From Moniliella sp. 'wahieum' (taxonomy: Eukaryota): a stretch of DNA of 64,000 nucleotides. Each line of letters opens with the position of its first letter. Positions within the stretch are counted from its first letter, which is position 1. Shown one piece after another: positions 1-64,000 of this stretch. Below the pieces are notes generated by a model. It was not told where the DNA came from. It did not search any database and worked only from the letters and a program-made list of their open reading frames with translations. The DNA lies in contig RSEE01000027.1 in NCBI GenBank assembly GCA_003971905.1, positions 124,001 to 188,000 on the forward strand, given 5' to 3'. A program made the translations under genes and the position numbers.

Positions 1-2424
1 GAGACGCAACGCAGTCTATCATCATGGTACCGCAAGCTCACCGGCCTGAAACGCATAATATTAGGAACGGGGGGAAGCAGCAAGGGAAACCGAGGACTGT
101 ATACACAACCACTACAGTGTCTGTAAATTGCTCAGTACGCAGTTGGCTACAGTTCGCACATTCACGGGGTGTGGGTACAACGCGTAGTCAATACTAACGA
201 GACCGGCGTTAAGATATATCTGTACTACAGCTTATTTTGGATTGCGCACCAAGTGGCTAACCTTTTAGCTCAATCCTTCCTGACTACATAGTCGTGTTTG
301 TTGCCTCCCTGTCGCAGTGAATATAGTGGCATGGTATTTTGCGTGAGTTCTGTTACAAAAGGGGCGGGACATACGTATACACCTTCATTAACGTTTAACC
401 TCAGGCTTCAGGTTCAGGCTGAAGCTGAAGCCTCACTACTGGAGTATAATTGTAGTCATCTAAGAGTAAATCGGTTTCCTTTAAGATGTAAGACCCCAGT
501 GAGATCTAATACATCATTAAGTGTTCACATGGTGTGGGTTGTGCGCTTCCCGACACGTTGTTTGCCACGCACGGCCCCATATGCATTCTGAGTATGTTGG
601 ACGTTGGCGTAGAACGTTGAGCGAGGCAAACTCTCACATATATACTCTGCAGGTGAGGGGCGTAGCTTCAATAAGTATATTGCACTCAATGCTGTTGCAA
701 TACGCGGTTGTGGCTCTTCTACCTTGGGGGCTGCGGTCATGAATCGTCCGGATACAGACGATCCCTCAGCTAATCTCGTAAGCAAGAGGGGAAATGAGAC
801 TCTCCAAACCGCGGCTTCTATACTCTCTTTCAAGTATACCCCCGAAAGGTATATGCCGATTCCAATAAGATATCCCACTCAGTAGTCTATTTGCATATGT
901 TTTGGAGAGAGTGAGATCAAAGAGGAAAAAACATGACTCTCTGGAAGTTGCCTGAGGTTGGTAAGGTGGAGCGAACACCCCCCCCTGTCATCGCACATAT
1001 CTTTTCATTGAGTGAGTATATACGTTACTGTGCTGCACATGCGGTTCTTCACGATGAACAGTAGGGCCTCTCGTATACATGCACTAGTCCCCGTCTGGCA
1101 CGAGTTTTTCCGAGCCATGATCATGTTACAGGTTAAATAACAACCACACTCATCTTGATGGCAATGCATAACTCTCGTTGGTTTGGTTGCGGGTCCACTG
1201 TGTTTGCCGCGAGACTCCCTGGCGTCAGAGAAACAAAGATGGAAGTTTCTCCACCATCACTTTTGCGCCACACAGAAGCCCTCTTCGAATGTTTTGGAGT
1301 CTCTGTTCTTGCTTACCACTGGCTCTATCAGGCCTGTATAGAGAACGGTTGTACACGTTTAACGGGGGGACAGTCGGGCGTCAAGCTTCACTTAGGAGGA
1401 CGGTGGAAACGTGTATAAAACTCACAGGAGTCTCTCTCTCCGTGATCGCGCTTTGCACACTTCTCTGAGACCAAGGACAATACTGGAAAAGTAGTCATTG
1501 GGAGGTGTGATGCCCGACGAATTCGTCCTAGCTGGCGGGCGGGCGATAGACGGCGAACCAGACTGGCTGACTGGCTGGCCGCCAGTTAGAGCCCGCGCCA
1601 GCGCCTGTTGCGGCAACTTGGGGAGGATGATCGATGAGGTCGAGGTGGGAGGAACCCCCCAAGCACCATGCATCATCCATCTGTGCATCGCCCTCTGGCC
1701 ATGTGCCCCGCTTCACGCTTCAAGCGTCATCCTTCAAGTCTAGCCATCACGCGTCATGTATCACACATCATCCATTGCGTACGCTGTATCATCGATCCAT
1801 CATCGATCACTCCTTCTCTCCTCACATACTGGAGGGAAGCCGCTCTTCGCAGCTCCAGCTCTTCCAATACCGAATACTGACTAGGGGGCTTCGGCCCTCC
1901 TCCTGACTAGTGGATACGCTGAATTGCGACATGTAGCGGTTGGGTGGGGGGCGCGTCGCTTTGCCTACCATCATCATCAGTGCCACCGCCGGACGCAAGC
2001 ACGCGCATAGCAACGGAAGCGAGCACAACAGCAGGCCACGAAAGAGTTTCTCCCATTTGGTGTGCCGTGTTGCCCTCTCTCCGCAGGCGACCTATCACCA
2101 CAAGACCCTTGGTTTAGGCCGGCTGGCCCATTCTCGCAGCTTCGCTTCGTGTGTGGGAAGCTACCACACCATCTCGTTAAGCTGCCACTGCCACATCCCG
2201 CACCGCTTCTTAGCCTCGCTCTCCTTGGCTCTCGCCTAACCGCCTTCCGTCCCTCTTCCTCTTTCTCAGCCCGCCTCGTTTGGGAACCTCACCACTGTGC
2301 ACAGTGGATTCCCTTGACCCGCTTCCATCGCAATCCTCCCTGCATGCAGTACGGCAGCGAATCCACTCCTCATCATCTGATCACTACCCCTATTGGGCCC
2401 AACGTTACATCTTCCGGGAACGCC

Positions 2425-3777
2425 ATGACCGACGACCCTCGCCGGTTTGAATATCCTAGCGTGGCACGCACGCAGCCGCTACAGCAGTCCCAGCTGTCCG
2501 CCCCCAACTCCTCGGCGCCCTATGGCGTTACCCACTATGCTTCTTCGTCTAGCAGGGCAGGGTACTTTGACTCCAACGGCGCCCACTACTCAGCCACCCA
2601 ACAGGTCCCAGTTGGCCCCGATGGCCGCTTGTTACTTCAGTCGCAAATTTCACCCATTACCCAGACGGGCCAAGCAAGCGGACTTACGATGACTGCGCCA
2701 TCCCCAGCTGCAAACATATCAACAGCTACACAAGCCCAAGGGTCATCTTGGGGCTCTATGACCATGGGTCCAACAGGCGCCGGTACGTTTTGCCCCCTCC
2801 TCTCTTGTCTGCCTTTCGTTCTTTCCTTTGCTCCTGCAGCACAGAAGCTGATTTGTTCCCTGTACCCAGTGACCGGGCTGATTCCTTCCCAAACCAATGC
2901 GCCTCCGCTGGTGGGCGACTCAGGAACAGTGTACCCTCGCCCCCCCTTGGAGGGGATGGTAGGCCACCGCTCCTCTCATTCCACCTTGGGTGAGCGCCCG
3001 TATTCCTCGGAAGACAGTCTGGCCCCAGGATCGGGGCTACGAGCAAGCATCGGGGCGGCAAGTGGGTCGGCTCGCCGGTCCAACGATACGTTGGGTGCCT
3101 CATCCTTGGCCAACAGACACTACCGTGCAAGGTCCTGCGGAACCAGCGCAGTCCACCAGCCTCAATCAGACCTCTCTGTCCCGGAGTGACAGTGATCCGA
3201 GCTCACAAAAAGCCGGCAACGCACCTGTCACTTTGGGTGTGCCCATCTTTGTTGGCGACATTGTCACCCGCACAATCCGCGGGCGACGCAAGCGCCCGAT
3301 TCCCCAAGACCCTAGCAAGCTGACTCAGATCGATGCCCCCATCCCAGCGCGGCGCAAGATGTTCAAAGTGCCGTCCAACCAGGAAAGAGCGAATGAAGAG
3401 GGCGGCAACTCAGACACTGAGAAGGGGGGAATGCAGCTCCAACGCGGGTCGAAGCGCAAGTACAAATCGACCGAGACCGTCGACGCGTTGGAAGCCCAAC
3501 GGATCCGGACACCTTGGCCGCACGGCGCCATCGCCTCCACAAGGCCCAGCAATGGCGGGAGATGCAAGTCCAGCTGGACACGCTTCGAGCTCGGAACCAG
3601 GAGCTGGAAGGATCGTACGCTGGACTCGACATGCAGCGCTTGCGGGACGAGAATGCGAGCTTGCGCCAAAAAGGCGCAGCGCTCGAGTATGAGTTGCATA
3701 TGCTCAGACTTAGAAACCAAAGCCTTCAAGGCGAGCTCAGCCGTTCTTCTGAAGCGCGGCGGAACATGCCATACTAG
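2425..3777 (+). CDS. Putative bZIP transcription factor (Gcn4-like basic region + leucine zipper), frameshifted in assembly
   Basis: ATG at 2425; probable intron 2783-2869 (GTACGT...GCTGAT...CAG); C-terminal QRIR/TLAARRHRLHKAQQWREMQVQLDTLRARNQEL resembles the Gcn4 basic region NTEAARRSRARK followed by heptad leucines (ORFs 2990..3901 and 3514..3777); stop TAG at 3775-3777. Confidence 0.65.
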
Positions 3778-5081
3778 GACGAACGCCTTTCTTCTTCGGG
3801 AATCACCTACCCAAACGAGAGTGTGGGTAGGTGGCTCGTATATTACTCTCGTCGCGTGTGTCCCTTTCCCCCCGCGCCCTCTCTCTTCCCAAAGTTGTTG
3901 ATCCAAAAGGCAAGAACAAAAGTTTCAACTACACGTGGAGCTAGCCTTTCTCTTCACCCCTCTCCCACCCCTTTTCCCCACCTCCTCTCCCCACACTCCT
4001 CTCCGCGCTCTTCAACCGACGATTAACTTAGCGTAGGTGAAACTTCCCACCCTGCATGATGAAGTGTTGTCCTGAGTTGGCATATATTGATCTACTGTGT
4101 TCGGATTGGACCAGAGCCATCCTCGCTCCTGCTTCTCTCCTCCTTCGACCTATACACGTAAAATAAAATTTCCGGGATTCGTTTTCCCGCGACGGTTCTG
4201 TTGCCGCTTTTTTATATCCCCCCCCCATTTCTCCCTTCCCCCTCTGTCGCGCGTGGCTAATACCTCGCGCAACCCTTGGGTTTGAGCTTGAAACCGCCGG
4301 TATCGTCCAACTCGCCCCGGACTCCGTTCACCCAAACCCTCCCACTGTATCGTCTCGTATCTATTCTATTATCTTTCGCATCCTCAGAGAACTGCTCACC
4401 ATGGGGCGTTGTGATCGAGACGCGGCGCATTTTACACTGTGTGGTCAAGGCGCGCGGGACCCGGGGTCGTTCCTTTTTGATTGTGTACTTTGATCTTCCG
4501 CTTCGTGCTTCCTCTTTCCGTGCGGGCTTTAGGATCTTCGACCTTTTTCTTATTCATGAGTCACTCTGCGGGTCTGAGATGGGGGTCTCCTCCACACTTA
4601 TTTTTTGGTCAGCCGCTGGATGGTTTATGTGTGGTCTTTCCGTCGCTTTGATCTGTTTTCCTGAATACCAGTAGTAGTAGTGGGGAGGCATCAGCATAGG
4701 CGTGTCCAATAACGGGAACGAACATACGGTAATGTTGCGGTGACTTGCGAGTGTGCCACTCTCCAGGTGAATCCAGCTATGGTATAGAGTACGGGCATGA
4801 TAGAGGATATCTGGTCTGAGAGAGAGGATGAGGCCATCGTCTGCCAAACACTATGGAAGAACAGGTGCGCTTGTGAACCTCAGAGAGCGTAGTGAGTCAG
4901 CCGTGCATATGGAAGTAGGACTAGCCCGTTCGTTTCGGTAGCGGTGTTGGTGAAGGAAGGAACTTCAAAAAACTACACGAAGATACGACCCACCGTAGCA
5001 CCGTAGCCACCGTTCCCGGTCCACCGTGTCCACGCTGGAACCACGCTGGAGCTGAAATCATAGGAACAATGTGCGGGTGGT

Positions 5082-5599
5082 GGGGATCAGGAATGGAGGT
5101 GGAACACACGCTGCGCAACACGGGAGGCAGGAGGGGCAGAGCGCGCACTGGAAGGTACATGAGAGACTGCGACACCTTTGGAACGCCGGGAGAAGGAGCT
5201 GCTTCGGCTGCTGGAACAAGCAGAATGCAACAAAAAGAACGCCAAGTACCAGGCACGCACCCGAAGAACCGTTTTTCCCATGGGTTTGACGACGCGAGGA
5301 TACTATGCCAACAAGACAGCGGGCAATATGCTTGGGAACTGGAAGGATGATGGTGACTACTACTGCCTCTCAATGAAGATGGTTCACCGCTCGGATGTCT
5401 TCCACCTTCATCCGTATCCACACGCGCTTCCGCGGGGGTATGGGAATGGATGGCGGGCACCCGAGGGTCCTGATCCCCTGGCGATCCCCCTGGAACCTTA
5501 AGCGGGGTTGGCGCTATCAAGCAGCCCGCAGGATAAACGGGTCGGTTTAGACACAGCGTTTCTTTGTCCCAGTCTTAAGCAGCTTAAGCTCTGTCAATG
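5082..5599 (+). mobile_element. 5'-truncated, diverged copy of the CRE-clade non-LTR retrotransposon (endonuclease C-terminus + 3' UTR)
   Basis: Colinear similarity to the reverse complement of about 46180-46685, e.g. GGATCAGGAATGGAGGT..CACACGCTGCGC, GAACAAGCAGAATGC, CGCTCGGATGTC, GAGGGTCCTGAT..CCTGGCGATCCCCCTGG, GGTTTAGAC; peptide GSGMEVEHTLR vs GSGMEVDHTLR. Confidence 0.85.
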
Positions 5600-6472
5600 T
5601 TACACCCTCCGCGACCAGATCGATATATAGGAGTTACATACTATACATCCCGGCGCCCTCTGCCTACGATTTGGGACAACCATCCTATATAGCCAGTACT
5701 GTCTTTTGCGCCCATGATTTTTGCCGCCACTACGCACGAAGAACTTAATTTCCGTCGCCGAGGCTCTAGGTACTTCAAACCCAACAACAGCGAGAAATCG
5801 ATTGGGAAGAGAAAGCGGGAACGAGGTGGTAGTTGGGAGAAAGAGATCAGAGTGCCATGAGCATGCATGAGAGAAACTGTGGGGTCTGTGGGGCCTGTGG
5901 GGTCTGCAGTGCACATCGCAGCCTAGAGTGGCTTAGCCCTTGACCCGTAGCGATCGTATAATGATCGAGTAGCATCGACATGAGCCCGCATTATCATAGG
6001 TCTTGAGTGTCAGCGACACTCGCATCCGATTGGGTTGCTCGTGCCTGGCGTGAGCGAAAAGAACCAAAGCCACAGGCAGCGAGGTGCTATGGGGAAGGAA
6101 GAGGGGAAGCTGGAGCAAATGTATTAGATCGTGCCATCACGAAGGGGCCCGGGGGCAGCGCAGTTTACTCGGCCTGGGAGGAGAGATATCCAGCAGGGGG
6201 GTGGAAAGAGGAGGCAAGTGAGTGCGATCAACGTTCAACTTCAACATGGAGGCAGAAAGTGCATGCAAATAGGGGGGGGGGGGAGTAAGGGGAGGAGGAC
6301 AGAGAGAGAGAGTGTGGGGGGGGGGGGGGGGGGGGGTGGTAAATGCCCGCTTCTGGTTCGGTGCGGGGAAATGGGCGAGGAGGGCAAAGGAGTGCGCCGC
6401 GCGGGGAATGAGAAATGAGATCGGAGAGCCGCCTGCGCCGGTCTGGTGCCAACACCTTGCCATGGGGCGTCC

Positions 6473-6532
6473 CGCAAGAGCAAGAGCAAGAGCAAGAGCA
6501 AGAGCAAGAGCAAGAGCAAGAGCAAGAGCAAG
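6473..6532. repeat. (GCAAGA)n hexanucleotide microsatellite, about 10 copies; poly-G tracts nearby (about 6272-6283 and 6315-6336)
   Basis: Direct reading of sequence. Confidence 0.95.
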
Positions 6533-6545
6533 AAGGGGGCAACGA

Positions 6546-8287
6546 CTAGGTTGGACGAGGTGGCAAAGGGGGTAACTCGGGTGGCTTGGGTGCTTGGGGC
6601 GAAACACTTTCGTCCCCTCGGCTCGTTCTGCCACTCGTCCTCTCAATCAACTCTTCCAGGAAGATGCGCATCGGCTGGCCCTCCTCCACCTCGTCCACCA
6701 CGATCCATTCTCGATTCTCGGACGTCGGTTGGCCGAGGGCGGCGCGGCTGGCTTGGCTGGTCGGCTCGAGGCTTCCATGTCCTTGACCACCAGCCCGGCC
6801 CGGACCGGACCCGGACCCCGCCGCGTCGCCGTTTGCACTCGGTTCGCCCGGCTTGGGCGAGACAGGCTCAGCGACAGCCGCGGAGCCAGCCAGAGCTGTC
6901 GTACATTCTCTGCGTCCCGCCAGCGGGGGCAAACATCATGCCAAAGATCGAGGAGCGTTTGGCGTGGCGCGGAGTGGAGAGCGGCTGGGCGGCATCTTGC
7001 ACCCAGTGTCGGAATTTGTCGCCGGTTCGGTTCGGGGGCCGAGGCGGTGGCGTGCGACGAGGCGTCGCCAGCCATCAACAACGTGCCCAATTTGCCACCC
7101 ACCACGGAGGGTGGCCGCGGCCAGGACGAGCGGTCTCGTGGGCGGGCTTGGAAGGACTGCTAGACAAGGGTAGCATGCGAGGAGGGCGCCGTCGAACTCG
7201 TAGGTGCATTGTGGGCCAAGGTGGAGGTGACCGATTGCTGCCGCTGGCGCAAGGGTCCAACTCGGCCTCTGCTTTCACTTCCTCTTTCAAGTCCAACAGC
7301 GTGCGTTCCCGCGCCGCAATCTCGCTAACAAATCATGACTACGAGAACGAGCGTATCCCCTCGGACGTGGCTTGGCGCACGGGTTGAGGAGCGAATCGGG
7401 ATTGGGCTGCGCCGGCAGGGAGGCAAGAGGCTCCGCCGCGCGGTCATTGAGCTGGAGCGAGAAGGCGTGGGACTGGGCAGGTCGTTGGCCGCCGGCGCGA
7501 GGCCAAACGTGCCATTTGCGCGCGGTACCGGCACCGGAACGGGTATAACGGAGCGAGGAAGCGCGTCCGCTAACCGGCCCGAAGCGCTCGCGGGGATGAG
7601 GGGGACGGGTCCGTGTCAGTCCGGTCCGGACGCGGGACCAAGCCGGGTCCGTCGGGCAAGGCCGCAGGATCTGTACGGACGAGCTGCCCGTCAGAAGTGA
7701 CATGCACAGAGGAGGAGCGCGACAGCGGCGGTGTGCGCCCGACACGTAGTTCAGGCTGCTGCGGTGCGAGGCAGAGCGCGCACTTCGTTGCGACGGTGTT
7801 CGCCCATTGCCGAGCGCTGGGACAGGGTGCGTTGCACCACCCGCTCCTCGGGGCCGGGCGCTGGCGCCTTGGGAGGGGAAGGAACAGAGGGAAGCAACGC
7901 AGGGTGGGGGGCGCAGGCGCAGGTGGGGGGCTGGCACTGAGGCTGGCGCTCAGACTGGGGCTGGGGCTGGGGCTGCGACTGAGACTGGGACTGCGGTGCG
8001 GCTGCGGGTGGGGCGACGCCCAGGGCCAGACGGAAAGGCAGAGAGGGGGTATCCTTTCCCCTGGAGCGCTGTGGGGTGTTGTAGGAGGAGGAGAGGGGGG
8101 GGCAGTCGGGCTCGGGGTCGGGGTCGGGGTCGAGCGCGAGGCTGGTGGCAGAGCTGGCGGCGGCAGACACCTGGTCGCTGGGGGTGTCGGAGGAGCTGTC
8201 CTGGAGCGCTGGTGGCTGCGTGTGTGGGCGCGGGGTGGTGGCGGTGGGGGGCGGGACGGTCGGGGGGCGGGGGCGGGCGGGCGGCAT
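6546..8287 (-). CDS. Hypothetical low-complexity protein with a short coiled coil (possibly DUF4048/Tda11-like)
   Basis: Overlapping minus-strand ORFs 7751..8431, 7325..7534, 7075..7296, 6647..7105 and 6546..6932 join into a plausible protein; segment EIAARERTLLDLKEEVKAEAEL resembles, from memory, a fungal AAxERRVLELREEL coiled coil; C-rich 5' end like other genes here. Confidence 0.45.
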
Positions 8288-8940
8288 GGCGAGGGGAGAG
8301 GGGGTGGTGGGGGAGCACGAAGGCGGATGGAGGCGTGGGTTGCGGGAGCGTGCGCGATGCGATGGGATGAGCTGCTGCTGCTGCGCTGCAGCAGAGCCAG
8401 CGTGTTCCACACGCCACACGTCACGCGTCACGTGTCACCGCCTCACCACGCCGCTGCTCTGCGTCCTCCCGCGCCAGGGCTGGCAGGGGGGCAGTGGGCG
8501 GCGCGCGCCATGCTGTGGTCCGCGCAGCTTTGAAATTGCAGCGGCTGCGCCATGCGGACTGGGGCCATGCAGTCCAATGGCATGAATATGCATGCGCTGC
8601 GGCTGCCCGCGTGCCGCTGCCGGCCGCACCGCAGCAGCCGCGTTTGGCAAGCGACGACGCTCCACCGGCTGTCCAGTCGCAGCTCAGCGCTCGGCAGCAG
8701 CCAACGTGCCTGTCACATCACGTGCGCCGCCTTCCCTTGCACGCGGCATGTCCTCCGCCCCACCTCGGCTGCCAATTGGGTGCCCCGGCCTTGCCTCTAC
8801 GGATAATAGCAATGCAACTAGCTACAATGATTAATGATTAATGATGCTAATGGTGTGGACGAAAAGAACATATAAACAAGCGGGTGGACAAGGGAGCGCA
8901 GGGCAAGAAGGCAGGCAGGAAAGACAATTCAGCTTGCTAG

Positions 8941-10832
8941 TCAAGCAAACAAGCAAGCAAGCATCACTGGTCCAAACATAGGACGACAGGCCGGGCTCGA
9001 AAACGCAGGTCGGCTGTGCGTTGGTTCAGCGCGACCGTCATGGTGGTCTGGTTGTTGCATGAGTTTCCACCACCAGGCCGTAGCGGGTGGCAGTCCGGTT
9101 CCAGGGCGCGGAGAACGCAAGCGCCTCGCCACAGGACTGGCCCTTGGCCATCGTCGCGTTCATCGACGTGGCCGGCCCGCCGCCAAGCGGGTGAGGTCGG
9201 ACGAGGCAACGGCCATGTGCTGCATCATGATGCTCTGCAGGCTCGGCTGCACCGACGTGGGGTCAATTTCGATTGTGCCCTTGCAATTTTGGCACACGGT
9301 CGAGCCCAAGTGCGGGCCATAGTTGCTGTTGAGCGCCAGGTTCCAGCCAGGATCGAACTAAAGTTGTGCGAAAGCATAGGGAAAAAGATATTCTGCGACC
9401 ACCAACGGAGTTGTCGACATTGGTCGACGTCGTGTCCTGCCCGAGCATTCGGTCATGGCCATGCGCAAGTTGGCAGCTTGGTTCCCAAGCGCATTTCGCA
9501 CCGATTGGGCACCCTCCCAGCTTCCATTGTAGCAGTTGCCACGAGATGCATCGACGCTGGACGCGTTCTGCTTGACGATCGTCTCGGCCGCATCCGAGTG
9601 CACAAAGTCGTCCTCCAGCCCCCAGAGGAGCGTGTCGCCGTACCCCAGCTCGCCCAGCCGGCCCCGCAGCGTGTTGAGCAGCTGGATTTGCAGGCCCGTT
9701 GCCATCACCATCGAAGGGTACGGCATCGAGTTAAATGGTTCGTTTTGCACTGCCAACGCCCACGGTTTGACCCCGACCGCCGTGTGGAATGCTTGGACGG
9801 AGCGGGCCAAGTACTCGGCCAAGAGCGCGGTCATCCCATTGCTGAGCGAACCGCCATTGACGTTATCGTTGCTCTTCATCCAGGCCGGCGGCGACCAGGG
9901 CAGGATGCTGATTTTGATCGTCGGGTTGACCGCCAAAATGTCGCGCAGGACGGGGAAGATGTACGTGTTGGCGCCCTTGGTGGTGAACTTGGACAGCAGA
10001 TCGGACGAGGAGCCTTGGTGATCGGCAAAGGTATAGGTCTGGTCGGGCAAACTGTAATCCGATGCGCCAATCGGGACGCGGATGATGTTGAGTCCCGAAC
10101 GACGATTGAAGAGCGAGTGGAGCGTGCTGTTGTACACACTCGCATTGCTCGTCTTGATCTGCATCAAGAGCGACGCACTGGCATCGGTTAGCGACGCGCC
10201 AAAACCATCAATCGGCGTGTTGGGCGCATGTGGATCACAATGTCGGCCGCACTGGTGTTGGTTCCATTCCAGTGGAGCGTAAGTGGTGTCCATTCGAATG
10301 GGTTGGTCAGGGCGCCGTACGGAGACTGTCCACCCGCACAAAAAAATGATCAGTTTTCCCCATTAGGTCTGGCGAGCAGAAGCGGGATCCAGGTCGGCAC
10401 GTACGGTGTAATAGCCACTCTCCAGCATCCCAGCCTGCGAATCGTCCTGGCCGGGCGGAACGGCAACTTGGTTGCCGCCGGGAAGGCCGAAGGCATAGGA
10501 GACTTGCTTGTGTTTGTGTGCTTCTTCAGTCCTGCACCGAGACCTGCACCAAGCTGGAGACGGCAAAAAAATCAATGTTAGAGCTAGAAAAGAGGTGGGG
10601 GGGAGGGGGATCGGTCCGATCCATCACATAGATGGTCGGTACCAATGCTTACTGCAACGGCCAAAACAACAACGACAGCGACGAGGGTGACAAGTGGCCA
10701 GAAGAAGCGGGAGCGGCGGCGGGCTGGGGGCTTAGACTCGGGCACCTCGGGGGGGGCATAGAGGGGCGTGGTAGTGACCTTGCTCTCGAAGGGCGTGCCG
10801 GTAGAGTATGCGAGTGTTGACGCGGAAGCCAT
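8941..10832 (-). CDS. Glycoside hydrolase family 30 (endo-beta-1,6-glucanase/glucosylceramidase-like) with N-terminal type II membrane anchor
   Basis: Motifs IDGFGASLTDAS, IRVPIGASDYS, PWSPPAWMK, AVQNEP (acid/base Glu) and MTECSG (nucleophile Glu); first exon RRRSRFFWPLVTLVAVVVVLAVA joins LGAGLGAGLKK across intron 10554-10652 (GTAAGC...CTAAC...CAG). 3' end approximate. Confidence 0.88.
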
Positions 10833-13800
10833 GGCCAGGATCAGAAGGGTTACTCAGACGGGCAAGGTGGGCTGGGCGAAAGGCTAAGGACGCAGCGCTG
10901 GGATGCGCCGGGGCGGACGGTGTACAGTCGCAGGGAAGGCACGCGTGGCCTAGAAGGCGGCGGCAGGCGGGACGAGGCGGGATGAAGCAAAGGAGAAAAA
11001 AAGTGAGGGTGGGTGGGTAGGAGGGAGAGATGGCGTAGGCGAGTCCGAGTACCGCTCGAGAATAAGCGTACTCAGTACTCAGATCTCAGACTGAGTACTG
11101 ACTAGCTACGGACTAGTGACTAGTGACTAGACTGAGTGCTGTACTGATGTGCAGGTGGGTGGGTCGGACATACTGACACTGTGCAGCCGAGGCAAGAGGG
11201 GGCAGGTGGGTGGCGCGGCAGCAGCCCAGCAGAAACCGAGAACGGGAGCCACGATGCATGAGCCATGTGCTGAGGCGCTGAGGAACTGCGCTGGCGCTCA
11301 TGCATCATGCACTCATGCACTCATGCTTCAAGTGAAGCTTCAAGCGGGCCGCTGCGACGGGGGCGGCGCAGTGCCTGCGTGTGGCTGGCGAGCCGCAGCA
11401 TGCATGCGATCTGAGAGTTTGCGGCTGCGGTGTGCGGCAACAGACTGGTGCGCTGCCCTCCCGGCTGCTCGCTCGTGGATCGCACCCTACCGACGACCGC
11501 AGCCCCTGCAGAGCGCCAGCTGAAAAAATAACCGTCCGGGGGGGCTGCCTGGTGCTGCGCAAGCCCCAGTGACTAGTGACCCCCTGCGCTGCACAGGATG
11601 GTGCCCGCGACGCCACACGTATCGGCAAGGCCAAGGGCGCCACGCCAGTGCGGTGCGCTTGTCTCCGGTACTTGGCATAGATTGCCCCCCTTTTGCGCCG
11701 CGCTTACCTGTACATCATGCATCACAGCACCATGTCACGCCCACGCCCCATTGCGTCCCATTTCCCACAGTGGGAATGGGACAGGCGCTTGCTGATCGTG
11801 CGCGTGATCGACGATGGCCGATGGTCGATGCTCGGGCCCTTGCCGCCCTTGCTGCAACGGGGCAGTCTTGGGCAGTCTCTCATCGGCATCACACGGTCTG
11901 TTGCACCTCGCACCTCGCATCTCACATCTCACATCACATTCACATTCATCACATCCTCAGGTCGGAAGTAGCCGGTGCGAGTAGGCGATAGGCGGTTGAG
12001 ATCGGGGAGATCTGAGATCTGGGAGCACATAGCCCGAACGCTGGGTTGCAGTCCCAGCACTGGCAACCGGTAACGCGCAAGGCCTAAGGCCTAAGGCCTA
12101 AGGCCTAACGAGACTACCTCCACTGGTCACCTTGTCACGTGTAGACCTGCATCTGCTGTGACATAATTGCGATCCATCATCTCAGATCTCATCCGACTCT
12201 CGTTTTGTGTCTCCGTCGTGGACGGGCTCGATCCTCTGTTGGAATATACATCACCAGCATCTCCTCTCTTCCCTGTCGCCGTCAAGTATGCCACCCGCAC
12301 ACTTTCGGTTGCAACACCTGTCCGGTCGCGTACGCGTCCGCGTCATTGATCATTGCCCTTCAAAACAGATACAGCCCGCTCGACGCGATGATCGCATTGT
12401 CGTGTTTATACACTGCACCACATGCGGCAATGGAAGCCAGAGGCCCAGAGATGGAGGTGCAGGCAGCACGGGGGAATGCAGTCTGGTTACCCGTTACGGG
12501 TTACCTGTGAGGCTCTCTCCACCCCGCATGGACAACACATTTCGTCTCAATCAATCCCTTGCTTTAAGTTTTGTTCCTGTCTTTTCGTCGGCGGCTCTCT
12601 ATAGACACACTGGTACCACACCACACACCTCTGCGACGACGCCAGGGAACCAGCACCCGGAGAATGTCGGGAACCTCCGTTGGGTCTCGGCCTGTCTGAC
12701 TGGTTTCGCGTTGCTAATACACAATGGATGAAGGATCGCCAAACGCGCAGGATTATTCCCCTCATCGGCCTCATCTCTCATGTTCCGGAGCTGTGAAATA
12801 GGTACAGAATACGTTTGGTACACAGATATTGCGAAGAGGGTAGCTGGAACCCTCCCCCGTTTCACTTTGATGCTATATACGATTCTATTCCCCTTTTCAC
12901 TTGTGCGCATATAGCCCTTCCACCGGGAGGTATTTTACACGTTGGTGAGCTCCGCTACGTTGACCACCAGTGGTCAAGAGCCCTTCGGCCCTCACTGACA
13001 CGCGTGGCCCGTGGCCCGATACATAGTGCACCGGGGCAGGAGTCCCGGACCCTCCACGAGCTTCTACTGGCTCTGAGCCCGGTGCCCATCACTGCTCATA
13101 TAGGCCTAGCTCTCCTTCGCTCTGGAATACCACCTCCATTCCCCATCGCCAGCATCGCTAGCTAAGCCCGTGACGGCTGTGTGACTGAGCTGTCGAGGGG
13201 CCCATCTTTCGATACGTGCGGGGCCCGGGACACAACGGAGTATCCCGCGTTAAACGAGGGTTAACCGGTATATATACAATGTGTTTCTATTCGACTGCAC
13301 GTGCAAGCCAAGAGAATCATTGATGGATGTGGCAGCGGTGTGTATATCGCCAAATGACTGGTTGTTGCTAGAGTGCGACTGGGAGCACTCGCGATCCTAT
13401 GGATCAGCTGCAAAGCAGCCTTCGGACAAGGCGTGAAGGCAAATTGGTGGGCCACAAGTCTTCAAGCAACGCCTGACGGGAAGGATAAAGGAGAGAGAGA
13501 AGGGAGATGGAGCGAGCAGGGCGTGAGCGGCCTGCGAGCGGAACTCTTCCGCCTGGCTAAGCGAGCGTCATCGATCCATTGAGGGCTGTGCAGGGGAACT
13601 CGTACTACCCTCTAACAGTCGTGCCTATGCCCTTTGCACTTTGCCATTCCCACAACCTCTTCCATCCATGATGCATGACGCGTATGCGCATAAAAACGGT
13701 GAACGTTACTGTCGCAGTCGGGGCTAAGGCGAGGCAGACCGGAGTCTAGACAGGCCAAGGGGGTGTAGGAAACGTTGGTGGGGAAGAAGTAAGAGTATTT

Positions 13801-16103
13801 ATTAGAGGACTGGTGCGACGCGGAACAACACCGAAGGAGCGAGACGCTCGGGACGAAGAGCTTGGAAATGGGAGCGAGGTCCGCCAAACTATTATGACAG
13901 TACCTTTTGACCGTTGAACGCGGCAGTAGTGCATAATTTTGTAACGCCCAAGGCATACCGTGTAACATAACGCGTATAACGCGTAATATGCACACAAAAC
14001 ACCTGAAACACTCCTGCCGAGAGTCGCCACTTTTTCCTGGGGACGTTTGCCTAGAGCTGTGGTATTTTACAGGCTGCAGCAGTCTGAAGGCGGCTTCAAG
14101 CTTCAAGCTTCATGTGTCATGCATCATGGCTCACGTTGACGCTGTGGGCCGCTGATGCACTGATGGCGCTGATGCACTGATGTAGTATGATGGGAGATGT
14201 GCACTGTAATGCATGTAATGAGTCCATGGCTCGCTCAGCTGCATGTGACAGCGGTTCCAGGGATATAACTCGGGATAGGTGTCCCAGTACGTTTTCCCTA
14301 GAGGTTCTCCACCTCAAAAACAATCCGGTTTTCCCTTTCTCTTCCGGTCTTAGTAACACTTTTTGCTGTCAGCTTGAGCGTCAATACTCAACTTGAGTGT
14401 TGAGCCATTGAAGCGATGAACCTAACGTTGTCAGCATCTGAGTACTCAGCCGCGGAGGGTGACGCTAGTGACACCCACCGATACCACCGATACCACCGAT
14501 ACCTATCGAGAGCGGAAGCATGGATCGGGCGTTGCTGCATTTTTTGCAGCTGTTGTTCCAGAGACGAACGCGCCATCAGCAAGTCGCAAAGTGGCGACGG
14601 GCTGGAATCGCCGGAATCCGCTGCAATCTGATACAGGTCTCAGTCCTTGTTCCTGGATCCTACTAGCTACTCCCCTCCCAACCAGCACGAAACCTGGCGG
14701 CCAATGTGGACCGCGGATTGGCGGATCATCGATCATTAATCGTCTCGATCCATGAATATTGAATGGGGCCAATGGGAACACATGTGGGACTGGCACAGAC
14801 TACCACCTGGCTCGGCTTTAGGGCAAGGATCTGATTGCGAGAGCCGAGCAGCGCTAGCACGTGGGCCGCCAAAAAGCGCCAGCGCTGCTCTCCGCTCCGC
14901 AAGGTACTAGTGGCTATGATAGGCCCAAGACGAGATGATAAATTGGTAGTTATACATGGCATGATGATGATGATGATGGGCCCTCTGCTCGAACCCTGGA
15001 GCATGTGACTGGCCGGATGCCGTGTGCCAGCGACCAGGGTCTTTCGCCCGGCATCTGGCTCGGCAAGGGGGCTTCCACACCGCACACACCGCAGCCTGCC
15101 GAAACTTGCCGATGCGGGCGACCGCGGGCCACTGCACGGGGGGACAGTCAGTGCGCTTGGCGCCCAGGCTGCGCAGCAGCGCTGAGCGCACGCAGCTTGC
15201 GTTCCATTATCGCCTGCTTTTCATGATTGGGCCGAGGCCGAGCGCTGAGCACGGGGCTCTCTGCGAACAGCCCACGCGGCTGCGCAAGGCTGTGCGCACC
15301 GAGGCCAGCCAGAACAGAGGACCACCGTCGATCCTGTCATGTCTTTCTCCTACAGCAGGTGGCCTGCCCAACAGGGGCACCTGCCAGACGCAGATAGCAT
15401 GGGCAAGAGCAGGGAGCGAAAGTGGCAAGGAAGGGAAGGGAGGGAGAGAAGCGCGAGCGGCGCGACAGGGAAGCAGCCAGCAATTTCCGCGGGGGAAGAG
15501 GGTGGGGGTGTGCGTGCGGTTGGACATGGGATGGGCTGCGAGTGGCTGCTGGTTGTGACGTGACGCGTGAGGCCCACGCATGAGTACCAGGGATGGAGTA
15601 CCTGAATGGGGGGAGAGCCGGGCACTGGGGCGCGGAGGCAGACGAGGGCAGGCACGCAGGCGCAGGATGCCGAGGCAGGCTGCTGGGATCCCAGACAAGG
15701 GAGAGCTGCGAGCCCCTGGTATGTGGGGGCGGAGCGAAGACGCTGATAGGGACGGGCGCCGGAGAAGGCTTGGCGTGGCGCCGAGCAGGTGGTGGCATGC
15801 GGGAGCTCGGCAGCGCCTGTGTTGCTCGGTGGGTGCAGTAGCATGCGACCGCAGCCGTCCGAGCCCACGACACTGGCCGGCACCAGCCCACACTCGGCCA
15901 CTGCCCCCCGCTCGCTTGCTCGGCGCTCGAGAGCACGCTGCGGCACTGCGCAGCTGGACTCGGGCCCAGCCGGCAGCGCTGCTATCGGCAGTACACTGTA
16001 CCTGTACAGCAAGCACTCAACCCAGCCCGCGGCTTCGGACGAGCGCTGCCGTCTCTGGTGTGCCTGGCCACAGGGGGGGGTAGCAGGAATGGCCCGCCAT
16101 GCC

Positions 16104-17410
16104 ATGCCCCTCTCCGCTCCCTCCCACTCCCCCCACCAGCACCACCAGCACCAGACCACCGCCCGTCTTCTCTCCCTCTCCTTCCCTCGCATGTCAGTCG
16201 CCCGGGCGCAATGGACCAGCCAATTAGACCAGCCCTGGTCGAGGCCTTTGCACAAAAACCCCTCCATCCCAGTCGGCCCTCCTCGGGGCCGCAACAGCTT
16301 TTGGCCCGCCGTGGCCCGGGCCATGCCACTGCCCATCCCCGCCAACACGAGGACGAGCGGGAACTGTGCGATTCGCTCCGGCATCGACTCAAGCGTCTGC
16401 GTCAATACGCCGCTCAAATTCATCGTCTCCTCACCCACCCAGCTCAGCTCTTTGTCTGGGACCCCGTCTCCTTCAAGGTTCTCACTTCCCCCAGCACCCC
16501 CACTGGGCACCCGATGACACAGCCTGGGCCTGCATCGGCAATGCGACACTGCGCCATCGTCTGCGCCATTCCACCTTCCCCTGGTACCCACGCCTGGTGT
16601 TACTGCTGGATGACGAGGATCGTCGCACAGCACCCTCGCTTTGTCTCTCTCTTCCTCCATATCCACCGAGGTAGGGAGCGAGGCGTCGGCTCCCAGCTCG
16701 CTGGCTGCCGTTATTGCCTCGCCTGAAGCTTCGAGCTCAGCGCAGAGGGGGCGTAAACGCCGCGCCACTACCGTTTCCTCCTCCGCCTCCTTGTCCTCGA
16801 CTGACGACCTGTCCACACCTGTTGATGAAAAGCAGGCCGGTCTAGCCTTGTTGCCCAAGAAGCGTGCCCGCACCACGGACGGATCTCCTGCTGTTGAAAG
16901 GCACAGACTCAACAGTCCGGTGGGCAAACGAGCATGGACAACCGAGAGGGATGTGATGTTGGTCGAATGTTATATGGATAGTTTGGCCTCGGCCCCATCG
17001 GATTCCTCGACCTCTGGCCCGGCGCCTGGGATTCGAAGGACGAGCAGTGTGTGGGGGGATTGTGCGAAAAGTGTTTGGGCCCTCGTTTGAGGCAGGCGAG
17101 GAGCGTGAAGCGGGGGATTCGGCACGGCACCGGCTCAAGAAACTGAAAGGCTATGCGGCGCAAATTCATCAGCTGCTCAAGACGACCGACCAACTCTTTG
17201 TTTGGGACTCGACCAATGCCTGCCTTCGCGTCAATACTGCGTTGGGCCACGACGAGGAGGCCACCTGGGCCAAGATTCGCAACCCCCAAGTACGCAATCG
17301 TTTGATGCGAGCTCACTATCCTTGGTTTCCGCGCATCCGCATCGCCGAGTCCGACTTGCCCAGCACCTTTTACACCACCACCTTGGCGCTCACCTATTTT
17401 CAAGGTTCGC
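16104..17410 (+). CDS. Protein with two tandem Myb/SANT-like (Myb_DNA-bind_3, Harbinger-type) domains
   Basis: Repeat 1 QWTSQLDQ(A)LVEAF..SFWPAVARAM..DSLRHRLKRLRQYAAQIHRLLTHPAQLFVWD..FPWYPRL; repeat 2 AWTTERDVMLVECY..SVWGDCAKSV..DSARHRLKKLKGYAAQIHQLLKTTDQLFVWD..W..YPWFPRI. This matches the WT-D-LVE / W--VA / LKxRxKxLK-Y / WD / FP-Y layout. May extend to about 18170. Confidence 0.7.
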
Positions 17411-18381
17411 CTAGGTCACCGGTCCAAGCCACAGTCTCTTCATCCACCCCGGCCCCTGCTAGGGTATCCCTCCCTCCCCTCTCCTCCCCCCTCCACCACG
17501 GACACTACAGGGGCAGACCCACTACCCATTCGCTTATTCTGCTCGTCAGTATCCATTGTATGAGGTCCCCCTTCATATCGTTTGCCCCTTGGCCCAGCAC
17601 ATACACCGTACTTTGTTCGAGAGGAGCCTGCTTCCGCAACCTGGTCCGGGGCTCGTCTGCCCCCTCTCGCGCGGAGGGACGGGCCGAGCAAGAGCTTGAC
17701 GGATCCTGCTCACCATACTGTCCTGCCCTCCTTGCGTGGCCCTCGTCGAAGCCTGCCTCCTGCTCTGCCTGCCTTGACCTGGACCGGTGCCCCACCTTCT
17801 GCCGCTCGCCCATTCCGACAGACCCGTACCCTCCCACCGCTTCCTACCTTAAAGAAAGCACCTTCGCCCCCGCCCTACCACTTTTCCCCTTCGCCTCCGC
17901 CATCCCTGACGTCCTCGCCGGAACCCGGTTTGGGAAGCGTGACGAGCAGCAGCCACATCATCCTCTCCGACATGGAACGAGGCCTGTGTGGGCCGCATCC
18001 CCAGGCCACCACCTACCTCGTGGGCCTGACCAAGCTCACCTCGGCGCAGCGGGAACTTTTGAATCCGTTCGCCGATTCGATCCGGCCTCCTCGCTGGACG
18101 ATAGGGAAGGCGAGCGCAGGCGGGCGGAACGGGCGTATGCGTTGTTGGGCCAGCTCATACCACGCCCCTAGCCCTCCTGCCTGGCATCCTGGCATGCGTG
18201 CCATTTTGATTGTCCCCTCGCTGGCGCTCGCTCTTTCCCGCCTTGCGGGGGCTGCCCCAGCTCGAGATGTGTTACGTTGTTGTATCTATATCTGTGGATC
18301 GGCTGATACGTGATAGACCGCGGACAGCAGATGGGAGGGGTGCCTGTCCCGAGGTGGGAGACGGGGCGGATGGATTTCTTG

Positions 18382-18889
18382 TTACGGGCTGGCAGGCCTT
18401 CCTTCGGGATGAAGGTTGACAACAATGTTGCCCATGGTGGATTGGGAGTAGGGGCAAATGCCCTCGGCCAGCTGCATCAGTTTCCCCACCGCCTGCTTGT
18501 CCGGCTCGGAGGTCAAGGCATAAATGTCAGCGGCAAAGCCAAACAGTTTGCCCGTGTCGGGCGGGCCGACGTGCACCTCCACCTCAATTGCCAAATCGGG
18601 GGGACAAGGAGCTTGTGTTGCCGCGCGCCGAGCTGGAGCGAGGAGAAAAAGCACGCGCTCCAGCCGGCGGCCATCAGCTGCTCGGGGTTCACCCCGCTCG
18701 CTGCATGGGCACGCCCAGCTTGAGCTCCAGCCCGGCCTCGGGCACCCGCACGTGGCCCGCGCGGGCAAGACCGGCCGAGGTGCCGGTGGCGGTGTACTTG
18801 ATGCTGGTCAGGTGAGCCACGGCGCGCGGGGGCGGCAGACAGTGCGCGCGGCAGAGAAAGGATGCGGCGGCGGGCGCACGGAGCAGCAT
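18382..18889 (-). CDS. ohr: Organic hydroperoxide resistance protein Ohr (OsmC/Ohr family) with predicted mitochondrial presequence
   Basis: IKYTATGTSAG-RAGHV, NPEQLMAAGWSACF and ICPYS (two catalytic Cys); Arg/Ala-rich, acid-free N-terminal extension MLLRAPAAASFLCRAHC; split by frameshifts. Confidence 0.88.
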
Positions 18890-19143
18890 GGCGGTGGGGG
18901 GGGCTATCTATATCTAAGACGTGCGGTTGGGGCTTGAGGTCGCATCACGTGAGAAGTGGGTGGGACGGTGGCACGTGAGATCTGAGAGGCGAGGCGGGCG
19001 GAACGGGGCGGCGGAAGACGCAGCAGGAGTACTGACTAGGGCGGCCGCCTGGCTGCACCACCTGGCCCAGGGCGCCCCCAGAAGCAGAAGCGGCGCCACC
19101 AGTCTTCGCCTGCGGCCGACGCCCCCCCCCCGCCCCCTCCGCC

Positions 19144-21939
19144 ATGGCCTCCTTCTTCAGCCAGGTCTCGTCCTTCATCGGCCGCACCAACATCTCCTCC
19201 AACTACACCATCGACGACCACTCTGCCCCCGCCATCGTCGGCCTCTGGAAGGTGTACCGCGGCACCCGCTCCTCTCTGCCAGCGTCGCTGCTGCTGCTGC
19301 TGCCTCGCCTGTCGCCCGCCGCGACGCCAGCATCTGGGTCCACCGCTTCGACAGCTCCCGAGGGCGCGACAAGAGCGCCATCGTCGCCCAGGCACGCAAG
19401 GAAGCCAGTGCGCTCGCGCGCTTGCGCCACCCCTGTGTGCTGGAAGTGATTGAACCGCTGGAGGAAACACGCGCCGAGCTGACGTTTGCGACCGAGCCCA
19501 TTGTAGCGCCCCTGCGCGATGCCCTGGCGCACGACCACCGCGCCGACGTCCAACTGGACGAGGTGGAAATCCAAAAGGGCCTCCTCACCGTCGCGCGCGC
19601 ACTTGACTTTCTCCACCAGGCCAACATGGTCCATGGCAACCTGACCCCCGATGCCGTGCTGATCAATGCCAAGGGCGACTGGAAACTGGCTGGGTTTGGA
19701 TTTTTGACACCGCTCCAGCAACCGGACGGGTCCGCCACGCCTTGGTCCTTCCCCGAATACGATGCTTCCCTCCCCTCGGCGCTGAGCCGGGACTGGGATT
19801 ACCTGGCGCCCGAGTATGCGCTGGACGAGCAACTGCTGCCGGCCAACGACCTCTACTCTCTGGGCTGCATGGTGTACGCAGCCAACTCCAAGGGGAGCCG
19901 CCGTTCCGAAATGGGCATTCGGCCATCACGCTCCGGCAGCACGCCGATGCCATCACGGCCCAGCTTCATTCCACGGCCTGGTCCCGCCTGGGCCGGGATT
20001 TGATCGATCTGCTGGCCGGGCTGCTGACACGGTATCCAGGCAGTCGCTTGACCGCCGCGCAGTTCCAAGCTAGCAATTACTTCAACAACCTCGTGTCCAC
20101 ACTCAAGTTTATGGAACGCGACTCGTTTGCCGGGCGGCAAAAGAGGAGCGAGTGTCGTTTCTCAAGGGTTGCTTAAGGTGCTCCCGCAATTCTCCGATCG
20201 CTTGCTCCGACGAAAAGTGATGCCGGCGCTGTTGGAGTTGATGTCAGACCGATCTCTTTTGCCCTTTGTCTTGCCCAACATCTTTTTTATTAGCAAGAAC
20301 CTGTCCCTCATTGAGTTCCAGACCAACGTTCTCCCCAAGCTCGAACCCCTCTTTGTTCTTGCCGACCCGCCGCAAAACCAACGTACGTGCTCCTCTTTTT
20401 TTTCTTTCCCCTCCCCCCCCCCTTTCACTTCCATCTTTCTTTGGTCCCTTTCTGTATACTAAGCCCACACATCCATCTCACCCTTTTTCCCTTTAGTTTT
20501 GCTGATCGACGAGATTGATTTTTGTGGCCAAGACCAGCCCGGAAGCGTTCCGGACGAACGTGACGCCGCTCCTGTACGCCGGTTTGGAAAACGAGAGCGC
20601 GACGGTGCAAGAGCGTGCGCTGTCGGTGCTACCGCGGTTGTTGGAAGTACTTGGGTTTGCCCATGTCAAGGACACATCCTTCCCCGCGTTGCCCAACTCT
20701 TTTCCCGCACCAAAGTGCTCAGCGTCAAATGCAAAACCTTGGTTGCGTTCCATGCGATGGTTGATACCCTGGACCGATACACACTCACCGAGAAGCTCGT
20801 CCCGCTCCTGGCGCGCATCAAGACCAAGGAGCCGTCGGTGATGATGTCCTCGTTGACGGTTTATGTCGCGATGGCAGCCAAGGTCGATCGGGAGACGCTG
20901 GGCGCAGCGGTGCTGCCCCAACTGTGGATGATGGCCATGACGCCCTTGCTGAGTGCCGACCAGTTTACCGAGTTTATGACTGCGATCCAGGAGATGGGCG
21001 AGCGCGTCCGTCGCGAGCAACTCGCCCATCTGCGCGACATGAAACGCATGCAGGACCATACCGAGAGTTACGTTGCAGGCGGAACAGCCGGCGCGCCCAG
21101 CGCACCGAGCGGCGGCGAGGTGGACTTTGCCACCTTGGTCGGCTCGGGCGGGAGCGGGGGGACGAGCTCCGAGCCGCTCGATGGCTTGTCCGCCCGCGCC
21201 CCAGCTACCATCACCCCGACCCTCACCCCGTCCCTCACCCCGTCCCACACGGGATCCCCGCGTTCTTGACGCCCACCGCGACGGGTACCAGCACGGGGGG
21301 ATCATCGGCGGCGCCTCTCCAGCGTTGGTTCGGGGATCAACTCGTTTACGCCTCCCTTGGCTCCCTCGGCGCCGCCCGCACGCGCTCGGGCCGCCGCCCC
21401 TCCCACCCAGCGCCCGGTGCGTATGCAGTCCACGCCGTCTAGCAACACTCCCGCCCCTGCTCCTGCTCCTGCTCCTGCTACTGCCGCGTCCCTTTTCCTC
21501 GCTTCGCAGCACCCTTCCACCCTTCGCCCCTTGGCTCGCCCTCGCCAGCCCCCTTGTCCGGCACGCTGTCCGTAGCAGGCATGGGCGCGTCGTTGCCTCC
21601 CCTCACACCTACCACCAGCTCGCTGGGCCCGATATCCTCGTCGTTTTCTACGCCCGTACCGCCCTCGAGCTCTGCGTCGGGCATGGCGAGCATGGGCATG
21701 GGCATGGGCATGGGCACGGGAAGGGAAGGGGAACGGGAACGGGTATGGGAACGGGTATGGGAACGGGTATGGGAACGGGTATGAGTATGGGCATGCTCGC
21801 TCCCTCCCCGCCGCCGGCCCAGCACGCCTCGCGCGCCAGCTCGCCCGCCTGGTCTGGCGGCGTCTTGACGCCTTCCAAGCCGCCCCAGCCTTCCCGCCCG
21901 CAAGCCAATGCGTGGGCGGACTTTGATCCGCTCAAGTGA
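19144..21939 (+). CDS. SCY1: SCY1-like (SCYL2/Scy1/Ppk32) pseudokinase with HEAT repeats
   Basis: LARLRHPCVLEVIEPLEETRAELTFATEP, LDEVEIQKGLL, FLHQANMVHGNLTPDAVLINAKGDWKLAGFGF, DYLAPEYALDE; C-terminal WADFDPLK; intron about 20383-20496 (GTACGT...TAG). Confidence 0.92.
21690..21792 (+). repeat. Coding (ATGGGC)n and (ATGGGAACGGGT)n repeats giving MG/MGTG runs in the SCY1 tail
   Basis: Direct reading of sequence. Confidence 0.85.
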
Positions 21940-22575
21940 ACTGAGGACGGCGGACAGAGGACGGAGGACGGAGGACGGAACAACGAGAAACGAGGATGGA
22001 ACAACGAGGAACGAGGAACGAAAGGAACATGGGCCTGGTTGCGGTGCGGTACGCTGGTACGGTCCTACCGTCCTGGTTTGACCTCCGTCGGCCGAGGTAC
22101 AAGTAGATGTAGGTGCCTGGGGAACGGCAGAGCGGCGGGGGGGCAAGGTGCGAGAAGGAGCCAGGCTAAGGCCAAGGGCCTAATCGCCAGGACAGCACAG
22201 CACAGCACAACGCCAAATGCCAACGTACATGAGCGACACGCTAGCCTTTGCACTGCTAGAATCGGAGGCGGCGAGGAGGGGGGGACACCAATGCAAACGT
22301 CACCGCGAATGCCGACTAGCGCCTAGAAAGGAGATGCCCGCCGGCCCCCTGGCCTCTGGTCCTGGCGCCCCGCGTCGCGTCCTAAGGCTCAAGATCGCTC
22401 AAGCTTCAAGATTCAAGGGGGTAAGGAACTATTGAACGTTGACCTATCCAACCAGCCACTCGTGTCGCCGCGCTGCGGCGCTCGGGCGCAAGGTGCATCA
22501 GGTAGGATCTAGCATCCGTCCCGTCCTCGGCGCCTGCGGACGTCACGGGCGTTGGGGAGCTGAGGTATACCGAGT

Positions 22576-22677
22576 AGGCTAGGAGGCCAGGAGGCTAGGA
22601 GGCTAGGAGGCTAGGAGGCTAGGAGGCTAGGAGGCTAGGAGGCTAGGAGGCTAGGAGGCTAGGAGGCTAGGAGGCTA
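22576..22677. repeat. (AGGCTAGG)n 8-bp tandem repeat, about 12 copies
   Basis: Direct reading; one variant unit AGGCCAGG. Confidence 0.95.
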
Positions 22678-23039
22678 CGGGGCTATGGGGCTACGCGACC
22701 ACTCCTCTCCCCTCGCGCCTGCGCAACGCAACGCAACCATAGACGTGGCAGTGGCAGACAGACACGAAGCTCCGAGGCGAGGGGGGGAGGTGGAATTTGC
22801 CACGGCGAAACAAGGCAAGGCAAGGCAAGGTAAGGTGGTAAGGTGGTAAGGTACCTGGTACATGGTACAGTGGTACAGAGGCCAAGGGTGGCCGGTGGCA
22901 TGGCCATGGCCATGAGCATACCAACCCAACCAAACAAAAAATGGTCCAAAAAGGGCAGAAAAGCAAGCTGAGCGGGTAAGGGGGCGCGAGGGAGCGGCGC
23001 AAAACGGTAGCAGTGCCGTTCAGGATCAGGGGGAGTGGT

Positions 23040-23130
23040 GGTGAGAGTGAGAGTGAGAGAGCGAGAGCGAGAGCGAGAGCGAGAGCGCGAGTGAGAGTGA
23101 GGAACGAGGGAAGAGCGAGAGAGAGACTGA
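23040..23130. repeat. (GAGAGT/GAGAGC)n purine-rich microsatellite
   Basis: Direct reading of sequence. Confidence 0.85.
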
Positions 23131-23439
23131 GAGCACGGGTGGGAGGGGAGGGGGAGGGGGAACGAGGATGCTCGATGAGAGCCGGGACAAGGTCCAGTTA
23201 AGGGCAGCTAGGCCGACGTGGGACATGGCGAGACGTAGGAGGTAGGACGAGACAGGGGACGAGAGCCCTAGGGGTTTGGTGAGCATCGGCCCAGCGCCTC
23301 CTTGCTCTTCCCCTTCCCCTTGTCCTTCCGCCAGCCAACGAACGAGAGCATAGGGGGTAGCAGTGGGAACTCTAGGAGAGCGTGCGCGCGCGATAACGAG
23401 AGAGCTAGAGAGAGAGAGGGGGAGAGAGAAAAAGAGAGA

Positions 23440-25700
23440 TCATTGTGCCATACCGTACCCGACGGGAATAGGGCTTGGGAACAGATTTGGCCCGGGGGAG
23501 CGGGAGGCGCTGCAGTGGGGTAACCTGCGCCTGCGGGGGGCCCGGCCGATAAGGGGAACGGGTTGGTGCGGGGGGTCCAAGTGGGTGACGGGGCCGGGGG
23601 CTGGGGCTGGGGGGGCAGGTGCGCCGGTCCTACGCCGTTGGACGAGGGCAAGGAGTAGGAGGCCAGTGGCGAGGGGCTCGGGTGGAGGAAAGGGTTGGTG
23701 AGGCTGCCACCAGTGTGGGTGGGTACCAATGGCGCAGGGGCGAGGGGGGCGCTGGGGCTCATGCCAGGCCAAGCACTCGTCTTGCCCAAAGGAAGGCCGG
23801 GCGAAACACTTGTCCTCATCGGAGACAGGACCGGCGAAACGTTCATCCCCATGGCAGGCACCACAGGTGAAGCACTGTTCCCCGTAGGTGTGCCCCCCAG
23901 TGACCCATTGGCCCCCATAGCAAACGGATTGAGCGAACCACGCCGCAGGTCGGGAACCGGAGCCGGAGTAGAGTAGAGCCCATGCTGGATTGGGTGGAAC
24001 CGGCAGGCACGGCCAAGCCAGCTGTTCCGAGTGGGCTGGACCGCGTGCCCGCCGCACTGACCGAACGTGGGCCGGCGCCAAAATACGAATTGCCGCTCTG
24101 TTGCGGCACAAGCGGGGCCGAGGTAGGTGTCGAAGGCGGGGGCGGCTGGGCCTCCAGCGCATCGAAAAACGATGTGACTGGGTCAGTGGCGGGAGCAGAG
24201 ACGGGCGCGGGGACGGGGGCGGGGGCTGCGGTAGAACCCGTACCGAACGGGGCAAACGTCGGCAGAGAAGAAGGTTTGCCGTACCCCAAATTAGCCGAGC
24301 CGGGACCCGATGATATGCCTGGACCTGAAGAGGGAATACCTGGCCCGGATCGGAGGGCGAGACCATGGGATGCGGCCGGTGGAGCGTTGACAGCAGCAAG
24401 GGCGGGTGCCGTGGTCTGGTTGGACCGCAGGCTAGAGGCGGCCGATGCTGACACGGTGCGTGCCCTTGCTTGCGTCGGTGCCTCGAGGCTGGTGAACACT
24501 GGCGCGTTCGAAGGAAGCGGTGGAGGTGGGGTAACACTGCGGAATGAGGCACTGTGGGGGGAAGGAGAGACGAGGGAGCGAGAACGGCGCTTCTGCCCGG
24601 GTGACACGCTTCCAACGGAAACGGGATTCAGGCCAGGACTCATGCGGGGGCTAGGGCGGGTGGCAGAGACGGAAGAGGAAGTAGATGGGAAGGCGGTCGC
24701 ATGCGGCGAGGGAGGCAAGCGGGCAGAAGAACTGCGTCTTTCGTCGTCCCTGTTGGCGATGAATGTGGCCCTGCGTACCGCCTTGGCCGAGGCCGAAAGC
24801 GAGAGTCGTTTTCTCAACGAAGGAGTTGACCTTCCCGGCTCTGGCATGCCAGCGAGGTCGTACGAGGACGCAGAGGGAAGAGTGGGGATCATTTCGGCCT
24901 GATACGGCTCGAGGATTTCCATGTCGCCCGGATCGTCATGTGCGTCCCATGCCTTTCCGCGCGCCTTGGCTGATTGGCGTGCCTTCATGTTGCGGGAGGT
25001 GGACTTGGACCGCTTTGGCGCCAGAGGATCGTCGGGCGGAGGGCGCCAGGCCACGACCGCCTCGGGTCCAGTTCCAGTTCGCTCTCGGATTCTTCTTCGG
25101 GCGGGGCCCGGGAGGCGTGGGAGCCGAAGGGTGGGTGGGGTCCGAGTCGCGCGTGGAATGGATTGCCTTGGTCACCACGTCGTCCTGATGGGCCAAGAAG
25201 GACTTGAGAGCGACATCGGCTTCGTGGATGCGTTTGTGCTGGGCTGGGTCGGGGGGCGGGAGGTTGGTGGCATAGGCTGCGGGACCGACAAGCGCGCGTC
25301 CGGTCATGTCTTCAAGCAAACGCAGGTCCGCTTGTGACAGCTCTTCCAACGCAATCTCGACCATAGCGCCCTGTACGGTGTGAAGACGGAGCTTGCAGCC
25401 CCCCGGACCAGTGAAGCCGACAAACTCGGCGTCGACACTGAACTGGCCAGTGCGATCGTGCCAGCTGTGGGTGTTGGTGGCCAAGGGCGGGCCCTTGGGT
25501 GGCTTGCGGTCGCGGTTGCGGCGGGGGGGTGATGTGGTGTGGGGGGGGAGCCCGGGGGGTGGAGTGGGCTCTGGGGGGAGGCAGGGTGGTGGGGCAGGGG
25601 GGGGAGGCGGGGGGGGTGGGCGTCGTATGGAGAGGCGGGAGGGGGTGGAGGGTTGCTTTCGGCGGGGGCGGGTGGAGATGGAGCGGAGGCGGGAGAACAT
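23440..25700 (-). CDS. SHD1 (Sla1 homology domain 1) protein with Pro/Ser-rich tail and NPF motifs
   Basis: HSWHDRTGQFSVDAEFVGF..KLRLHTVQGAMVEIALEELSQADLRLLEDMTG matches the SHD1 pattern of Sla1 (RTWTDRTG.F.VEA.F.G..HLHK.NG..IAV...LS..DL); tail has LNPF, TNPF x2 and LVPQQSG/LVPTHTGG. Confidence 0.75.
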
Positions 25701-26459
25701 GGGTGGGGTGGGGGGGGGGTGGCTGTGGCTGTGGTGGTGGTGATGGCTGTGGCGGTGGTGGTGGTGATGGCGGGTGCTGCTGCTGGTGATGGTGGTGAAG
25801 AGGAGGGTGCCAGAGCAAGGCAAGGCGTGGCTGCGCAACGGCAGGCGCGGGGAGAGCCCCCACAGCTCAACCCGCTCCAAGCTCCAACCCAGCTCCCAGC
25901 CGATGCGTGGCCGCCAGCATCACGCGTCACGCGTCATGCATGCGCCATGCAATGCCTCCCTGCAGTGGGCTGACAGTGGCAGGGTGCTGCGCATGCAGCT
26001 GAGCTCAGCACCGCGCCGGCTGCCACACCCGCTTGCTCCACCAGCGCTTGCCCCCACACTGCCCCTGCGCCCCCCCGCCGCTCCACCCGTCGGGCGTGCC
26101 AGCCACAGGGGCAGTCGCCTCCTGCCGCCCACCCACGGCCGATCCCAGTAAGCTCTGCATTCAAGCATACACGCCCCCTCCCTTGCAACTTTCACAGCTC
26201 CACCCGACCTAACCCACCCGCGTCCGACGCTGCCTATGAGTACTGACTAGACGCACTAGCATCCGCCGTAGCCCCCATCCCCACATACCTCGGCGAGAAG
26301 CCAGCGCCTGTGCCGCTCTTGGTCACCTACGCCCCGCTGGTCAGATGCATCTGCGCCATCGCCATCACCATCACTGCACCAGAGCATGAGCACTCAGGCC
26401 GAGTACTCAGCTGAGTACTGAATATCCATCGCATTCCTGCCTGCTTCTTCCCCCTGCAG

Positions 26460-27365
26460 GGTCAACTGCTACCCTCGCCCAGCCGGCGTCGGCGTCCCTT
26501 CTCGCCCCTTCAGCCGTTCCTCCCACGCGCTTGCCTCCTCCTCGCTCTCGTCCCCATCCGCCTTGCCATCCAAATCCGAGCGGACCAGGTAGGCCAACGT
26601 CCGCCGTCCTTCCTCCCGGTCCTGCCCAGGCCCTGCCATCAGCGGCGTCCGTCCCCCCGCGCCGCCTCGGCCCAGCGTAATTGTGCCGCCGAGAGCGCGC
26701 GGAGGTGCGAAAGGGAGCGAGGCGAGATGGGCGTCCGGTCGTACAAGGGACTGCCCCGACGAGTCGACTGCAGATGCGTTGTAGGCGATTTGGGTGAGAA
26801 CACATCGTCTTCGTCTTCACTCTTCTGGCCGCCCCTCTATCCCTCCACCTCGCTCACCGTGCGCGGGGCAAGGAAGAAGCACCGTGGACAGCCACGGGGA
26901 TTCCTGTCAGGACGGGCACTGGGTGAACCAGGCGGCGCGAGGGGGAAAGCGTCCTGGCACGCTTCTCCTGGGCCCATCCGGCTCCAGGTCATGCTCTTCG
27001 CAAGCAGGGAAGGCCTGATCCCATGTACGTTCTTCCTTGGCCAGCACGCGTTGCAAGCGCCGAATGCTGGTGCATTTCGACGGAGCATCCGATGTGCGCT
27101 GGGCCGAGACGGATTGTGCGGCGCGGGCCACGGTGCGCTGCCGCCAGGGGGTCAGCGCTGCAGGGGGCGTGCAAGGCCGGGCCCCCTTAGAGTGGGTGTC
27201 GGTGCTAGGACACGTATCGAGGCCCGAGCCCAAGGCGAGCGCAGATGGCCGTCGTGCTGACCAAACGGGCGTGACGGGCGAGGAGCCGGCGCCGAGGATA
27301 CACGTAGCTGTTGACGTGGACCGGTCAGAGGGTGTGGAGAAGGTGAGATCGGAGGGCGTGGACAT
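26460..27365 (-). CDS. Hypothetical Ser/Thr/Pro-rich protein
   Basis: ATG 27365 after a C-rich leader (MSTPSDLTFSTPSDRS...), continuing through an acidic EEDEDEDDVFSPKSP segment in another frame; no family recognised. Confidence 0.4.
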
Positions 27366-27775
27366 GGACGTAGGCGTGGGCGCTGGGGGAGGGTGGTTGA
27401 GCGGCGCGCGGAACGGGTGGGGGCCATGGGTAGGGTAAATGCGGCGGCGCTGGGGGACGGGTGGTTGGTGGAGGAGCGGGGCATGAAGAGGCAGAGGAGG
27501 AGGGCAAAAAATACGCGCTGGCTTAAGCTGCTGATTAGCGCCGACGCCCAGCACTGCGGGAACGCGTCACGCGTCACGTCGGTCCCAGCGGGCCTTTGAG
27601 CACTTTGAGTGGGGCAGCGCACTGCAGCACTCTGCACGCCCACCGCGCGGACCAGCCGATCCCACTGCCCCCCTTAACCCAGCAGTAGAGTGGCCCAGTG
27701 GCTGCCCTGTGCGCCCGCGGATGGGGGCAGTGTCCAGCGCAGCCAAAGCACTTGTTACAAAGTGCACAAAAAGAA

Positions 27776-27847
27776 TGGACGAACAGGGAATTGAACCCCG
27801 GACCTCATGCATGCTAAGCAAGCGCTCTACCCCTGAGCTATCCGCCC
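27776..27847 (-). tRNA. tRNA-Ala (anticodon AGC)
   Basis: Reverse complement GGGCGGATAGCTCAGGGGTAGAGCGCTTGCTTAGCATGCATGAGGTCCGGGGTTCAATTCCCTGTTCGTCCA folds as a cloverleaf with the G3:U70 Ala identity pair; T-run terminator immediately downstream; one U-U mismatch in the anticodon stem. Confidence 0.95.
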
Positions 27848-28389
27848 GCTTGTTGCAGCTCGTCGAAGCGTGGTTGCCCTGTGCTTACTGTGGCCTGCAG
27901 CGGGAAGCACCATCCCTTGTATATGAGCAAAGCATGCTCGTCTTCATACCGCCGCCCGTGGCGCAAATGGACAAAGAGGACGCAGGGCGGCCGCGTTGCT
28001 GTGGCCATGGCCAAGGCCTACAGAGCGTCTAACAGACCACCAGGGGGGTCCGGCCCCCGCCGGCTGGGGGTGTGGGTGTGGGCTGTCGACTCACAAGTAG
28101 CCCCGCAGCGCATGCGTTGGCCCCATGCGAAGAGAAGGAGAGGTGGGAGTCCCCATGCGCTCCAGCCGGGCCGCCGCTTCGTTGGCGTCGGAGCTCGAGC
28201 CAGCAACCAGGAGCTTAGCTTTCCCCTTCGCGTCCACCACGCGCCCCCGCCGGGCGCCGGCGAGCAGGCTGCGGCGGGGTTCAAATTTTAGATTAGCAAG
28301 CCCGCCGGGTGCCACGTAGGCGGCCGACGCGGAGCCACTTTCGTCGCCATCTTCTTCGGTGTCTCTTCCACCATCCTGTCCTGGCCGCC

Positions 28390-30856
28390 ATGAGCTCCTC
28401 CGTGGCCTCGGGCGTAGAGCCGTCTGCGCCCAGCCGGGATGCGTTGCGATCACGTGCAAACGCGCCTGCCGCCCCGTCCCCACCGGCTCCCCCCGCCGCC
28501 TCCTCTGCCACCCCGGCTGCTCCCGTACCCCGCGCCAACGGCATGCCCCCCCCGTCGTCCCGCCTGCCCTGGCCCCGGCCGAGGAGGCGGCCACCCGCTA
28601 CGCGCCCGTCTCCCCTGCCATCTACCGCAACCGCACCGATGTCCCCGCCATGCTTTTCCTCTTGGCGGCGCCTTTGCCTTGCGTTTTTACCAGATCCATC
28701 ACCCGGCCGAGGTGGTGTTTGACGAGGTCCACTTTGGCAAATTTGCCGCATACTATCTCCGCCGCGAGTACTTTTTTGACGTCACCCGCCTCTGGCCAAG
28801 CTGATCAATGCTGCTGTTGCCTGGCTTGCTGGGTTTGACGGCAAGTTTGAGTTTGACGACATTGGAGACAAGTATGTTGAGCACAACGTGCCCTATGTGC
28901 GCATGCGTGCGGGTCCCGCCTTTCTCGGATCGCTGCTCGTTCCCCTTGCGTACGCCATCATGCGCGAGTCGGGCTATGGACAGGTGATTGCCACCTTCAC
29001 CGCCTGCCTTGTGTTGTTTGAGAATGGGCATATCGTACAAGACCGCCTCATCCTCCTCGATGCGGCGCTGGTGCTATTCATGACAACCTCCATCTACGGT
29101 ACATCAAGTTCTACAAGGAGCGCTACAATGAGTTCTCGGCGCGCTGGTGGTTCTGGATGTTTGTTACGGGCGCCAACCTGGCGCTGACCATGTCGTGCAA
29201 AATGGTGGGGCTGCTGACGATCTTCAGTGGTACGGCGGTGGTGTGGGACCTGTGGAACTTGCTCGATTACCGCCGAGGCAAGAGTATGGTACGTCCTCCC
29301 CGTCATCTCACTCTGCTAGTCTTCCGCTGACGATCCTCCAGACCGACTTTGCCAAACACTTTGCTGCGCGTGCTCTCGGCCTCATCCTCTGGCCGGCGGT
29401 GGTCTACATCTTTTGGTTCTGGGTCCACTTTGCCATCCTGACCCGCAGCGGAACGGGGGACGCATTCATGTCTCCGAATTCCAAGAGACGCTGGAAGGCA
29501 ATCCGCTGCTGGCGGATGCGCGCGAAATTCACTACGGGGACCGGATTGTACTGCAAGACAAGGGAACCGAGGCCTTCTTGCATTCGCATTGGGACACTTA
29601 CCCGCTTCGGTACGACGATGGCCGGGTCAGCTCCCAAGGCCAGCAAGTAACTGCCTATCCCTTTAATGATACCAACAACATTTGGGAAGTGGTGCCAACC
29701 AAGTCGCTTCCAGACGGATACAGCGGGGAGGAGGCCGTGGTACGCAACAAGGATATTGTGCGTTTGTTGCATGTCAACACCGAGTCGGTCCTCATGAGCC
29801 ATGATGTTGCTGCCCCGCTCATCCCGACCAACGAGGAATTCACGACCTGGCCCTGGAACGATACCAGCCGCTACAATGACACCCTCTTTGAGTTGCACAT
29901 TGACGGGGCGGGGAAAGATACGGGGGTGGCGTGGAAGTCCAAGGCGTCGAATGTACACTTGGTTCATGTTCCAACGCGCGTCCCTCTGGACGCACGATGA
30001 CGAACTCCTGCCCGAGTGGGGGTTCAAACACCAAGAGGTGAACGGCAACAAGAACGTGTTTGACAAGTCGGCGCTGTGGGTGGTGGATGAGTTGTATCCC
30101 GACGAGTCGGCGGACGATTACGAGGAGCGGATCAAGCCCATGCCACCCAAGCAGGTGACCAAGATGAACTTTTTCAAGAAATGGGCCGAACTGCAGCTGA
30201 CCATGCTCCACCAAAACAACCTGCTTACCTCGTCCCATCCGTATGCCTCGGGTCCCCTCAACTGGCCCTTCCTCATCTCGGGCATCTCCTTTTGGACCAA
30301 CGGGGATCAGCAAGAGCAAATCTATATGATTGGCAATCCGGTTTCGTGGTACATTGGCACTCTCTCCCTAAGTATGTTTGTCGGCATCATCCTCGCAGAT
30401 GCTCTGGCTCGCCAGCGGGGGATCTACCCCATCCCTTCTGCCATCCGAGGCCGGCTGTCGTCGGGAGGATTCTGTTTGTCGCCTGGCTTTGGCACTACTT
30501 GCCCTTTTACCTCATGAACCGCCAACTTTTCCTCCACCATTATCTCCCCGCCAACATCCTTGCCTGCCTCATGGCCGGCACAGTCGTCAACTTTGTCCTG
30601 ACCGAGTCGATCAACTTCCCCATTTCGCCCGGGACCCGGCTTGCGCGATGGCTTGCTCACCTACACTCGCCGTGCCCGGTTCAACTTGATTGACTCCACC
30701 TCCCTCTCGGTCCTGGTCGGCCTCTTGGCACTCGTGGTCGCTGGGTTCTGGTGGATCGCGCCGCTCACCTATGGCTGGCCTTTGACCGCAGAACAAGTCA
30801 AACAGCACCAGCTCTTGGCCACCTGGACCTTGCACTTTATCAAGCCTTCCGCCTGA
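28390..30856 (+). CDS. PMT4: Dolichyl-phosphate-mannose:protein O-mannosyltransferase, PMT4 subfamily
   Basis: VVFDEVHFGKFAAYYLRREYFFDV, RLILLDA, MIR domains (FLHSHWDTYPLRYDDGRVSSQGQQVTAY), HPYASGPLNWPFL, RQLFLHHYLPA; intron about 29289-29341. Confidence 0.93.
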
Positions 30857-32248
30857 TCTAGCCTCAGTGCTGTCATGACGAAAGATGCAGGAGGGTGGCG
30901 TGCTTGTTTGGCTTGGTTGTCTCTCCCCTCTCTCCGTTCTACCTTCCTTTTCTCCTCTCATTTCACGCCCCTATCTCTCCTTCTGCTCCCTTCTTCCCAT
31001 CAGCAGCCGGTCCAAAACCCTCTTTGCATTCTTCGTATCCGAGCTGGTGGCCACAACGGCCGCCGATGACCTCTGTCAGATGCCCGGACCTCCCTGCCGC
31101 AAAGGTCAGACCGTAGTGAAATAGAAGTCGCATTTTCCCAGCCCCCCCCCCCTTGCTCTGGGACAACCGTCATCGAATGCGCCATGTTTCGCCGCATCTT
31201 CCAAGTCTGGAGAATAGCGGGCGTATCGCTCGTGCCGTACGCTTTCGATATTTTTTCCCTCTCGAGCGTGGAAAGCCAAAAAAGCAGGACAAGACCCGTT
31301 CCATCATCAGCTCTGTTGGCATTATAGTCATGACCGTGTTTCTTGGGCACACTAGGTCCGTTTGGTTGAACGTCATGTTGCCCTCTGTACTAAATGACAC
31401 TCCTCTCCATCTGCAGATTCCCATCCTATTCCTCTCCTCTCCCCGCTTTACCTCCTAGTCTCACCTCTCGTATCATCAAGGCATGAGAAATACCTCTTCG
31501 AACTGGCTGCCAACACCCCCAAGCATCATCATATATAACAGAAGTATGACTACGGAGGAGAAGAAGCACCCATCGGCGGACAGCCTTGTCTCGAAGCGCT
31601 TCATCCCAGTCTCATATATATGACGGTCGAAAAAGTGTCTGGGGTACCGCCCCTCAAAGTAAAGCGAAGCACGCGGTGTCCATGTCTCCCCAACACCTTC
31701 ACAGCTGGGCGTCCAGTCTTCTGTACTATTGTTGGCCAACAAACATCATCCTTGCTCCGTACCTCGTCCCATTTTCTTCGCAGGCTGGGCGGAACCTGAT
31801 CATGTTTTTACAGAGGCCCAACCGGAACCCACACGCCCTACAGCCACTGGTATCTCTCAAGACGGGGAAAGACGGTGGGTTCCAATGTGACGGCGAAGTG
31901 TGGTGCTGTTAATTCAGTTGGGACGATGAGTGCCGTTTGAGCGTCCGTGTTGGGAGGTATGGTGGTATCTTGATCCGGAGCGAAAAACGAGAGCTGTATT
32001 TTGCTTCGGGTCTCTCGACTCTTGGGCCAAGGAATGCGATGTGGGGCAAACGGGGACGTCGAGTGCTATACAGGGGGGTTACTATTCCACATGTCTTTAT
32101 GTAGACCGGGTGGGACCATCTGGATAGTCGTTTTCTACTGGGATGGAGTTTCCGGCAGGTGCCGAGAATACGAGGAAACAGGATGATAGTCAGACCGTAA
32201 AACAGAATATTAGAAGGGAGATTGGAGAAATAGGAATGAAAACACAAA

Positions 32249-32328
32249 GGACGGCTGGCGCAATGGTAGCGCGTCTGACTACGACTGGTTGTAATCAGGA
32301 GGTTGCAGGTTCGACCCTGCGTCGTTCG
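32249..32328 (+). tRNA. tRNA-Arg (anticodon ACG) with 9-nt intron 32285-32293
   Basis: GGACGGC-TG-GCGCAATGGTAGCGC-G-TCTGA-CTACGA[CTGGTTGTA]A-TCAGG-AGGTT-GCAGG-TTCGAC-CCTGC-GTCGTTC-G; canonical 37/38 intron position; T-loop one base short (likely homopolymer error); T-run terminator about 32348-32356. Confidence 0.9.
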
Positions 32329-32563
32329 ACCCGACAGGGCGTCCTTCTTTTTTTTTACTCGGGTTATGTGGCCGCACTCTATGACCACACCTGTCCTCCT
32401 TGTCTTTTGCTGTTTGGTCGACGATGATCAGGAGGAACGCCTCCAAGGGCTCATCAACTAAATACGGACGTAAGAACCTGGGGATTCGAGGAACCCTCCA
32501 CCTGGGGTTGAAGAGGATGCCATTAGAGTGTTTGCCCCCGTACAAAAGGAGGCCGACAGTTGC

Positions 32564-35500
32564 TCAAAATACATTTTGGGCTCGAATTGATCCAGCTTCT
32601 TGTGGATCTCGCTGGGGGTGCGGTCAAGCTCCTCAGCAATAGCCGCTTGGCGGTCGGGCGGCAGCAGAGCAAAGGCCTCGCACAAGTCCCCATCAATAAC
32701 CGACTTCACTGGCGCATACATCGACCGGAAAGACATGTGGTCCCGCGCCAACGGGTTCAGTATGCCTCCTTCGGCGCGGAGGTGCATCTCGAGCGTTGAG
32801 AGCAAGTCAGCATCCTTTACTGGCAAAGGGGATTAGCGCTCCAATTGAGCCGCCCAAGCACGTGTAGACAAGCACCGAACGACCCCTGGTGAAACGGGGG
32901 CCAAGGTTAACGGTGACGGCATCCCCAGATAATAGTGAGCCACCAGCTCACTCCGGTAAGGAGCACCTTGGAGATACGGTTCTCATGCACAATCGTGAGT
33001 CCTGTGGGGTCCTCGTCAACCGTGTTGGACTGAGGCCGGCAAGCGAGAGAGCCAAACGTTGCCAAACTTGTCCCCGCCAGCGACGGTATCGTAATCGACC
33101 ATAGCCAGGGCCGAAGTCCAACGGGGGAGGGTATCCTCAGCAAAGATGACAGGCGATTGTCAACCGCCTTGTACGCGACCCAAACGATGGACTCTTGTTG
33201 GTCGCCCACGACGATGCGCGATCCATAAGAATCGAGCGAGACAATGGCCCAGGGCAAGCGCCGGTTCTCAACTTTGCGGAGCAACTTCTTTTTGCCCAGT
33301 TCATAGATCCTCAAGATTTTGCCCATCCCCGCCAGCAATCGGCCTTGGAATGGCTTGGGCCGTTGGGATCTCATCCACCTCTGTTCGATGCACCAGGGTC
33401 AATCCCTTGCCGTCGGGCGAGACGAGGTAAGTGGTCAAGAAGCATGCCCGCGCCGACCGAGGAATAACGTGCATGTCCACCGCCGAGCCTACCACCACAT
33501 ACACTGCAGTGGGATCCGGAGCCGAGGCAAATTGGATCGTCGTGATCGCCAAAGCGGCCTCGTTGTGCTCCAACACCTTATTCACTAGTGCTCCCACTGA
33601 CGGATCCACCACTGCGATCTGGGAAGCCCATTGACCCGCTTCGGCCCGAACCGGACCAAACTGGTCGGCCGGAAGGGCTAATGCAGCCATCTCCTCGTCC
33701 CCGAGCGGGCCTAGAATGGCTGGGCGGGCCTCAATCCTCTTTTCTGAGCCCAAGGGGACAGTACCCGATGGTCGGCACACGAGAGGTAAAAGACCGACTG
33801 AGACGGGTGCTGAGTCAAACGCCGGGGGGTTCCGGTCAAGGGAATCGTGTCGGCTTTGACCTGGTTACCCAGTTGGGGGATGCTGAGGATCCGAAGGGTC
33901 CCCCCACCACGCCAACCAGGCCGTCGGGATAGAGTTCAGCGTGGAACGACCAGACATGGTCCAGTGCATCGTAGAGCAGGGGAGAGAAGTAACCCCGACC
34001 TTGATATGTGTAGCTGATCCATGGCCTAGACGAAAGAGCCATGACGGCCGTTCGCCATGGACCGAAATGCGGACCAACGTCACTGGCTTACCCCCCAAGA
34101 AGCGCGTCCGCGATCTGTCAGCTGTCCCGACAGCACGTCCAAAACCGTCCGCAACAACACCCCGTTTGCAGAATGTTGACAAAAACGTCGCTCCGTCCGG
34201 TTCACCGCCGTGTCGTGCATCTCCGCAATCACAATGCTGGAGGGCGGCGCGGTGAGAGCTTGCATCGACATGCGTTCCAATGTCGAGGCCGGGTCCAAGC
34301 TGTAAGGCGCACGTCTGGTCCGCACATCCCACCGCCAGTACGGTGTCCGCAACCGTCCGGGCGGAATGGGACCCACTGAAAGGGTGAGCACGTGAGCGCC
34401 CATGGGAAACCCGCTCTTGGTATTCGTTTAGCTGCCGTCTGGTCCAGCTCAAAGTAAATGATCTCGGTCGTGCTAAGTGCGATGACAACTTGGCGCTCGT
34501 TGGTCGTCGCAGCGACAATGTAAGTTGGTTCCCCGCCCGGTGTGTGGTCATTCGGTCAAGCTCTTGTCCGCTTGGATGTGTCGAATGCCACGGGTGGACT
34601 TGAAGCAGTGCCGACTCGCCCATTTGCTGTACGGCCAGTGTCGGTTCGGATGCCAAAAAGCCCGCGTCGTCACCTCGTTGATCGAATCGCCAACGAGAGA
34701 GGACAATGGTGACATTGAGGAAGCTGAGCACAATGTACGAATCAAAACTCGTCCCTCGACGCAGCTTAGTGGACCACACATGCGACGGGTTGCTGGCAGG
34801 TGGAGGCAACCGATTCTCGACTTCGAGCCCAGGGCGAAGCATTTGGAAACTGCTCCGTGGCCCTGCACCTGACGCGACAAAAATTTGTGCAGAGTCCTGT
34901 GCCAGCGCATTGCTGGCCACCCCGTCCACATCGGATTGAGGGCGGGTAGCTCGTCGACCCAGAATAGGTTGTCTAGTTTTGTGGCACAAACTCGGGTACA
35001 GGCGGGGGCACGTCGGTCATGCCAAACCCTTCATAATCGGTCGAGACGTATTCGGGCATATCATCATCATCGCCTAGCTTTTGGAAGGTATACAGCATCG
35101 AGGGCCCCGACTCGCAAGCGACAAACAGGAAGCCGAGGCGGAAGATGGCCAAAGAGCTGGCAACGGAACGGTCTCAAAGTACTTGATCCGAAGCGAGACA
35201 AGCTGTTCGTTCTCGTGATCGATTGTAATCTTGAACAGATCTCCATCTTCATTTTGGACCAAAATGAAAAGGCCGCTTTGAGTCGGTGGCATACGCTGGC
35301 GACGATCAAGTTGCCCCTCCTGTGCTCTTTGGGCTGGAGCGGATTGGAACGGCGCGGAATGGGCACCCGATGGGATTCTACACCCTGGTGTCGATAGGTA
35401 ATGTAGTCTTCACTGCAGACCAATACACCGCTGGGGCCTTCCCAGCGGTTGGTTGTCTCGTTGTACCCACCGGGCACTTGGATTAGCATGTTGGATCTTG

Positions 35501-36275
35501 GATCCACCGGGGTAGACCATTTCCGTACCACATGATTCAGGCTGAAATCCATCTCGTAGTACACCAAGAGCTGTCACCAGAAAGTAACCAGCGGTTTCGT
35601 CAGTAAAAAGAAAGAAAAAAAACACACGCACCACGCTCGAGCGAGCCCAAGAGGACATACCTTTGGTGTTTGGTCGAACACCTCCCCCGTTGGATCGCGG
35701 TCCGCCTCCTCGTAGTCCACCTCGAGCGCTGCAAAGATCGCATTTTCGTACCCCACATCCAATGCGCAAATGGTGGTGATGATCGCATGCGGACGCTGGG
35801 CCTCCAGTGGAGGAGATGGTAAGTTTGGCCTGCGAGTCGCGGTTCAGCACATAGACCAGCTTGGACTTTTCCACAGCTGCCAGCATCACCGCTCTGCCCT
35901 TGGGGTCCACTGCGACATACTGGCCGGGTACGACGCGGCGGGAGCCGGTGCGACCAAAGGCGTGCCAGTGGACCTGGATGAACAGATTGCGCGCCGGCTC
36001 GTACTCGAGGATCACGACGCCTCCTGATCGGACCCAACGACAAGGTAGTCTTTGTTCCGTCCTACCAGATGGAAGGCAGCGATGCTGCGGATGGTGGCGA
36101 ACGCGTTCTGCTCGCAGACAGTGACCAGCTTGCCCGTCTCCGTGTCGGGGCGGAGGAGCTGGAAACGGGTGCCGAGGGCCAGCACGATCTCCTGCGTACG
36201 CGTCCCGGAGAAGGAGCCGAGGGCGGTGCCATTGATGGCGGATGCCTTGGAGAGCGTCAAGGACAGCAAACGCAT
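32564..36275 (-). CDS. RSE1: Pre-mRNA splicing factor Rse1 / SF3B3 (SF3b130)
   Basis: N-terminus [92 protein letters not shown]-terminus [39 protein letters not shown]; intron about 35572-35660; many frameshifts. Confidence 0.95.
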
Positions 36276-36801
36276 GCGCAGACGGGCCAGCAACAAAGTG
36301 GTGGTGGCGATGGTGGGTCGACGCGAAGTTTTGGGCAGAGGCAGGCTGGATGGGTGAGTGGGCAACGGGTGATCTGTCTCTTCTAGCCTGGCCTCAGGGT
36401 CTCTGTGCGGCGATTCAATGTTCAAGCCCGCGGCACGTTTCAAGCTCCTGGCGGCAACTACTTTCAAATTGGCATGTCCACACCCCACTTCTATCCTGCT
36501 GGCTGTCTGTCCCCAAGTGTCTCGCCGCCTCGCTTTCGTCTCGACGTGCCCCACCCCGCCGTTTACGGCGGCAGAGGCAGGGATGCATTGCGTGCCCATA
36601 TATCAAGGCTGTGGGGAGGGGACAACAGGGCGGTGCTAGCGACAGGGTAGACAAAGAGAGTGGGTGGGAGGCCGATGTAGACGAGGCCAACAATGCAAGG
36701 GGGACAGGAGCGCGGTCGTCATGGCCGACGATCAAGGACAAACCGAACAGAACGAGACAACTGGATGGGGGGTAGGAAAGGCACCAGACAAGGGTGGTCA
36801 A

Positions 36802-38397
36802 CTATTGGCCCTTGCGTTCCTGGTCGCGCATCCGGATTTGGATCCGCTCGATCGCTAGCAGGCGCTCGGCGAGCGTGGGGTGGGAGTGGCGCATGGCCGA
36901 GTAAAGAGGGTCGTTGTGCATGGCCGACAGGTTCTGGGTGCCGAGTTTGATGAGTGCTTGCTTCAGCAGCTCAGCGTACCCCTTGGCGTGGGTGTGTGTC
37001 AACACACTCACCGCCTCCTTCGCAGGCACCCCTGCCGCCTCGGCCTGCTTTGTCGTCTCCTCAATCTCGCCCAGTGTCGGTGCAGGGCGGGAGGCATAGC
37101 AAGCAAACGCATCAGCCTGGTACTCAATCCTTCGCACGATTGCATTCAGCACAAACTCAATCACCGTGTCAAGCGGCGAGACGACAAGTTGGAACAGCTC
37201 CATACCCACAAGGACAGGGAGCACGTCCCCGGGCCCTGTGGGGAACCCAAAGGCATGGAAGAGGGCGTGGTTGTGGATAAAGAGCGCCAGAAGAACCATC
37301 TGGAACCAAATTTGCAGCTGGGCGACCAGCATCAGCTTGAGGTTATCCTTGTGAGCCCAGTGCCCCAGTTCATGCGCTAACACGGCCTCGACCTCGTCGG
37401 GTGTGGCCTTGTCAATTAGAGTGTCGTACAGCACAATGTGCTTGGGCCCGCCAGGGAGCATGCCGTAAAAGTAAGCGTTGCTGTGGGACGAGCGACGCGA
37501 ACCATCAATCACATACACGTGCTTCAGAGGAAATTGAAGCGAACCGCCAGAGCAAAGACTCGCTCCCGCAAAAGGCCATCCGGCAAGGGAGTGAGCTTGT
37601 TGAACAGAGGTTGGATCAACAGAGGATAGAGAACCTGGGCAATCAGGATCCAGACCAGCAAGAACGCAGCCACGTATGTCGCAAACGAATCACCAGCCCA
37701 GCGAATGATCCAAACAATCGCTGCGATAAAAGGGGAGCCAATCACAAAGCTCATTACCCAGGAGATCAGGGTATCCTTGACGTAGATGGCTGGCGTCAAC
37801 TTATTGAATCCGTGTCGTTCCTCAACAACAAAGTGGTAGTAAATGTCCAATGGCATGTCGGGAATTGTCTTGACGATGAACATAACCGACACGTAACGAT
37901 CGAGCGGACAATCTACACAAACGCAGCAGCACAGTAGCAGTCAATAACAGTGGGAATAGCAGCGTAACAAAACAACAGTTGCAGGAGTCGTCAGTGAAGG
38001 TGCCCAAGAGGCAGGCAAATATCGAGTCGACACGTACCTCCGAGTCCTGCATGAACCCGAGCCACGCCAGCATCTCACCAGCCACACGCCAGAGGGCGGC
38101 GAAGCCATTGGTGTAGATTAGCGCCAAGCTGGTCGGTATGCACGGCAGCTTTGACAAAGTTGAAGCGGGCCTTGTCACGACTGTAGGAGGAAGCTTTGCG
38201 GTACGTTTCCAAGTCCACATGGGCCGCCAGCGCGGCCGGGGGCGTAGGGTGGGAAAAGAGGCGGTACTGCCGCAGCCCAACGTACGTCTCGAAGGCCCAG
38301 ACGAGCAAGACGGTGGTGAGGATAACAGGTTTCCAAGGAACCGTATCGTCGTCTGCCCACCGTTCGGCATGATCCGTAAGGACTTGACCGCGTCCAT
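36802..38397 (-). CDS. STE24: CAAX prenyl protease Ste24 (peptidase M48A)
   Basis: FETYVGLRQY, YYHFVVEERHGFNKLT, IQPLFNKLTPLPDG, YVIDGSRRSSHSNAYFYG, IVLYDTLI, VLAHELGHW (HExxH), EYQADAFA, HSHPTLAERL; intron about 37916-38037. Confidence 0.95.
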
Positions 38398-39302
38398 GAT
38401 AGGGAAGCGTGGTGGTAGTGGGTGGGGATTGGGAAGGAAGCCCTCACTCGGTCCTTCCGCATTCCCGCATTTTTGGCGTGCGGAGCGGCGCGCGTTGAAA
38501 CAAATAATTTCCCAAGCCATCCGCCAGCAGCACAGCAACCAGCAGGCCAAGCATTATAATATGCTGCTGGCGTCGATCGGTAGAGGAGCTATTCTCAAGC
38601 CACCCCCACGCCGCTGTCCCCAACCAACGTAATCCGCTCAGCATGGCCGTGTGTCTCTGGGCGTTGGGAGCCGGCCGGAAGAGGCCGGGAGGAGGTCGGA
38701 GAATGCTCGGCCTCTCCCACTCTCGGCTAGCGGCTACGGTGGGTTTGCGGGCGTCATGCATCAGCCGGCATATAACAGGCACTACTCAGAGCCACACGCC
38801 GCGGTGCAAAAATGCGTCCGCATTCCAACCCATTCCCACCACATGCTACAACGCCTAGCAGCAAGCCAGTGACGAGTTGTCTAGCTCCATTGTGATCTGC
38901 CCCTCATACCCTACTTGATGTTCTTTCCCACACGACCGACCGGTGCGGGTACCTCTTTTGCCGACTTAAACCGGGGTGGTGGTGGGCAGGGGCTGTATCT
39001 GAGAAACACAAACAAAAGAAGCATGCAGTTCAAGTGCCCGCCAAAAGCCGATCCGAGAGCGGTCGCAGTCGGCGGTGCAGATGGCGTCGATGGTCGCCGG
39101 TTGCTGGTCGCCGGTTGCTGGTCGCTGGCGTCGAGACGAAGGCGTGAAGCCGGGCAGCAGCACGGTGCTGGACTGGGGTTGAACATTTCATGCAGCGCCC
39201 CTGGCGGTGCTGGCTGGCCAGGCGGCCCCCACGCGCTGCTAACATGTAACACCTACTCCTGGCGACAACTCCAGCAACAGCAACACCAGGTGCGCCGCCC
39301 GC

Positions 39303-42300
39303 ATGCCCACCGACCCCTCCGCCGAGCTGGGCCGCATCGGCGAGCTCAAGCGCTTCACCCTCTGGGAGACCCGCACCCACTTCTATCTAGTCGCATACAA
39401 CACCGCCCAGACCCGCTACCGCGTCCTCAAGGTCGATCGCTCCGTCCCCCAGCCCGCCCAATCAGCCCCATCCGCCCCATCCGCCCTCGGCCCCATCAGC
39501 CTCATCAGCCCCGTCGGCGCCACCGGCCTCGCCGGACCAGCACCCACCATCGCCGCCCCCGCCTGACCCCAGCACCCCCACAGCCGCTGCCTCCGGCCCC
39601 CACTCCCTCCATCGCTGGCTCCACTGCCGCGCCATCCGCCGCCTCCAGTGCGGCCAAGCACACCCTCCCGTCTTCCCTTGCCGCCTCCACCCCTCCGCGA
39701 ACACTGCCATCCCCGATAATGCGTCTCTCACCACCGCTGGCACTGTGGCACCTCCCTCTGCCCTCACATCCTCCCTATCCTATTCCGGCCCAGCTCCGAG
39801 TACAGCCACCACTGTCACCGCCACCCCGCTGCTCCCGCCCCGGGCCTGTCGGACCATGCCAGTCGCGCCCCCAATTTTTCCTTGTCGGCCAGCGGAGAGC
39901 CCTATCTGTATACTAACACGGCCGAGCGTGCTGTGGCGCCTCTGTATTACGCTGCCTCGGACGACCCTCCCGCGGAGGCGACCAGGGTGGCACAGGGGCC
40001 GCACCGACTCTGGCTCAGTCCAACCAGCAAGGCGTGCCTGCCTCCCACACCCCCATCCCATCCATCGCCCCCACCACCGTCACCTCTCCCAGGGAAAAAC
40101 TGAAGTGCCTGACCCTCTCCCAGCTCCGCCCCCGAGTGATGCAAGTGCCCCCGCCTGGCAGCTCAACATTGTTGCTGATAAGGTTGTGTATACGCGAAGC
40201 CAGATTGACATGCTCCTTGATGCCTTGCGGGAGGGCAACAAAGCATCTGGCGGCCTGACTGATCTGGGACGTTTCTATGGCATCGTCGGCTTTGTGCGGT
40301 TTACGCTGGGATACTACATGGTCCTCATCTCGCGCCGTTCGGTCGTTGCCCTTGTTGGGGCCACTACATTTACCACTGTGACGACACCTTGGTTCTTCCG
40401 GTAAGCGATCCAGCCCAGCTTGCAGCGCTTCCAGGCAAAAGCAAAGCGCGCGACCAAGCTGAGGCGCGGTACTTGGCCATATTTCGTCAGGTCGACTTGG
40501 CCAAGAACTTTTACTTTAGCTACACTTACGACTTGACCAACACTCTTCAAAACAACCTCACCGCCCCGCCCCCAAAAAACGGTCCGGATTCGTCTGCTTC
40601 GCCACCTGATGGGTACACTGCCACCCAGGCCCGCTACCAACCCCTGACCGCGTGGGGATTCAACGAAAAATTTGTTTGGAACCACCATCTGCTGATGCCA
40701 GCCTTTGGTTCCTCGGTCCACCACTCACCCCGTTGCAGCAGCTGGGTGGGCGACGCCTTCTGGATCGAACGAAGAAGATCTGACTCCCGCGGGAAGTGAG
40801 TGGGTCCTGCCACTGGTGTATGGGTTTGTGGACCAAGCCAAGCTGTCCGTGCTGAGCCGGACAGTGTACGTGACGCTGATCGCGCGGCGATCGAGGCATT
40901 TTGCTGGTGCCCGCTTCCTCAAGCGAGGCGTGACCGAGCATGGGCAAGTAGCCAACGATGTGGAAACAGAGCAGATCGTCTCTGAGCCACTTACCACTTC
41001 CTTCTTTGTCCCGGCTCAAGACCGTACTTTGGTGCACCCACTGCCACCGCAGGCCATCCGTTCGCAGCTGAGGGCAGGGACGAGCGGAGCGCGGCAGGGA
41101 CTGTGGGCGCCTTGTCCCCGGTTCACATCCTATGTGATGCATCGCGGCTCGATCCCGGTGTACTGGACCCAAGACTCGACCAATATGAGCCCGCGTCCGC
41201 CGATCGAGATGAGCGTGGTGGACCCATACTATTCAGCAGCCGCGCTGCACTTTGACGATCTCTTCCGTCGTTATGGGGCGCCGGTGATCGTGCTCAACCT
41301 AATCAAGGCAAGGGAAGCAGAGGAGTCCAAGTTGCTCTGGGCGTTCAGTGAGTGCATCCAATACCTCGATCAATTCCTACCCCGTGGCGCGCTCAAGTAC
41401 ATTGCCTGGGACATGTCCCGTGCCAGCAAGTCCCACGACCAAGATGTCATTGGCGTTTTGGAAGACATTGCGGAGGAGACGCTGGACGCAACCCAGTTCT
41501 TTCACTCGGGCCCTCCTGCCTCGTCTCGCTCTCAGCACTGGTCAACTCGGCGGGACCGGGAGGGGCCACCTCTGCTGCGGCCGCGGCCGAGGCAGCCGCC
41601 TGCCGAGGAAGCGTCCCATGGACAACCCGCTTGGATTCAGTTGCAGTCTGGAGTGGTACGAGTCAACTGTGTGGATTGCCTGGATCGTACCAATGCGGCG
41701 CAGTTCATGATTGGCAAAGCGGCGCTGGCTCATCAACTGCGGGCGTTGGGTTTGCTGGCAGCCCCCTCACTCCCGTTTGATTGCGATGCGGTCAACATGC
41801 TGACCGAAATGTACCACGATTTGGGCGATACGATTGCACTGCAGTGGCGGATCGCACTTGGTGAACACGGTGGCCACCTATCGCAAGATTAATGCTTGGT
41901 CCTCCCACTCGCGTGACATGCTCGAGGGCTTGAAGCGATACTATGCCAACTCGTTCATTGATGCCGAGAAACAAGCCGCAATCAATTTGTTCTTGGGCGT
42001 GGACGATGCGCCGGGGCCCGGTACGTTCTCTGCCTCTGCTCTGTCCGGACGCGCTGCCCCACGCATCCGAAACAGTCAGCCATCGGGCCCCAGCCTTAGT
42101 TCCGCCACCTCCGCCACGCCCACTTGCCCGCCAGTGGGCACGGTCAGCCGTGCAGGCGTGCCTGGGCTCGCCAACAGCGCTGGTCCGTCCTAGAACGCGT
42201 CAACCATCCACGCTACCGTGACTGGTACGTGCCGGCCCACATAAAATCGTTGCAGACGACGGCGGAGCGGGCGGATCGGCAAGCGAGGCTCGCCGCCGTT

Positions 42301-43178
42301 GTCGCGCCGATCAGGCGGGCTTTTGGACCGGTTATTACCGCCCTCGCCTCTTTACCGACTTGGCGCGCCACCATGCTTTCAAGATGACCGAGATGCCCCA
42401 GGCGCTTCCGCCACCTGGCGCACCCGATCCTCTTGTTGTTCTCTCCCCCTTTGTGCAGCCACGGAGGGGAATGGATGGCATTGTGGCGCGGCGGGCGGTG
42501 CATGCGCGCAAACCACCGTTGCCGGCCCATGTCGCGATGCCCATTCACGAGCTCGGCCCCGCCGTCGGCGCGAGGGCCACTGGATGGGGCGACGAAGGAA
42601 ACGTGTCGGCCTTGCGAAGAAGGAGAGGATGTGGTGCCAGACGCGCCGTTGGAGAGGGAGGAAGAAGAAGAACCGAAGGACGACGAGTGGACGCATGCAG
42701 CGCTCAATTCGGTCGCCGTCCTGGAATCGGCCTGTGGCCGGCCCTCTGCCGATCACCAGCAAACGCAGTCGACGGTCCCAATACTATGCGCGATACACTG
42801 CTTCGTCATCAGCGCCGCCGTCGGGCACGCGGGGCAAGCCGGCACCCTTGGTTGGCACGAAGGTCCCCTCGGCCGATCTGGAGAGTGTACGCCCACATGG
42901 TTACCCAGATGGGCCCGCCGCCTGCCCCGACGCAGGGGCGACGTTCGGCCCCAGTCCCGACTGCTGCCTCTGTACTTTTGACTCCTTGGACTCAAGCAAA
43001 ACATCGTCCACCAGCTGGCTCGCTCCCTCGGCCTTGGCATATGCTGAGGTGCTCCCCGGTTGCCAAGGCGGTGCGGGACGAGTTGGACCCGAACGATGAC
43101 AAGATCTGTGTGAATATACTCGATGGGTCCATGGGCCCTTTGATGGGGGGCTATTGGAGTTCAGTCGGGATGCATTGA
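39303..43178 (+). CDS. FIG4: Polyphosphoinositide 5-phosphatase Fig4/Sac3
   Basis: N-terminal [85 protein letters not shown], catalytic [16 protein letters not shown] (CX5RT), [21 protein letters not shown]; 3' end approximate. Confidence 0.93.
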
Positions 43179-43385
43179 GCTCACTCGCCTACTCGCATTA
43201 TATGCATGATGATGATTGGCACGCTTTGGCTTTAGATAGGTGCGGGTATATGTTCCAGGTGCTCAAACAGGTTGTTCTTCATCCCATCATGAACGTTCTC
43301 CATGTGCTGGTAGCAGCCAAGAATTATGGGCCGTAGACGAGAAAAATGACGATAGCTTTGGCGAATCTTTGAGGTAGGCATCCAT

Positions 43386-44237
43386 TGTTACGGGCGCTCC
43401 GGTTATCCGGACGCTGAGCCCGCTTGTGTAGACATCTCAGATCTCAGCCCAGCCCCAACACGTTGTCAGTCCTTAGACTAGCGAGAGAAGCAGTCGACAC
43501 CAATCGATTATCCATACCCGCCATGGTCTCATGGGCTCATCGGTACGATGCTTTGTGCCCATTTAGCAGAACCCTTCCTGCTGCGCCCGACTACGCAGCG
43601 TCAGCGCCTTTGAGAGCACGGGCTGTGCATTAGTCTTTACCTCTCTGGAAAGTGCCCCGCATTCTGTCTATTATATACCTGTCATGGGGTCCTTGAGACC
43701 TGGTTCCTTCTGCTGTATATAAGCAGCCATGTCTCAGGCTTGCTAGCTGTGGTCCTTGTCGACCACATTCTGTCTTTGGTCTCCTCCATTACCAGTTCAT
43801 CTCTCGCCATTCCACCTTCTATCACCCTTACGTTTACGAATTTATGACTTACGTCGAGTACGCTGCAAGCCGCGGTTACTCCCATAAGTAGCGCTTGCTC
43901 TTCTTTATGACTCTGTCTGTTCCGCCTACTACAGCGTACCGAGTGTGTAACGCTGCGAGGAACAAAGAACTTCGGAGCTCCTGGACCCCTTCAGCTGGTC
44001 TAATGACCTACGTACGCGGCTCCTACCTCGAAGGGTCTGAGTTACGGCCTTTGCACGCACACAGCCACCGAAACTAGAGGATCTCTCCTCATCGCCTCTA
44101 CACCCGCTCGGTTCAACGTTCGACCAGGATCTGAAGCACTGTGGGACCTAACGTACGAGACACCGATTGGCTTGTCCAAGGGTTTATCCCTAATAAGCTA
44201 CAGGGGGGTTCCCCCCCCCGGGACCTCCCCCATGACA
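43386..44237 (+). mobile_element. Candidate solo LTR
   Basis: Begins TGTTACGGG and ends CCCATGACA, flanked by TCCAT / TTCAT (4/5 target-site match); an internal alternative start TGTCATGGGG at 43680 is a perfect 10-bp inverted match to the end; TATATAAG at about 43716; no convincing ORF. Confidence 0.4.
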
Positions 44238-46162
44238 TTCATCATGATGGTATTATACACTTACGGATCTGGGGTGGTGGGTAACCCAGTCTATGTTTCC
44301 CCGGCCGCTGGGAACATGCCAACATCGTACAGAATGTCAGATTCACTCTGTGCTAGGCTTGGCCCACTAGACCCGTATGAGCCCCTAGGTTGTGATTGCT
44401 ATCAGTTGGGAGATCTTGCGTTCACATTCACCTCTCAGCTGTGCCCCTTCCTTCTGCGGTGCTACATCTGAACTTCTAGTCCGTCCATAAGTCCATGATG
44501 TTTGCAATATCCAACTGCTTCCCTTTCCTCTACCTCACGTTTCCTGACACAGAAGCATAGCTGATGGGAGCGTGTCCCTGTGCTCCTTCGATGATCGCGC
44601 CCGGTGAGATAGGCTGTGTGCGCAAGAAGAGGATGGGGTGAATGGAGGGGGCGTTTGGAAGTCGAGCGATTCCATGTATGCATGTCTCGTATAGAGCGCT
44701 CCCGTTCAACACGGCGCACCAGTCTTATCAGCTTCATGCCACAGAATACGCATCCATTGAGCCCCAAACATCTTGGAACCTTGGGTTCTTCGCGGATTTC
44801 GCTGTTTAGTATAGCATAGCAACGTCGAAAAAAACGCATTTTGTGGGAACAGGACCGCCCCCCGCGTCGGTGTGCAGGTGTGTGACGCTACACTGGTGTA
44901 GTGGCGCCGGCGGCCCAAGTCCGGAACCTTCGAGTTCATTTCTTGCAATATTCCTTGGCGGGCAGGAATATTCTCTAGCCTCTTGCACACACCATCATCT
45001 GTCTGGTCGCGTGTCTTTCACAATGGATTCACCTGTGACGAGCGGGGGAGTCGTCGCACGGTAACCGACCGTAAGAAGACAGCACTGGGCTGAGGCGCTG
45101 AGGGTAATACAATGCTAGGCCAAAAAAGCTCTGTGTATAATAATTGTGCGAGGCGCCGGCCCCGTTCCGCTTCTGTTCCGCTCCTTCCTGTTCCGCCTCC
45201 GGCTGCCTTCCCCTGATTGCATCCACATCACCTCTTCACCTGCCTTGCTCGCCTGCCACTGCCACATAACATAAGAGGAGGTGCCCTGTGTACTGTGGGA
45301 CGGAAACAAGTCAGGATAGGTCACCTAATCTTTCAGAGTGCACGAATAGCGAGCAACAGCGAGCAAGGTCGGCTTCGCGACCGCCTTGATCAAAGCCATG
45401 TTCGCGGCCAGTGGTTACCTGGTTACGCATTACGCGTTCAGTGCTACATGCATGACATCACACATCACACACATCACAATACACTGGAACGGTCTGAGAT
45501 CTGAGACTGGAGTTCTGACATGGCAGAACATAAGACCTGAGGTCAGGAGATCTGAGACCTGGGGTCAGCTAAGGCGCTGAGGCGCTGGGGCGCTGAGGTC
45601 ACCGGTCAGGCCAGGCCCAGGTCTCATGATCTCATCGATCACATCATACCACACACATCACGCATCGTCGGCCACCCTAGTCACCGCGTCACCGGCCAGA
45701 CAACCAGGACCGAAGGCGCCCCTAAAATTATAAAAGGCCAGAGGCCTATAACCTGTAACATGTAACAGGGCCTAAGGCCTAATGCATAATGCAAAACTAG
45801 CCTAACTAGAGCAACAGCTACCTGGACCCCTTCTGAGTGGGGCCTGATACACGAGGGCTGGTAGATGCATTATCGATCCTTGATCGATGCCTGAACGTCC
45901 TGAACGTCCTGAAATCGGCTGGTCTCCATCACAGTCAACGTCAACGATGCGAAGTGCCAAGTGGACCCATCTAAGTGTCTGAGCCCCAAGTTGATGGCGA
46001 TTGCGTTTGCTCCCACACCTCGCTACCCTGTTCTGTATCTCCTCTTAGATCTAGATCTTAATTACACACTTCCCGTGCCACTTCTTGAACTCCTCCCAAA
46101 CAACGATTGTGAATATTAAATTGCCGGCAAGTTGGTCAAGCTACGGCAAAAACACTCAACCC

Positions 46163-49100
46163 TTTTTACAACGTCCATTTCATTGGCAGACTTAAGAAGG
46201 CGGGACAGGGGGAACGCTACGTCTAAACCTAACCGTTCATCTTGCGGGGGTTACTTAGGGGCGCCACCAGGGTCAAGGAACCAGGGGGATCGCCAGGATA
46301 TCAGGACCCTCCGGCTCATGCCATCCGGTCCGCCCTAGGAAGCGCGTATGGACACGGAGGAACGTGGTTGACATCCGAGCGAGGAACCACTTCCACTGAG
46401 ACTTAGTAGCCAAACTCCTTCCAATGCGCAAACAACTTGCTCGCCGTCTTGGTGCCATAGTATACCTCGCGTCCGTCAAAACCAGGGGGAAAACGTCTCT
46501 TGAGTGCGTCCTGGTACTGTGGCGTTCTTCTCGCATTCTGCTTGTTCAAGCATCCGAAGCAGTCATCTCTCCCGGCGTTCCAAGGGGGTTGCGGTGCTCG
46601 CGGTGCACCACCCTCCGGAACGCGCTCTCGCTGCCAGTGATCCCGTGCGCGCAGCGTGTGGTCGACCTCCATTCCTGATCCTCCCAGTGCTCCGGGTCCC
46701 ATCACGCGGTAGTCAGTGCGCTGTGTCCTCTGTCTCCGGCCATCCTCGTCCTCCACCATTGGTTCGTTGTGGACATGGGTGTCGGGAATGGAGCGTAGGA
46801 GCTGGAGAATGGGCTCCCGCACGCGTCATGCAACGCTCCAAACTTGGCCTGGGAGCGAGTGCAATACATGATGTGCTCCAGCGAGGACATGACACCGCAC
46901 TTGCACATGCTGCGCGTGGTGCGGCACAGCGTGCGGAGCTGGAGGCCAACCTGGACCTGCTGGTCGGAGAGCCTGAGGTACGGGACGGACGGAATGGCGG
47001 AGAGCCAGTTGTGTGCTCAGCGGGTTGCTGTGCTCAACCACGTGACGACCATCGGCAGCGTCCAGCTTCTGGAGCAGCTCCTGTCGACTTTTCTCCCACA
47101 TCTCGCGGCAGCGCTGGCGTTGCTTCGTAAATGCGTTGGCCTCTGCCGTTTGCGGTCCCGAACGGTCAACATAAGTGGTAATAAGTAGTCGTTGACCTCG
47201 TTGGCCGCGGCACGGGCGTGGGGCGCGATATACGAGTAAAGCGGGCTGCCGCATCCTCCTAGCCGGAGAGGCAGGCTCATGAGCATGTCGAAGGTCGTCC
47301 TTGGCACCTTGGGGATCCTCGTCGCCCCGGATCCGTCTGAACTCCGTACAGATGAAGGCATCGATCTCGGCCAGCACTTCGTCTAGCTCTCCTTCCATCT
47401 GCATGGTGCGGAGCAGGTGGCGCAGCTTGGTCTGAGTGCTGAGCCCCATAGTAAGAGGCGTCCCTGGCGGGTGATGCCATCAAACTTAGGCATGTCTCCC
47501 TCAGACTGGCCAGTTGGGCCCGAGCCACGATCGACGACAGTCTACCCCTCCCACACAAGTGCCCAGAACCTGCAGACCATCCTCCCGGATCTGGTCCCGG
47601 TCCGCTCGACGCACTTGCGCAGGTTTGAGCTTGAGGCCTGACGCGTCGTCTTCCAAAATCTCCGCAGCTTGGCCGGTAATGCCTGGCTCTGGACCGAAAA
47701 TGGTAATGTCGTCCAGGTATGCCATCACCAGGTGCCCCGGCGGCAGAGCAATGCTCAACTCTCTAGCGTGGGCCGCACTGCGATGGAGAAGAAAAAGGGG
47801 CGAGGGGGTCGCCCTGCCGCACGCCCTCTGCCGACAGGACGCTGGTCTCATTTCCGCCCGACGCAACCCAAAGCTGGGTGGGGGAACCATAGATCCACCG
47901 GCCCAAGGTGAGGAGGTGGGGGGCTAGGCATGGAGCGCCTTGGCGAGTGTGCGACGGCGCACAGTGTTGAACGCGTGTGGTAAGTCGAGCATGGCGACGT
48001 GGCTGAAGTCGCCCATTTCCGCATCGTTCTCCCCGCTGGCGCTGTCATGCGCTCGACCATCCGCACGATAGGCTCCACCGTTTGCGATGCTTACTCCCAG
48101 CTGGGGTGGGGAGAAGCCAGCTGTTGGGTTGATCGCTCGAGCGATGGCCTTGCGCACAGGCGGTAGATCAGCTCCCCACAGGCGATGGGGCGGATACCTC
48201 CCGACTTTCCAGGGGTTAAGGCGGGGAGGCCAACAGGAGCTCGCGTCCAGGGGCAGTGCCGTGGTAAATACTTTGTGGGCGGTGAGAAAGGTGACGAAGC
48301 GTTCGCATCCAAGGGCCGTTTTCAGGAGGGGCTGGGTCCACCCGGATAGACCTGCCCCAACGTCGATTCTGAACGTGGCAATCAGAGCAACAAAGTCGAT
48401 TTCGTCCAAGTCCACCACGATGCGGTTACTGTCCGTCGTGTCGGTGAGGGTGGTGCCCGGCGGTACCTCGCGGCCTGTGTGGGTAGGACGAGTGCGGCTG
48501 GAGGCGTTGCTGAAGGCTGTGCCCGGACCGAGGTTGAAGGGGTTCGCCTCTCCAACGGGGTGGAGCTTTTCCAGGCTGCCTGGGTCTCGGGGGTGTGAGA
48601 GGGCAATGGTGGATTGGCCGACGAGGGTACTTGCTGCACGGCTGAGGCAGCCCTCCCGAATGAGGCGATTGGCTTTGGTGACTGGGTCGGGAGCTTCGCG
48701 CGTTGAGAAGTGGGGGGGAGGGAGTTGCCAGGCCTTGTTGGGATACGTCCCGATGAGGTCATGTCCTTGTTGTGGTGGCGAGAGTACTTCCTTCGGCACC
48801 GCTAGAATATCCATCAGGTGTGCGAGGGCTCCTGCAAGTAAGCATCTGCCAGGCGTTCGAGCATCTTGAGGAAAGGGCGCTTCAGGTGTGGCGGTATCTT
48901 GCGGTGCCTGGCGTTCGGCAAGGGCGGTCAACGGGGGAGGAGGTCGGCCCCCGTGTCGGTCGAGGGGTTGCGCGGCCGTCTGGTGGTGGTGGTGGTGGTG
49001 GGGGGGGGGGAGGGGGCGGGGTGGTGTGCGGGGGCGAGGGGGGGTTGAGGGGTGAGGGTGGCGGGGGCGGGGGGGGCTGTCTGCGCGGGGGTGCGGCGCG

Positions 49101-49680
49101 GGCGTGGGGTAGTGGGGCGTGGGCCTCGGCACCGTTGCCATTGGTTGGCTGCTCGGAGGCCAGCCGGGGGCTGCGCGCGGGGGTGGCGGGTTGGGGGTTG
49201 GGGAGGAGGGGCGTGCCTTGACCCAGTACTTCGGGCACCGGGTCCGGCTTCGGAGTTGCGGGGACAGCGGAGTCTGTTGGCCAGGGACTCCGCAGCGACC
49301 GCATTTGCACGTGCGCACAGGGGGCAAGTCGGTGGTGGTGGGACGGGGACGGGGTGGTGGGGATGGGGGTGGGGGCGGCGCGGGCGTGGCGGGCGTGTCA
49401 CGTGCCAGGACCCCGGGTGGCAGCGAGCCGGCGCCGGTCACGTGGTCAGGCATCTGCTCAGGTTGAGTGAATGTCTCATCGACCGGCACTTGGTGCTCTG
49501 GGGCCAGAGGGCGGGCGTAGGGGAAAGGGCGGGTGTGGGAGACGGAGCGGGAGCGGGGGGCGGGGCTCCCGGGAGGGGGGCGTCTCGGGCGCCAGGACCT
49601 CCTCGGGGATCCGCCGTACGGGTGCGCAACACCATGGGCGGTGCCGAGGTGGTGTAAAGCGCAAATAAAGCCAAGGCCTA
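46163..49680 (-). mobile_element. CRE-clade (Cnl1/MoTeR/SLACS-like) non-LTR retrotransposon: RT + CCHC + restriction-like endonuclease, frameshifted
   Basis: RT motifs GLSGWT, KSGGIRPIACGELIYRL, QLGVS, LDLxHAFNTVRR, GVRQGDP, MAYLDD, GLQVLG; C-terminal CKCGVMSSLEHIMYC, LHD, NEP..RTD..GMEVDHTL; Pro-rich N-terminus from ATG 49635; short A5 run at the 3' end (T5 at 46163-46167 on +). Confidence 0.88.
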
Positions 49681-52249
49681 AGGGCCTATAAAGCCTAACA
49701 AGAGCTCAAGCCCTAATAAGCCCTACGCGCTAAGCCTCTGCCATGTACTAGCTCTGCCTGGTCCAACTTCGGAGAGCTTTAGCGCTAAGCTTTTAGCGCT
49801 TAGCTAAGCCTTGACGCTGTTTTTGATTTGAAGCTGCTTGATGCTTGATGAGCTTGATGCTTGATGCTTGAAGCTTGAAGCCTCTTGGCCTCAAGCTCCT
49901 GAAGCCGGAGGAGGAGGCTGATCCTCAGCCAACCTCGTTGCCAGACCTGCGTTCTCTAGAACGCCTCTCTAAACACGCAACTCTCCATCACCCAAGCAAA
50001 TTAACGCGGGGAACTCAGCTTGTTCCCCGTTACGCGTTCCGGTTACAAGGGGTTACGCGTGTTATGCACGCTCCATGCACCATGCTACCATGCTATATGC
50101 GACGCGCCCAGCTGCGTTGAAAACTGTGAATCAACTTTACAACCATTTACTACAATGTTTTAGGCCTTAGGCCTTGGGTTCCAAGAGGTTCAACACTGCG
50201 TTCAACTGAGCGGTTAAAAGCTCGCGTTCAAGCTTTTCAGCTTCAAAAGGTACTTCTTATACTGGAGGCACTGTGCTGCCGGTCCTAGGTACTTAAGAAC
50301 GGAATGTTGAACACTGGTGCCGGGTGGGCAATGCAGCAATGCGTGTACCGCTTTTGATTGTTACCTGTTATACTTTGGCACTTCATATAACCACAGCACA
50401 GCAAAAATGAAAAAGGCGCCATGGACCACGCACACTCTCTCTGACACGCCGTCTCTACGCTATAGAGGAGGGCTAGTAGTAGATAGTAACTAGTAAGGCC
50501 TAAGGGCAGGTCCAGCGGTAAGAAAAAGCGAGAATCGATCATCAATCATTAATCAGCCCCATAACGTTTTGCGTTTAACATCGAGGAGCGGGGGTTGACC
50601 ACGTTGACCGGTGATCGATGATCCGAGGCTATTGGATGGCGAGTGTTGCGGGCTGGCAGTTTGTTTGTTTGAATGACTTGAGTTGATACTGAAACAACCA
50701 CGTCGGACCGAGGCGCCGAGGCCCGAGGAAAGCTAGTACTAGTGACTAGTGACTAGTAGCTGCTAAGTAACTAACTCGCAAAAGAGCCGTTTTCTACTCC
50801 ACTAGCCACTCCCGCTGTTGGCTTGGCAGATGGTGCATGATGTGCATGATGCATGATGCATGAGATCGAGAGCAGAATGATAGCGATGCCACGTGTCCAT
50901 GTCAGTAGCTATTTGCAAATTGCACTATTCATCACGCATCAGACGTCACATCAGATCTCAGATCTCAGATAGGTCTTTCCCATCGTGTTCACCTGCATGT
51001 CACACTCATCCAGCTGCCAAATGAGCTAACTTTGCCAGAAGCCCCAGGTACCCGTTGCACGTAGACGGTGGCCAGTTCGAAGCTTGAAGAGCTGAAGCTA
51101 GCTTAAATTTTAACGCTTAATCGATAATCAGTACTCAGTACGTTCAGTAACTAGTAAACGTCTAAGTACGTTAACGTTGACGTTGTTAACATTGTTCACT
51201 GAAGATTGAGCACGTTCAACTCTTCAACGTATTCGGTCCTTGGACCGTCCACAGTCGGTCCTCAGGTTCTCAGGACCATCCATACTTGGTACTTGGTATC
51301 AAATCGGTACCGAACCGTTCCAGCAATGTTCTCGGCTGCCGATGGTGCAGCACTGTCAAGGAACGCCCTCGGTGTCACGGGCGGGCGCCGCCAGGGGGCC
51401 CGCCCTGGGGGTTTTTGGGGTACAATCCCTTAGGAGACGGAAGGTCGACTCACGGTAGTTTCGGGCTTGGGCTGGTTGGTGTGTCCGAGCGGAGCTAGGG
51501 ACAAGGAGAGGCCTTTGGTGGGGCGGCTGCAGGTGTGGCAAGGCTGCGTCTACACCGGCTTGGGCCGTAGTAACGTGTCTGAAGCTCCGGGACTTAGGGA
51601 CGGAGGAGGCAGCGGCGGACAAACACTGCCTTAACTGAGACGGGAATCGCCGCGACCGAAGGAGGGCTCGCGCGATTGGACTGACGAAGGGCTGGAGGAC
51701 GAGGTCGGAGGAGAAGTCGGACGCTAACAAGAGAAGCTGCCTGTACTGGATAAATTGGCTGGGAACGGCAGGGGTCGGACAGGATAGGCGGGAAAGGGAC
51801 GAAAGTAGAGACGAGAAAGGACGAGAATGGAAGGTGGGGGAAAAGATCCCATCAACCAGGGGTACAGGCAGGATCAAAAGGGAAACGGGTACAAGAGGGG
51901 GTGTAGAAAGGAAGACATGTCAAAAGCGGGGTTGGTCGCCGCAGGCGCGACCGAGAAAGGAAAAGGAAACGGGGACGAGGCGGCAGACGCCGCACGGCAT
52001 TGGAAGCTCGGGGCCTTATTTAGGCCGGCCGACGTGGACTGGGCGGGAGGCGACTGTTGTCGCGCTGAGCATGGCCCTCGGCCACGATACTTAATTTAGC
52101 CAACCATCATCACAATCGGTTGGCCTGCGGAGCACGCTCTACTGGGCCTGTGCGGAGCAGACGGGCCTCAGCTTCGGTCGGACCATCTCGTGTCCGCCGC
52201 AGCCCGTGACACTCGGCGTTCGGCGTCACGCGTGCAACGAGGTAGTCGG

Positions 52250-52850
52250 AGTAATTAGCTTTTACACGTTTACGTCGTTTAACGTTTAACCGACAGGGTG
52301 CAGCACTACTGCCTGCTTCACAGCTTCGAGCTTCACTTCAAGCTTCAAGCTCTTCAAGCTGCAGCCGCTGAGGTTCGGCTCGGCTCAGCTAATGCACTAA
52401 TGCTTAGTGACCGTGACCGGTGACCGGCGACCGGTGACCAATGCTAATTGTCACGCGTCACGCGTCACATATCACACGCTAAGCATTCGCAATCGTAAAG
52501 CTAACCAGCGTAAAGCTAACCAGCGTAAAGCTTAAAGCTTAAAGCTAGAAAGCTTAACGCCGCGAGGAATGATCGATGGATCGATGATCGATGGTCTCGA
52601 TAATCGATACTCGATAATCGAAGTCGCTAATCATTATCACCAGCAAAGCTCAAAGGAGGGCGGCTCGCTCAGTGCGCTCAGTCCGTTCAGTGTTGTTCAG
52701 TGGTTCAGTGCTGAGGTACTGAGTACTGACCCGTGGTCGCTTGAAGATTGATCGGTGATCAAGCGTGACGCGTGACGCGTAACGCGTAACGTTACTAGTC
52801 ACTTGTCGCGGCCACTGGTCAATAGTCACCGGTCACCAGTCATCAGTGGT
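52250..52850. repeat. Densest array of 7-bp nnTNAnn tandem/palindromic units (see findings)
   Basis: CTTCAAG-CTTCAAG-CT-CTTCAAG, (TGACCGG)n, (TCACGCG)n, (TAAAGCT)n, TGATCGA, TGAGTACTGA, (TGACGCG)2TAACGCGTAA, TCACCGGTCACCAGTCA. Confidence 0.85.
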
Positions 52851-53060
52851 CTCTCCGCCGGCCGTCACGCTCACGCTTTGCGGTTGACGCACTCGTGTTG
52901 CCACTACGTCGCATAATCCACCAGGCCTCTACGGCGTTGGGGTGGTCGGTCTCCCAAGGGAAAATTTCCAGCTTTCTACCGCCCACTCGCTGGTGCATCC
53001 GCTACCACCACCACTTCGCCCTTGCCGCCCCCTCCACCGCTGTCAACACACCGCGCTCCG

Positions 53061-54583
53061 ATGCCCGAACCTGTCCTTCAGAGCAGCTGGCAAGGCTATG
53101 CCGCCACTACCCAGGACGCTCTCCTCCTCTTCGAGGCCGCAAAGCGGGGCCACATACCCAAGGTGCACCGTCGCCTCAAGCAAGACGAGCGCAAACGCCT
53201 TATCCGCAGTGGCCAGATCTTTGTTTTGACGAGCGCCAGAGTGGCATCAAGCGCTGGACCGATGGCCTCTTTTGGAGTCCGAGCCGCATTCTCAACAACT
53301 TCCTCGTTTACCGTCAAATGAACCGCCGCGCCCCGAACGATGCTTCTTCGTTCCCGTTCATCAATGATCCCTCCTCCCGTCCAAACGCAACCAATTCAGA
53401 TGGCGTTCCATCCCCCGCCGAGCTTGAACTTCAAGCGGCGCGTGACCGCTCCACCAGTCTTGACTCTGGCCTGCCGCCATCCAAGCAGGCTCCCCTGCCT
53501 TCTCGCGTCCTGCTGCCCAGCGGCGCAAGTCGGAGCTGCAGCGCAAGATGGTCGGAAATCTGCATAGCTCGCATCCTTTTGTTGAAAATGGTCTATGCAA
53601 AAAGGTGAGTTCTTGGCTCGAAATGCTCTCTTGAATCCCGCTACTGACGGAAAGCTCCACCAGACCATCTCAATCGAGGTTGATGGCACAACTCACCACT
53701 TGATCTCTTACTATTCATTGGAAGATGTGAGCAGCGGAAAGTTGCGTTCGCCCTCGTCCATGCCCGAGTTTTTCTCGCTCACTATATCGCCCATGTTTCT
53801 AAACGAGAAACACTTTCGTGTGCCCCCGCGCATTGAGGTTGATAGCAACGGAATTCCTCGCTATCGGGGCGAAGGCAGCGATCTGATGCAAAGACGGCCC
53901 TTATTCCCGCGTCTCTCACCTCGTCTGCGTTCTCATCGAGCTCGGGCAAAGCATCTCTGAATCCACCTAGCTCTGTGAATGCCCCCCTCATGGCCGATTC
54001 GTCTCTGCCTACGGGACCTCCTATCTCCTATCGTGTTCCTTCCGCGATGGTTTTAGACACTCTCCCGACCCAAGGCCGAACCCTCTCCCAGTCTCACACT
54101 CGTGGGCTCCCGCGTACTCTTCCCATCTACTCGCTTCCCCGCGTCCATCTAAGCCCATCCGCGCCGTCTCGCAGTCAGGTACTTCAGGCTCTTTGGGCGG
54201 AGAGGAAAGTTACTACGCCCGCTCTTCGCGACGTGTATCGCCCTACCCTACACTTCCTCCTCCGTCACGCTGGGCGCCCCCTTACAATCCTAACCCACAT
54301 CGCCCCACCCCTATACCGTCTTCTGCGCAAATGCTTCGCAGGGCCCATATATGCCAACTCTCCCACCCTTACACCGCGCGCGTCCCGTGCATTCCACTTT
54401 ACCACCTCCTCCCGACTTGGGGGTTTCGAACCTTATGGCTACCTTACCGAACGGCCTCCGCATTCCGTTCCCCCACCGGCGCCTCCGTTTGTCTCCAGTA
54501 CCCCACCTCCGCCTCACTCTGCCACTCCACCTCCGCTTCCACGCGACGATGTGCCTCACGCTTGGGCGTATGCTCAATATTAA
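53061..54583 (+). CDS. Gti1/Pac2 (WOPR) family transcription factor, Wor1/Gti1/Ros1-type
   Basis: WOPRa: WQGYAATTQDALLLFEAAKRG..RRL..ER..IRSGQIFVFDERQSGIKRWTDGLFWSPSRILNNFLVYR; WOPRb: GLCKKTISI..HHLISYYSLEDV..L.SPS; intron 53605-53663 (GTGAGT...CTGAC...CAG). 3' end approximate. Confidence 0.9.
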
Positions 54584-55892
54584 GGTCTCCGTGCCATACC
54601 CTACGGTCCACCTCTCAAGGCTCCTTTTTTCACCTCAGGGATGACGATCTATGACTTCATTTCTATCGGTTCTTTACGTTTGATATCTTTTTCGACACTT
54701 TTCCCCTCTCTTTCTTTCCGTCTTCCCTTTCGTGGGACTCGTCAATGGCATAGATGCCAACAGTACCAAGTGACTACCTGGATCGTAGTTACGTGGGGTG
54801 GATATGGGAGTTGAGTTGAATCCCACGTTCCTGTCCTTCTCTACCGCTGGCTCTTTCCCCTTTCAGCGATAAGGCTTGCTGTGAAATGTCGGTGACCCAG
54901 AACGTCTCGTAATCTCTCATCCGTGAGCAAATGGCGCACCCCGCCCGATACCCGCATGATGGCGAGAGTCCCGGACGAAGGGGATGGAAACACACCTTGG
55001 GTCGTTTTGCTCTTCCCCCCTATACGGAAGGCTGTTGATACTTCCTATACCATGCCATTGGGGAAAGGCATATGATTGGTGAATGTAGTGGGAAATGATA
55101 TAGGATGCGTCGGTGAGGTACGCCTATAGTTGGTTGTCCTATCGTGTTTACAGTGGAAAACGTACCCACTTTGCGTCCTTGTATAATCCTTTCTCTTTCT
55201 CTCATCATGCCCGAACACACTGCGAAGCTCTCTTCGCTCAACCACCCTCGTATCGTCCGCCATGACATGGGCGAAAGTGGTATGCTATGGTGCGCTCCCC
55301 CTTGGTCTCCGACCCAACAACCCAACAACGTGCCTTGCTTCAGAAATACGGAGCGAGTGAGGCCTCCCCTCCACCGGTCTGCCTCCTTCGCAGCGGGAAG
55401 CCTGGGTAGGACTCCGGTGGAGTGGCGCCCCCGGGAGGCAAGCGCCACAGCGAAGAAACCCCCAAAATGAAAGTTTTGGGTCCGTGCGGCAAGGAGACTA
55501 GGAGCGATAGGGTTGGCGGCGAGCCCTCCGCACGGGGGCAGCGAAGCGGGGGCGTGCGGCGGGGGGCGAGTGTCGGGCGCCACGGACAGTGCTCGTGCTG
55601 CGACAGTGTGGCGAAGTGGCCCTCTGGCTCCGATCCAGCCAACACGCAGCGTTTAACGTTCAACTGAACATTCAACCTGGCCCGGCCGCCCGCCCAGCCA
55701 CCCGGCGCTCGGCGCTCCATCCCACGCGTCGGGCGGGCGGTGGATAACACCTGCCACCACCACCACCTGCCAACCCGCCACCGCTACTTCCCTCTCTGCC
55801 TTATTTGCCTCCCCCCCCGCCCCCCCTCCTGCTAAATCAGCTCTTCCCTCTCCCTCACCTGTCCGTGTTTTGCTCAACATCGAGGTGGGACG

Positions 55893-57665
55893 ATGGCAAG
55901 CGACCCCGATGCTGGCTGGCGCTTTGCCCAATGCTTTGGCGACAAAGGCGAGGTCAAGGAGATCACTGAGGGTGCGTTGTGTCGCCCTACCTTGGCTTCC
56001 CGTCTCTGCCTCTTCCCATACTCCCGCGGCTGCGCTCGGCGCAGTGCGGCAGGGCACCTAGAAGATGTTCTGCTCTGCTAACCAATGACTGACCTGTACC
56101 CCCTTTGTTGTTGCCTCACCCCCTGTTCAGCCGACATCATCTCGGCGGTTGAATTTGACCACACTGGAGACTACCTTGCCACTGGTGACAAGGGAGGACG
56201 TGTGGTGCTCTTTGAGCGCAATGACTCGGTACGTGCTCTTAGCATTAGGTGGCTGGACACTTGGCCCGATGGGAATTCGAGAAAGGGAGGCCCCAGCAAG
56301 GCGAAGGAAGAGGCGAGTACTGACGATATGCGATCCAACAGAAAAAAGGTGCGAGTACAAGTTCTACACCGAGTTCCAATCGCACGAGCCCGAGTTTGAC
56401 TACCTCAAGTCGCTCGAAATTGAAGAGAAGATCAACAAGATCAAGTGGTGCCGAAGGCAAAACGCAGCCCATTTCCTGCTCAGCACCAATGGTGCGTCAT
56501 TTCCCGCCCCCGCTTCTCCAGCTTACTGACGCTCTGGACTTTTCCTGGACAGACAAGACGATCAAACTGTGGAAAGTGTTTGAAAAGTCGCTGCAGATGG
56601 TGGCAGAGACAACCTGTCCGAAGGTTTTGCTCCCCCTGTGCTTACACTTCCCGCGCGCTTGTTGACCCAGGGAGCGTCGTTCCTGGCAGCGGGATGCACC
56701 TCCGTCTGCCGCGGATCAACATCCACGACACGATTGTGGCGGCGTACCGCGCAAGATCTATGCCAACGCACATGCTTACCACGTTAATTCCATCTCGGTC
56801 AACTCTGATGCGGAGACGTACATGTCAGCGGACGACCTGCGGATCAATCTGTGGAACCTTAACATCTCGGACCAGTCATTCAACATGGTTGACATTGCCG
56901 GTCAACATGGAGGAGTTGACCGAGGTGATCACTGCCGCCGAATTCCACCCGGTCAACTGCAACCACTTTGTCTATTCCTCCTCCAAAGGCACCATCAAGC
57001 TGGCAGACATGCGCGACTCGGCGTTGTGCGACCAGCATGCCAAACTGTTTGAGGAGGAGGAAGGGGATGCCGCGTCGAAATCCTTCTTTTCCGAAATCAT
57101 CAGCATTTCGGATGTCAAGTTTTCCCATGATGGCCGCTACCTCTTGTCGCGCGACTACCTGACTCTGAAGGTGTGGAGTCAACATGGACCGTGCCCCCGT
57201 GGCCACCATCCCGATCCACGAGCACATCCGCTCCAAGCTGTGCGACTTGTTACGAGAACGACTGCATCTTGACAAATTTAAGCGCTCTGGGGCCCAGACG
57301 ACAAACATGTCCTGACTGGTTCGTACAACAATTATCTCCACATCTTTGACAAGGACCAGCCCGACCCGGCTGCCAGTGGCGTGACGCTGCAGGCAGACAA
57401 GAGCGCGTTTAAGAACAAGAAGCTCGGCGGTAAGGGCCGGGGCAACACACCGGGTCCCGGGCCGGTGGCTCAAGTCGACGTGGACAATGTCGACTTTAGC
57501 AAGAAGATTCTTCACGCCTCGTACCACCCGCGTGAGCACACTGCTGCCATCGCAGCAACCAACAACCTGTCTCTTTACAGCCGCTGGGGCTGGCCAAGCA
57601 CCGCAGATGGTGCAGGCGGTGCAGCCTCCGGCTTCCAGACCATGCCTGCCCAACCGGCCATCTAA
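55893..57665 (+). CDS. CDC55: Protein phosphatase 2A regulatory subunit B55 (Cdc55/Pab1)
   Basis: [128 protein letters not shown]; introns about 55973-56130, 56229-56341 and 56492-56552. Confidence 0.96.
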
Positions 57666-60600
57666 CAAAGCCGGGGGGCAGACCGACGAATAATCTGACG
57701 AATGCTCCACAGCCCTTGTGTTGGAGGCGAGCAGTGAAATTGGCGAGGTTGGAAGCTAGAAGTTGGGGGCTCCCATGGGGCCTGAGATGGCGTAGCTGAA
57801 CATTCATTGCAAGTATAACACATGTACGGGGACGATACGCAGTGTGCATGGATGGTGATGGATGCCCATGACTGTCTGGGCTGAAAGGATGGGAGTTGGG
57901 AAGAGATAGGCGTGGTTCGTAGAGAAAACATTGACGTCGATGATGACGTCGATGTCATGTTGGGCTGGGCAATGGCGCAGCTCTGCGAGAAAATCAGGGG
58001 CTATAGGTAGGGCTGCGATCTGCGATGGTCTGGATCAAAGATCAACCTGATTGCTGAGCTCCAGTGCCCCATCATGCATCATGCATCACTCTCCATGCCA
58101 TGACCCGGTCCGATCAGAGCTGGAGGTGACTGAGAGCCTGCAAACCATACGGGTTGTGGCTCAAGTTGAGCTCCAACATCGTCAAGGAGAGGATGAAGAC
58201 GAGGGAACGATGACGAGTGCGAAAGAAATAATAGGAGCGGCACTGACACCATTGGATGAAGGTGGATTCCGGGCAATTCTTGGTGGGGTGTGGGATGCTT
58301 TCGATCGATGCGTCGAAGAGGGGATAAAGGCGATCGATAGCGGAACCGATATTGAAGAAAGTTAGTTGATTCAGTCTTTTTCTGCTCGGGCGAGAGGCAG
58401 TAGTTGTGCTTGCCTTGGACACAGGACATTTGGCTGGTATAACTCAAAAGAATGGCTCGGCTCCTCGTTTTTCAGAGCTGTTGCACGTAACCGTAACAGA
58501 GGTCAAAAAGGGTCAGATTGACACCAAGGGAAAGCCACAGAATGATGAGCGTTTGAGCTCTGTGTCCATATTGTCTAACGTCACTTGCTGGTGTCGGCAA
58601 AACGAGACGTTGAAGGTTGACAATGTTGACAAGTTGACATGTGCATGCTCAAGGGACGCATTTTGTCCAGGATTATATAGCTCTTTGGCCCTTCTCCACG
58701 AAAAGGCCACAGGCATGTCGTGGGAGAGAGGAGAGGGAAGAGCCACACCGGTGACCTACCACTGCATCCTGTCATGTTCAAGCGAGGGGGGTAGGCACAT
58801 CGGAGCGCATCAGGTGCTGATGAGCATCGACCGCAGTGGTAGCCGATGGGACGAACATACAACACGGGTAACTGGTAAAATAGTTATTGCATGGATGTCA
58901 TCGATAGTGACCTTACTACTAAGGAGTGATTAGTGACTAGTGATTAGTGGTCGCGGATCATCGATTACTCCAGTAGAGCACATTCTGACACTCTGCGCCC
59001 TCGATATGCCAGGCGCTCGCACGCCACACGGATGCCATCGATGGATGAGGCTTCGCATTGGGTCGTCCAGCGGGCGCCCAAAATGGAGCCAAGGCCGCCT
59101 ACGTACATCTGTGCCCGCCGGCTCTTGCAGCTTGGCGAATGCGGAGAATGATTAATGAAGCGTTTGAAGCTTATCAGAATAAGCTTGCAGCGTGCTTCGG
59201 AAGCTTGAAGCTTGAAGCTTGAATCATATCTAGGCTGTGGAGCCCCGCTCGGGCCTGGGGAGGGTACCTGTGGGGGCACACGTTACGGCGATATGCATTA
59301 GTCGTTATCGGGCGGGGTCGGAACGGCCGGGACGCATCATTGGGACTTGGCGTATAGGAAGGGCGGGGAAAAGCTGGAAGGCAGAGCAAGGACGACACGT
59401 ATTATGTTGTGACAAGGGTGGGACACAACATGCAAACAGGTCTCCCCGTGGGATGAATTGCGCAGGGTCCACGGGTGGCGCCGGGTAGCTCTTGTCTATA
59501 GTTTAGTTTAGTGGGGGAGCCAGGGTTCGTGTGGGTCTTGCTGCGTTGCCTATGACAAAAACAACTGCGCAATCCATCACGTTCTGCGGGGGGCCGTGTG
59601 ACGCGTGAGGAACCTGAGTGGGGGTTACGTGTTACGCAATTGGGCCAGGGATTCTTTGGTCTATACTACTCTCAGGAGTATACTCCGCACTGATGTACTG
59701 ATGCAATCACTTTCAAGCATCAAGAAGAGTCCAATCCAAGCCCAAAAGGCGTTTCAAAGACGGGTCTATCATCCCAGGGTTGCTACCACGGTTTGCGTGA
59801 AAAGCGACTACGTAGCTCAGCTAACTCTGATGGGTGTTTGATGATAACGCGTAACGGTGGGTATATTAGTAGACCGGAGGGCCCAAGCTCTCGGGAGCAA
59901 AGCCTTTTGGGCATGCAATGCAATGCAGCCGACGGTGGTTGAAGCTTGAAGCTTGAAGTGTTGAGATCTAATTAAGGCTCTCATGATCTCATGCACCATG
60001 TGCATCACGGCACGCCACTTAGGAAAAGACAGGGGTTCGAAAAGAGGCCCCGTTGTACTCACGTGTATTAAGAGGTCAAAGAAGGGGAGAGGATAGTCGA
60101 TAGATGGGTATACGAGTGCTGTGAAGAGAGCGCTGATGCATGATAGGGAGTCTGAACATCTGAGTGCTAATGTTGAATGCTACTGTGCTGAAGCGGCGAG
60201 CAGGATGCTGATTCGCTTTGATGGAGAACACTCCTCGGTACGTTGGGCGTCACATGTGGGGGTCGGATGAGAGACGTCCCAAGGAAGGGTGGAGATGCAT
60301 GGCATCCGAGAGGAGATATGGCTGAAGCGTTTGTGGTATGCTCTGTTTTAGGCACCTTGACCTTTTCCCGGGAGTATATATATACGGTGCGATCTCCTGA
60401 GATCATCGATCAGACCTTGGCCGAAAGGAGCGCGAATTATGAATCGAACATGGCTATCCGTCTGCATCAACCCACAACCATCCTGAATTATCAATTACAG
60501 TCCAAAACCGCAACGATGGAGCGGCTGTTGTGGCCGAAGCGAAGGAAGGATGATTCATTAGATTGATCAATGTGTTTTTGGCTAGGTTCTAGGGATCTGG

Positions 60601-62260
60601 GAGGTACGTGGTTACATGGTTACAACGGTGAAAGGCTGGCGTGGAGGGGGGATGCGTGGGATTTCGCATGCAGCATGACAAAAAGTCTCTGCGAAGCGGC
60701 GTGCTTAGAATGAAACTTTTGATGGTGGAAGATGGGGTTGGATACTGGGGCCACCGTGAGAGTCGGGCCGAATAGGCTGCTCGTGGCAAAGTATCCAACA
60801 GGGTGGCGAGCTGAGCGCGCTGAGTAACCGAGGACCGGGCGTAGGCCGTCGACACCAACCAAACTTCGCGGCCGCAAAACACGCCGGGGTAAGCGCTAGG
60901 CCCTGGAAGCCAACCGAGGCCGCACCGAGGCCGCACGAATGGCGTCCCTGACCGGTTACCTCACCGGTGATTGGGTGACCGGTCTCCTGCGGTGACCAGT
61001 GACTACTGTGTTATAGTACAGTAGCAGTACCGACTTCAAGCTTCAACGTTCAACGGAGTCGTGACTTCAAGCTACCCTAGTTACTAGTTACTAGTGATTA
61101 ATGATGATCGATTAGTGGCTTCAAGCTTCAAGAGCTTCAAGCTTCACTAGCACTAGTGCTAATGACTAGTGAGAGCTAGTGAGGCCGAGAAGAAGCAAGT
61201 CAGCTAGTCAGATAGGGAGGATTTGACGAGATCAGTACTAGGTTCCTGTGGCCATCAACGAACAGTCGTTAGGCTTTTTAGGCCTTGGGGTTCCAGCGCC
61301 CAGCTCCAGCATTATAGAAGAGCTGAGCCGCTGATGCAGATGTGTGATGGCGTGGACGTGTCCGCGGTACCGCTGGTAATCACCGGCTTCAGGGCCCACA
61401 CGCTCACGGGAAGGCGCGGCAAGTTGTGGAAGGTTTTTAGCTGAAGACCTAAAAAAACTAACGCCGGACTACTAGTAACTAGAAGTAGTAACTGCCGAGG
61501 GGCCGGTAAGCCGGGTGGAGGGCCTGCTGCGAGGCAAGGCTTTCGTGACGGAGCGAGGAGGCGGTGGCGGGAATCGGGAAGAAGGGTGCGTGGCGGCTGG
61601 CTGGTGCGCTGGACGAGCACGGGGGCGGACTGAGTTGGCGAGGGGATGGCTGGAGGCTATTGGATACGGGATGGCGCTGCGATGGGGACGTGTGCGCTGT
61701 GACATGTGACCGGTGACCGGTGACATCACGTCGGGCAGCACCACGTGACACTGTGACGCGGCAGACACATGGCAGATCGAGGGCAGGGCGGAGGATGATA
61801 TCACCGCTCGACCAGAGATCATCGAACATGCATGCATGCCCGCCGTGCTTCCGCTGCATGCGATGCGGGCGGGCGGCGGGCAGGGGGCAGTGGGGGGCGG
61901 GAAAAAAAGGAGGGAAATGCTGGGGTTGGGTGCTGCTGGCTGGTGCCGCCTGGGGCTGGCCAGGGCGGCGTGCGGCCTGACGCCTGACGCTTGAGGCAGC
62001 GCAGCACAGCAGCCGACCGCCCGTGGCTAGTGGCTGGCGCCGGGCGCCCGGGCGGCTGGCGGCTAATAGCACGCGGCTGCCAACTGCGCTTTTCCCCAAA
62101 CCACCATCCGAACGACACCCACGCCCAGAAGCAGCCACCCCAGGCCCCGCCCCGCCCCGCCTCGCCGCCCACACCGTCCGCCCCGCCGCCCACACCGTCC
62201 GCCCCCCTCACCCCCCCCCACCGCCACCGCCACCTCCATCGCGCCCTCACCCGCACCCCT

Positions 62261-63889
62261 ATGCTGAGCACTCCATCACCCTACCCCCTGGTGGAGTCCG
62301 GCGGTCCAATACCAGACGACGCCCAGATCGACCAGAACCGTGCCTCCATCAATGTCGACTACCTCTCCCACCAGTGGACCGACGAGGATGTGTGGTCCAG
62401 CTGGAAGGCCATGACCAAGAAGAAGCATGAGATTGCCAACGGCGTCCGTCTTGAGAACGCCTCCTGGCGCACTTGGGCCAAGCAGCGTGGCAAACTCAAG
62501 ACCATCTCCCCCGAAACACTCAACTGGTGCGTGCCTTCCTCCGTCTCTTTGTTTCCTCCCTCCTCTCGCCCTTTTCCCGCTTTAACCTGGACATCCCTTT
62601 CTGTCCTCCCTGTTTGTAGGCTGAAGGACAGCGACGTTACCTGGCTCTATGGACCTTTGCACGAGCACGCGGACCCCGTTCCGCCACCCAAGGTGGCTAG
62701 CGTCTCCGAACGCTTTGGCCTTGACTTGGGCCACCCGGACCCTTGCTGCCAGCCCTTCCCTCCCCCCTTTCCAGAGCCAGAACCAGACCGGCGTCACCGA
62801 CGGCGCTGCGCCCGAGGCCTACCCCCCGTCAAGCGTCCGGTGGACGAGAGTGGGAACTTGATGGTGGAGGGCAGGGCGCCATTTGCCCATGCCGGATTTG
62901 GAGGGTACGTGAACAAGTCGGGCAAAAAGTCCATTCTGAAGCACCGCACGATTGGTGATATCCTTGCCCACCCGGGCGAGCTGGCCGTGCCGACGACTGA
63001 GCTGGGCGCAGCCAGCAGGGAAGAGAGTGATGCCGAGGGAAGTACCAGCTCCCACCTTGACAAGGGCAAGGCGCGAGCGAGCGATAGCGACGACGCGTCC
63101 GATCCGCCCAAACGCCACATCACCTTCAACACACGTGTTGAGCAGTGCATTGCTCTCGACCCGCTCGTTGGATGATGAGGCCAGCTCGGAAGGGAGTGTA
63201 AGCAGTAGCGAGGACGAGGGCCTCACCATCCCTCGCGCTGGCTCGAGAGAACGTCGGGCCAGTGCCGTTGTTCCCGATGACCCCCCTTCCTCTTCCTCTT
63301 CCTCCGGCACGCATTCCACGATTGCCATGCTGGCACCCACGCGACTCAAGGCATATGGACCCATGGCGCGGGGTGCTCCACATGTGGTTGACCCTCTGGC
63401 TTTGTGTTGGATGAAGAGGAGTATGGGTACGACGAGCCCGCCGCTCGCACCTGGCAGCTGGTCGATGACGACGAAGAAGATGACGAGTACTACCCACGCG
63501 GGGAAGATTACTACCACGATGGCAGCGACGAGTACCTCCCTGCCACGGGGGAGAGCATGTACGACGACGATTTGCGTGACGAGGCCGACATTGATATGCT
63601 GCCCCCAGCCCCGGTAACCTATGCCAGTCCCAACTCTGGGTCGGGAGCTGGGTTTGGGTCTGTGCCTGCCTCGGGTCCCGGCTCCGGGTTGGGCTCGAAC
63701 AGCAGCACTCCTCCTGGCGAGGCTGAGCCGAGGGGCAGACCCTCGCAGCGCTCCCCGTCAACGTCGGAAGAACGGATGCAGGATGCGCGCCGACCCGGCC
63801 GGCGGTACAATGGGTCGTACGCCGCTGCCGCCGCGGCGTCGTTGCCGTCCAAGTACGAAGGCGGCACCAGCTTAGACTATACCGCGTAA
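62261..63889 (+). CDS. Reg1-like PP1 regulatory subunit (DUF1752 domain)
   Basis: VDYLSHQWTDEDVWSSWK..NGVRLENASWRTWAK..KTISPETLNW/LKDSDVTWLYGPL; PP1-docking SILK (KSILK) and RVxF-type KRHITFNTRVEQCIAL; intron 62527-62619. Confidence 0.85.
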
Positions 63890-64000
63890 TCGCGCCTATG
63901 TGATATCTTGAGTAGGACGGCTACCCTGGGGGCCCGGTGCCCACGCAACCCCTTTCCTCCTCTTCCAACCTCGCTTCTCCCTTTTCACGTTGCATGCATC

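Follow-up and report, generated by a model that had tools for sequence, protein, structure and literature searches.

A fixed 7-bp geometry centred on TNA in fungal non-coding DNA, best read as the scars of transposon excision

What kind of process can write one 7-bp geometry into non-coding DNA many times over while the sequence changes from site to site? The initial annotation of the window (the whole 64,000-base stretch analysed here; GC 59.2%) had described TNA triplets at exact 7-bp spacing, separated by differing self-complementary tetramers, and knew of no described system that would explain them. The DNA is that of a basidiomycete, with Acaromyces as its best named match at 65% identity. 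We find that the 7-base pattern is genuine, far above chance, and specific to T.A triplets, 4-base spacers and A....T hexamers. The anatomy of the arrays, with a duplication, a palindrome built from the flank and 8- and 9-base variants, does fit a described class of events, the excision footprints of a cut-and-paste transposon.

Enrichment and placement of the repeats

Counts of TNA-N4-TNA were compared with Markov simulations of order 1, 3 and 5 (100 each). With the same central base in both triplets, 169 units were observed against 32.3, 26.8 and 27.7 expected, respectively. The spacer was palindromic (TNA-pal4-TNA) in 96 of these, compared to 1.8, 1.7 and 5.8 expected and simulated maxima of 6, 6 and 13. 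Pairs of triplets with different central bases at the same spacing numbered 64 (~62 expected), whereas same-N pairs far exceeded the ~27 expected; the central N is copied between paired TNAs. Spacer length 4 alone was enriched, since spacers of 3, 5 and 6 bases gave 55, 55 and 66 TNA pairs with 0, 0 and 3 palindromes. Sorted by X.Y triplet class, palindromic 4-base spacers numbered 96 for T.A and 2-14 for each of the other 15 of the 16 classes. As the initial annotation had expected, the autocorrelation of TNA positions peaked at distance 7 (233, compared to 83 in one order-3 simulation), with 119 and 127 at distances 8 and 9 (simulated, 82 and 101).

Hexamer palindromes were tested with 40 simulations per Markov order. 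A....T hexamers numbered 334, compared to 169-178 simulated (SD 12), and no enrichment was seen for C-initial (290 vs 324-338), G-initial (330 vs 355) or T-initial palindromes (164 vs 165-178), so that the restriction to A....T proposed earlier holds. The variety of tetramers was likewise confirmed, with 15 of the 16 possible palindromic kinds present in spacers. With its geometry fixed and its sequence variable, the pattern is neither one satellite nor one binding motif, in agreement with the earlier proposal of a sequence-generating process at nnTNAnn sites.

The finding as a whole covers 385..61730, where the 96 perfect units fall into 77 arrays (60 single, 15 double and 2 triple). The triplets cited in the initial annotation were all found at the coordinates given there (14096-14133, 61700-61723, 1713/1720/1727/1734, 1747-1770 and 18976-18985). 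Arrays discussed below are listed here, with flanks set off by a slash; none is assigned a strand.

1713-1736: TCA series at 1713, 1720, 1727 and 1734, adjoining the 1747..1770 array; spacers non-palindromic
1747..1770: partly decayed array, TCA CGCG TCA tgta TCA caca TCA
11072..11088: two-tetramer array, ac/TCA GTAC TCA GATC TCA/ga; GTAC comes from left flank ac, GATC from right flank ga
12085..12108: four TAA, cc/TAA GGCC TAA GGCC TAA GGCC TAA; tetramer from left flank cc
14096..14133: six TCA at 7-bp spacing, ct/TCA AGCT TCA AGCT TCA tgtg TCA TGCA TCA tggc TCA
18976..18985: single scar, cg/TGA GATC TGA/ga; right flank ga gives GATC
45773..45789: two-flank array, cc/TAA GGCC TAA TGCA TAA/tg; one tetramer per flank
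50487..50503: two-flank array, ag/TAA CTAG TAA GGCC TAA/gg; one tetramer per flank
61036..61052: two-flank array, ct/TCA AGCT TCA ACGT TCA/ac; one tetramer per flank
61700..61723: four TGA, tg/TGA CATG TGA CCGG TGA CCGG TGA/ca; first tetramer fits the left flank, last misfits the right

Rarity in coding DNA, previously judged by eye, was borne out by a rough codon-usage classifier that divided the window into 24.9 kb of coding-like and 39.1 kb of non-coding-like DNA: only 4 of the 96 perfect units lay in the former and 92 in the latter, i.e. there are ~100 perfect 7-bp units in ~39 kb of non-coding-like sequence. The unit reported from a short promoter-like stretch was also recovered (18976-18985, within a small intergenic gap that lies upstream of an ORF for a protein kinase). 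Clustering was strong, with a variance-to-mean ratio of 2.54/0.95 over 78 bins of 500 nt, and bins 50001 to 53000 contain 26 of the 96 perfect units. The densest regions lie upstream of two regulator genes.

49700..52900, no strand: hot region upstream of a Gti1/Pac2-family ORF (52826-53608, + strand); arrays at 50605, 50847, 50951, 52451, 52526 and 52759
58900..61750, no strand: hot region upstream of the ORF at 61988-63175 (+ strand), which has an AreA-type GATA-like domain; arrays at 59206, 59940, 61036, 61081 and 61700

Another hot region, at ~11000-12200, contains the array 11072..11088.

Palindromes and their adjoining flanks

Tetramer halves correspond to the adjoining flank dinucleotide and its inverse complement. 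The outer tetramer half matches the flank in 60 of 77 arrays (both sides in 17, left only in 24, right only in 19, neither in 17), compared to 7 of 77 and 6 of 77 for shifted-flank controls. In the array at 14096..14133, for example, the first tetramer extends the left flank 'ct' by inverse complementation. Six arrays carry two different tetramers, and in four of them each tetramer, left or right, comes from the flank on its own side.

Where the repeat ends is equally regular. Past the terminal TNA, period-7 identity has two modes, one at 0 and the other at exactly 2 nt: extensions of 0-6 nt were counted 31, 10, 22, 3, 7, 3 and 1 times on the right side and 28, 8, 20, 9, 6, 3 and 3 times on the left. 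The 12-base pattern TNAcd-d'c'-TNAcd, on either strand, occurs 103 times compared to 0.3 expected. An unbiased scan for any 5-mer repeated with a 2-nt inverse-complement filler gave 153 cases compared to ~9, and among these T occupies position 1 in 111 and A position 3 in 118. When site length and P length were both varied, the maximum fell at L=7 (97 vs 10.2 for P=2).

Of 117 units with non-TNA triplets, 45 follow the flank rule as well. By eye, many of the 45 resemble products of the same process at half-sites, e.g. CNA or TNG; part of them may instead be general tandem-repeat background, which is high in the window.

Two variant classes accompany the period-7 units. In the period-9 class, two complete nnTNAnn 7-mers surround 2 P nucleotides, as at 52343..52358 (CTTCAAG, CT, CTTCAAG; no strand); 10 such units with central TNA were found against 0.05 expected, the others starting at 5574, 12760, 14205, 45890, 49844, 50594, 50836, 52667 and 61126. 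TNA is central in 10 of 14 period-9 repeats with P-type filler, compared to 4 of 92 with other filler. In the period-8 class, 17 of 55 TNA-N5-TNA units contain a 4-base palindrome and, read by eye, most of the 17 also follow the flank rule. An example is gc/TGA TGCA C TGA/tg at 14153..14163 (no strand), where a palindrome from the right flank is accompanied by one base retained from the second site copy. A period-11 joint, with no overhang overlap and two abutting palindromes, was found in 0 of 30 cases.

What the sequence itself shows is the length of the duplication, the dependence on the flank, the existence of variant classes and the specificity for T.A. On this reading the target-site duplication has a fixed length of 7 bp, with two nucleotides on each side of TNA, and the junction bases are P nucleotides, as they are the inverse complement of the adjoining flank bases.

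Origin of the repeats

We consider it probable that the units represent an accumulation of excision footprints, each made up of a 7-bp target-site duplication plus P nucleotides, and that they stem from a cut-and-paste DNA transposon absent from the window. The source may be a small set of related transposons. The footprints are best read as scars, thousands per genome, left by repeated excision of a jumping gene from non-coding DNA.

We infer the transposon, a hairpin intermediate and the enzymes as follows. Integration of an element at a site ab-TNA-cd would involve a 7-base stagger with T-N-A at its centre and would thereby duplicate the 7-mer on both sides. On excision, the transposase would leave covalently closed hairpins on both flanks, closed exactly at the site boundary, and a nuclease of the host (Pso2/Snm1, the fungal relative of Artemis) would open each hairpin 2 nt 3' of the tip. 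Each opened end would then be duplex up to TNA and carry a 4-nt self-complementary 3' overhang (cd-d'c' or b'a'-ab). End joining would proceed through overlap of the overhangs: the usual 4-nt overlap would give TNA-pal4-TNA with period 7, in which one overhang's sequence survives, and overlaps of 3 and 2 nt would give periods 8 and 9. Such a scar would regenerate TNA sites and turn one of them into a perfect palindrome of 7 bases. Repeated insertion and excision, perhaps helped by slippage, could extend the arrays, with TNA constant and at most two tetramers, one per original flank. Within coding sequence every 7-bp insertion would cause a frameshift, so that scars would survive only outside it.

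In the 64-kb window, 123 ORFs reach at least 150 aa and none encodes a transposase domain, nor was an inverted-repeat element flanked by TNA or by a 7-mer duplication found there. The absence of an element from the window counts against excision footprints, as do the arrays that match neither flank (17 of 77), the absence of the period-11 joint (0 of 30), the flank rule at non-TNA units (45 of 117) and the misfit in detail to Ac/Ds, the best-studied hairpin family.

The presence of ~100 scars in 64 kb in which no element was found, and their strong clustering in long upstream regions of regulator genes, could also point to a mechanism of the host that involves no mobile element. In it, an endogenous nuclease, e.g. 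a domesticated transposase, would make staggered breaks at TNA in open chromatin, with hairpins and rejoining with duplication to follow. However, a duplication fixed at 7 bp is characteristic of the staggered strand transfer that integrating elements carry out, and we know of no such host system that gives one. A cut-and-paste element present in few copies can leave scars in far greater number, and local hopping combined with a preference for open chromatin would be expected to cluster scars as well. We consider such a host process unlikely.

By replication slippage or unequal exchange, 7-bp palindromic units already in place could be amplified in the manner of an ordinary mini- or microsatellite. 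Short tandem repeats with periods of 5-10 are plentiful in the window, and the same-tetramer arrays, which make up 11 of the 17 multi-unit arrays, could have grown in this way. Slippage, however, copies whole 7-nt units without a preferred phase, whereas here the repeat ends at TNA or exactly 2 nt beyond, one-sided units share only 5 nt plus the 2-nt inverse-complement filler, and adjoining units bear unrelated palindromes, each fitting its own flank. The T.A specificity and the period-9 class would also be left unexplained. As a primary origin slippage fails on the bimodal end extensions and on the differences between neighbouring flank-derived palindromes, and we judge it improbable.

Footprints of a transposon that duplicates 3 bp (PIF/Harbinger or CACTA) would have the correct spacing, with TNA as the duplicated site and a 4-base self-complementary remnant of 2+2 terminal bases as the tetramer. 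However, the tetramer follows the host flank and not the element, 15 different tetramers are present, and the duplication spans 2 nt on each side of TNA; a 3-bp origin is very improbable. The location of the densest regions upstream of two regulator genes might suggest a cis-regulatory code under selection, e.g. transcription-factor sites in arrays, but this (like an assembly or base-calling artefact) is hardly credible, since a binding code would not employ 15 different tetramers plus any central N, and an artefact would neither obey the flank-complement rule nor avoid coding DNA.

Known systems and wider meaning

Excision footprints of Tc1/mariner elements (TA, element-end bases, TA) have inner bases that derive from the element termini and are identical at every site. 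The scars in the window resemble them in being short and palindrome-like between duplicated sites but, unlike them, take their inner bases from the host flank and vary by site. Ac/Ds-like elements of the hAT superfamily have a duplication of 8 bp with the consensus nTnnnnAn; the site nnTNAnn differs from this consensus, and its 7-bp length agrees with hAT7.

Passages in PMC5499845 document flank hairpins for hAT, Transib, MULE and RAG. The hAT system Ac/Ds, as portrayed for plants, S. cerevisiae and C. albicans in parts of PMC5873905 and PMC3299998, is similar in that its footprints are explained by flank hairpins, their opening and end joining; its yeast footprints comprise deletions plus P-nucleotide palindromes (PMC5873905, in part), and passages in PMC3299998 describe yeast Pso2 as preferring a position 2 nt from the apex and as needed after Ac/Ds excision. 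The Ac/Ds duplication, however, is 8 bp and not 7 bp centred on TNA, and in the window a single outcome prevails and the scars have built up into arrays. Ac/Ds palindromes centre on the complement of the element-adjacent base (PMC5873905, in part), and this hairpin family misfits in detail because the palindromes here are even (cd-d'c') and boundary-centred. Consistent with this misfit to Ac/Ds-like hAT chemistry, period-8 spacers are a 4-base palindrome plus one base and not xyNy'x'.

The P nucleotides of V(D)J recombination, formed from RAG hairpins by Artemis:DNA-PKcs, match the 4-base palindromes of the window in size and structure. According to sections of PMC2175297, closure is at the boundary and Artemis opens mainly at +2, so that 4-nt 3' overhangs of inverted repeats dominate, each composed of 2 bases of the flank plus their inverse complement. 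In contrast to the scars, V(D)J recombination is a programmed somatic reaction of vertebrates without target-site duplication, and its coding joints mostly lose the P nucleotides (PMC2175297, in part), which here are mostly retained. Within Basidiomycota, excerpts of PMC12730594 give 7-bp duplications for the fungal transposons hAT7 (Pucciniales) and Kyakuja (KDZ, Agaricomycotina), 5-7 bp for hAT5, hAT6 and hAT7, and a 7-bp duplication, CA..TG termini and a KDZ transposase as the criteria for Kyakuja. Our comparison with hAT7 and Kyakuja is by duplication length, not by target consensus, and hAT belongs to the flank-hairpin group.

We tentatively suggest as the source a lineage of basidiomycete transposons not yet described, or else a host nuclease derived from a transposase, with RAG/Transib-like boundary closure and a 7-bp TNA-centred stagger. 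It would be so active that its footprints exceed its copies in number by orders of magnitude and make up an appreciable part of promoter DNA. If so, the scars would be a natural in vivo record of fungal +2 hairpin opening and of end-joining choices, and an ongoing source of short palindromic repeats in regulatory regions. Agaricomycete-like metagenome contigs show weak signs of the same scars, which would make the process widespread in Basidiomycota. The signature can be computed in other genomes as X7, the inverse complement of its last 2 bases, and X7 minus its first 2 bases.

If transposon excision is the correct reading, sequence alone would yield an unseen element's site length (7 bp) and central T-N-A preference, together with its cleavage chemistry (boundary-closed flank hairpins) and the position at which the host opens the hairpin (+2). 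Excision scars, usually seen as rare single events, could then play a leading part in shaping the intergenic sequence of a compact fungal genome. In the long regions upstream of regulator genes they would create short palindromes in arrays, many of which are hexamers that resemble restriction sites.

Enrichment and specificity of the 7-bp pattern

The initial annotation described a 7-bp nnTNAnn grammar in non-coding DNA, and all of the coordinates that it cited were correct on re-inspection of the window. Pairs of TNA triplets with the same central base and a four-base spacer (TNA-N4-TNA) were observed 169 times, compared to 27–32 expected from Markov simulations (orders 1, 3 and 5). Units in which the spacer is palindromic were observed 96 times, compared to 1.7–5.8 for the same Markov orders, so the enrichment proposed over such a background is present. 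These 96 perfect units form 77 arrays. TNA pairs with different central bases are at background (64 observed, ~62 expected); therefore the central base is copied, not merely tolerated. The effect is limited to the four-base spacer in the window and is specific to one triplet class, with 96 palindromic spacers for T.A and 2–14 per class among the remaining 15. Fifteen of the 16 possible palindromic tetramers are present. A....T hexamer palindromes are doubled (334, compared to ~175 expected) and those starting with C, G or T are not raised. Tandem Repeats Finder independently reported many period-7 arrays of 2–6 copies whose unit is TNA plus a palindrome.

Flanking sequence and the anatomy of arrays

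Within arrays the TNA is constant, and the tetramer can change to an unrelated palindrome (GTAC to GATC, GGCC to TGCA, CTAG to GGCC). For a site written ab-TNA-cd, with primes for complements, the tetramer is set by the flank: b'a'ab beside the left flank and cdd'c' beside the right. At least one flank fits this rule in 60 of 77 arrays (both in 17, left only in 24, right only in 19) and neither fits in 17, compared to fits in 7/77 and 6/77 for shifted-flank controls. Six arrays combine two different tetramers; in four of these, both match the flank on their own side. The distance over which period-7 identity continues past the terminal TNA has two modes, 0 and exactly 2 nt, a pattern that an arbitrary-phase satellite would not give.

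The same structure was recovered without specifying TNA. A scan for 5-mers of whatever sequence that recur after 2 inverse-complement bases found 153 cases (~9 expected); the first base of the 5-mer is T in 111 of them and the third is A in 118. When site length was varied together with the length of P nucleotides (inverse-complement bases from an opened hairpin), the peak was at a site length of 7. The complete 12-base pattern, TNAcd-d'c'-TNAcd on either strand, occurs 103 times in the window compared to 0.3 expected.

Related spacings were also found. In a period-9 class, two whole 7-mers flank a 2-base filler whose sequence is the inverse complement of one end of a 7-mer; TNA is exactly central in 10 (0.05 expected), compared to only 4 of 92 period-9 repeats with other fillers, indicating that the duplicated unit is fixed at 7 bp. 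At period 8, 17 of 55 TNA-N5-TNA units contain a four-base palindrome and one extra base, and by eye both are as the flanks predict in most of the 17.

The flank rule is also obeyed by 45 of 117 units in the window with a triplet other than TNA, including GAA, CGT, CTT, CCA, CGA, CAA, GTT and GGA. These are built as triplet, cd-d'c', repeated triplet, then cd, and match the right flank more often than the left (28 compared to 12). Read by eye, many are half-sites (CCA, CAA, GGA, TTG, TGG), suggesting that the T/A preference is strong and not absolute. Alternatively, part of this set may belong to an overall surplus of short tandem repeats. Repeats of periods 5–10 that lack the TNA signature are in excess throughout the window; runs of 5 number 118 at period 6 (42 expected) and 90 at period 8 (44 expected).

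Units with other triplets and tandem repeats without the TNA signature
10482, 13003, 13632, 50073, 50717, 50799, 52644, 59624, 61293, 63774: examples of non-TNA units obeying the flank rule
6474–6533: tandem repeat without the TNA signature, GCAAGA, 10 copies
21692–21795: tandem repeat without the TNA signature
22576–22693: tandem repeat without the TNA signature, AGGCTAGG, 14.8 copies
23043–23134: tandem repeat without the TNA signature

A proposed transposon excision model

We propose that the units are probably accumulated excision footprints of a cut-and-paste transposon, each made of a 7-bp target-site duplication and P nucleotides. Such an element would duplicate 7 bp on insertion and leave hairpins on the flanking DNA on excision. 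A hairpin opened 2 nt 3' of its tip would give a duplex up to the TNA with a 4-nt self-complementary 3' overhang. Overhangs overlapping by 4, 3 or 2 nt would produce periods 7, 8 and 9, with the sequence of one overhang surviving in the overlap, and one TNA of each scar would end up inside a perfect 7-base palindrome. Re-insertion of the transposon into the scar would explain why TNA stays the same along an array and no more than two kinds of tetramer occur. The hairpin model also predicts a period-11 joint of two adjacent palindromes, and none was found in the window. Patterns with one violation number 137 (7.8 expected); as a crude estimate, their ratio to the 103 perfect patterns puts mean scar decay below roughly 9% per site.

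Two other duplication models were rejected. Our first guess, a 3-bp duplication with element-end remnants, is ruled out by the flank rule. In a scan for hexamer palindromes on the forward strand, 59 of 64 matches had an A-first palindrome. T directly precedes the first NA in 49 of these 59, and in 54 of 62 matches on the reverse strand, which rules out a 4-bp duplication with three P nucleotides.

Published work supports each step of hairpin opening and joining. Flank hairpins are described for hAT, Transib, MULE and RAG (PMC5499845), and P nucleotides for Ac/Ds scars in yeasts (PMC5873905). Artemis is reported to open hairpins mainly at +2, with 4-nt overhangs predominating (PMC2175297), and yeast Pso2 to cut 2 nt from the apex and to be needed after Ac/Ds excision (PMC3299998). 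The initial annotation had inferred a generating process acting on nnTNAnn sites, and this is right. Its further statement that no described system explains the pattern does not hold, as transposon excision footprints with P nucleotides fit. A full-text search of a limited collection found no published description of genome-wide TNA-centred 7-bp footprint arrays.

The scars differ in detail from those of Ac/Ds. The account of Ac/Ds scars in PMC5873905 has palindromes centred on the complement of the element-adjacent base, whereas those in the window are of even length and have their centre at the site boundary. The scar chemistry looks closer to RAG/Transib than to classical hAT. Basidiomycete transposons that duplicate 7 bp are described in PMC12730594, namely hAT7 of rusts and Kyakuja of mushrooms; their comparison with the window scars covers duplication length.

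No element or transposase was found in the 64-kb window from ORF domains or inverted repeats. Among 60 pairs of inverted repeats of at least 9 bases with the same flanking 3-mer, two are TNA-flanked and neither is convincing. Among 33 pairs of 7-mer direct repeats around inverted ends, three are TNA-centred, two of them within scar arrays.

Genomic setting and occurrence elsewhere

The scarcity in coding sequence noted by eye in the initial annotation was confirmed with a rough classifier trained on Pfam-supported ORFs, which placed 92 of 96 units in non-coding-like DNA. Under the footprint model this depletion would arise because inserting 7 bp causes a frameshift. Within non-coding-like DNA the units are clustered (variance 2.54 compared to a mean of 0.95 per 500 nt). 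The densest scars lie in two long upstream regions, which may reflect open chromatin, local hopping or mere region length.

The window has a GC content of 59.2%. Its ORFs carry SLA1 SHD1, Gti1/Pac2, AreA-type GATA-like, protein O-mannosyltransferase, M48 peptidase, SacI, RSE1/DDB1/CPSF1 propeller, protein kinase and GH30 domains. The nearest match of the SacI-domain ORF is an Acaromyces ingoldii protein (65% identity), followed by other basidiomycetes. The window is therefore basidiomycete nuclear DNA, probably from within or close to Ustilaginomycotina, and the collection searched contained no close relative. Rfam and tRNA scans of the window found just two tRNA genes, both unrelated to the TNA pattern.

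Densest putative scars and tRNA genes in the window
49700–52900: densest scars, long region upstream of a Gti1/Pac2-family ORF
58900–61750: densest scars, long region upstream of an AreA-like ORF
27776–27847, minus strand: tRNA gene (Rfam), with ARAGORN in agreement (tRNA-Ala, anticodon AGC)
32249–32328, plus strand: tRNA gene (Rfam), no ARAGORN call, may contain an intron

A metagenome scan with TNAAGCTTNAAGCTTNAAGCT (three AGCT units) matched at least 120 loci. Among the matches listed, the best-ranked are AT-rich satellites and no locus has a window-like density of other tetramers. Two loci change tetramer within an array at about 300–345: L110 has three TGA-AGCT followed by TGA-ATAT-TGA-at, with TNA constant, and L100 has two TCA-AGCT followed by two TTA-TCGA, in which tetramer and TNA both change.

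Thirteen of the matches listed share a record-name prefix (L008, L011, L015, L017, L023, L041, L053, L055, L059, L078, L087, L100 and L107; 77 kb). They contain TNA-AGCT arrays and five further full-pattern clusters (0.8 expected), compared to eight (5.1 expected) in 53 other listed loci of GC 0.45–0.65. All 38 TNA-palindrome-TNA units in the listed subgroup fit the flank rule, but most are the seeds by which the loci were ascertained. Extra units that fit include tc-TCA-GATC-TCA, gt-TAA-ACGT-TAA, TGA-GGCC-TGA-gg and cg-TGA-CGCG-TGA. L053 has genes for mitofilin, Maf1 and an MGM1-type dynamin; the dynamin shares 86% identity with a Thelephora terrestris protein, which points to an Agaricomycete-like fungus as the source of L053. 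Because these loci were picked for bearing an array, they provide a hint, and not a demonstration, that the scar process may act at lower density in other basidiomycetes.

Follow-up and report, generated by a model that had tools for sequence, protein, structure and literature searches.

The unit and its distribution

The window analysed here, a 64-kb stretch of DNA, comes from a smut-related fungus in which 7-base insertions are peppered through the non-coding DNA. TNA + 4-bp palindrome + TNA is the description that fits the repeated unit best. If the central base N is required to match on both sides, there are 96 such events at 64 loci, and 76 of them lie within 14,354 bp of five intergenic regions; the coding-dense bins at 28-38 kb and 54-58 kb contain none of the 96. 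The densest clusters stand upstream of a Gti1/Pac2-family gene (49.7-52.8 kb) and of an AreA-like GATA gene (58-61.5 kb). The main event loci are as follows, with central triplets in capitals and palindromes in lower case where the unit is written out.

388-1809, no strand: scattered events, TTA acgt TTA (388), TGA gatc TAA (500), TCA agct TCA (1381), TGA tcga TGA (1628), TCA cgcg TCA (1747) and TCA tcga TCA (1800)
5574-5589, no strand: CTTAAGC-AG-CTTAAGC, a +9 event in which AG is the reverse complement of CT
11068-11130, no strand: class 2 triplet cluster, ac/TCA gtac TCA gatc TCA/ga (11070-11090), then TGA gtac TGA, then (GACTAGT)x2.9
12079-12108, no strand: (AAGGCCT)x4.3, read as cc/TAA ggcc TAA ggcc TAA ggcc TAA/cg, the palindrome being templated by the left flank cc
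14093-14220, no strand: cluster of (GCTTCAA)x2.9, a TCA chain whose spacers are mixed, and the +9 event TGTAATG-CA-TGTAATG (14205-14220), its P spacer being 2 nt long
45749-45913, no strand: TAA chain with cctg and catg spacers, class 2 triplet CCTAAGG CCTAATG CATAATG (45771-45791), and (CCTGAACGT)x2.7
49835-49881, no strand: TGA chain of TGCTTGA repeats, CTTGATG-AG-CTTGATG, then GCTTGAA repeats
50485-50970, no strand: dense event run with the class 2 triplet AGTAACT AGTAAGG CCTAAGG (50485-50505), GTTGACC-AC-GTTGACC with ccgg and tcga units after it (50594-50621), (ACTAGTG)x2.9, CATGATG-TG-CATGATG with (TGCATGA)x3, and (TCAGATC)x2.9
52276-52842, no strand: cluster upstream of the Gti1/Pac2 gene with CGTTTAA x2, CTTCAAG arrays with CTTCAAG-CT-CTTCAAG, GTGACCG x2, GTCACGC x2.7, TAAAGCT x3, GATCGAT x2, GCTCAGT-GC-GCTCAGT and a TGA/TAA cgcg chain
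58070-59993, no strand: cluster with CATCATG x2.7, (GAAGCTT)x3.4 (59200-59223), (TTGAAGC)x2.9 (59939-59958) and TCTCATG-A-TCTCATG (59979-59993)
61034-61146, no strand: cluster with class 2 triplet CTTCAAG CTTCAAC GTTCAAC (61034-61054), the chain TTA ctag TTA ctag TGA ttaa TGA, and CTTCAAG-AG-CTTCAAG (61126-61141)
61698-61724, no strand: class 2 triplet TGTGACA TGTGACC GGTGACC (61698-61718) with one further ccgg unit added

A single CTTAAG at 46187-46199 belongs to a diverged inverted paralogous copy of 5574-5589 and represents the single-copy state of that +9 event. The initial annotation had described two classes of unit, 7-bp direct repeats with a 1- to 2-nt spacer (class 1) and triplets in which an asymmetric site stands between its two symmetrised versions (class 2), and all 11 strings that it cited (eight of class 1, three of class 2) were recovered in place. 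Its span of 11070-61148 was drawn too narrowly, as events also occur at 388-1809, 5574-5589, 6228-6237, 8421-8844 and 61698-61723.

Thirty block-wise second-order Markov simulations gave an expectation of about two (2.03) same-N events for the window in place of the 96 observed. Palindromes of 4 bp between all other central triplets, pooled, numbered 117 versus 74 expected in the same simulations, and the preference for TNA, observed versus simulated, is ~47-fold. Same-N TNA pairs at a spacer of 4 nt were found 169 times (30.8 simulated), at other spacers the enrichment is at most ~2-fold, and even 4-nt palindromes (96; 2.05 simulated) prevail over odd 5-nt ones (7; 1.5 simulated). Between same-N TNAs, 15 of 16 conceivable 4-bp palindromes are represented, so no single sequence has been copied. 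Among short exact tandem duplications period 7 tops the list with 63 maximal runs; periods 5 and 6 reach 24 and 53, and periods 8 and 9 reach 15 (full-length runs) and 14. Period-7 runs reach 9.8 per 10 kb in the window versus 1.25 per 10 kb in 80 control contigs, and a cyclic 6-bp palindrome, always of the form A-NNNN-T, is contained in 38 of 62 non-homopolymer period-7 units versus 1 of 104 in the controls.

Flank templating

The palindrome is dictated by the DNA next to it. We denote the dinucleotides adjoining TNA as L2 and R2; under the flank rule the palindrome equals rc(L2)+L2 or R2+rc(R2), where rc is the reverse complement. This rule is obeyed by 32 of 44 isolated two-copy events, far above the mean of 6.48 and the maximum of 16 in 2000 permutations, the palindrome matching the left flank in 15 cases, the right in 10, both in 7 and neither in 12. 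For these last 12, later mutations of the flank or another source would be needed. At asymmetric TNA-centred sites 57 duplications are symmetrised, about equally from the left (26) and from the right (31), versus 9 plain ones with two perfect copies; the simulated expectation for each of these three classes is 0.05-0.15. Ancestral sites reconstructed for 32 events show no base preference beyond the T and the A, and most have asymmetric flanks.

The symmetry axes coincide exactly with the two ends of an N-centred unit of 7 bp, not with those of a 3-mer or 5-mer, because the 2-nt spacers between whole TNA-centred 7-mers follow the P-nucleotide rule. Such a spacer is the reverse complement of an adjacent end in 10 of 14 cases (chance ~0.125, binomial p ~6e-7); the four exceptions include an (ATG)n microsatellite. 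For the class 1 spacers of 1 nt the rule holds in 6 of 10 cases and is not significant because chance alone already gives ~0.44. Its three class 2 triplets are exact and two more were found (50485-50505 and 61698-61718), which makes five exact cases in the window; each requires two separate events at neighbouring copies. Flank-rule events with other central triplets number 36, and 21 of them retain a half-site (T-- or --A) compared with a background of 35% (p = 0.004). The target preference is therefore graded and resembles that of transposases. Overall, the geometry of the duplication, the templating of the palindrome and the target preference are established within the window, and the core rule of the initial annotation, a 7-bp TNA-centred duplication with end-templated palindromic additions as in hairpin opening, is borne out by these tests.

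Among the contigs compared the signature is restricted to this genome. Across 898,552 bp in 80 other fungal-type contigs TNA + palindrome + TNA occurs 51 times, and only 2 TNA events obey the flank rule, versus 80 in the window. The closest control contig has none in 20,951 bp.

Several simpler schemes were rejected. A 3-bp TNA duplication with filler from transposon termini is ruled out by palindromes that copy the host flank and comprise 15 of 16 possibilities, a 5-bp duplication by the repetition of whole 7-mers in +9 events, and Tc1/mariner scars of the type TA-CWG-TA by their wrong centre and period. Selection for stop codons in all frames is ruled out as well, TAG being unused and stops being expected on one strand only. 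An 8-bp hAT duplication on an even axis would need nAnnnnTn sites, which the ancestral sequence reconstructed for the 11070 triplet appears to lack; the 8-bp target consensus of hAT elements is nTnnnnAn.

Proposed mechanism and alternatives

We propose with moderate confidence that the units are scars left by insertion and excision of a DDE transposon that forms hairpins on flanking DNA, has a 7-bp target site duplication (TSD), prefers nnTNAnn and has its excision sites repaired by end joining. The transposase would attack its target with a 7-bp stagger and a strong preference for nnTNAnn, so that integration would duplicate L2-TNA-R2. Excision would leave both flanks as covalently closed hairpins with the apex exactly at the end of each 7-mer copy, without a 1-nt offset, and a host nuclease would open each hairpin ~2 nt from the apex. 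The left flank would thereby end in R2+rc(R2) and the right flank in rc(L2)+L2, both of them self-complementary 4-nt overhangs. End joining would mostly retain one overhang and trim the other to the duplex, giving TNA + 4-bp palindrome + TNA and a net gain of 7 bp; less often both 7-mers would survive with 0, 1 or 2 P nucleotides (+7, +8 or +9). The model also predicts a +11 outcome with both overhangs kept, of which the window scan gave no case. From these footprints we infer the hairpin intermediate, its opening offset, the choice of overhang and the element itself.

Arrays could arise through further hits on new copies, through replication slippage, or both. The five mixed triplets support the growth by re-hitting suggested in the initial annotation, but slippage, which may expand existing arrays, would account just as well for the growth of arrays made of identical units. 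About a dozen arrays of at least three identical units exceed what random re-hitting would give, so slippage would have to contribute. A density of 64 loci in 64 kb demands a very active element or a long history.

The reading of the units as footprints of a flank-hairpin transposase, made in the initial annotation, passes unbiased tests of its rule, but the agent was not found in the window. When the window was scanned for inverted termini with identical 7-mers on either side, seven pairs emerged, four of them array-to-array matches and three GC-rich, and hence no credible element bearing terminal inverted repeats (TIRs) plus a 7-bp duplication. A search of 239 ORFs of at least 110 aa in the window yielded only host genes and no transposase Pfam domain, including hAT dimerisation and BED domains, and a repeat search of the window found no repeat resembling a transposable element.

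A host enzyme acting without mobile DNA might instead break nnTNAnn, either a domesticated hairpin-forming transposase of the Kat1 type or a nuclease with a 7-nt 5' stagger, with fill-in duplicating 7 bp and hairpin opening or polymerase turn-around adding palindromic bases. Such an agent fits a window with 64 scar loci in which no element, TIR or transposase was found, as well as the highly stereotyped outcomes (57 symmetrised, 9 plain, 10 at +9 and 6 at +8), and hairpin-capped breaks made by a domesticated hAT transposase have been described in a yeast (PMC4763223). We nevertheless regard it as rather unlikely. Judging from the chemistry outlined in PMC5499845, hairpin formation of the transposase type would cut both strands at one position and duplicate nothing, a 7-nt staggered nuclease should yield mostly plain duplications rather than 9 versus 57, and programmed genome-wide breakage of intergenic DNA has no evident benefit. 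Duplicating 7 bp is more than a mere cut can do, which makes a true mobile element likelier than the domesticated nuclease that the initial annotation had left open; staggered strand transfer and gap filling would be needed.

Footprints of template switching are a known class of mutation, and a replication-based origin would dispense with an enzyme-specific break: slippage would duplicate 7 bp, template switches at quasi-palindromes would symmetrise the junction, and TNA would be a local sequence bias. Period-7 arrays do reach 4.3 identical units and can grow by slippage, and short periods other than 7 are likewise 2-3 fold commoner in the window than in the control contigs. Slippage yields only direct copies, however, whereas asymmetric sites show the excess of symmetrised events. 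A 6-bp palindrome would be too short for efficient template switching, and the asymmetric sites seem to have had no prior palindrome beyond T/A. The ~47-fold preference for TNA, graded via half-sites, points to recognition by a protein, and the control DNA is nearly devoid of the signature. We consider this origin quite unlikely. As sole mechanisms both of its components fail: microsatellite or minisatellite slippage on the 57 symmetrised versus 9 plain events and on the A-NNNN-T palindromes of period-7 units (38 of 62 versus 1 of 104), and quasi-palindrome template switching on its need for a prior imperfect inverted repeat, given ancestral sites that prefer only T and A.

It is highly improbable that the arrays are cis-regulatory sites under selection, in which dimeric DNA-binding proteins would recognise palindromic A-NNNN-T hexamers within long promoters of regulator genes: the densest clusters do lie upstream of the Gti1/Pac2-family and AreA-like genes, but events are also present elsewhere in non-coding DNA, the variety of palindromes leaves no common recognition sequence, and a palindrome set by whichever dinucleotide flanks the site follows a mutational rule and not a binding-site rule.

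Comparison with known systems

Hairpins on flanking DNA are formed by hAT, Transib, RAG and MULE transposases and opened by host enzymes before end joining (PMC5499845), and short palindromic P insertions left by such excision are known from a fungus (PMC5873905). As in this general class of footprints, both target copies are kept in the window and the junction bases are the reverse complement of the flank end. Ac/Ds (hAT) footprints, known from plants, budding yeast and Candida albicans, share with the window both TSD copies at the empty site and short flank-templated palindromic P insertions, which are attributed to hairpins on the flanks, opened off the apex, and to end joining (PMC5873905). 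Ac/Ds differs in its 8-bp TSD and in palindromes that are centred on the complement of the element-adjacent base and are thus odd-centred (PMC5873905). Here, the unit is 7 bp long, its positions 3 and 5 are T and A, and its axes lie at the ends of L2-TNA-R2, in contrast to the 8-bp TSD of canonical hAT elements of the Ac/Hermes type, and 4-nt even spacers prevail over the odd centres reported for them (PMC5873905). Even-centred palindromes do not fit canonical hAT chemistry, and for this reason canonical hAT is the worst fit among the families that the initial annotation listed (96 even versus 7 odd spacers).

MULE Muta1, Transib and RAG (with the hairpins and P nucleotides of V(D)J coding ends) likewise place the hairpin on flanking DNA; the TSD of Transib and RAG is 5 bp. 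The hairpin product of Muta1 is 43+43 nt, i.e. without offset, which predicts even palindromes as in the window (PMC5499845). MULE TSDs measure 8-10 bp, compared with 7 bp here, and more than 90% of Muta1 excisions in yeast are reported to be precise (PMC5499845). Transposons with a 7-bp TSD are described for Basidiomycota, namely hAT7 in Pucciniales and Kyakuja in Laccaria (Kojima 2025, PMC12730594), and a TSD of this length is suggested in the window by the plain, P-spaced and symmetrised +7 scars. On the other hand, these elements were described from rusts and an agaric, neither a target consensus nor footprints are given in the part of the publication available to us, and one of its supplementary files (193,142 characters) contains no occurrence of 'Ustilag' or 'Tilleti'; no such element or transposase was found within the window.

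Excision scars recovered throughout the rice genome have been described as giving rise to small indels (Roffler and Wicker 2015, PMC4423477). There, a plain duplicated target was left in only 8 of 94 excisions, the rest being deletions or filler DNA (PMC4423477), whereas outcomes in the window are strongly stereotyped and lie so close together that they make up microsatellite-like arrays. Small changes, palindromic or tandem, arise without selection through template-switch mutation and microsatellite slippage as well, but neither process predicts a fixed 7-bp unit, a TNA centre or even palindromes templated by the flank where sites are asymmetric. Searches of a literature collection lacking most subscription journals turned up no account of TNA-centred heptamer scars.

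Implications

It is possible, and we suggest it only tentatively, that the responsible agent is an undescribed, very active lineage of flank-hairpin transposases, or a derivative of one, specific to this lineage of Ustilaginomycotina, whose stagger at nnTNAnn is exactly 7 bp and whose hairpins have no offset. It would then contribute more small insertions to non-coding DNA than any other source and would continually turn arbitrary sequence into palindromic hexamers and heptamer arrays, so that microsatellites and potential dimer-binding sites would be generated naturally.

If the scar reading holds, this genome preserves a record of the repair of hairpin-capped breaks in a basidiomycete: each 64 kb would hold dozens of natural outcomes of hairpin opening and end joining, which extrapolates to thousands in the whole genome, and a single enzyme with a simple target would account for all of them. 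The responsible element could be sought by a sharp search image, even palindromes with a 7-bp duplication of nnTNAnn, and might serve as a compact, efficient transposon tool for smut-type fungi. Transposon scars alone could then seed tandem repeats and palindromic motifs in promoters, and palindromic heptamer arrays in promoters would need to be interpreted with caution, since they need not be binding sites.

The repeat unit and its flank rule

The eleven repeat strings quoted in the initial annotation all lie at the coordinates given there, and they represent a small part of a far more extensive pattern. Period 7 is the commonest short period of exact tandem duplication, with 63 maximal runs; periods 5 and 6 have 24 and 53, and full-length runs of periods 8 and 9 number 15 and 14. 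Per 10 kb, period-7 runs number 9.8 in the window and 1.25 across 80 control contigs. Read cyclically, 38 of the 62 non-homopolymer units contain a 6-bp palindrome and all 38 are of the form A-NNNN-T, which occurs in 1 of 104 period-7 units of the controls. The unit is more simply described as TNA followed by a 4-bp palindrome. TNA, palindrome and the same TNA follow one another 96 times (TGA 37, TCA 37, TAA 16, TTA 6) at 64 separate loci, versus 2.03 expected from 30 simulations preserving local trinucleotide content; for the 60 other triplets pooled, the corresponding motif was observed 117 times versus 74 expected. Between identical TNAs, a spacer of 4 nt alone stands out (169 vs 30.8 simulated; palindromic part 96 vs 2.05), and odd palindromic 5-nt spacers number 7 vs 1.5. 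Chance is excluded by all these counts. Fifteen of the 16 possible 4-bp palindromes are found between same-N TNAs.

Most palindromes are templated by the dinucleotides L2 and R2 that lie to the left and right of TNA. Of 44 isolated two-copy events, 15 have the palindrome rc(L2)+L2 and 10 have R2+rc(R2); in another 7 it satisfies both formulas, and the 12 in which it satisfies neither count against a transposon-scar origin. With 2000 permutations of flanks across events, flank templating averaged 6.5 and reached at most 16, versus the 32 of 44 observed. Where the flanks of a TNA-centred site are asymmetric, there are 26 left-templated events, 31 right-templated events and 9 plain duplications of the 7-mer, with a simulated expectation of 0.05-0.15 for each class. 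The initial annotation had proposed that short spacers between whole 7-mers are palindromic (P) nucleotides complementary to the adjoining end. This held for 2-nt spacers (10/14; chance ~0.125, p ~6e-7), where one of the four that do not fit is an (ATG)n run, but was not significant for 1-nt spacers (6/10). The three triplets it had described, with an asymmetric middle unit between its left- and right-symmetrised versions, were all recovered, and the total is five with the following two:

50485-50505, triplet with asymmetric middle unit
61698-61718, triplet with asymmetric middle unit

Templating, 2-nt spacers and triplets together place the symmetry axes exactly at both ends of the 7-bp L2-TNA-R2. 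A 3-bp or 5-bp duplication is thereby ruled out.

Target preference and genomic setting

TNA makes up 3.7% of all triplets, yet hosts most events. A further 36 flank-rule events with a net gain of 7 nt (symmetrised +7) have a non-TNA central triplet, none of them overlapping TNA arrays; a half-site (T-- or --A) is kept in 21 of these versus 35% in the background (p = 0.004). The reconstructed ancestral sites of 32 events revealed no other favoured position up to 13 nt on either side. A dimeric DNA enzyme would be expected to show this kind of graded and symmetric preference.

Examples of symmetrised +7 events with a non-TNA central triplet
598
6708
10482
12345
13632
34117 (inside the region of the CPSF1/Rse1-like gene, perhaps intronic)
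51286
58014
59624
60666
63774

The window comes from the nuclear genome of a basidiomycete in Ustilaginomycotina, the smut subphylum, and its GC content is 0.50-0.66 (per 2 kb). The 398-aa open frame at 40696-41892 encodes the SacI domain of a Fig4-type phosphatase, and its best-matching named relatives, at 66-68% identity, belong to Violaceomyces, Tilletiaria and Pseudozyma. Other frames carry GH30, protein kinase, SLA1, protein O-mannosyltransferase, CPSF1/Rse1-type propeller, Ste24 peptidase, Gti1/Pac2 and AreA-like GATA domains. Of the 96 TNA-palindrome-TNA matches, 76 lie in five non-coding regions with a combined length of 14,354 bp, and none falls in the coding-dense bins at 28-38 kb and 54-58 kb. 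Scars are densest in two long stretches upstream of regulator genes, the first a gene of the Gti1/Pac2 family and the second one for an AreA-like GATA factor:

49700-52850, scar field between divergently oriented frames
58000-61500, scar field

Proposed mechanism and alternatives

It is textbook knowledge that excision can leave footprints containing P nucleotides. The hAT, Transib, RAG and Mutator-like transposases free their element via a hairpin on flanking DNA, and the hairpins are opened by host enzymes before end joining closes the site (PMC5499845); Ac/Ds excision in Candida leaves short palindromic P insertions (PMC5873905). For the window we propose that integration with a 7-bp stagger would duplicate L2-TNA-R2 and that excision would seal both flanks as hairpins, with the apex at the end of each 7-mer copy. 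Hairpins opened 2 nt away from it would carry the self-complementary 4-nt overhangs R2+rc(R2) and rc(L2)+L2; keeping one and clipping the other to the duplex would yield exactly TNA, palindrome and TNA with a net gain of 7 nt, which is the dominant class observed. This scheme predicts equally frequent left and right orientations, in line with the 26 and 31 observed. If both 7-mers were kept with 0, 1 or 2 P bases, plain +7, +8 and +9 products would arise, and these classes number 9, 6 and 10. The variant of the initial annotation (3-nt P and joining at the T) gives identical products and cannot be told apart from the 4-nt-overhang scheme. The +11 product predicted when both overhangs are retained was found in no case in the window. 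Palindromes seldom extend beyond the spacer into the triplet and through it (TNA-palindrome-TN'A; 4 cases), so the P tracts are short, as likewise reported for Candida (PMC5873905). Random re-hits alone would give fewer arrays of at least three identical units than are present, and slippage probably adds to them. The sole evidence of polarity comes from one diverged inverted paralog, in which CTTAAGC-AG-CTTAAGC (5574-5589) is matched by a single CTTAAG (46187-46199). The pair is the only internal outgroup and is usable for this one scar:

5078-5600 and 46157-46690, opposite strands, inverted paralogous pair of ~500 bp lying ~41 kb apart, arms 74-94% complementary, resembling a duplicated gene fragment

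It is unlikely that a host nuclease or domesticated transposase makes the scars, as on its own it leaves both the 7-bp duplication and the minority status of plain duplications unexplained. Slippage plus template switching as the general cause is slightly more doubtful, for it predicts neither the TNA centre, nor the fixed 7 bp, nor templating at asymmetric sites. Selected binding-site arrays are very improbable: nearly all possible palindromes are used, and the palindromes follow the flank rule, both of which contradict such selection.

Further repeats of the window are the following:

22576-22693, 8-bp tandem repeat (AGGCTAGG)x14.8 with 95% matches, the longest array of the window, outside the TNA rule
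6316-6336, run of 21 G
6474-6533, perfect hexamer array (GCAAGA)x10
1788-1808, 11-bp duplication ATCATCGATCC x1.9 around TCA tcga TCA, outside both the +7 scheme and the predicted +11 scheme

Five loci have in common 31-nt strings of TCA units (CATCACGCGTCA...) of ~71-74% similarity, which are probably convergent products of the scar-forming process and not a dispersed repeat:

1745-1775, TCA-unit string
14101-14131, TCA-unit string
25918-25948, TCA-unit string
52456-52486, TCA-unit string
58070-58100, TCA-unit string

Relation to known transposons and occurrence in other fungi

A search of the 64-kb window for elements with terminal inverted repeats and a 7-bp duplication gave seven candidate pairs, none of them credible; no TE-like repeat was found in the window and no transposase domain among its 239 open frames of 110 aa or more. 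These negative results weigh against the transposon reading. Canonical hAT chemistry does not fit: in Ac/Ds footprints the complement of the base adjoining the element forms the centre (PMC5873905), whereas the window palindromes are even-centred, and the canonical hAT duplication is 8 bp instead of 7 bp. The MULE Muta1 forms hairpins of 43+43 nt, i.e. without offset, and the MULE duplication is 8-10 bp (PMC5499845). Two basidiomycete transposons have 7-bp duplications, hAT7 of rusts and Kyakuja of Laccaria (PMC12730594), and the consulted text of that paper gives neither a target consensus nor footprints for them; a term search of one of its supplementary files returned 0 occurrences of 'Ustilag' and 'Tilleti'. 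The signature is therefore assigned to flank-hairpin excision footprints in general and to no individual family.

Scars of this kind have been catalogued genome-wide in rice, where the plain duplicated target was left in 8 of 94 excisions (PMC4423477). The full-text literature searched, with few subscription journals covered, yielded no genome described as having non-coding DNA dominated by one stereotyped scar type, no nnTNAnn 7-bp geometry with even palindromes and no growth of such scars into heptamer arrays. For comparison we used 80 metagenome contig loci matched by the Fig4 frame (898,552 bp, 45-58% protein identity). They contain 51 TNA-palindrome-TNA matches (0.57 per 10 kb vs 15 per 10 kb in the window) and 2 flank-rule events vs 80, with none in the 20,951 bp of the closest locus (L001). 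Among the loci compared, at 45-58% Fig4 identity, the signature thus belongs to the genome of Moniliella sp. 'wahieum'.
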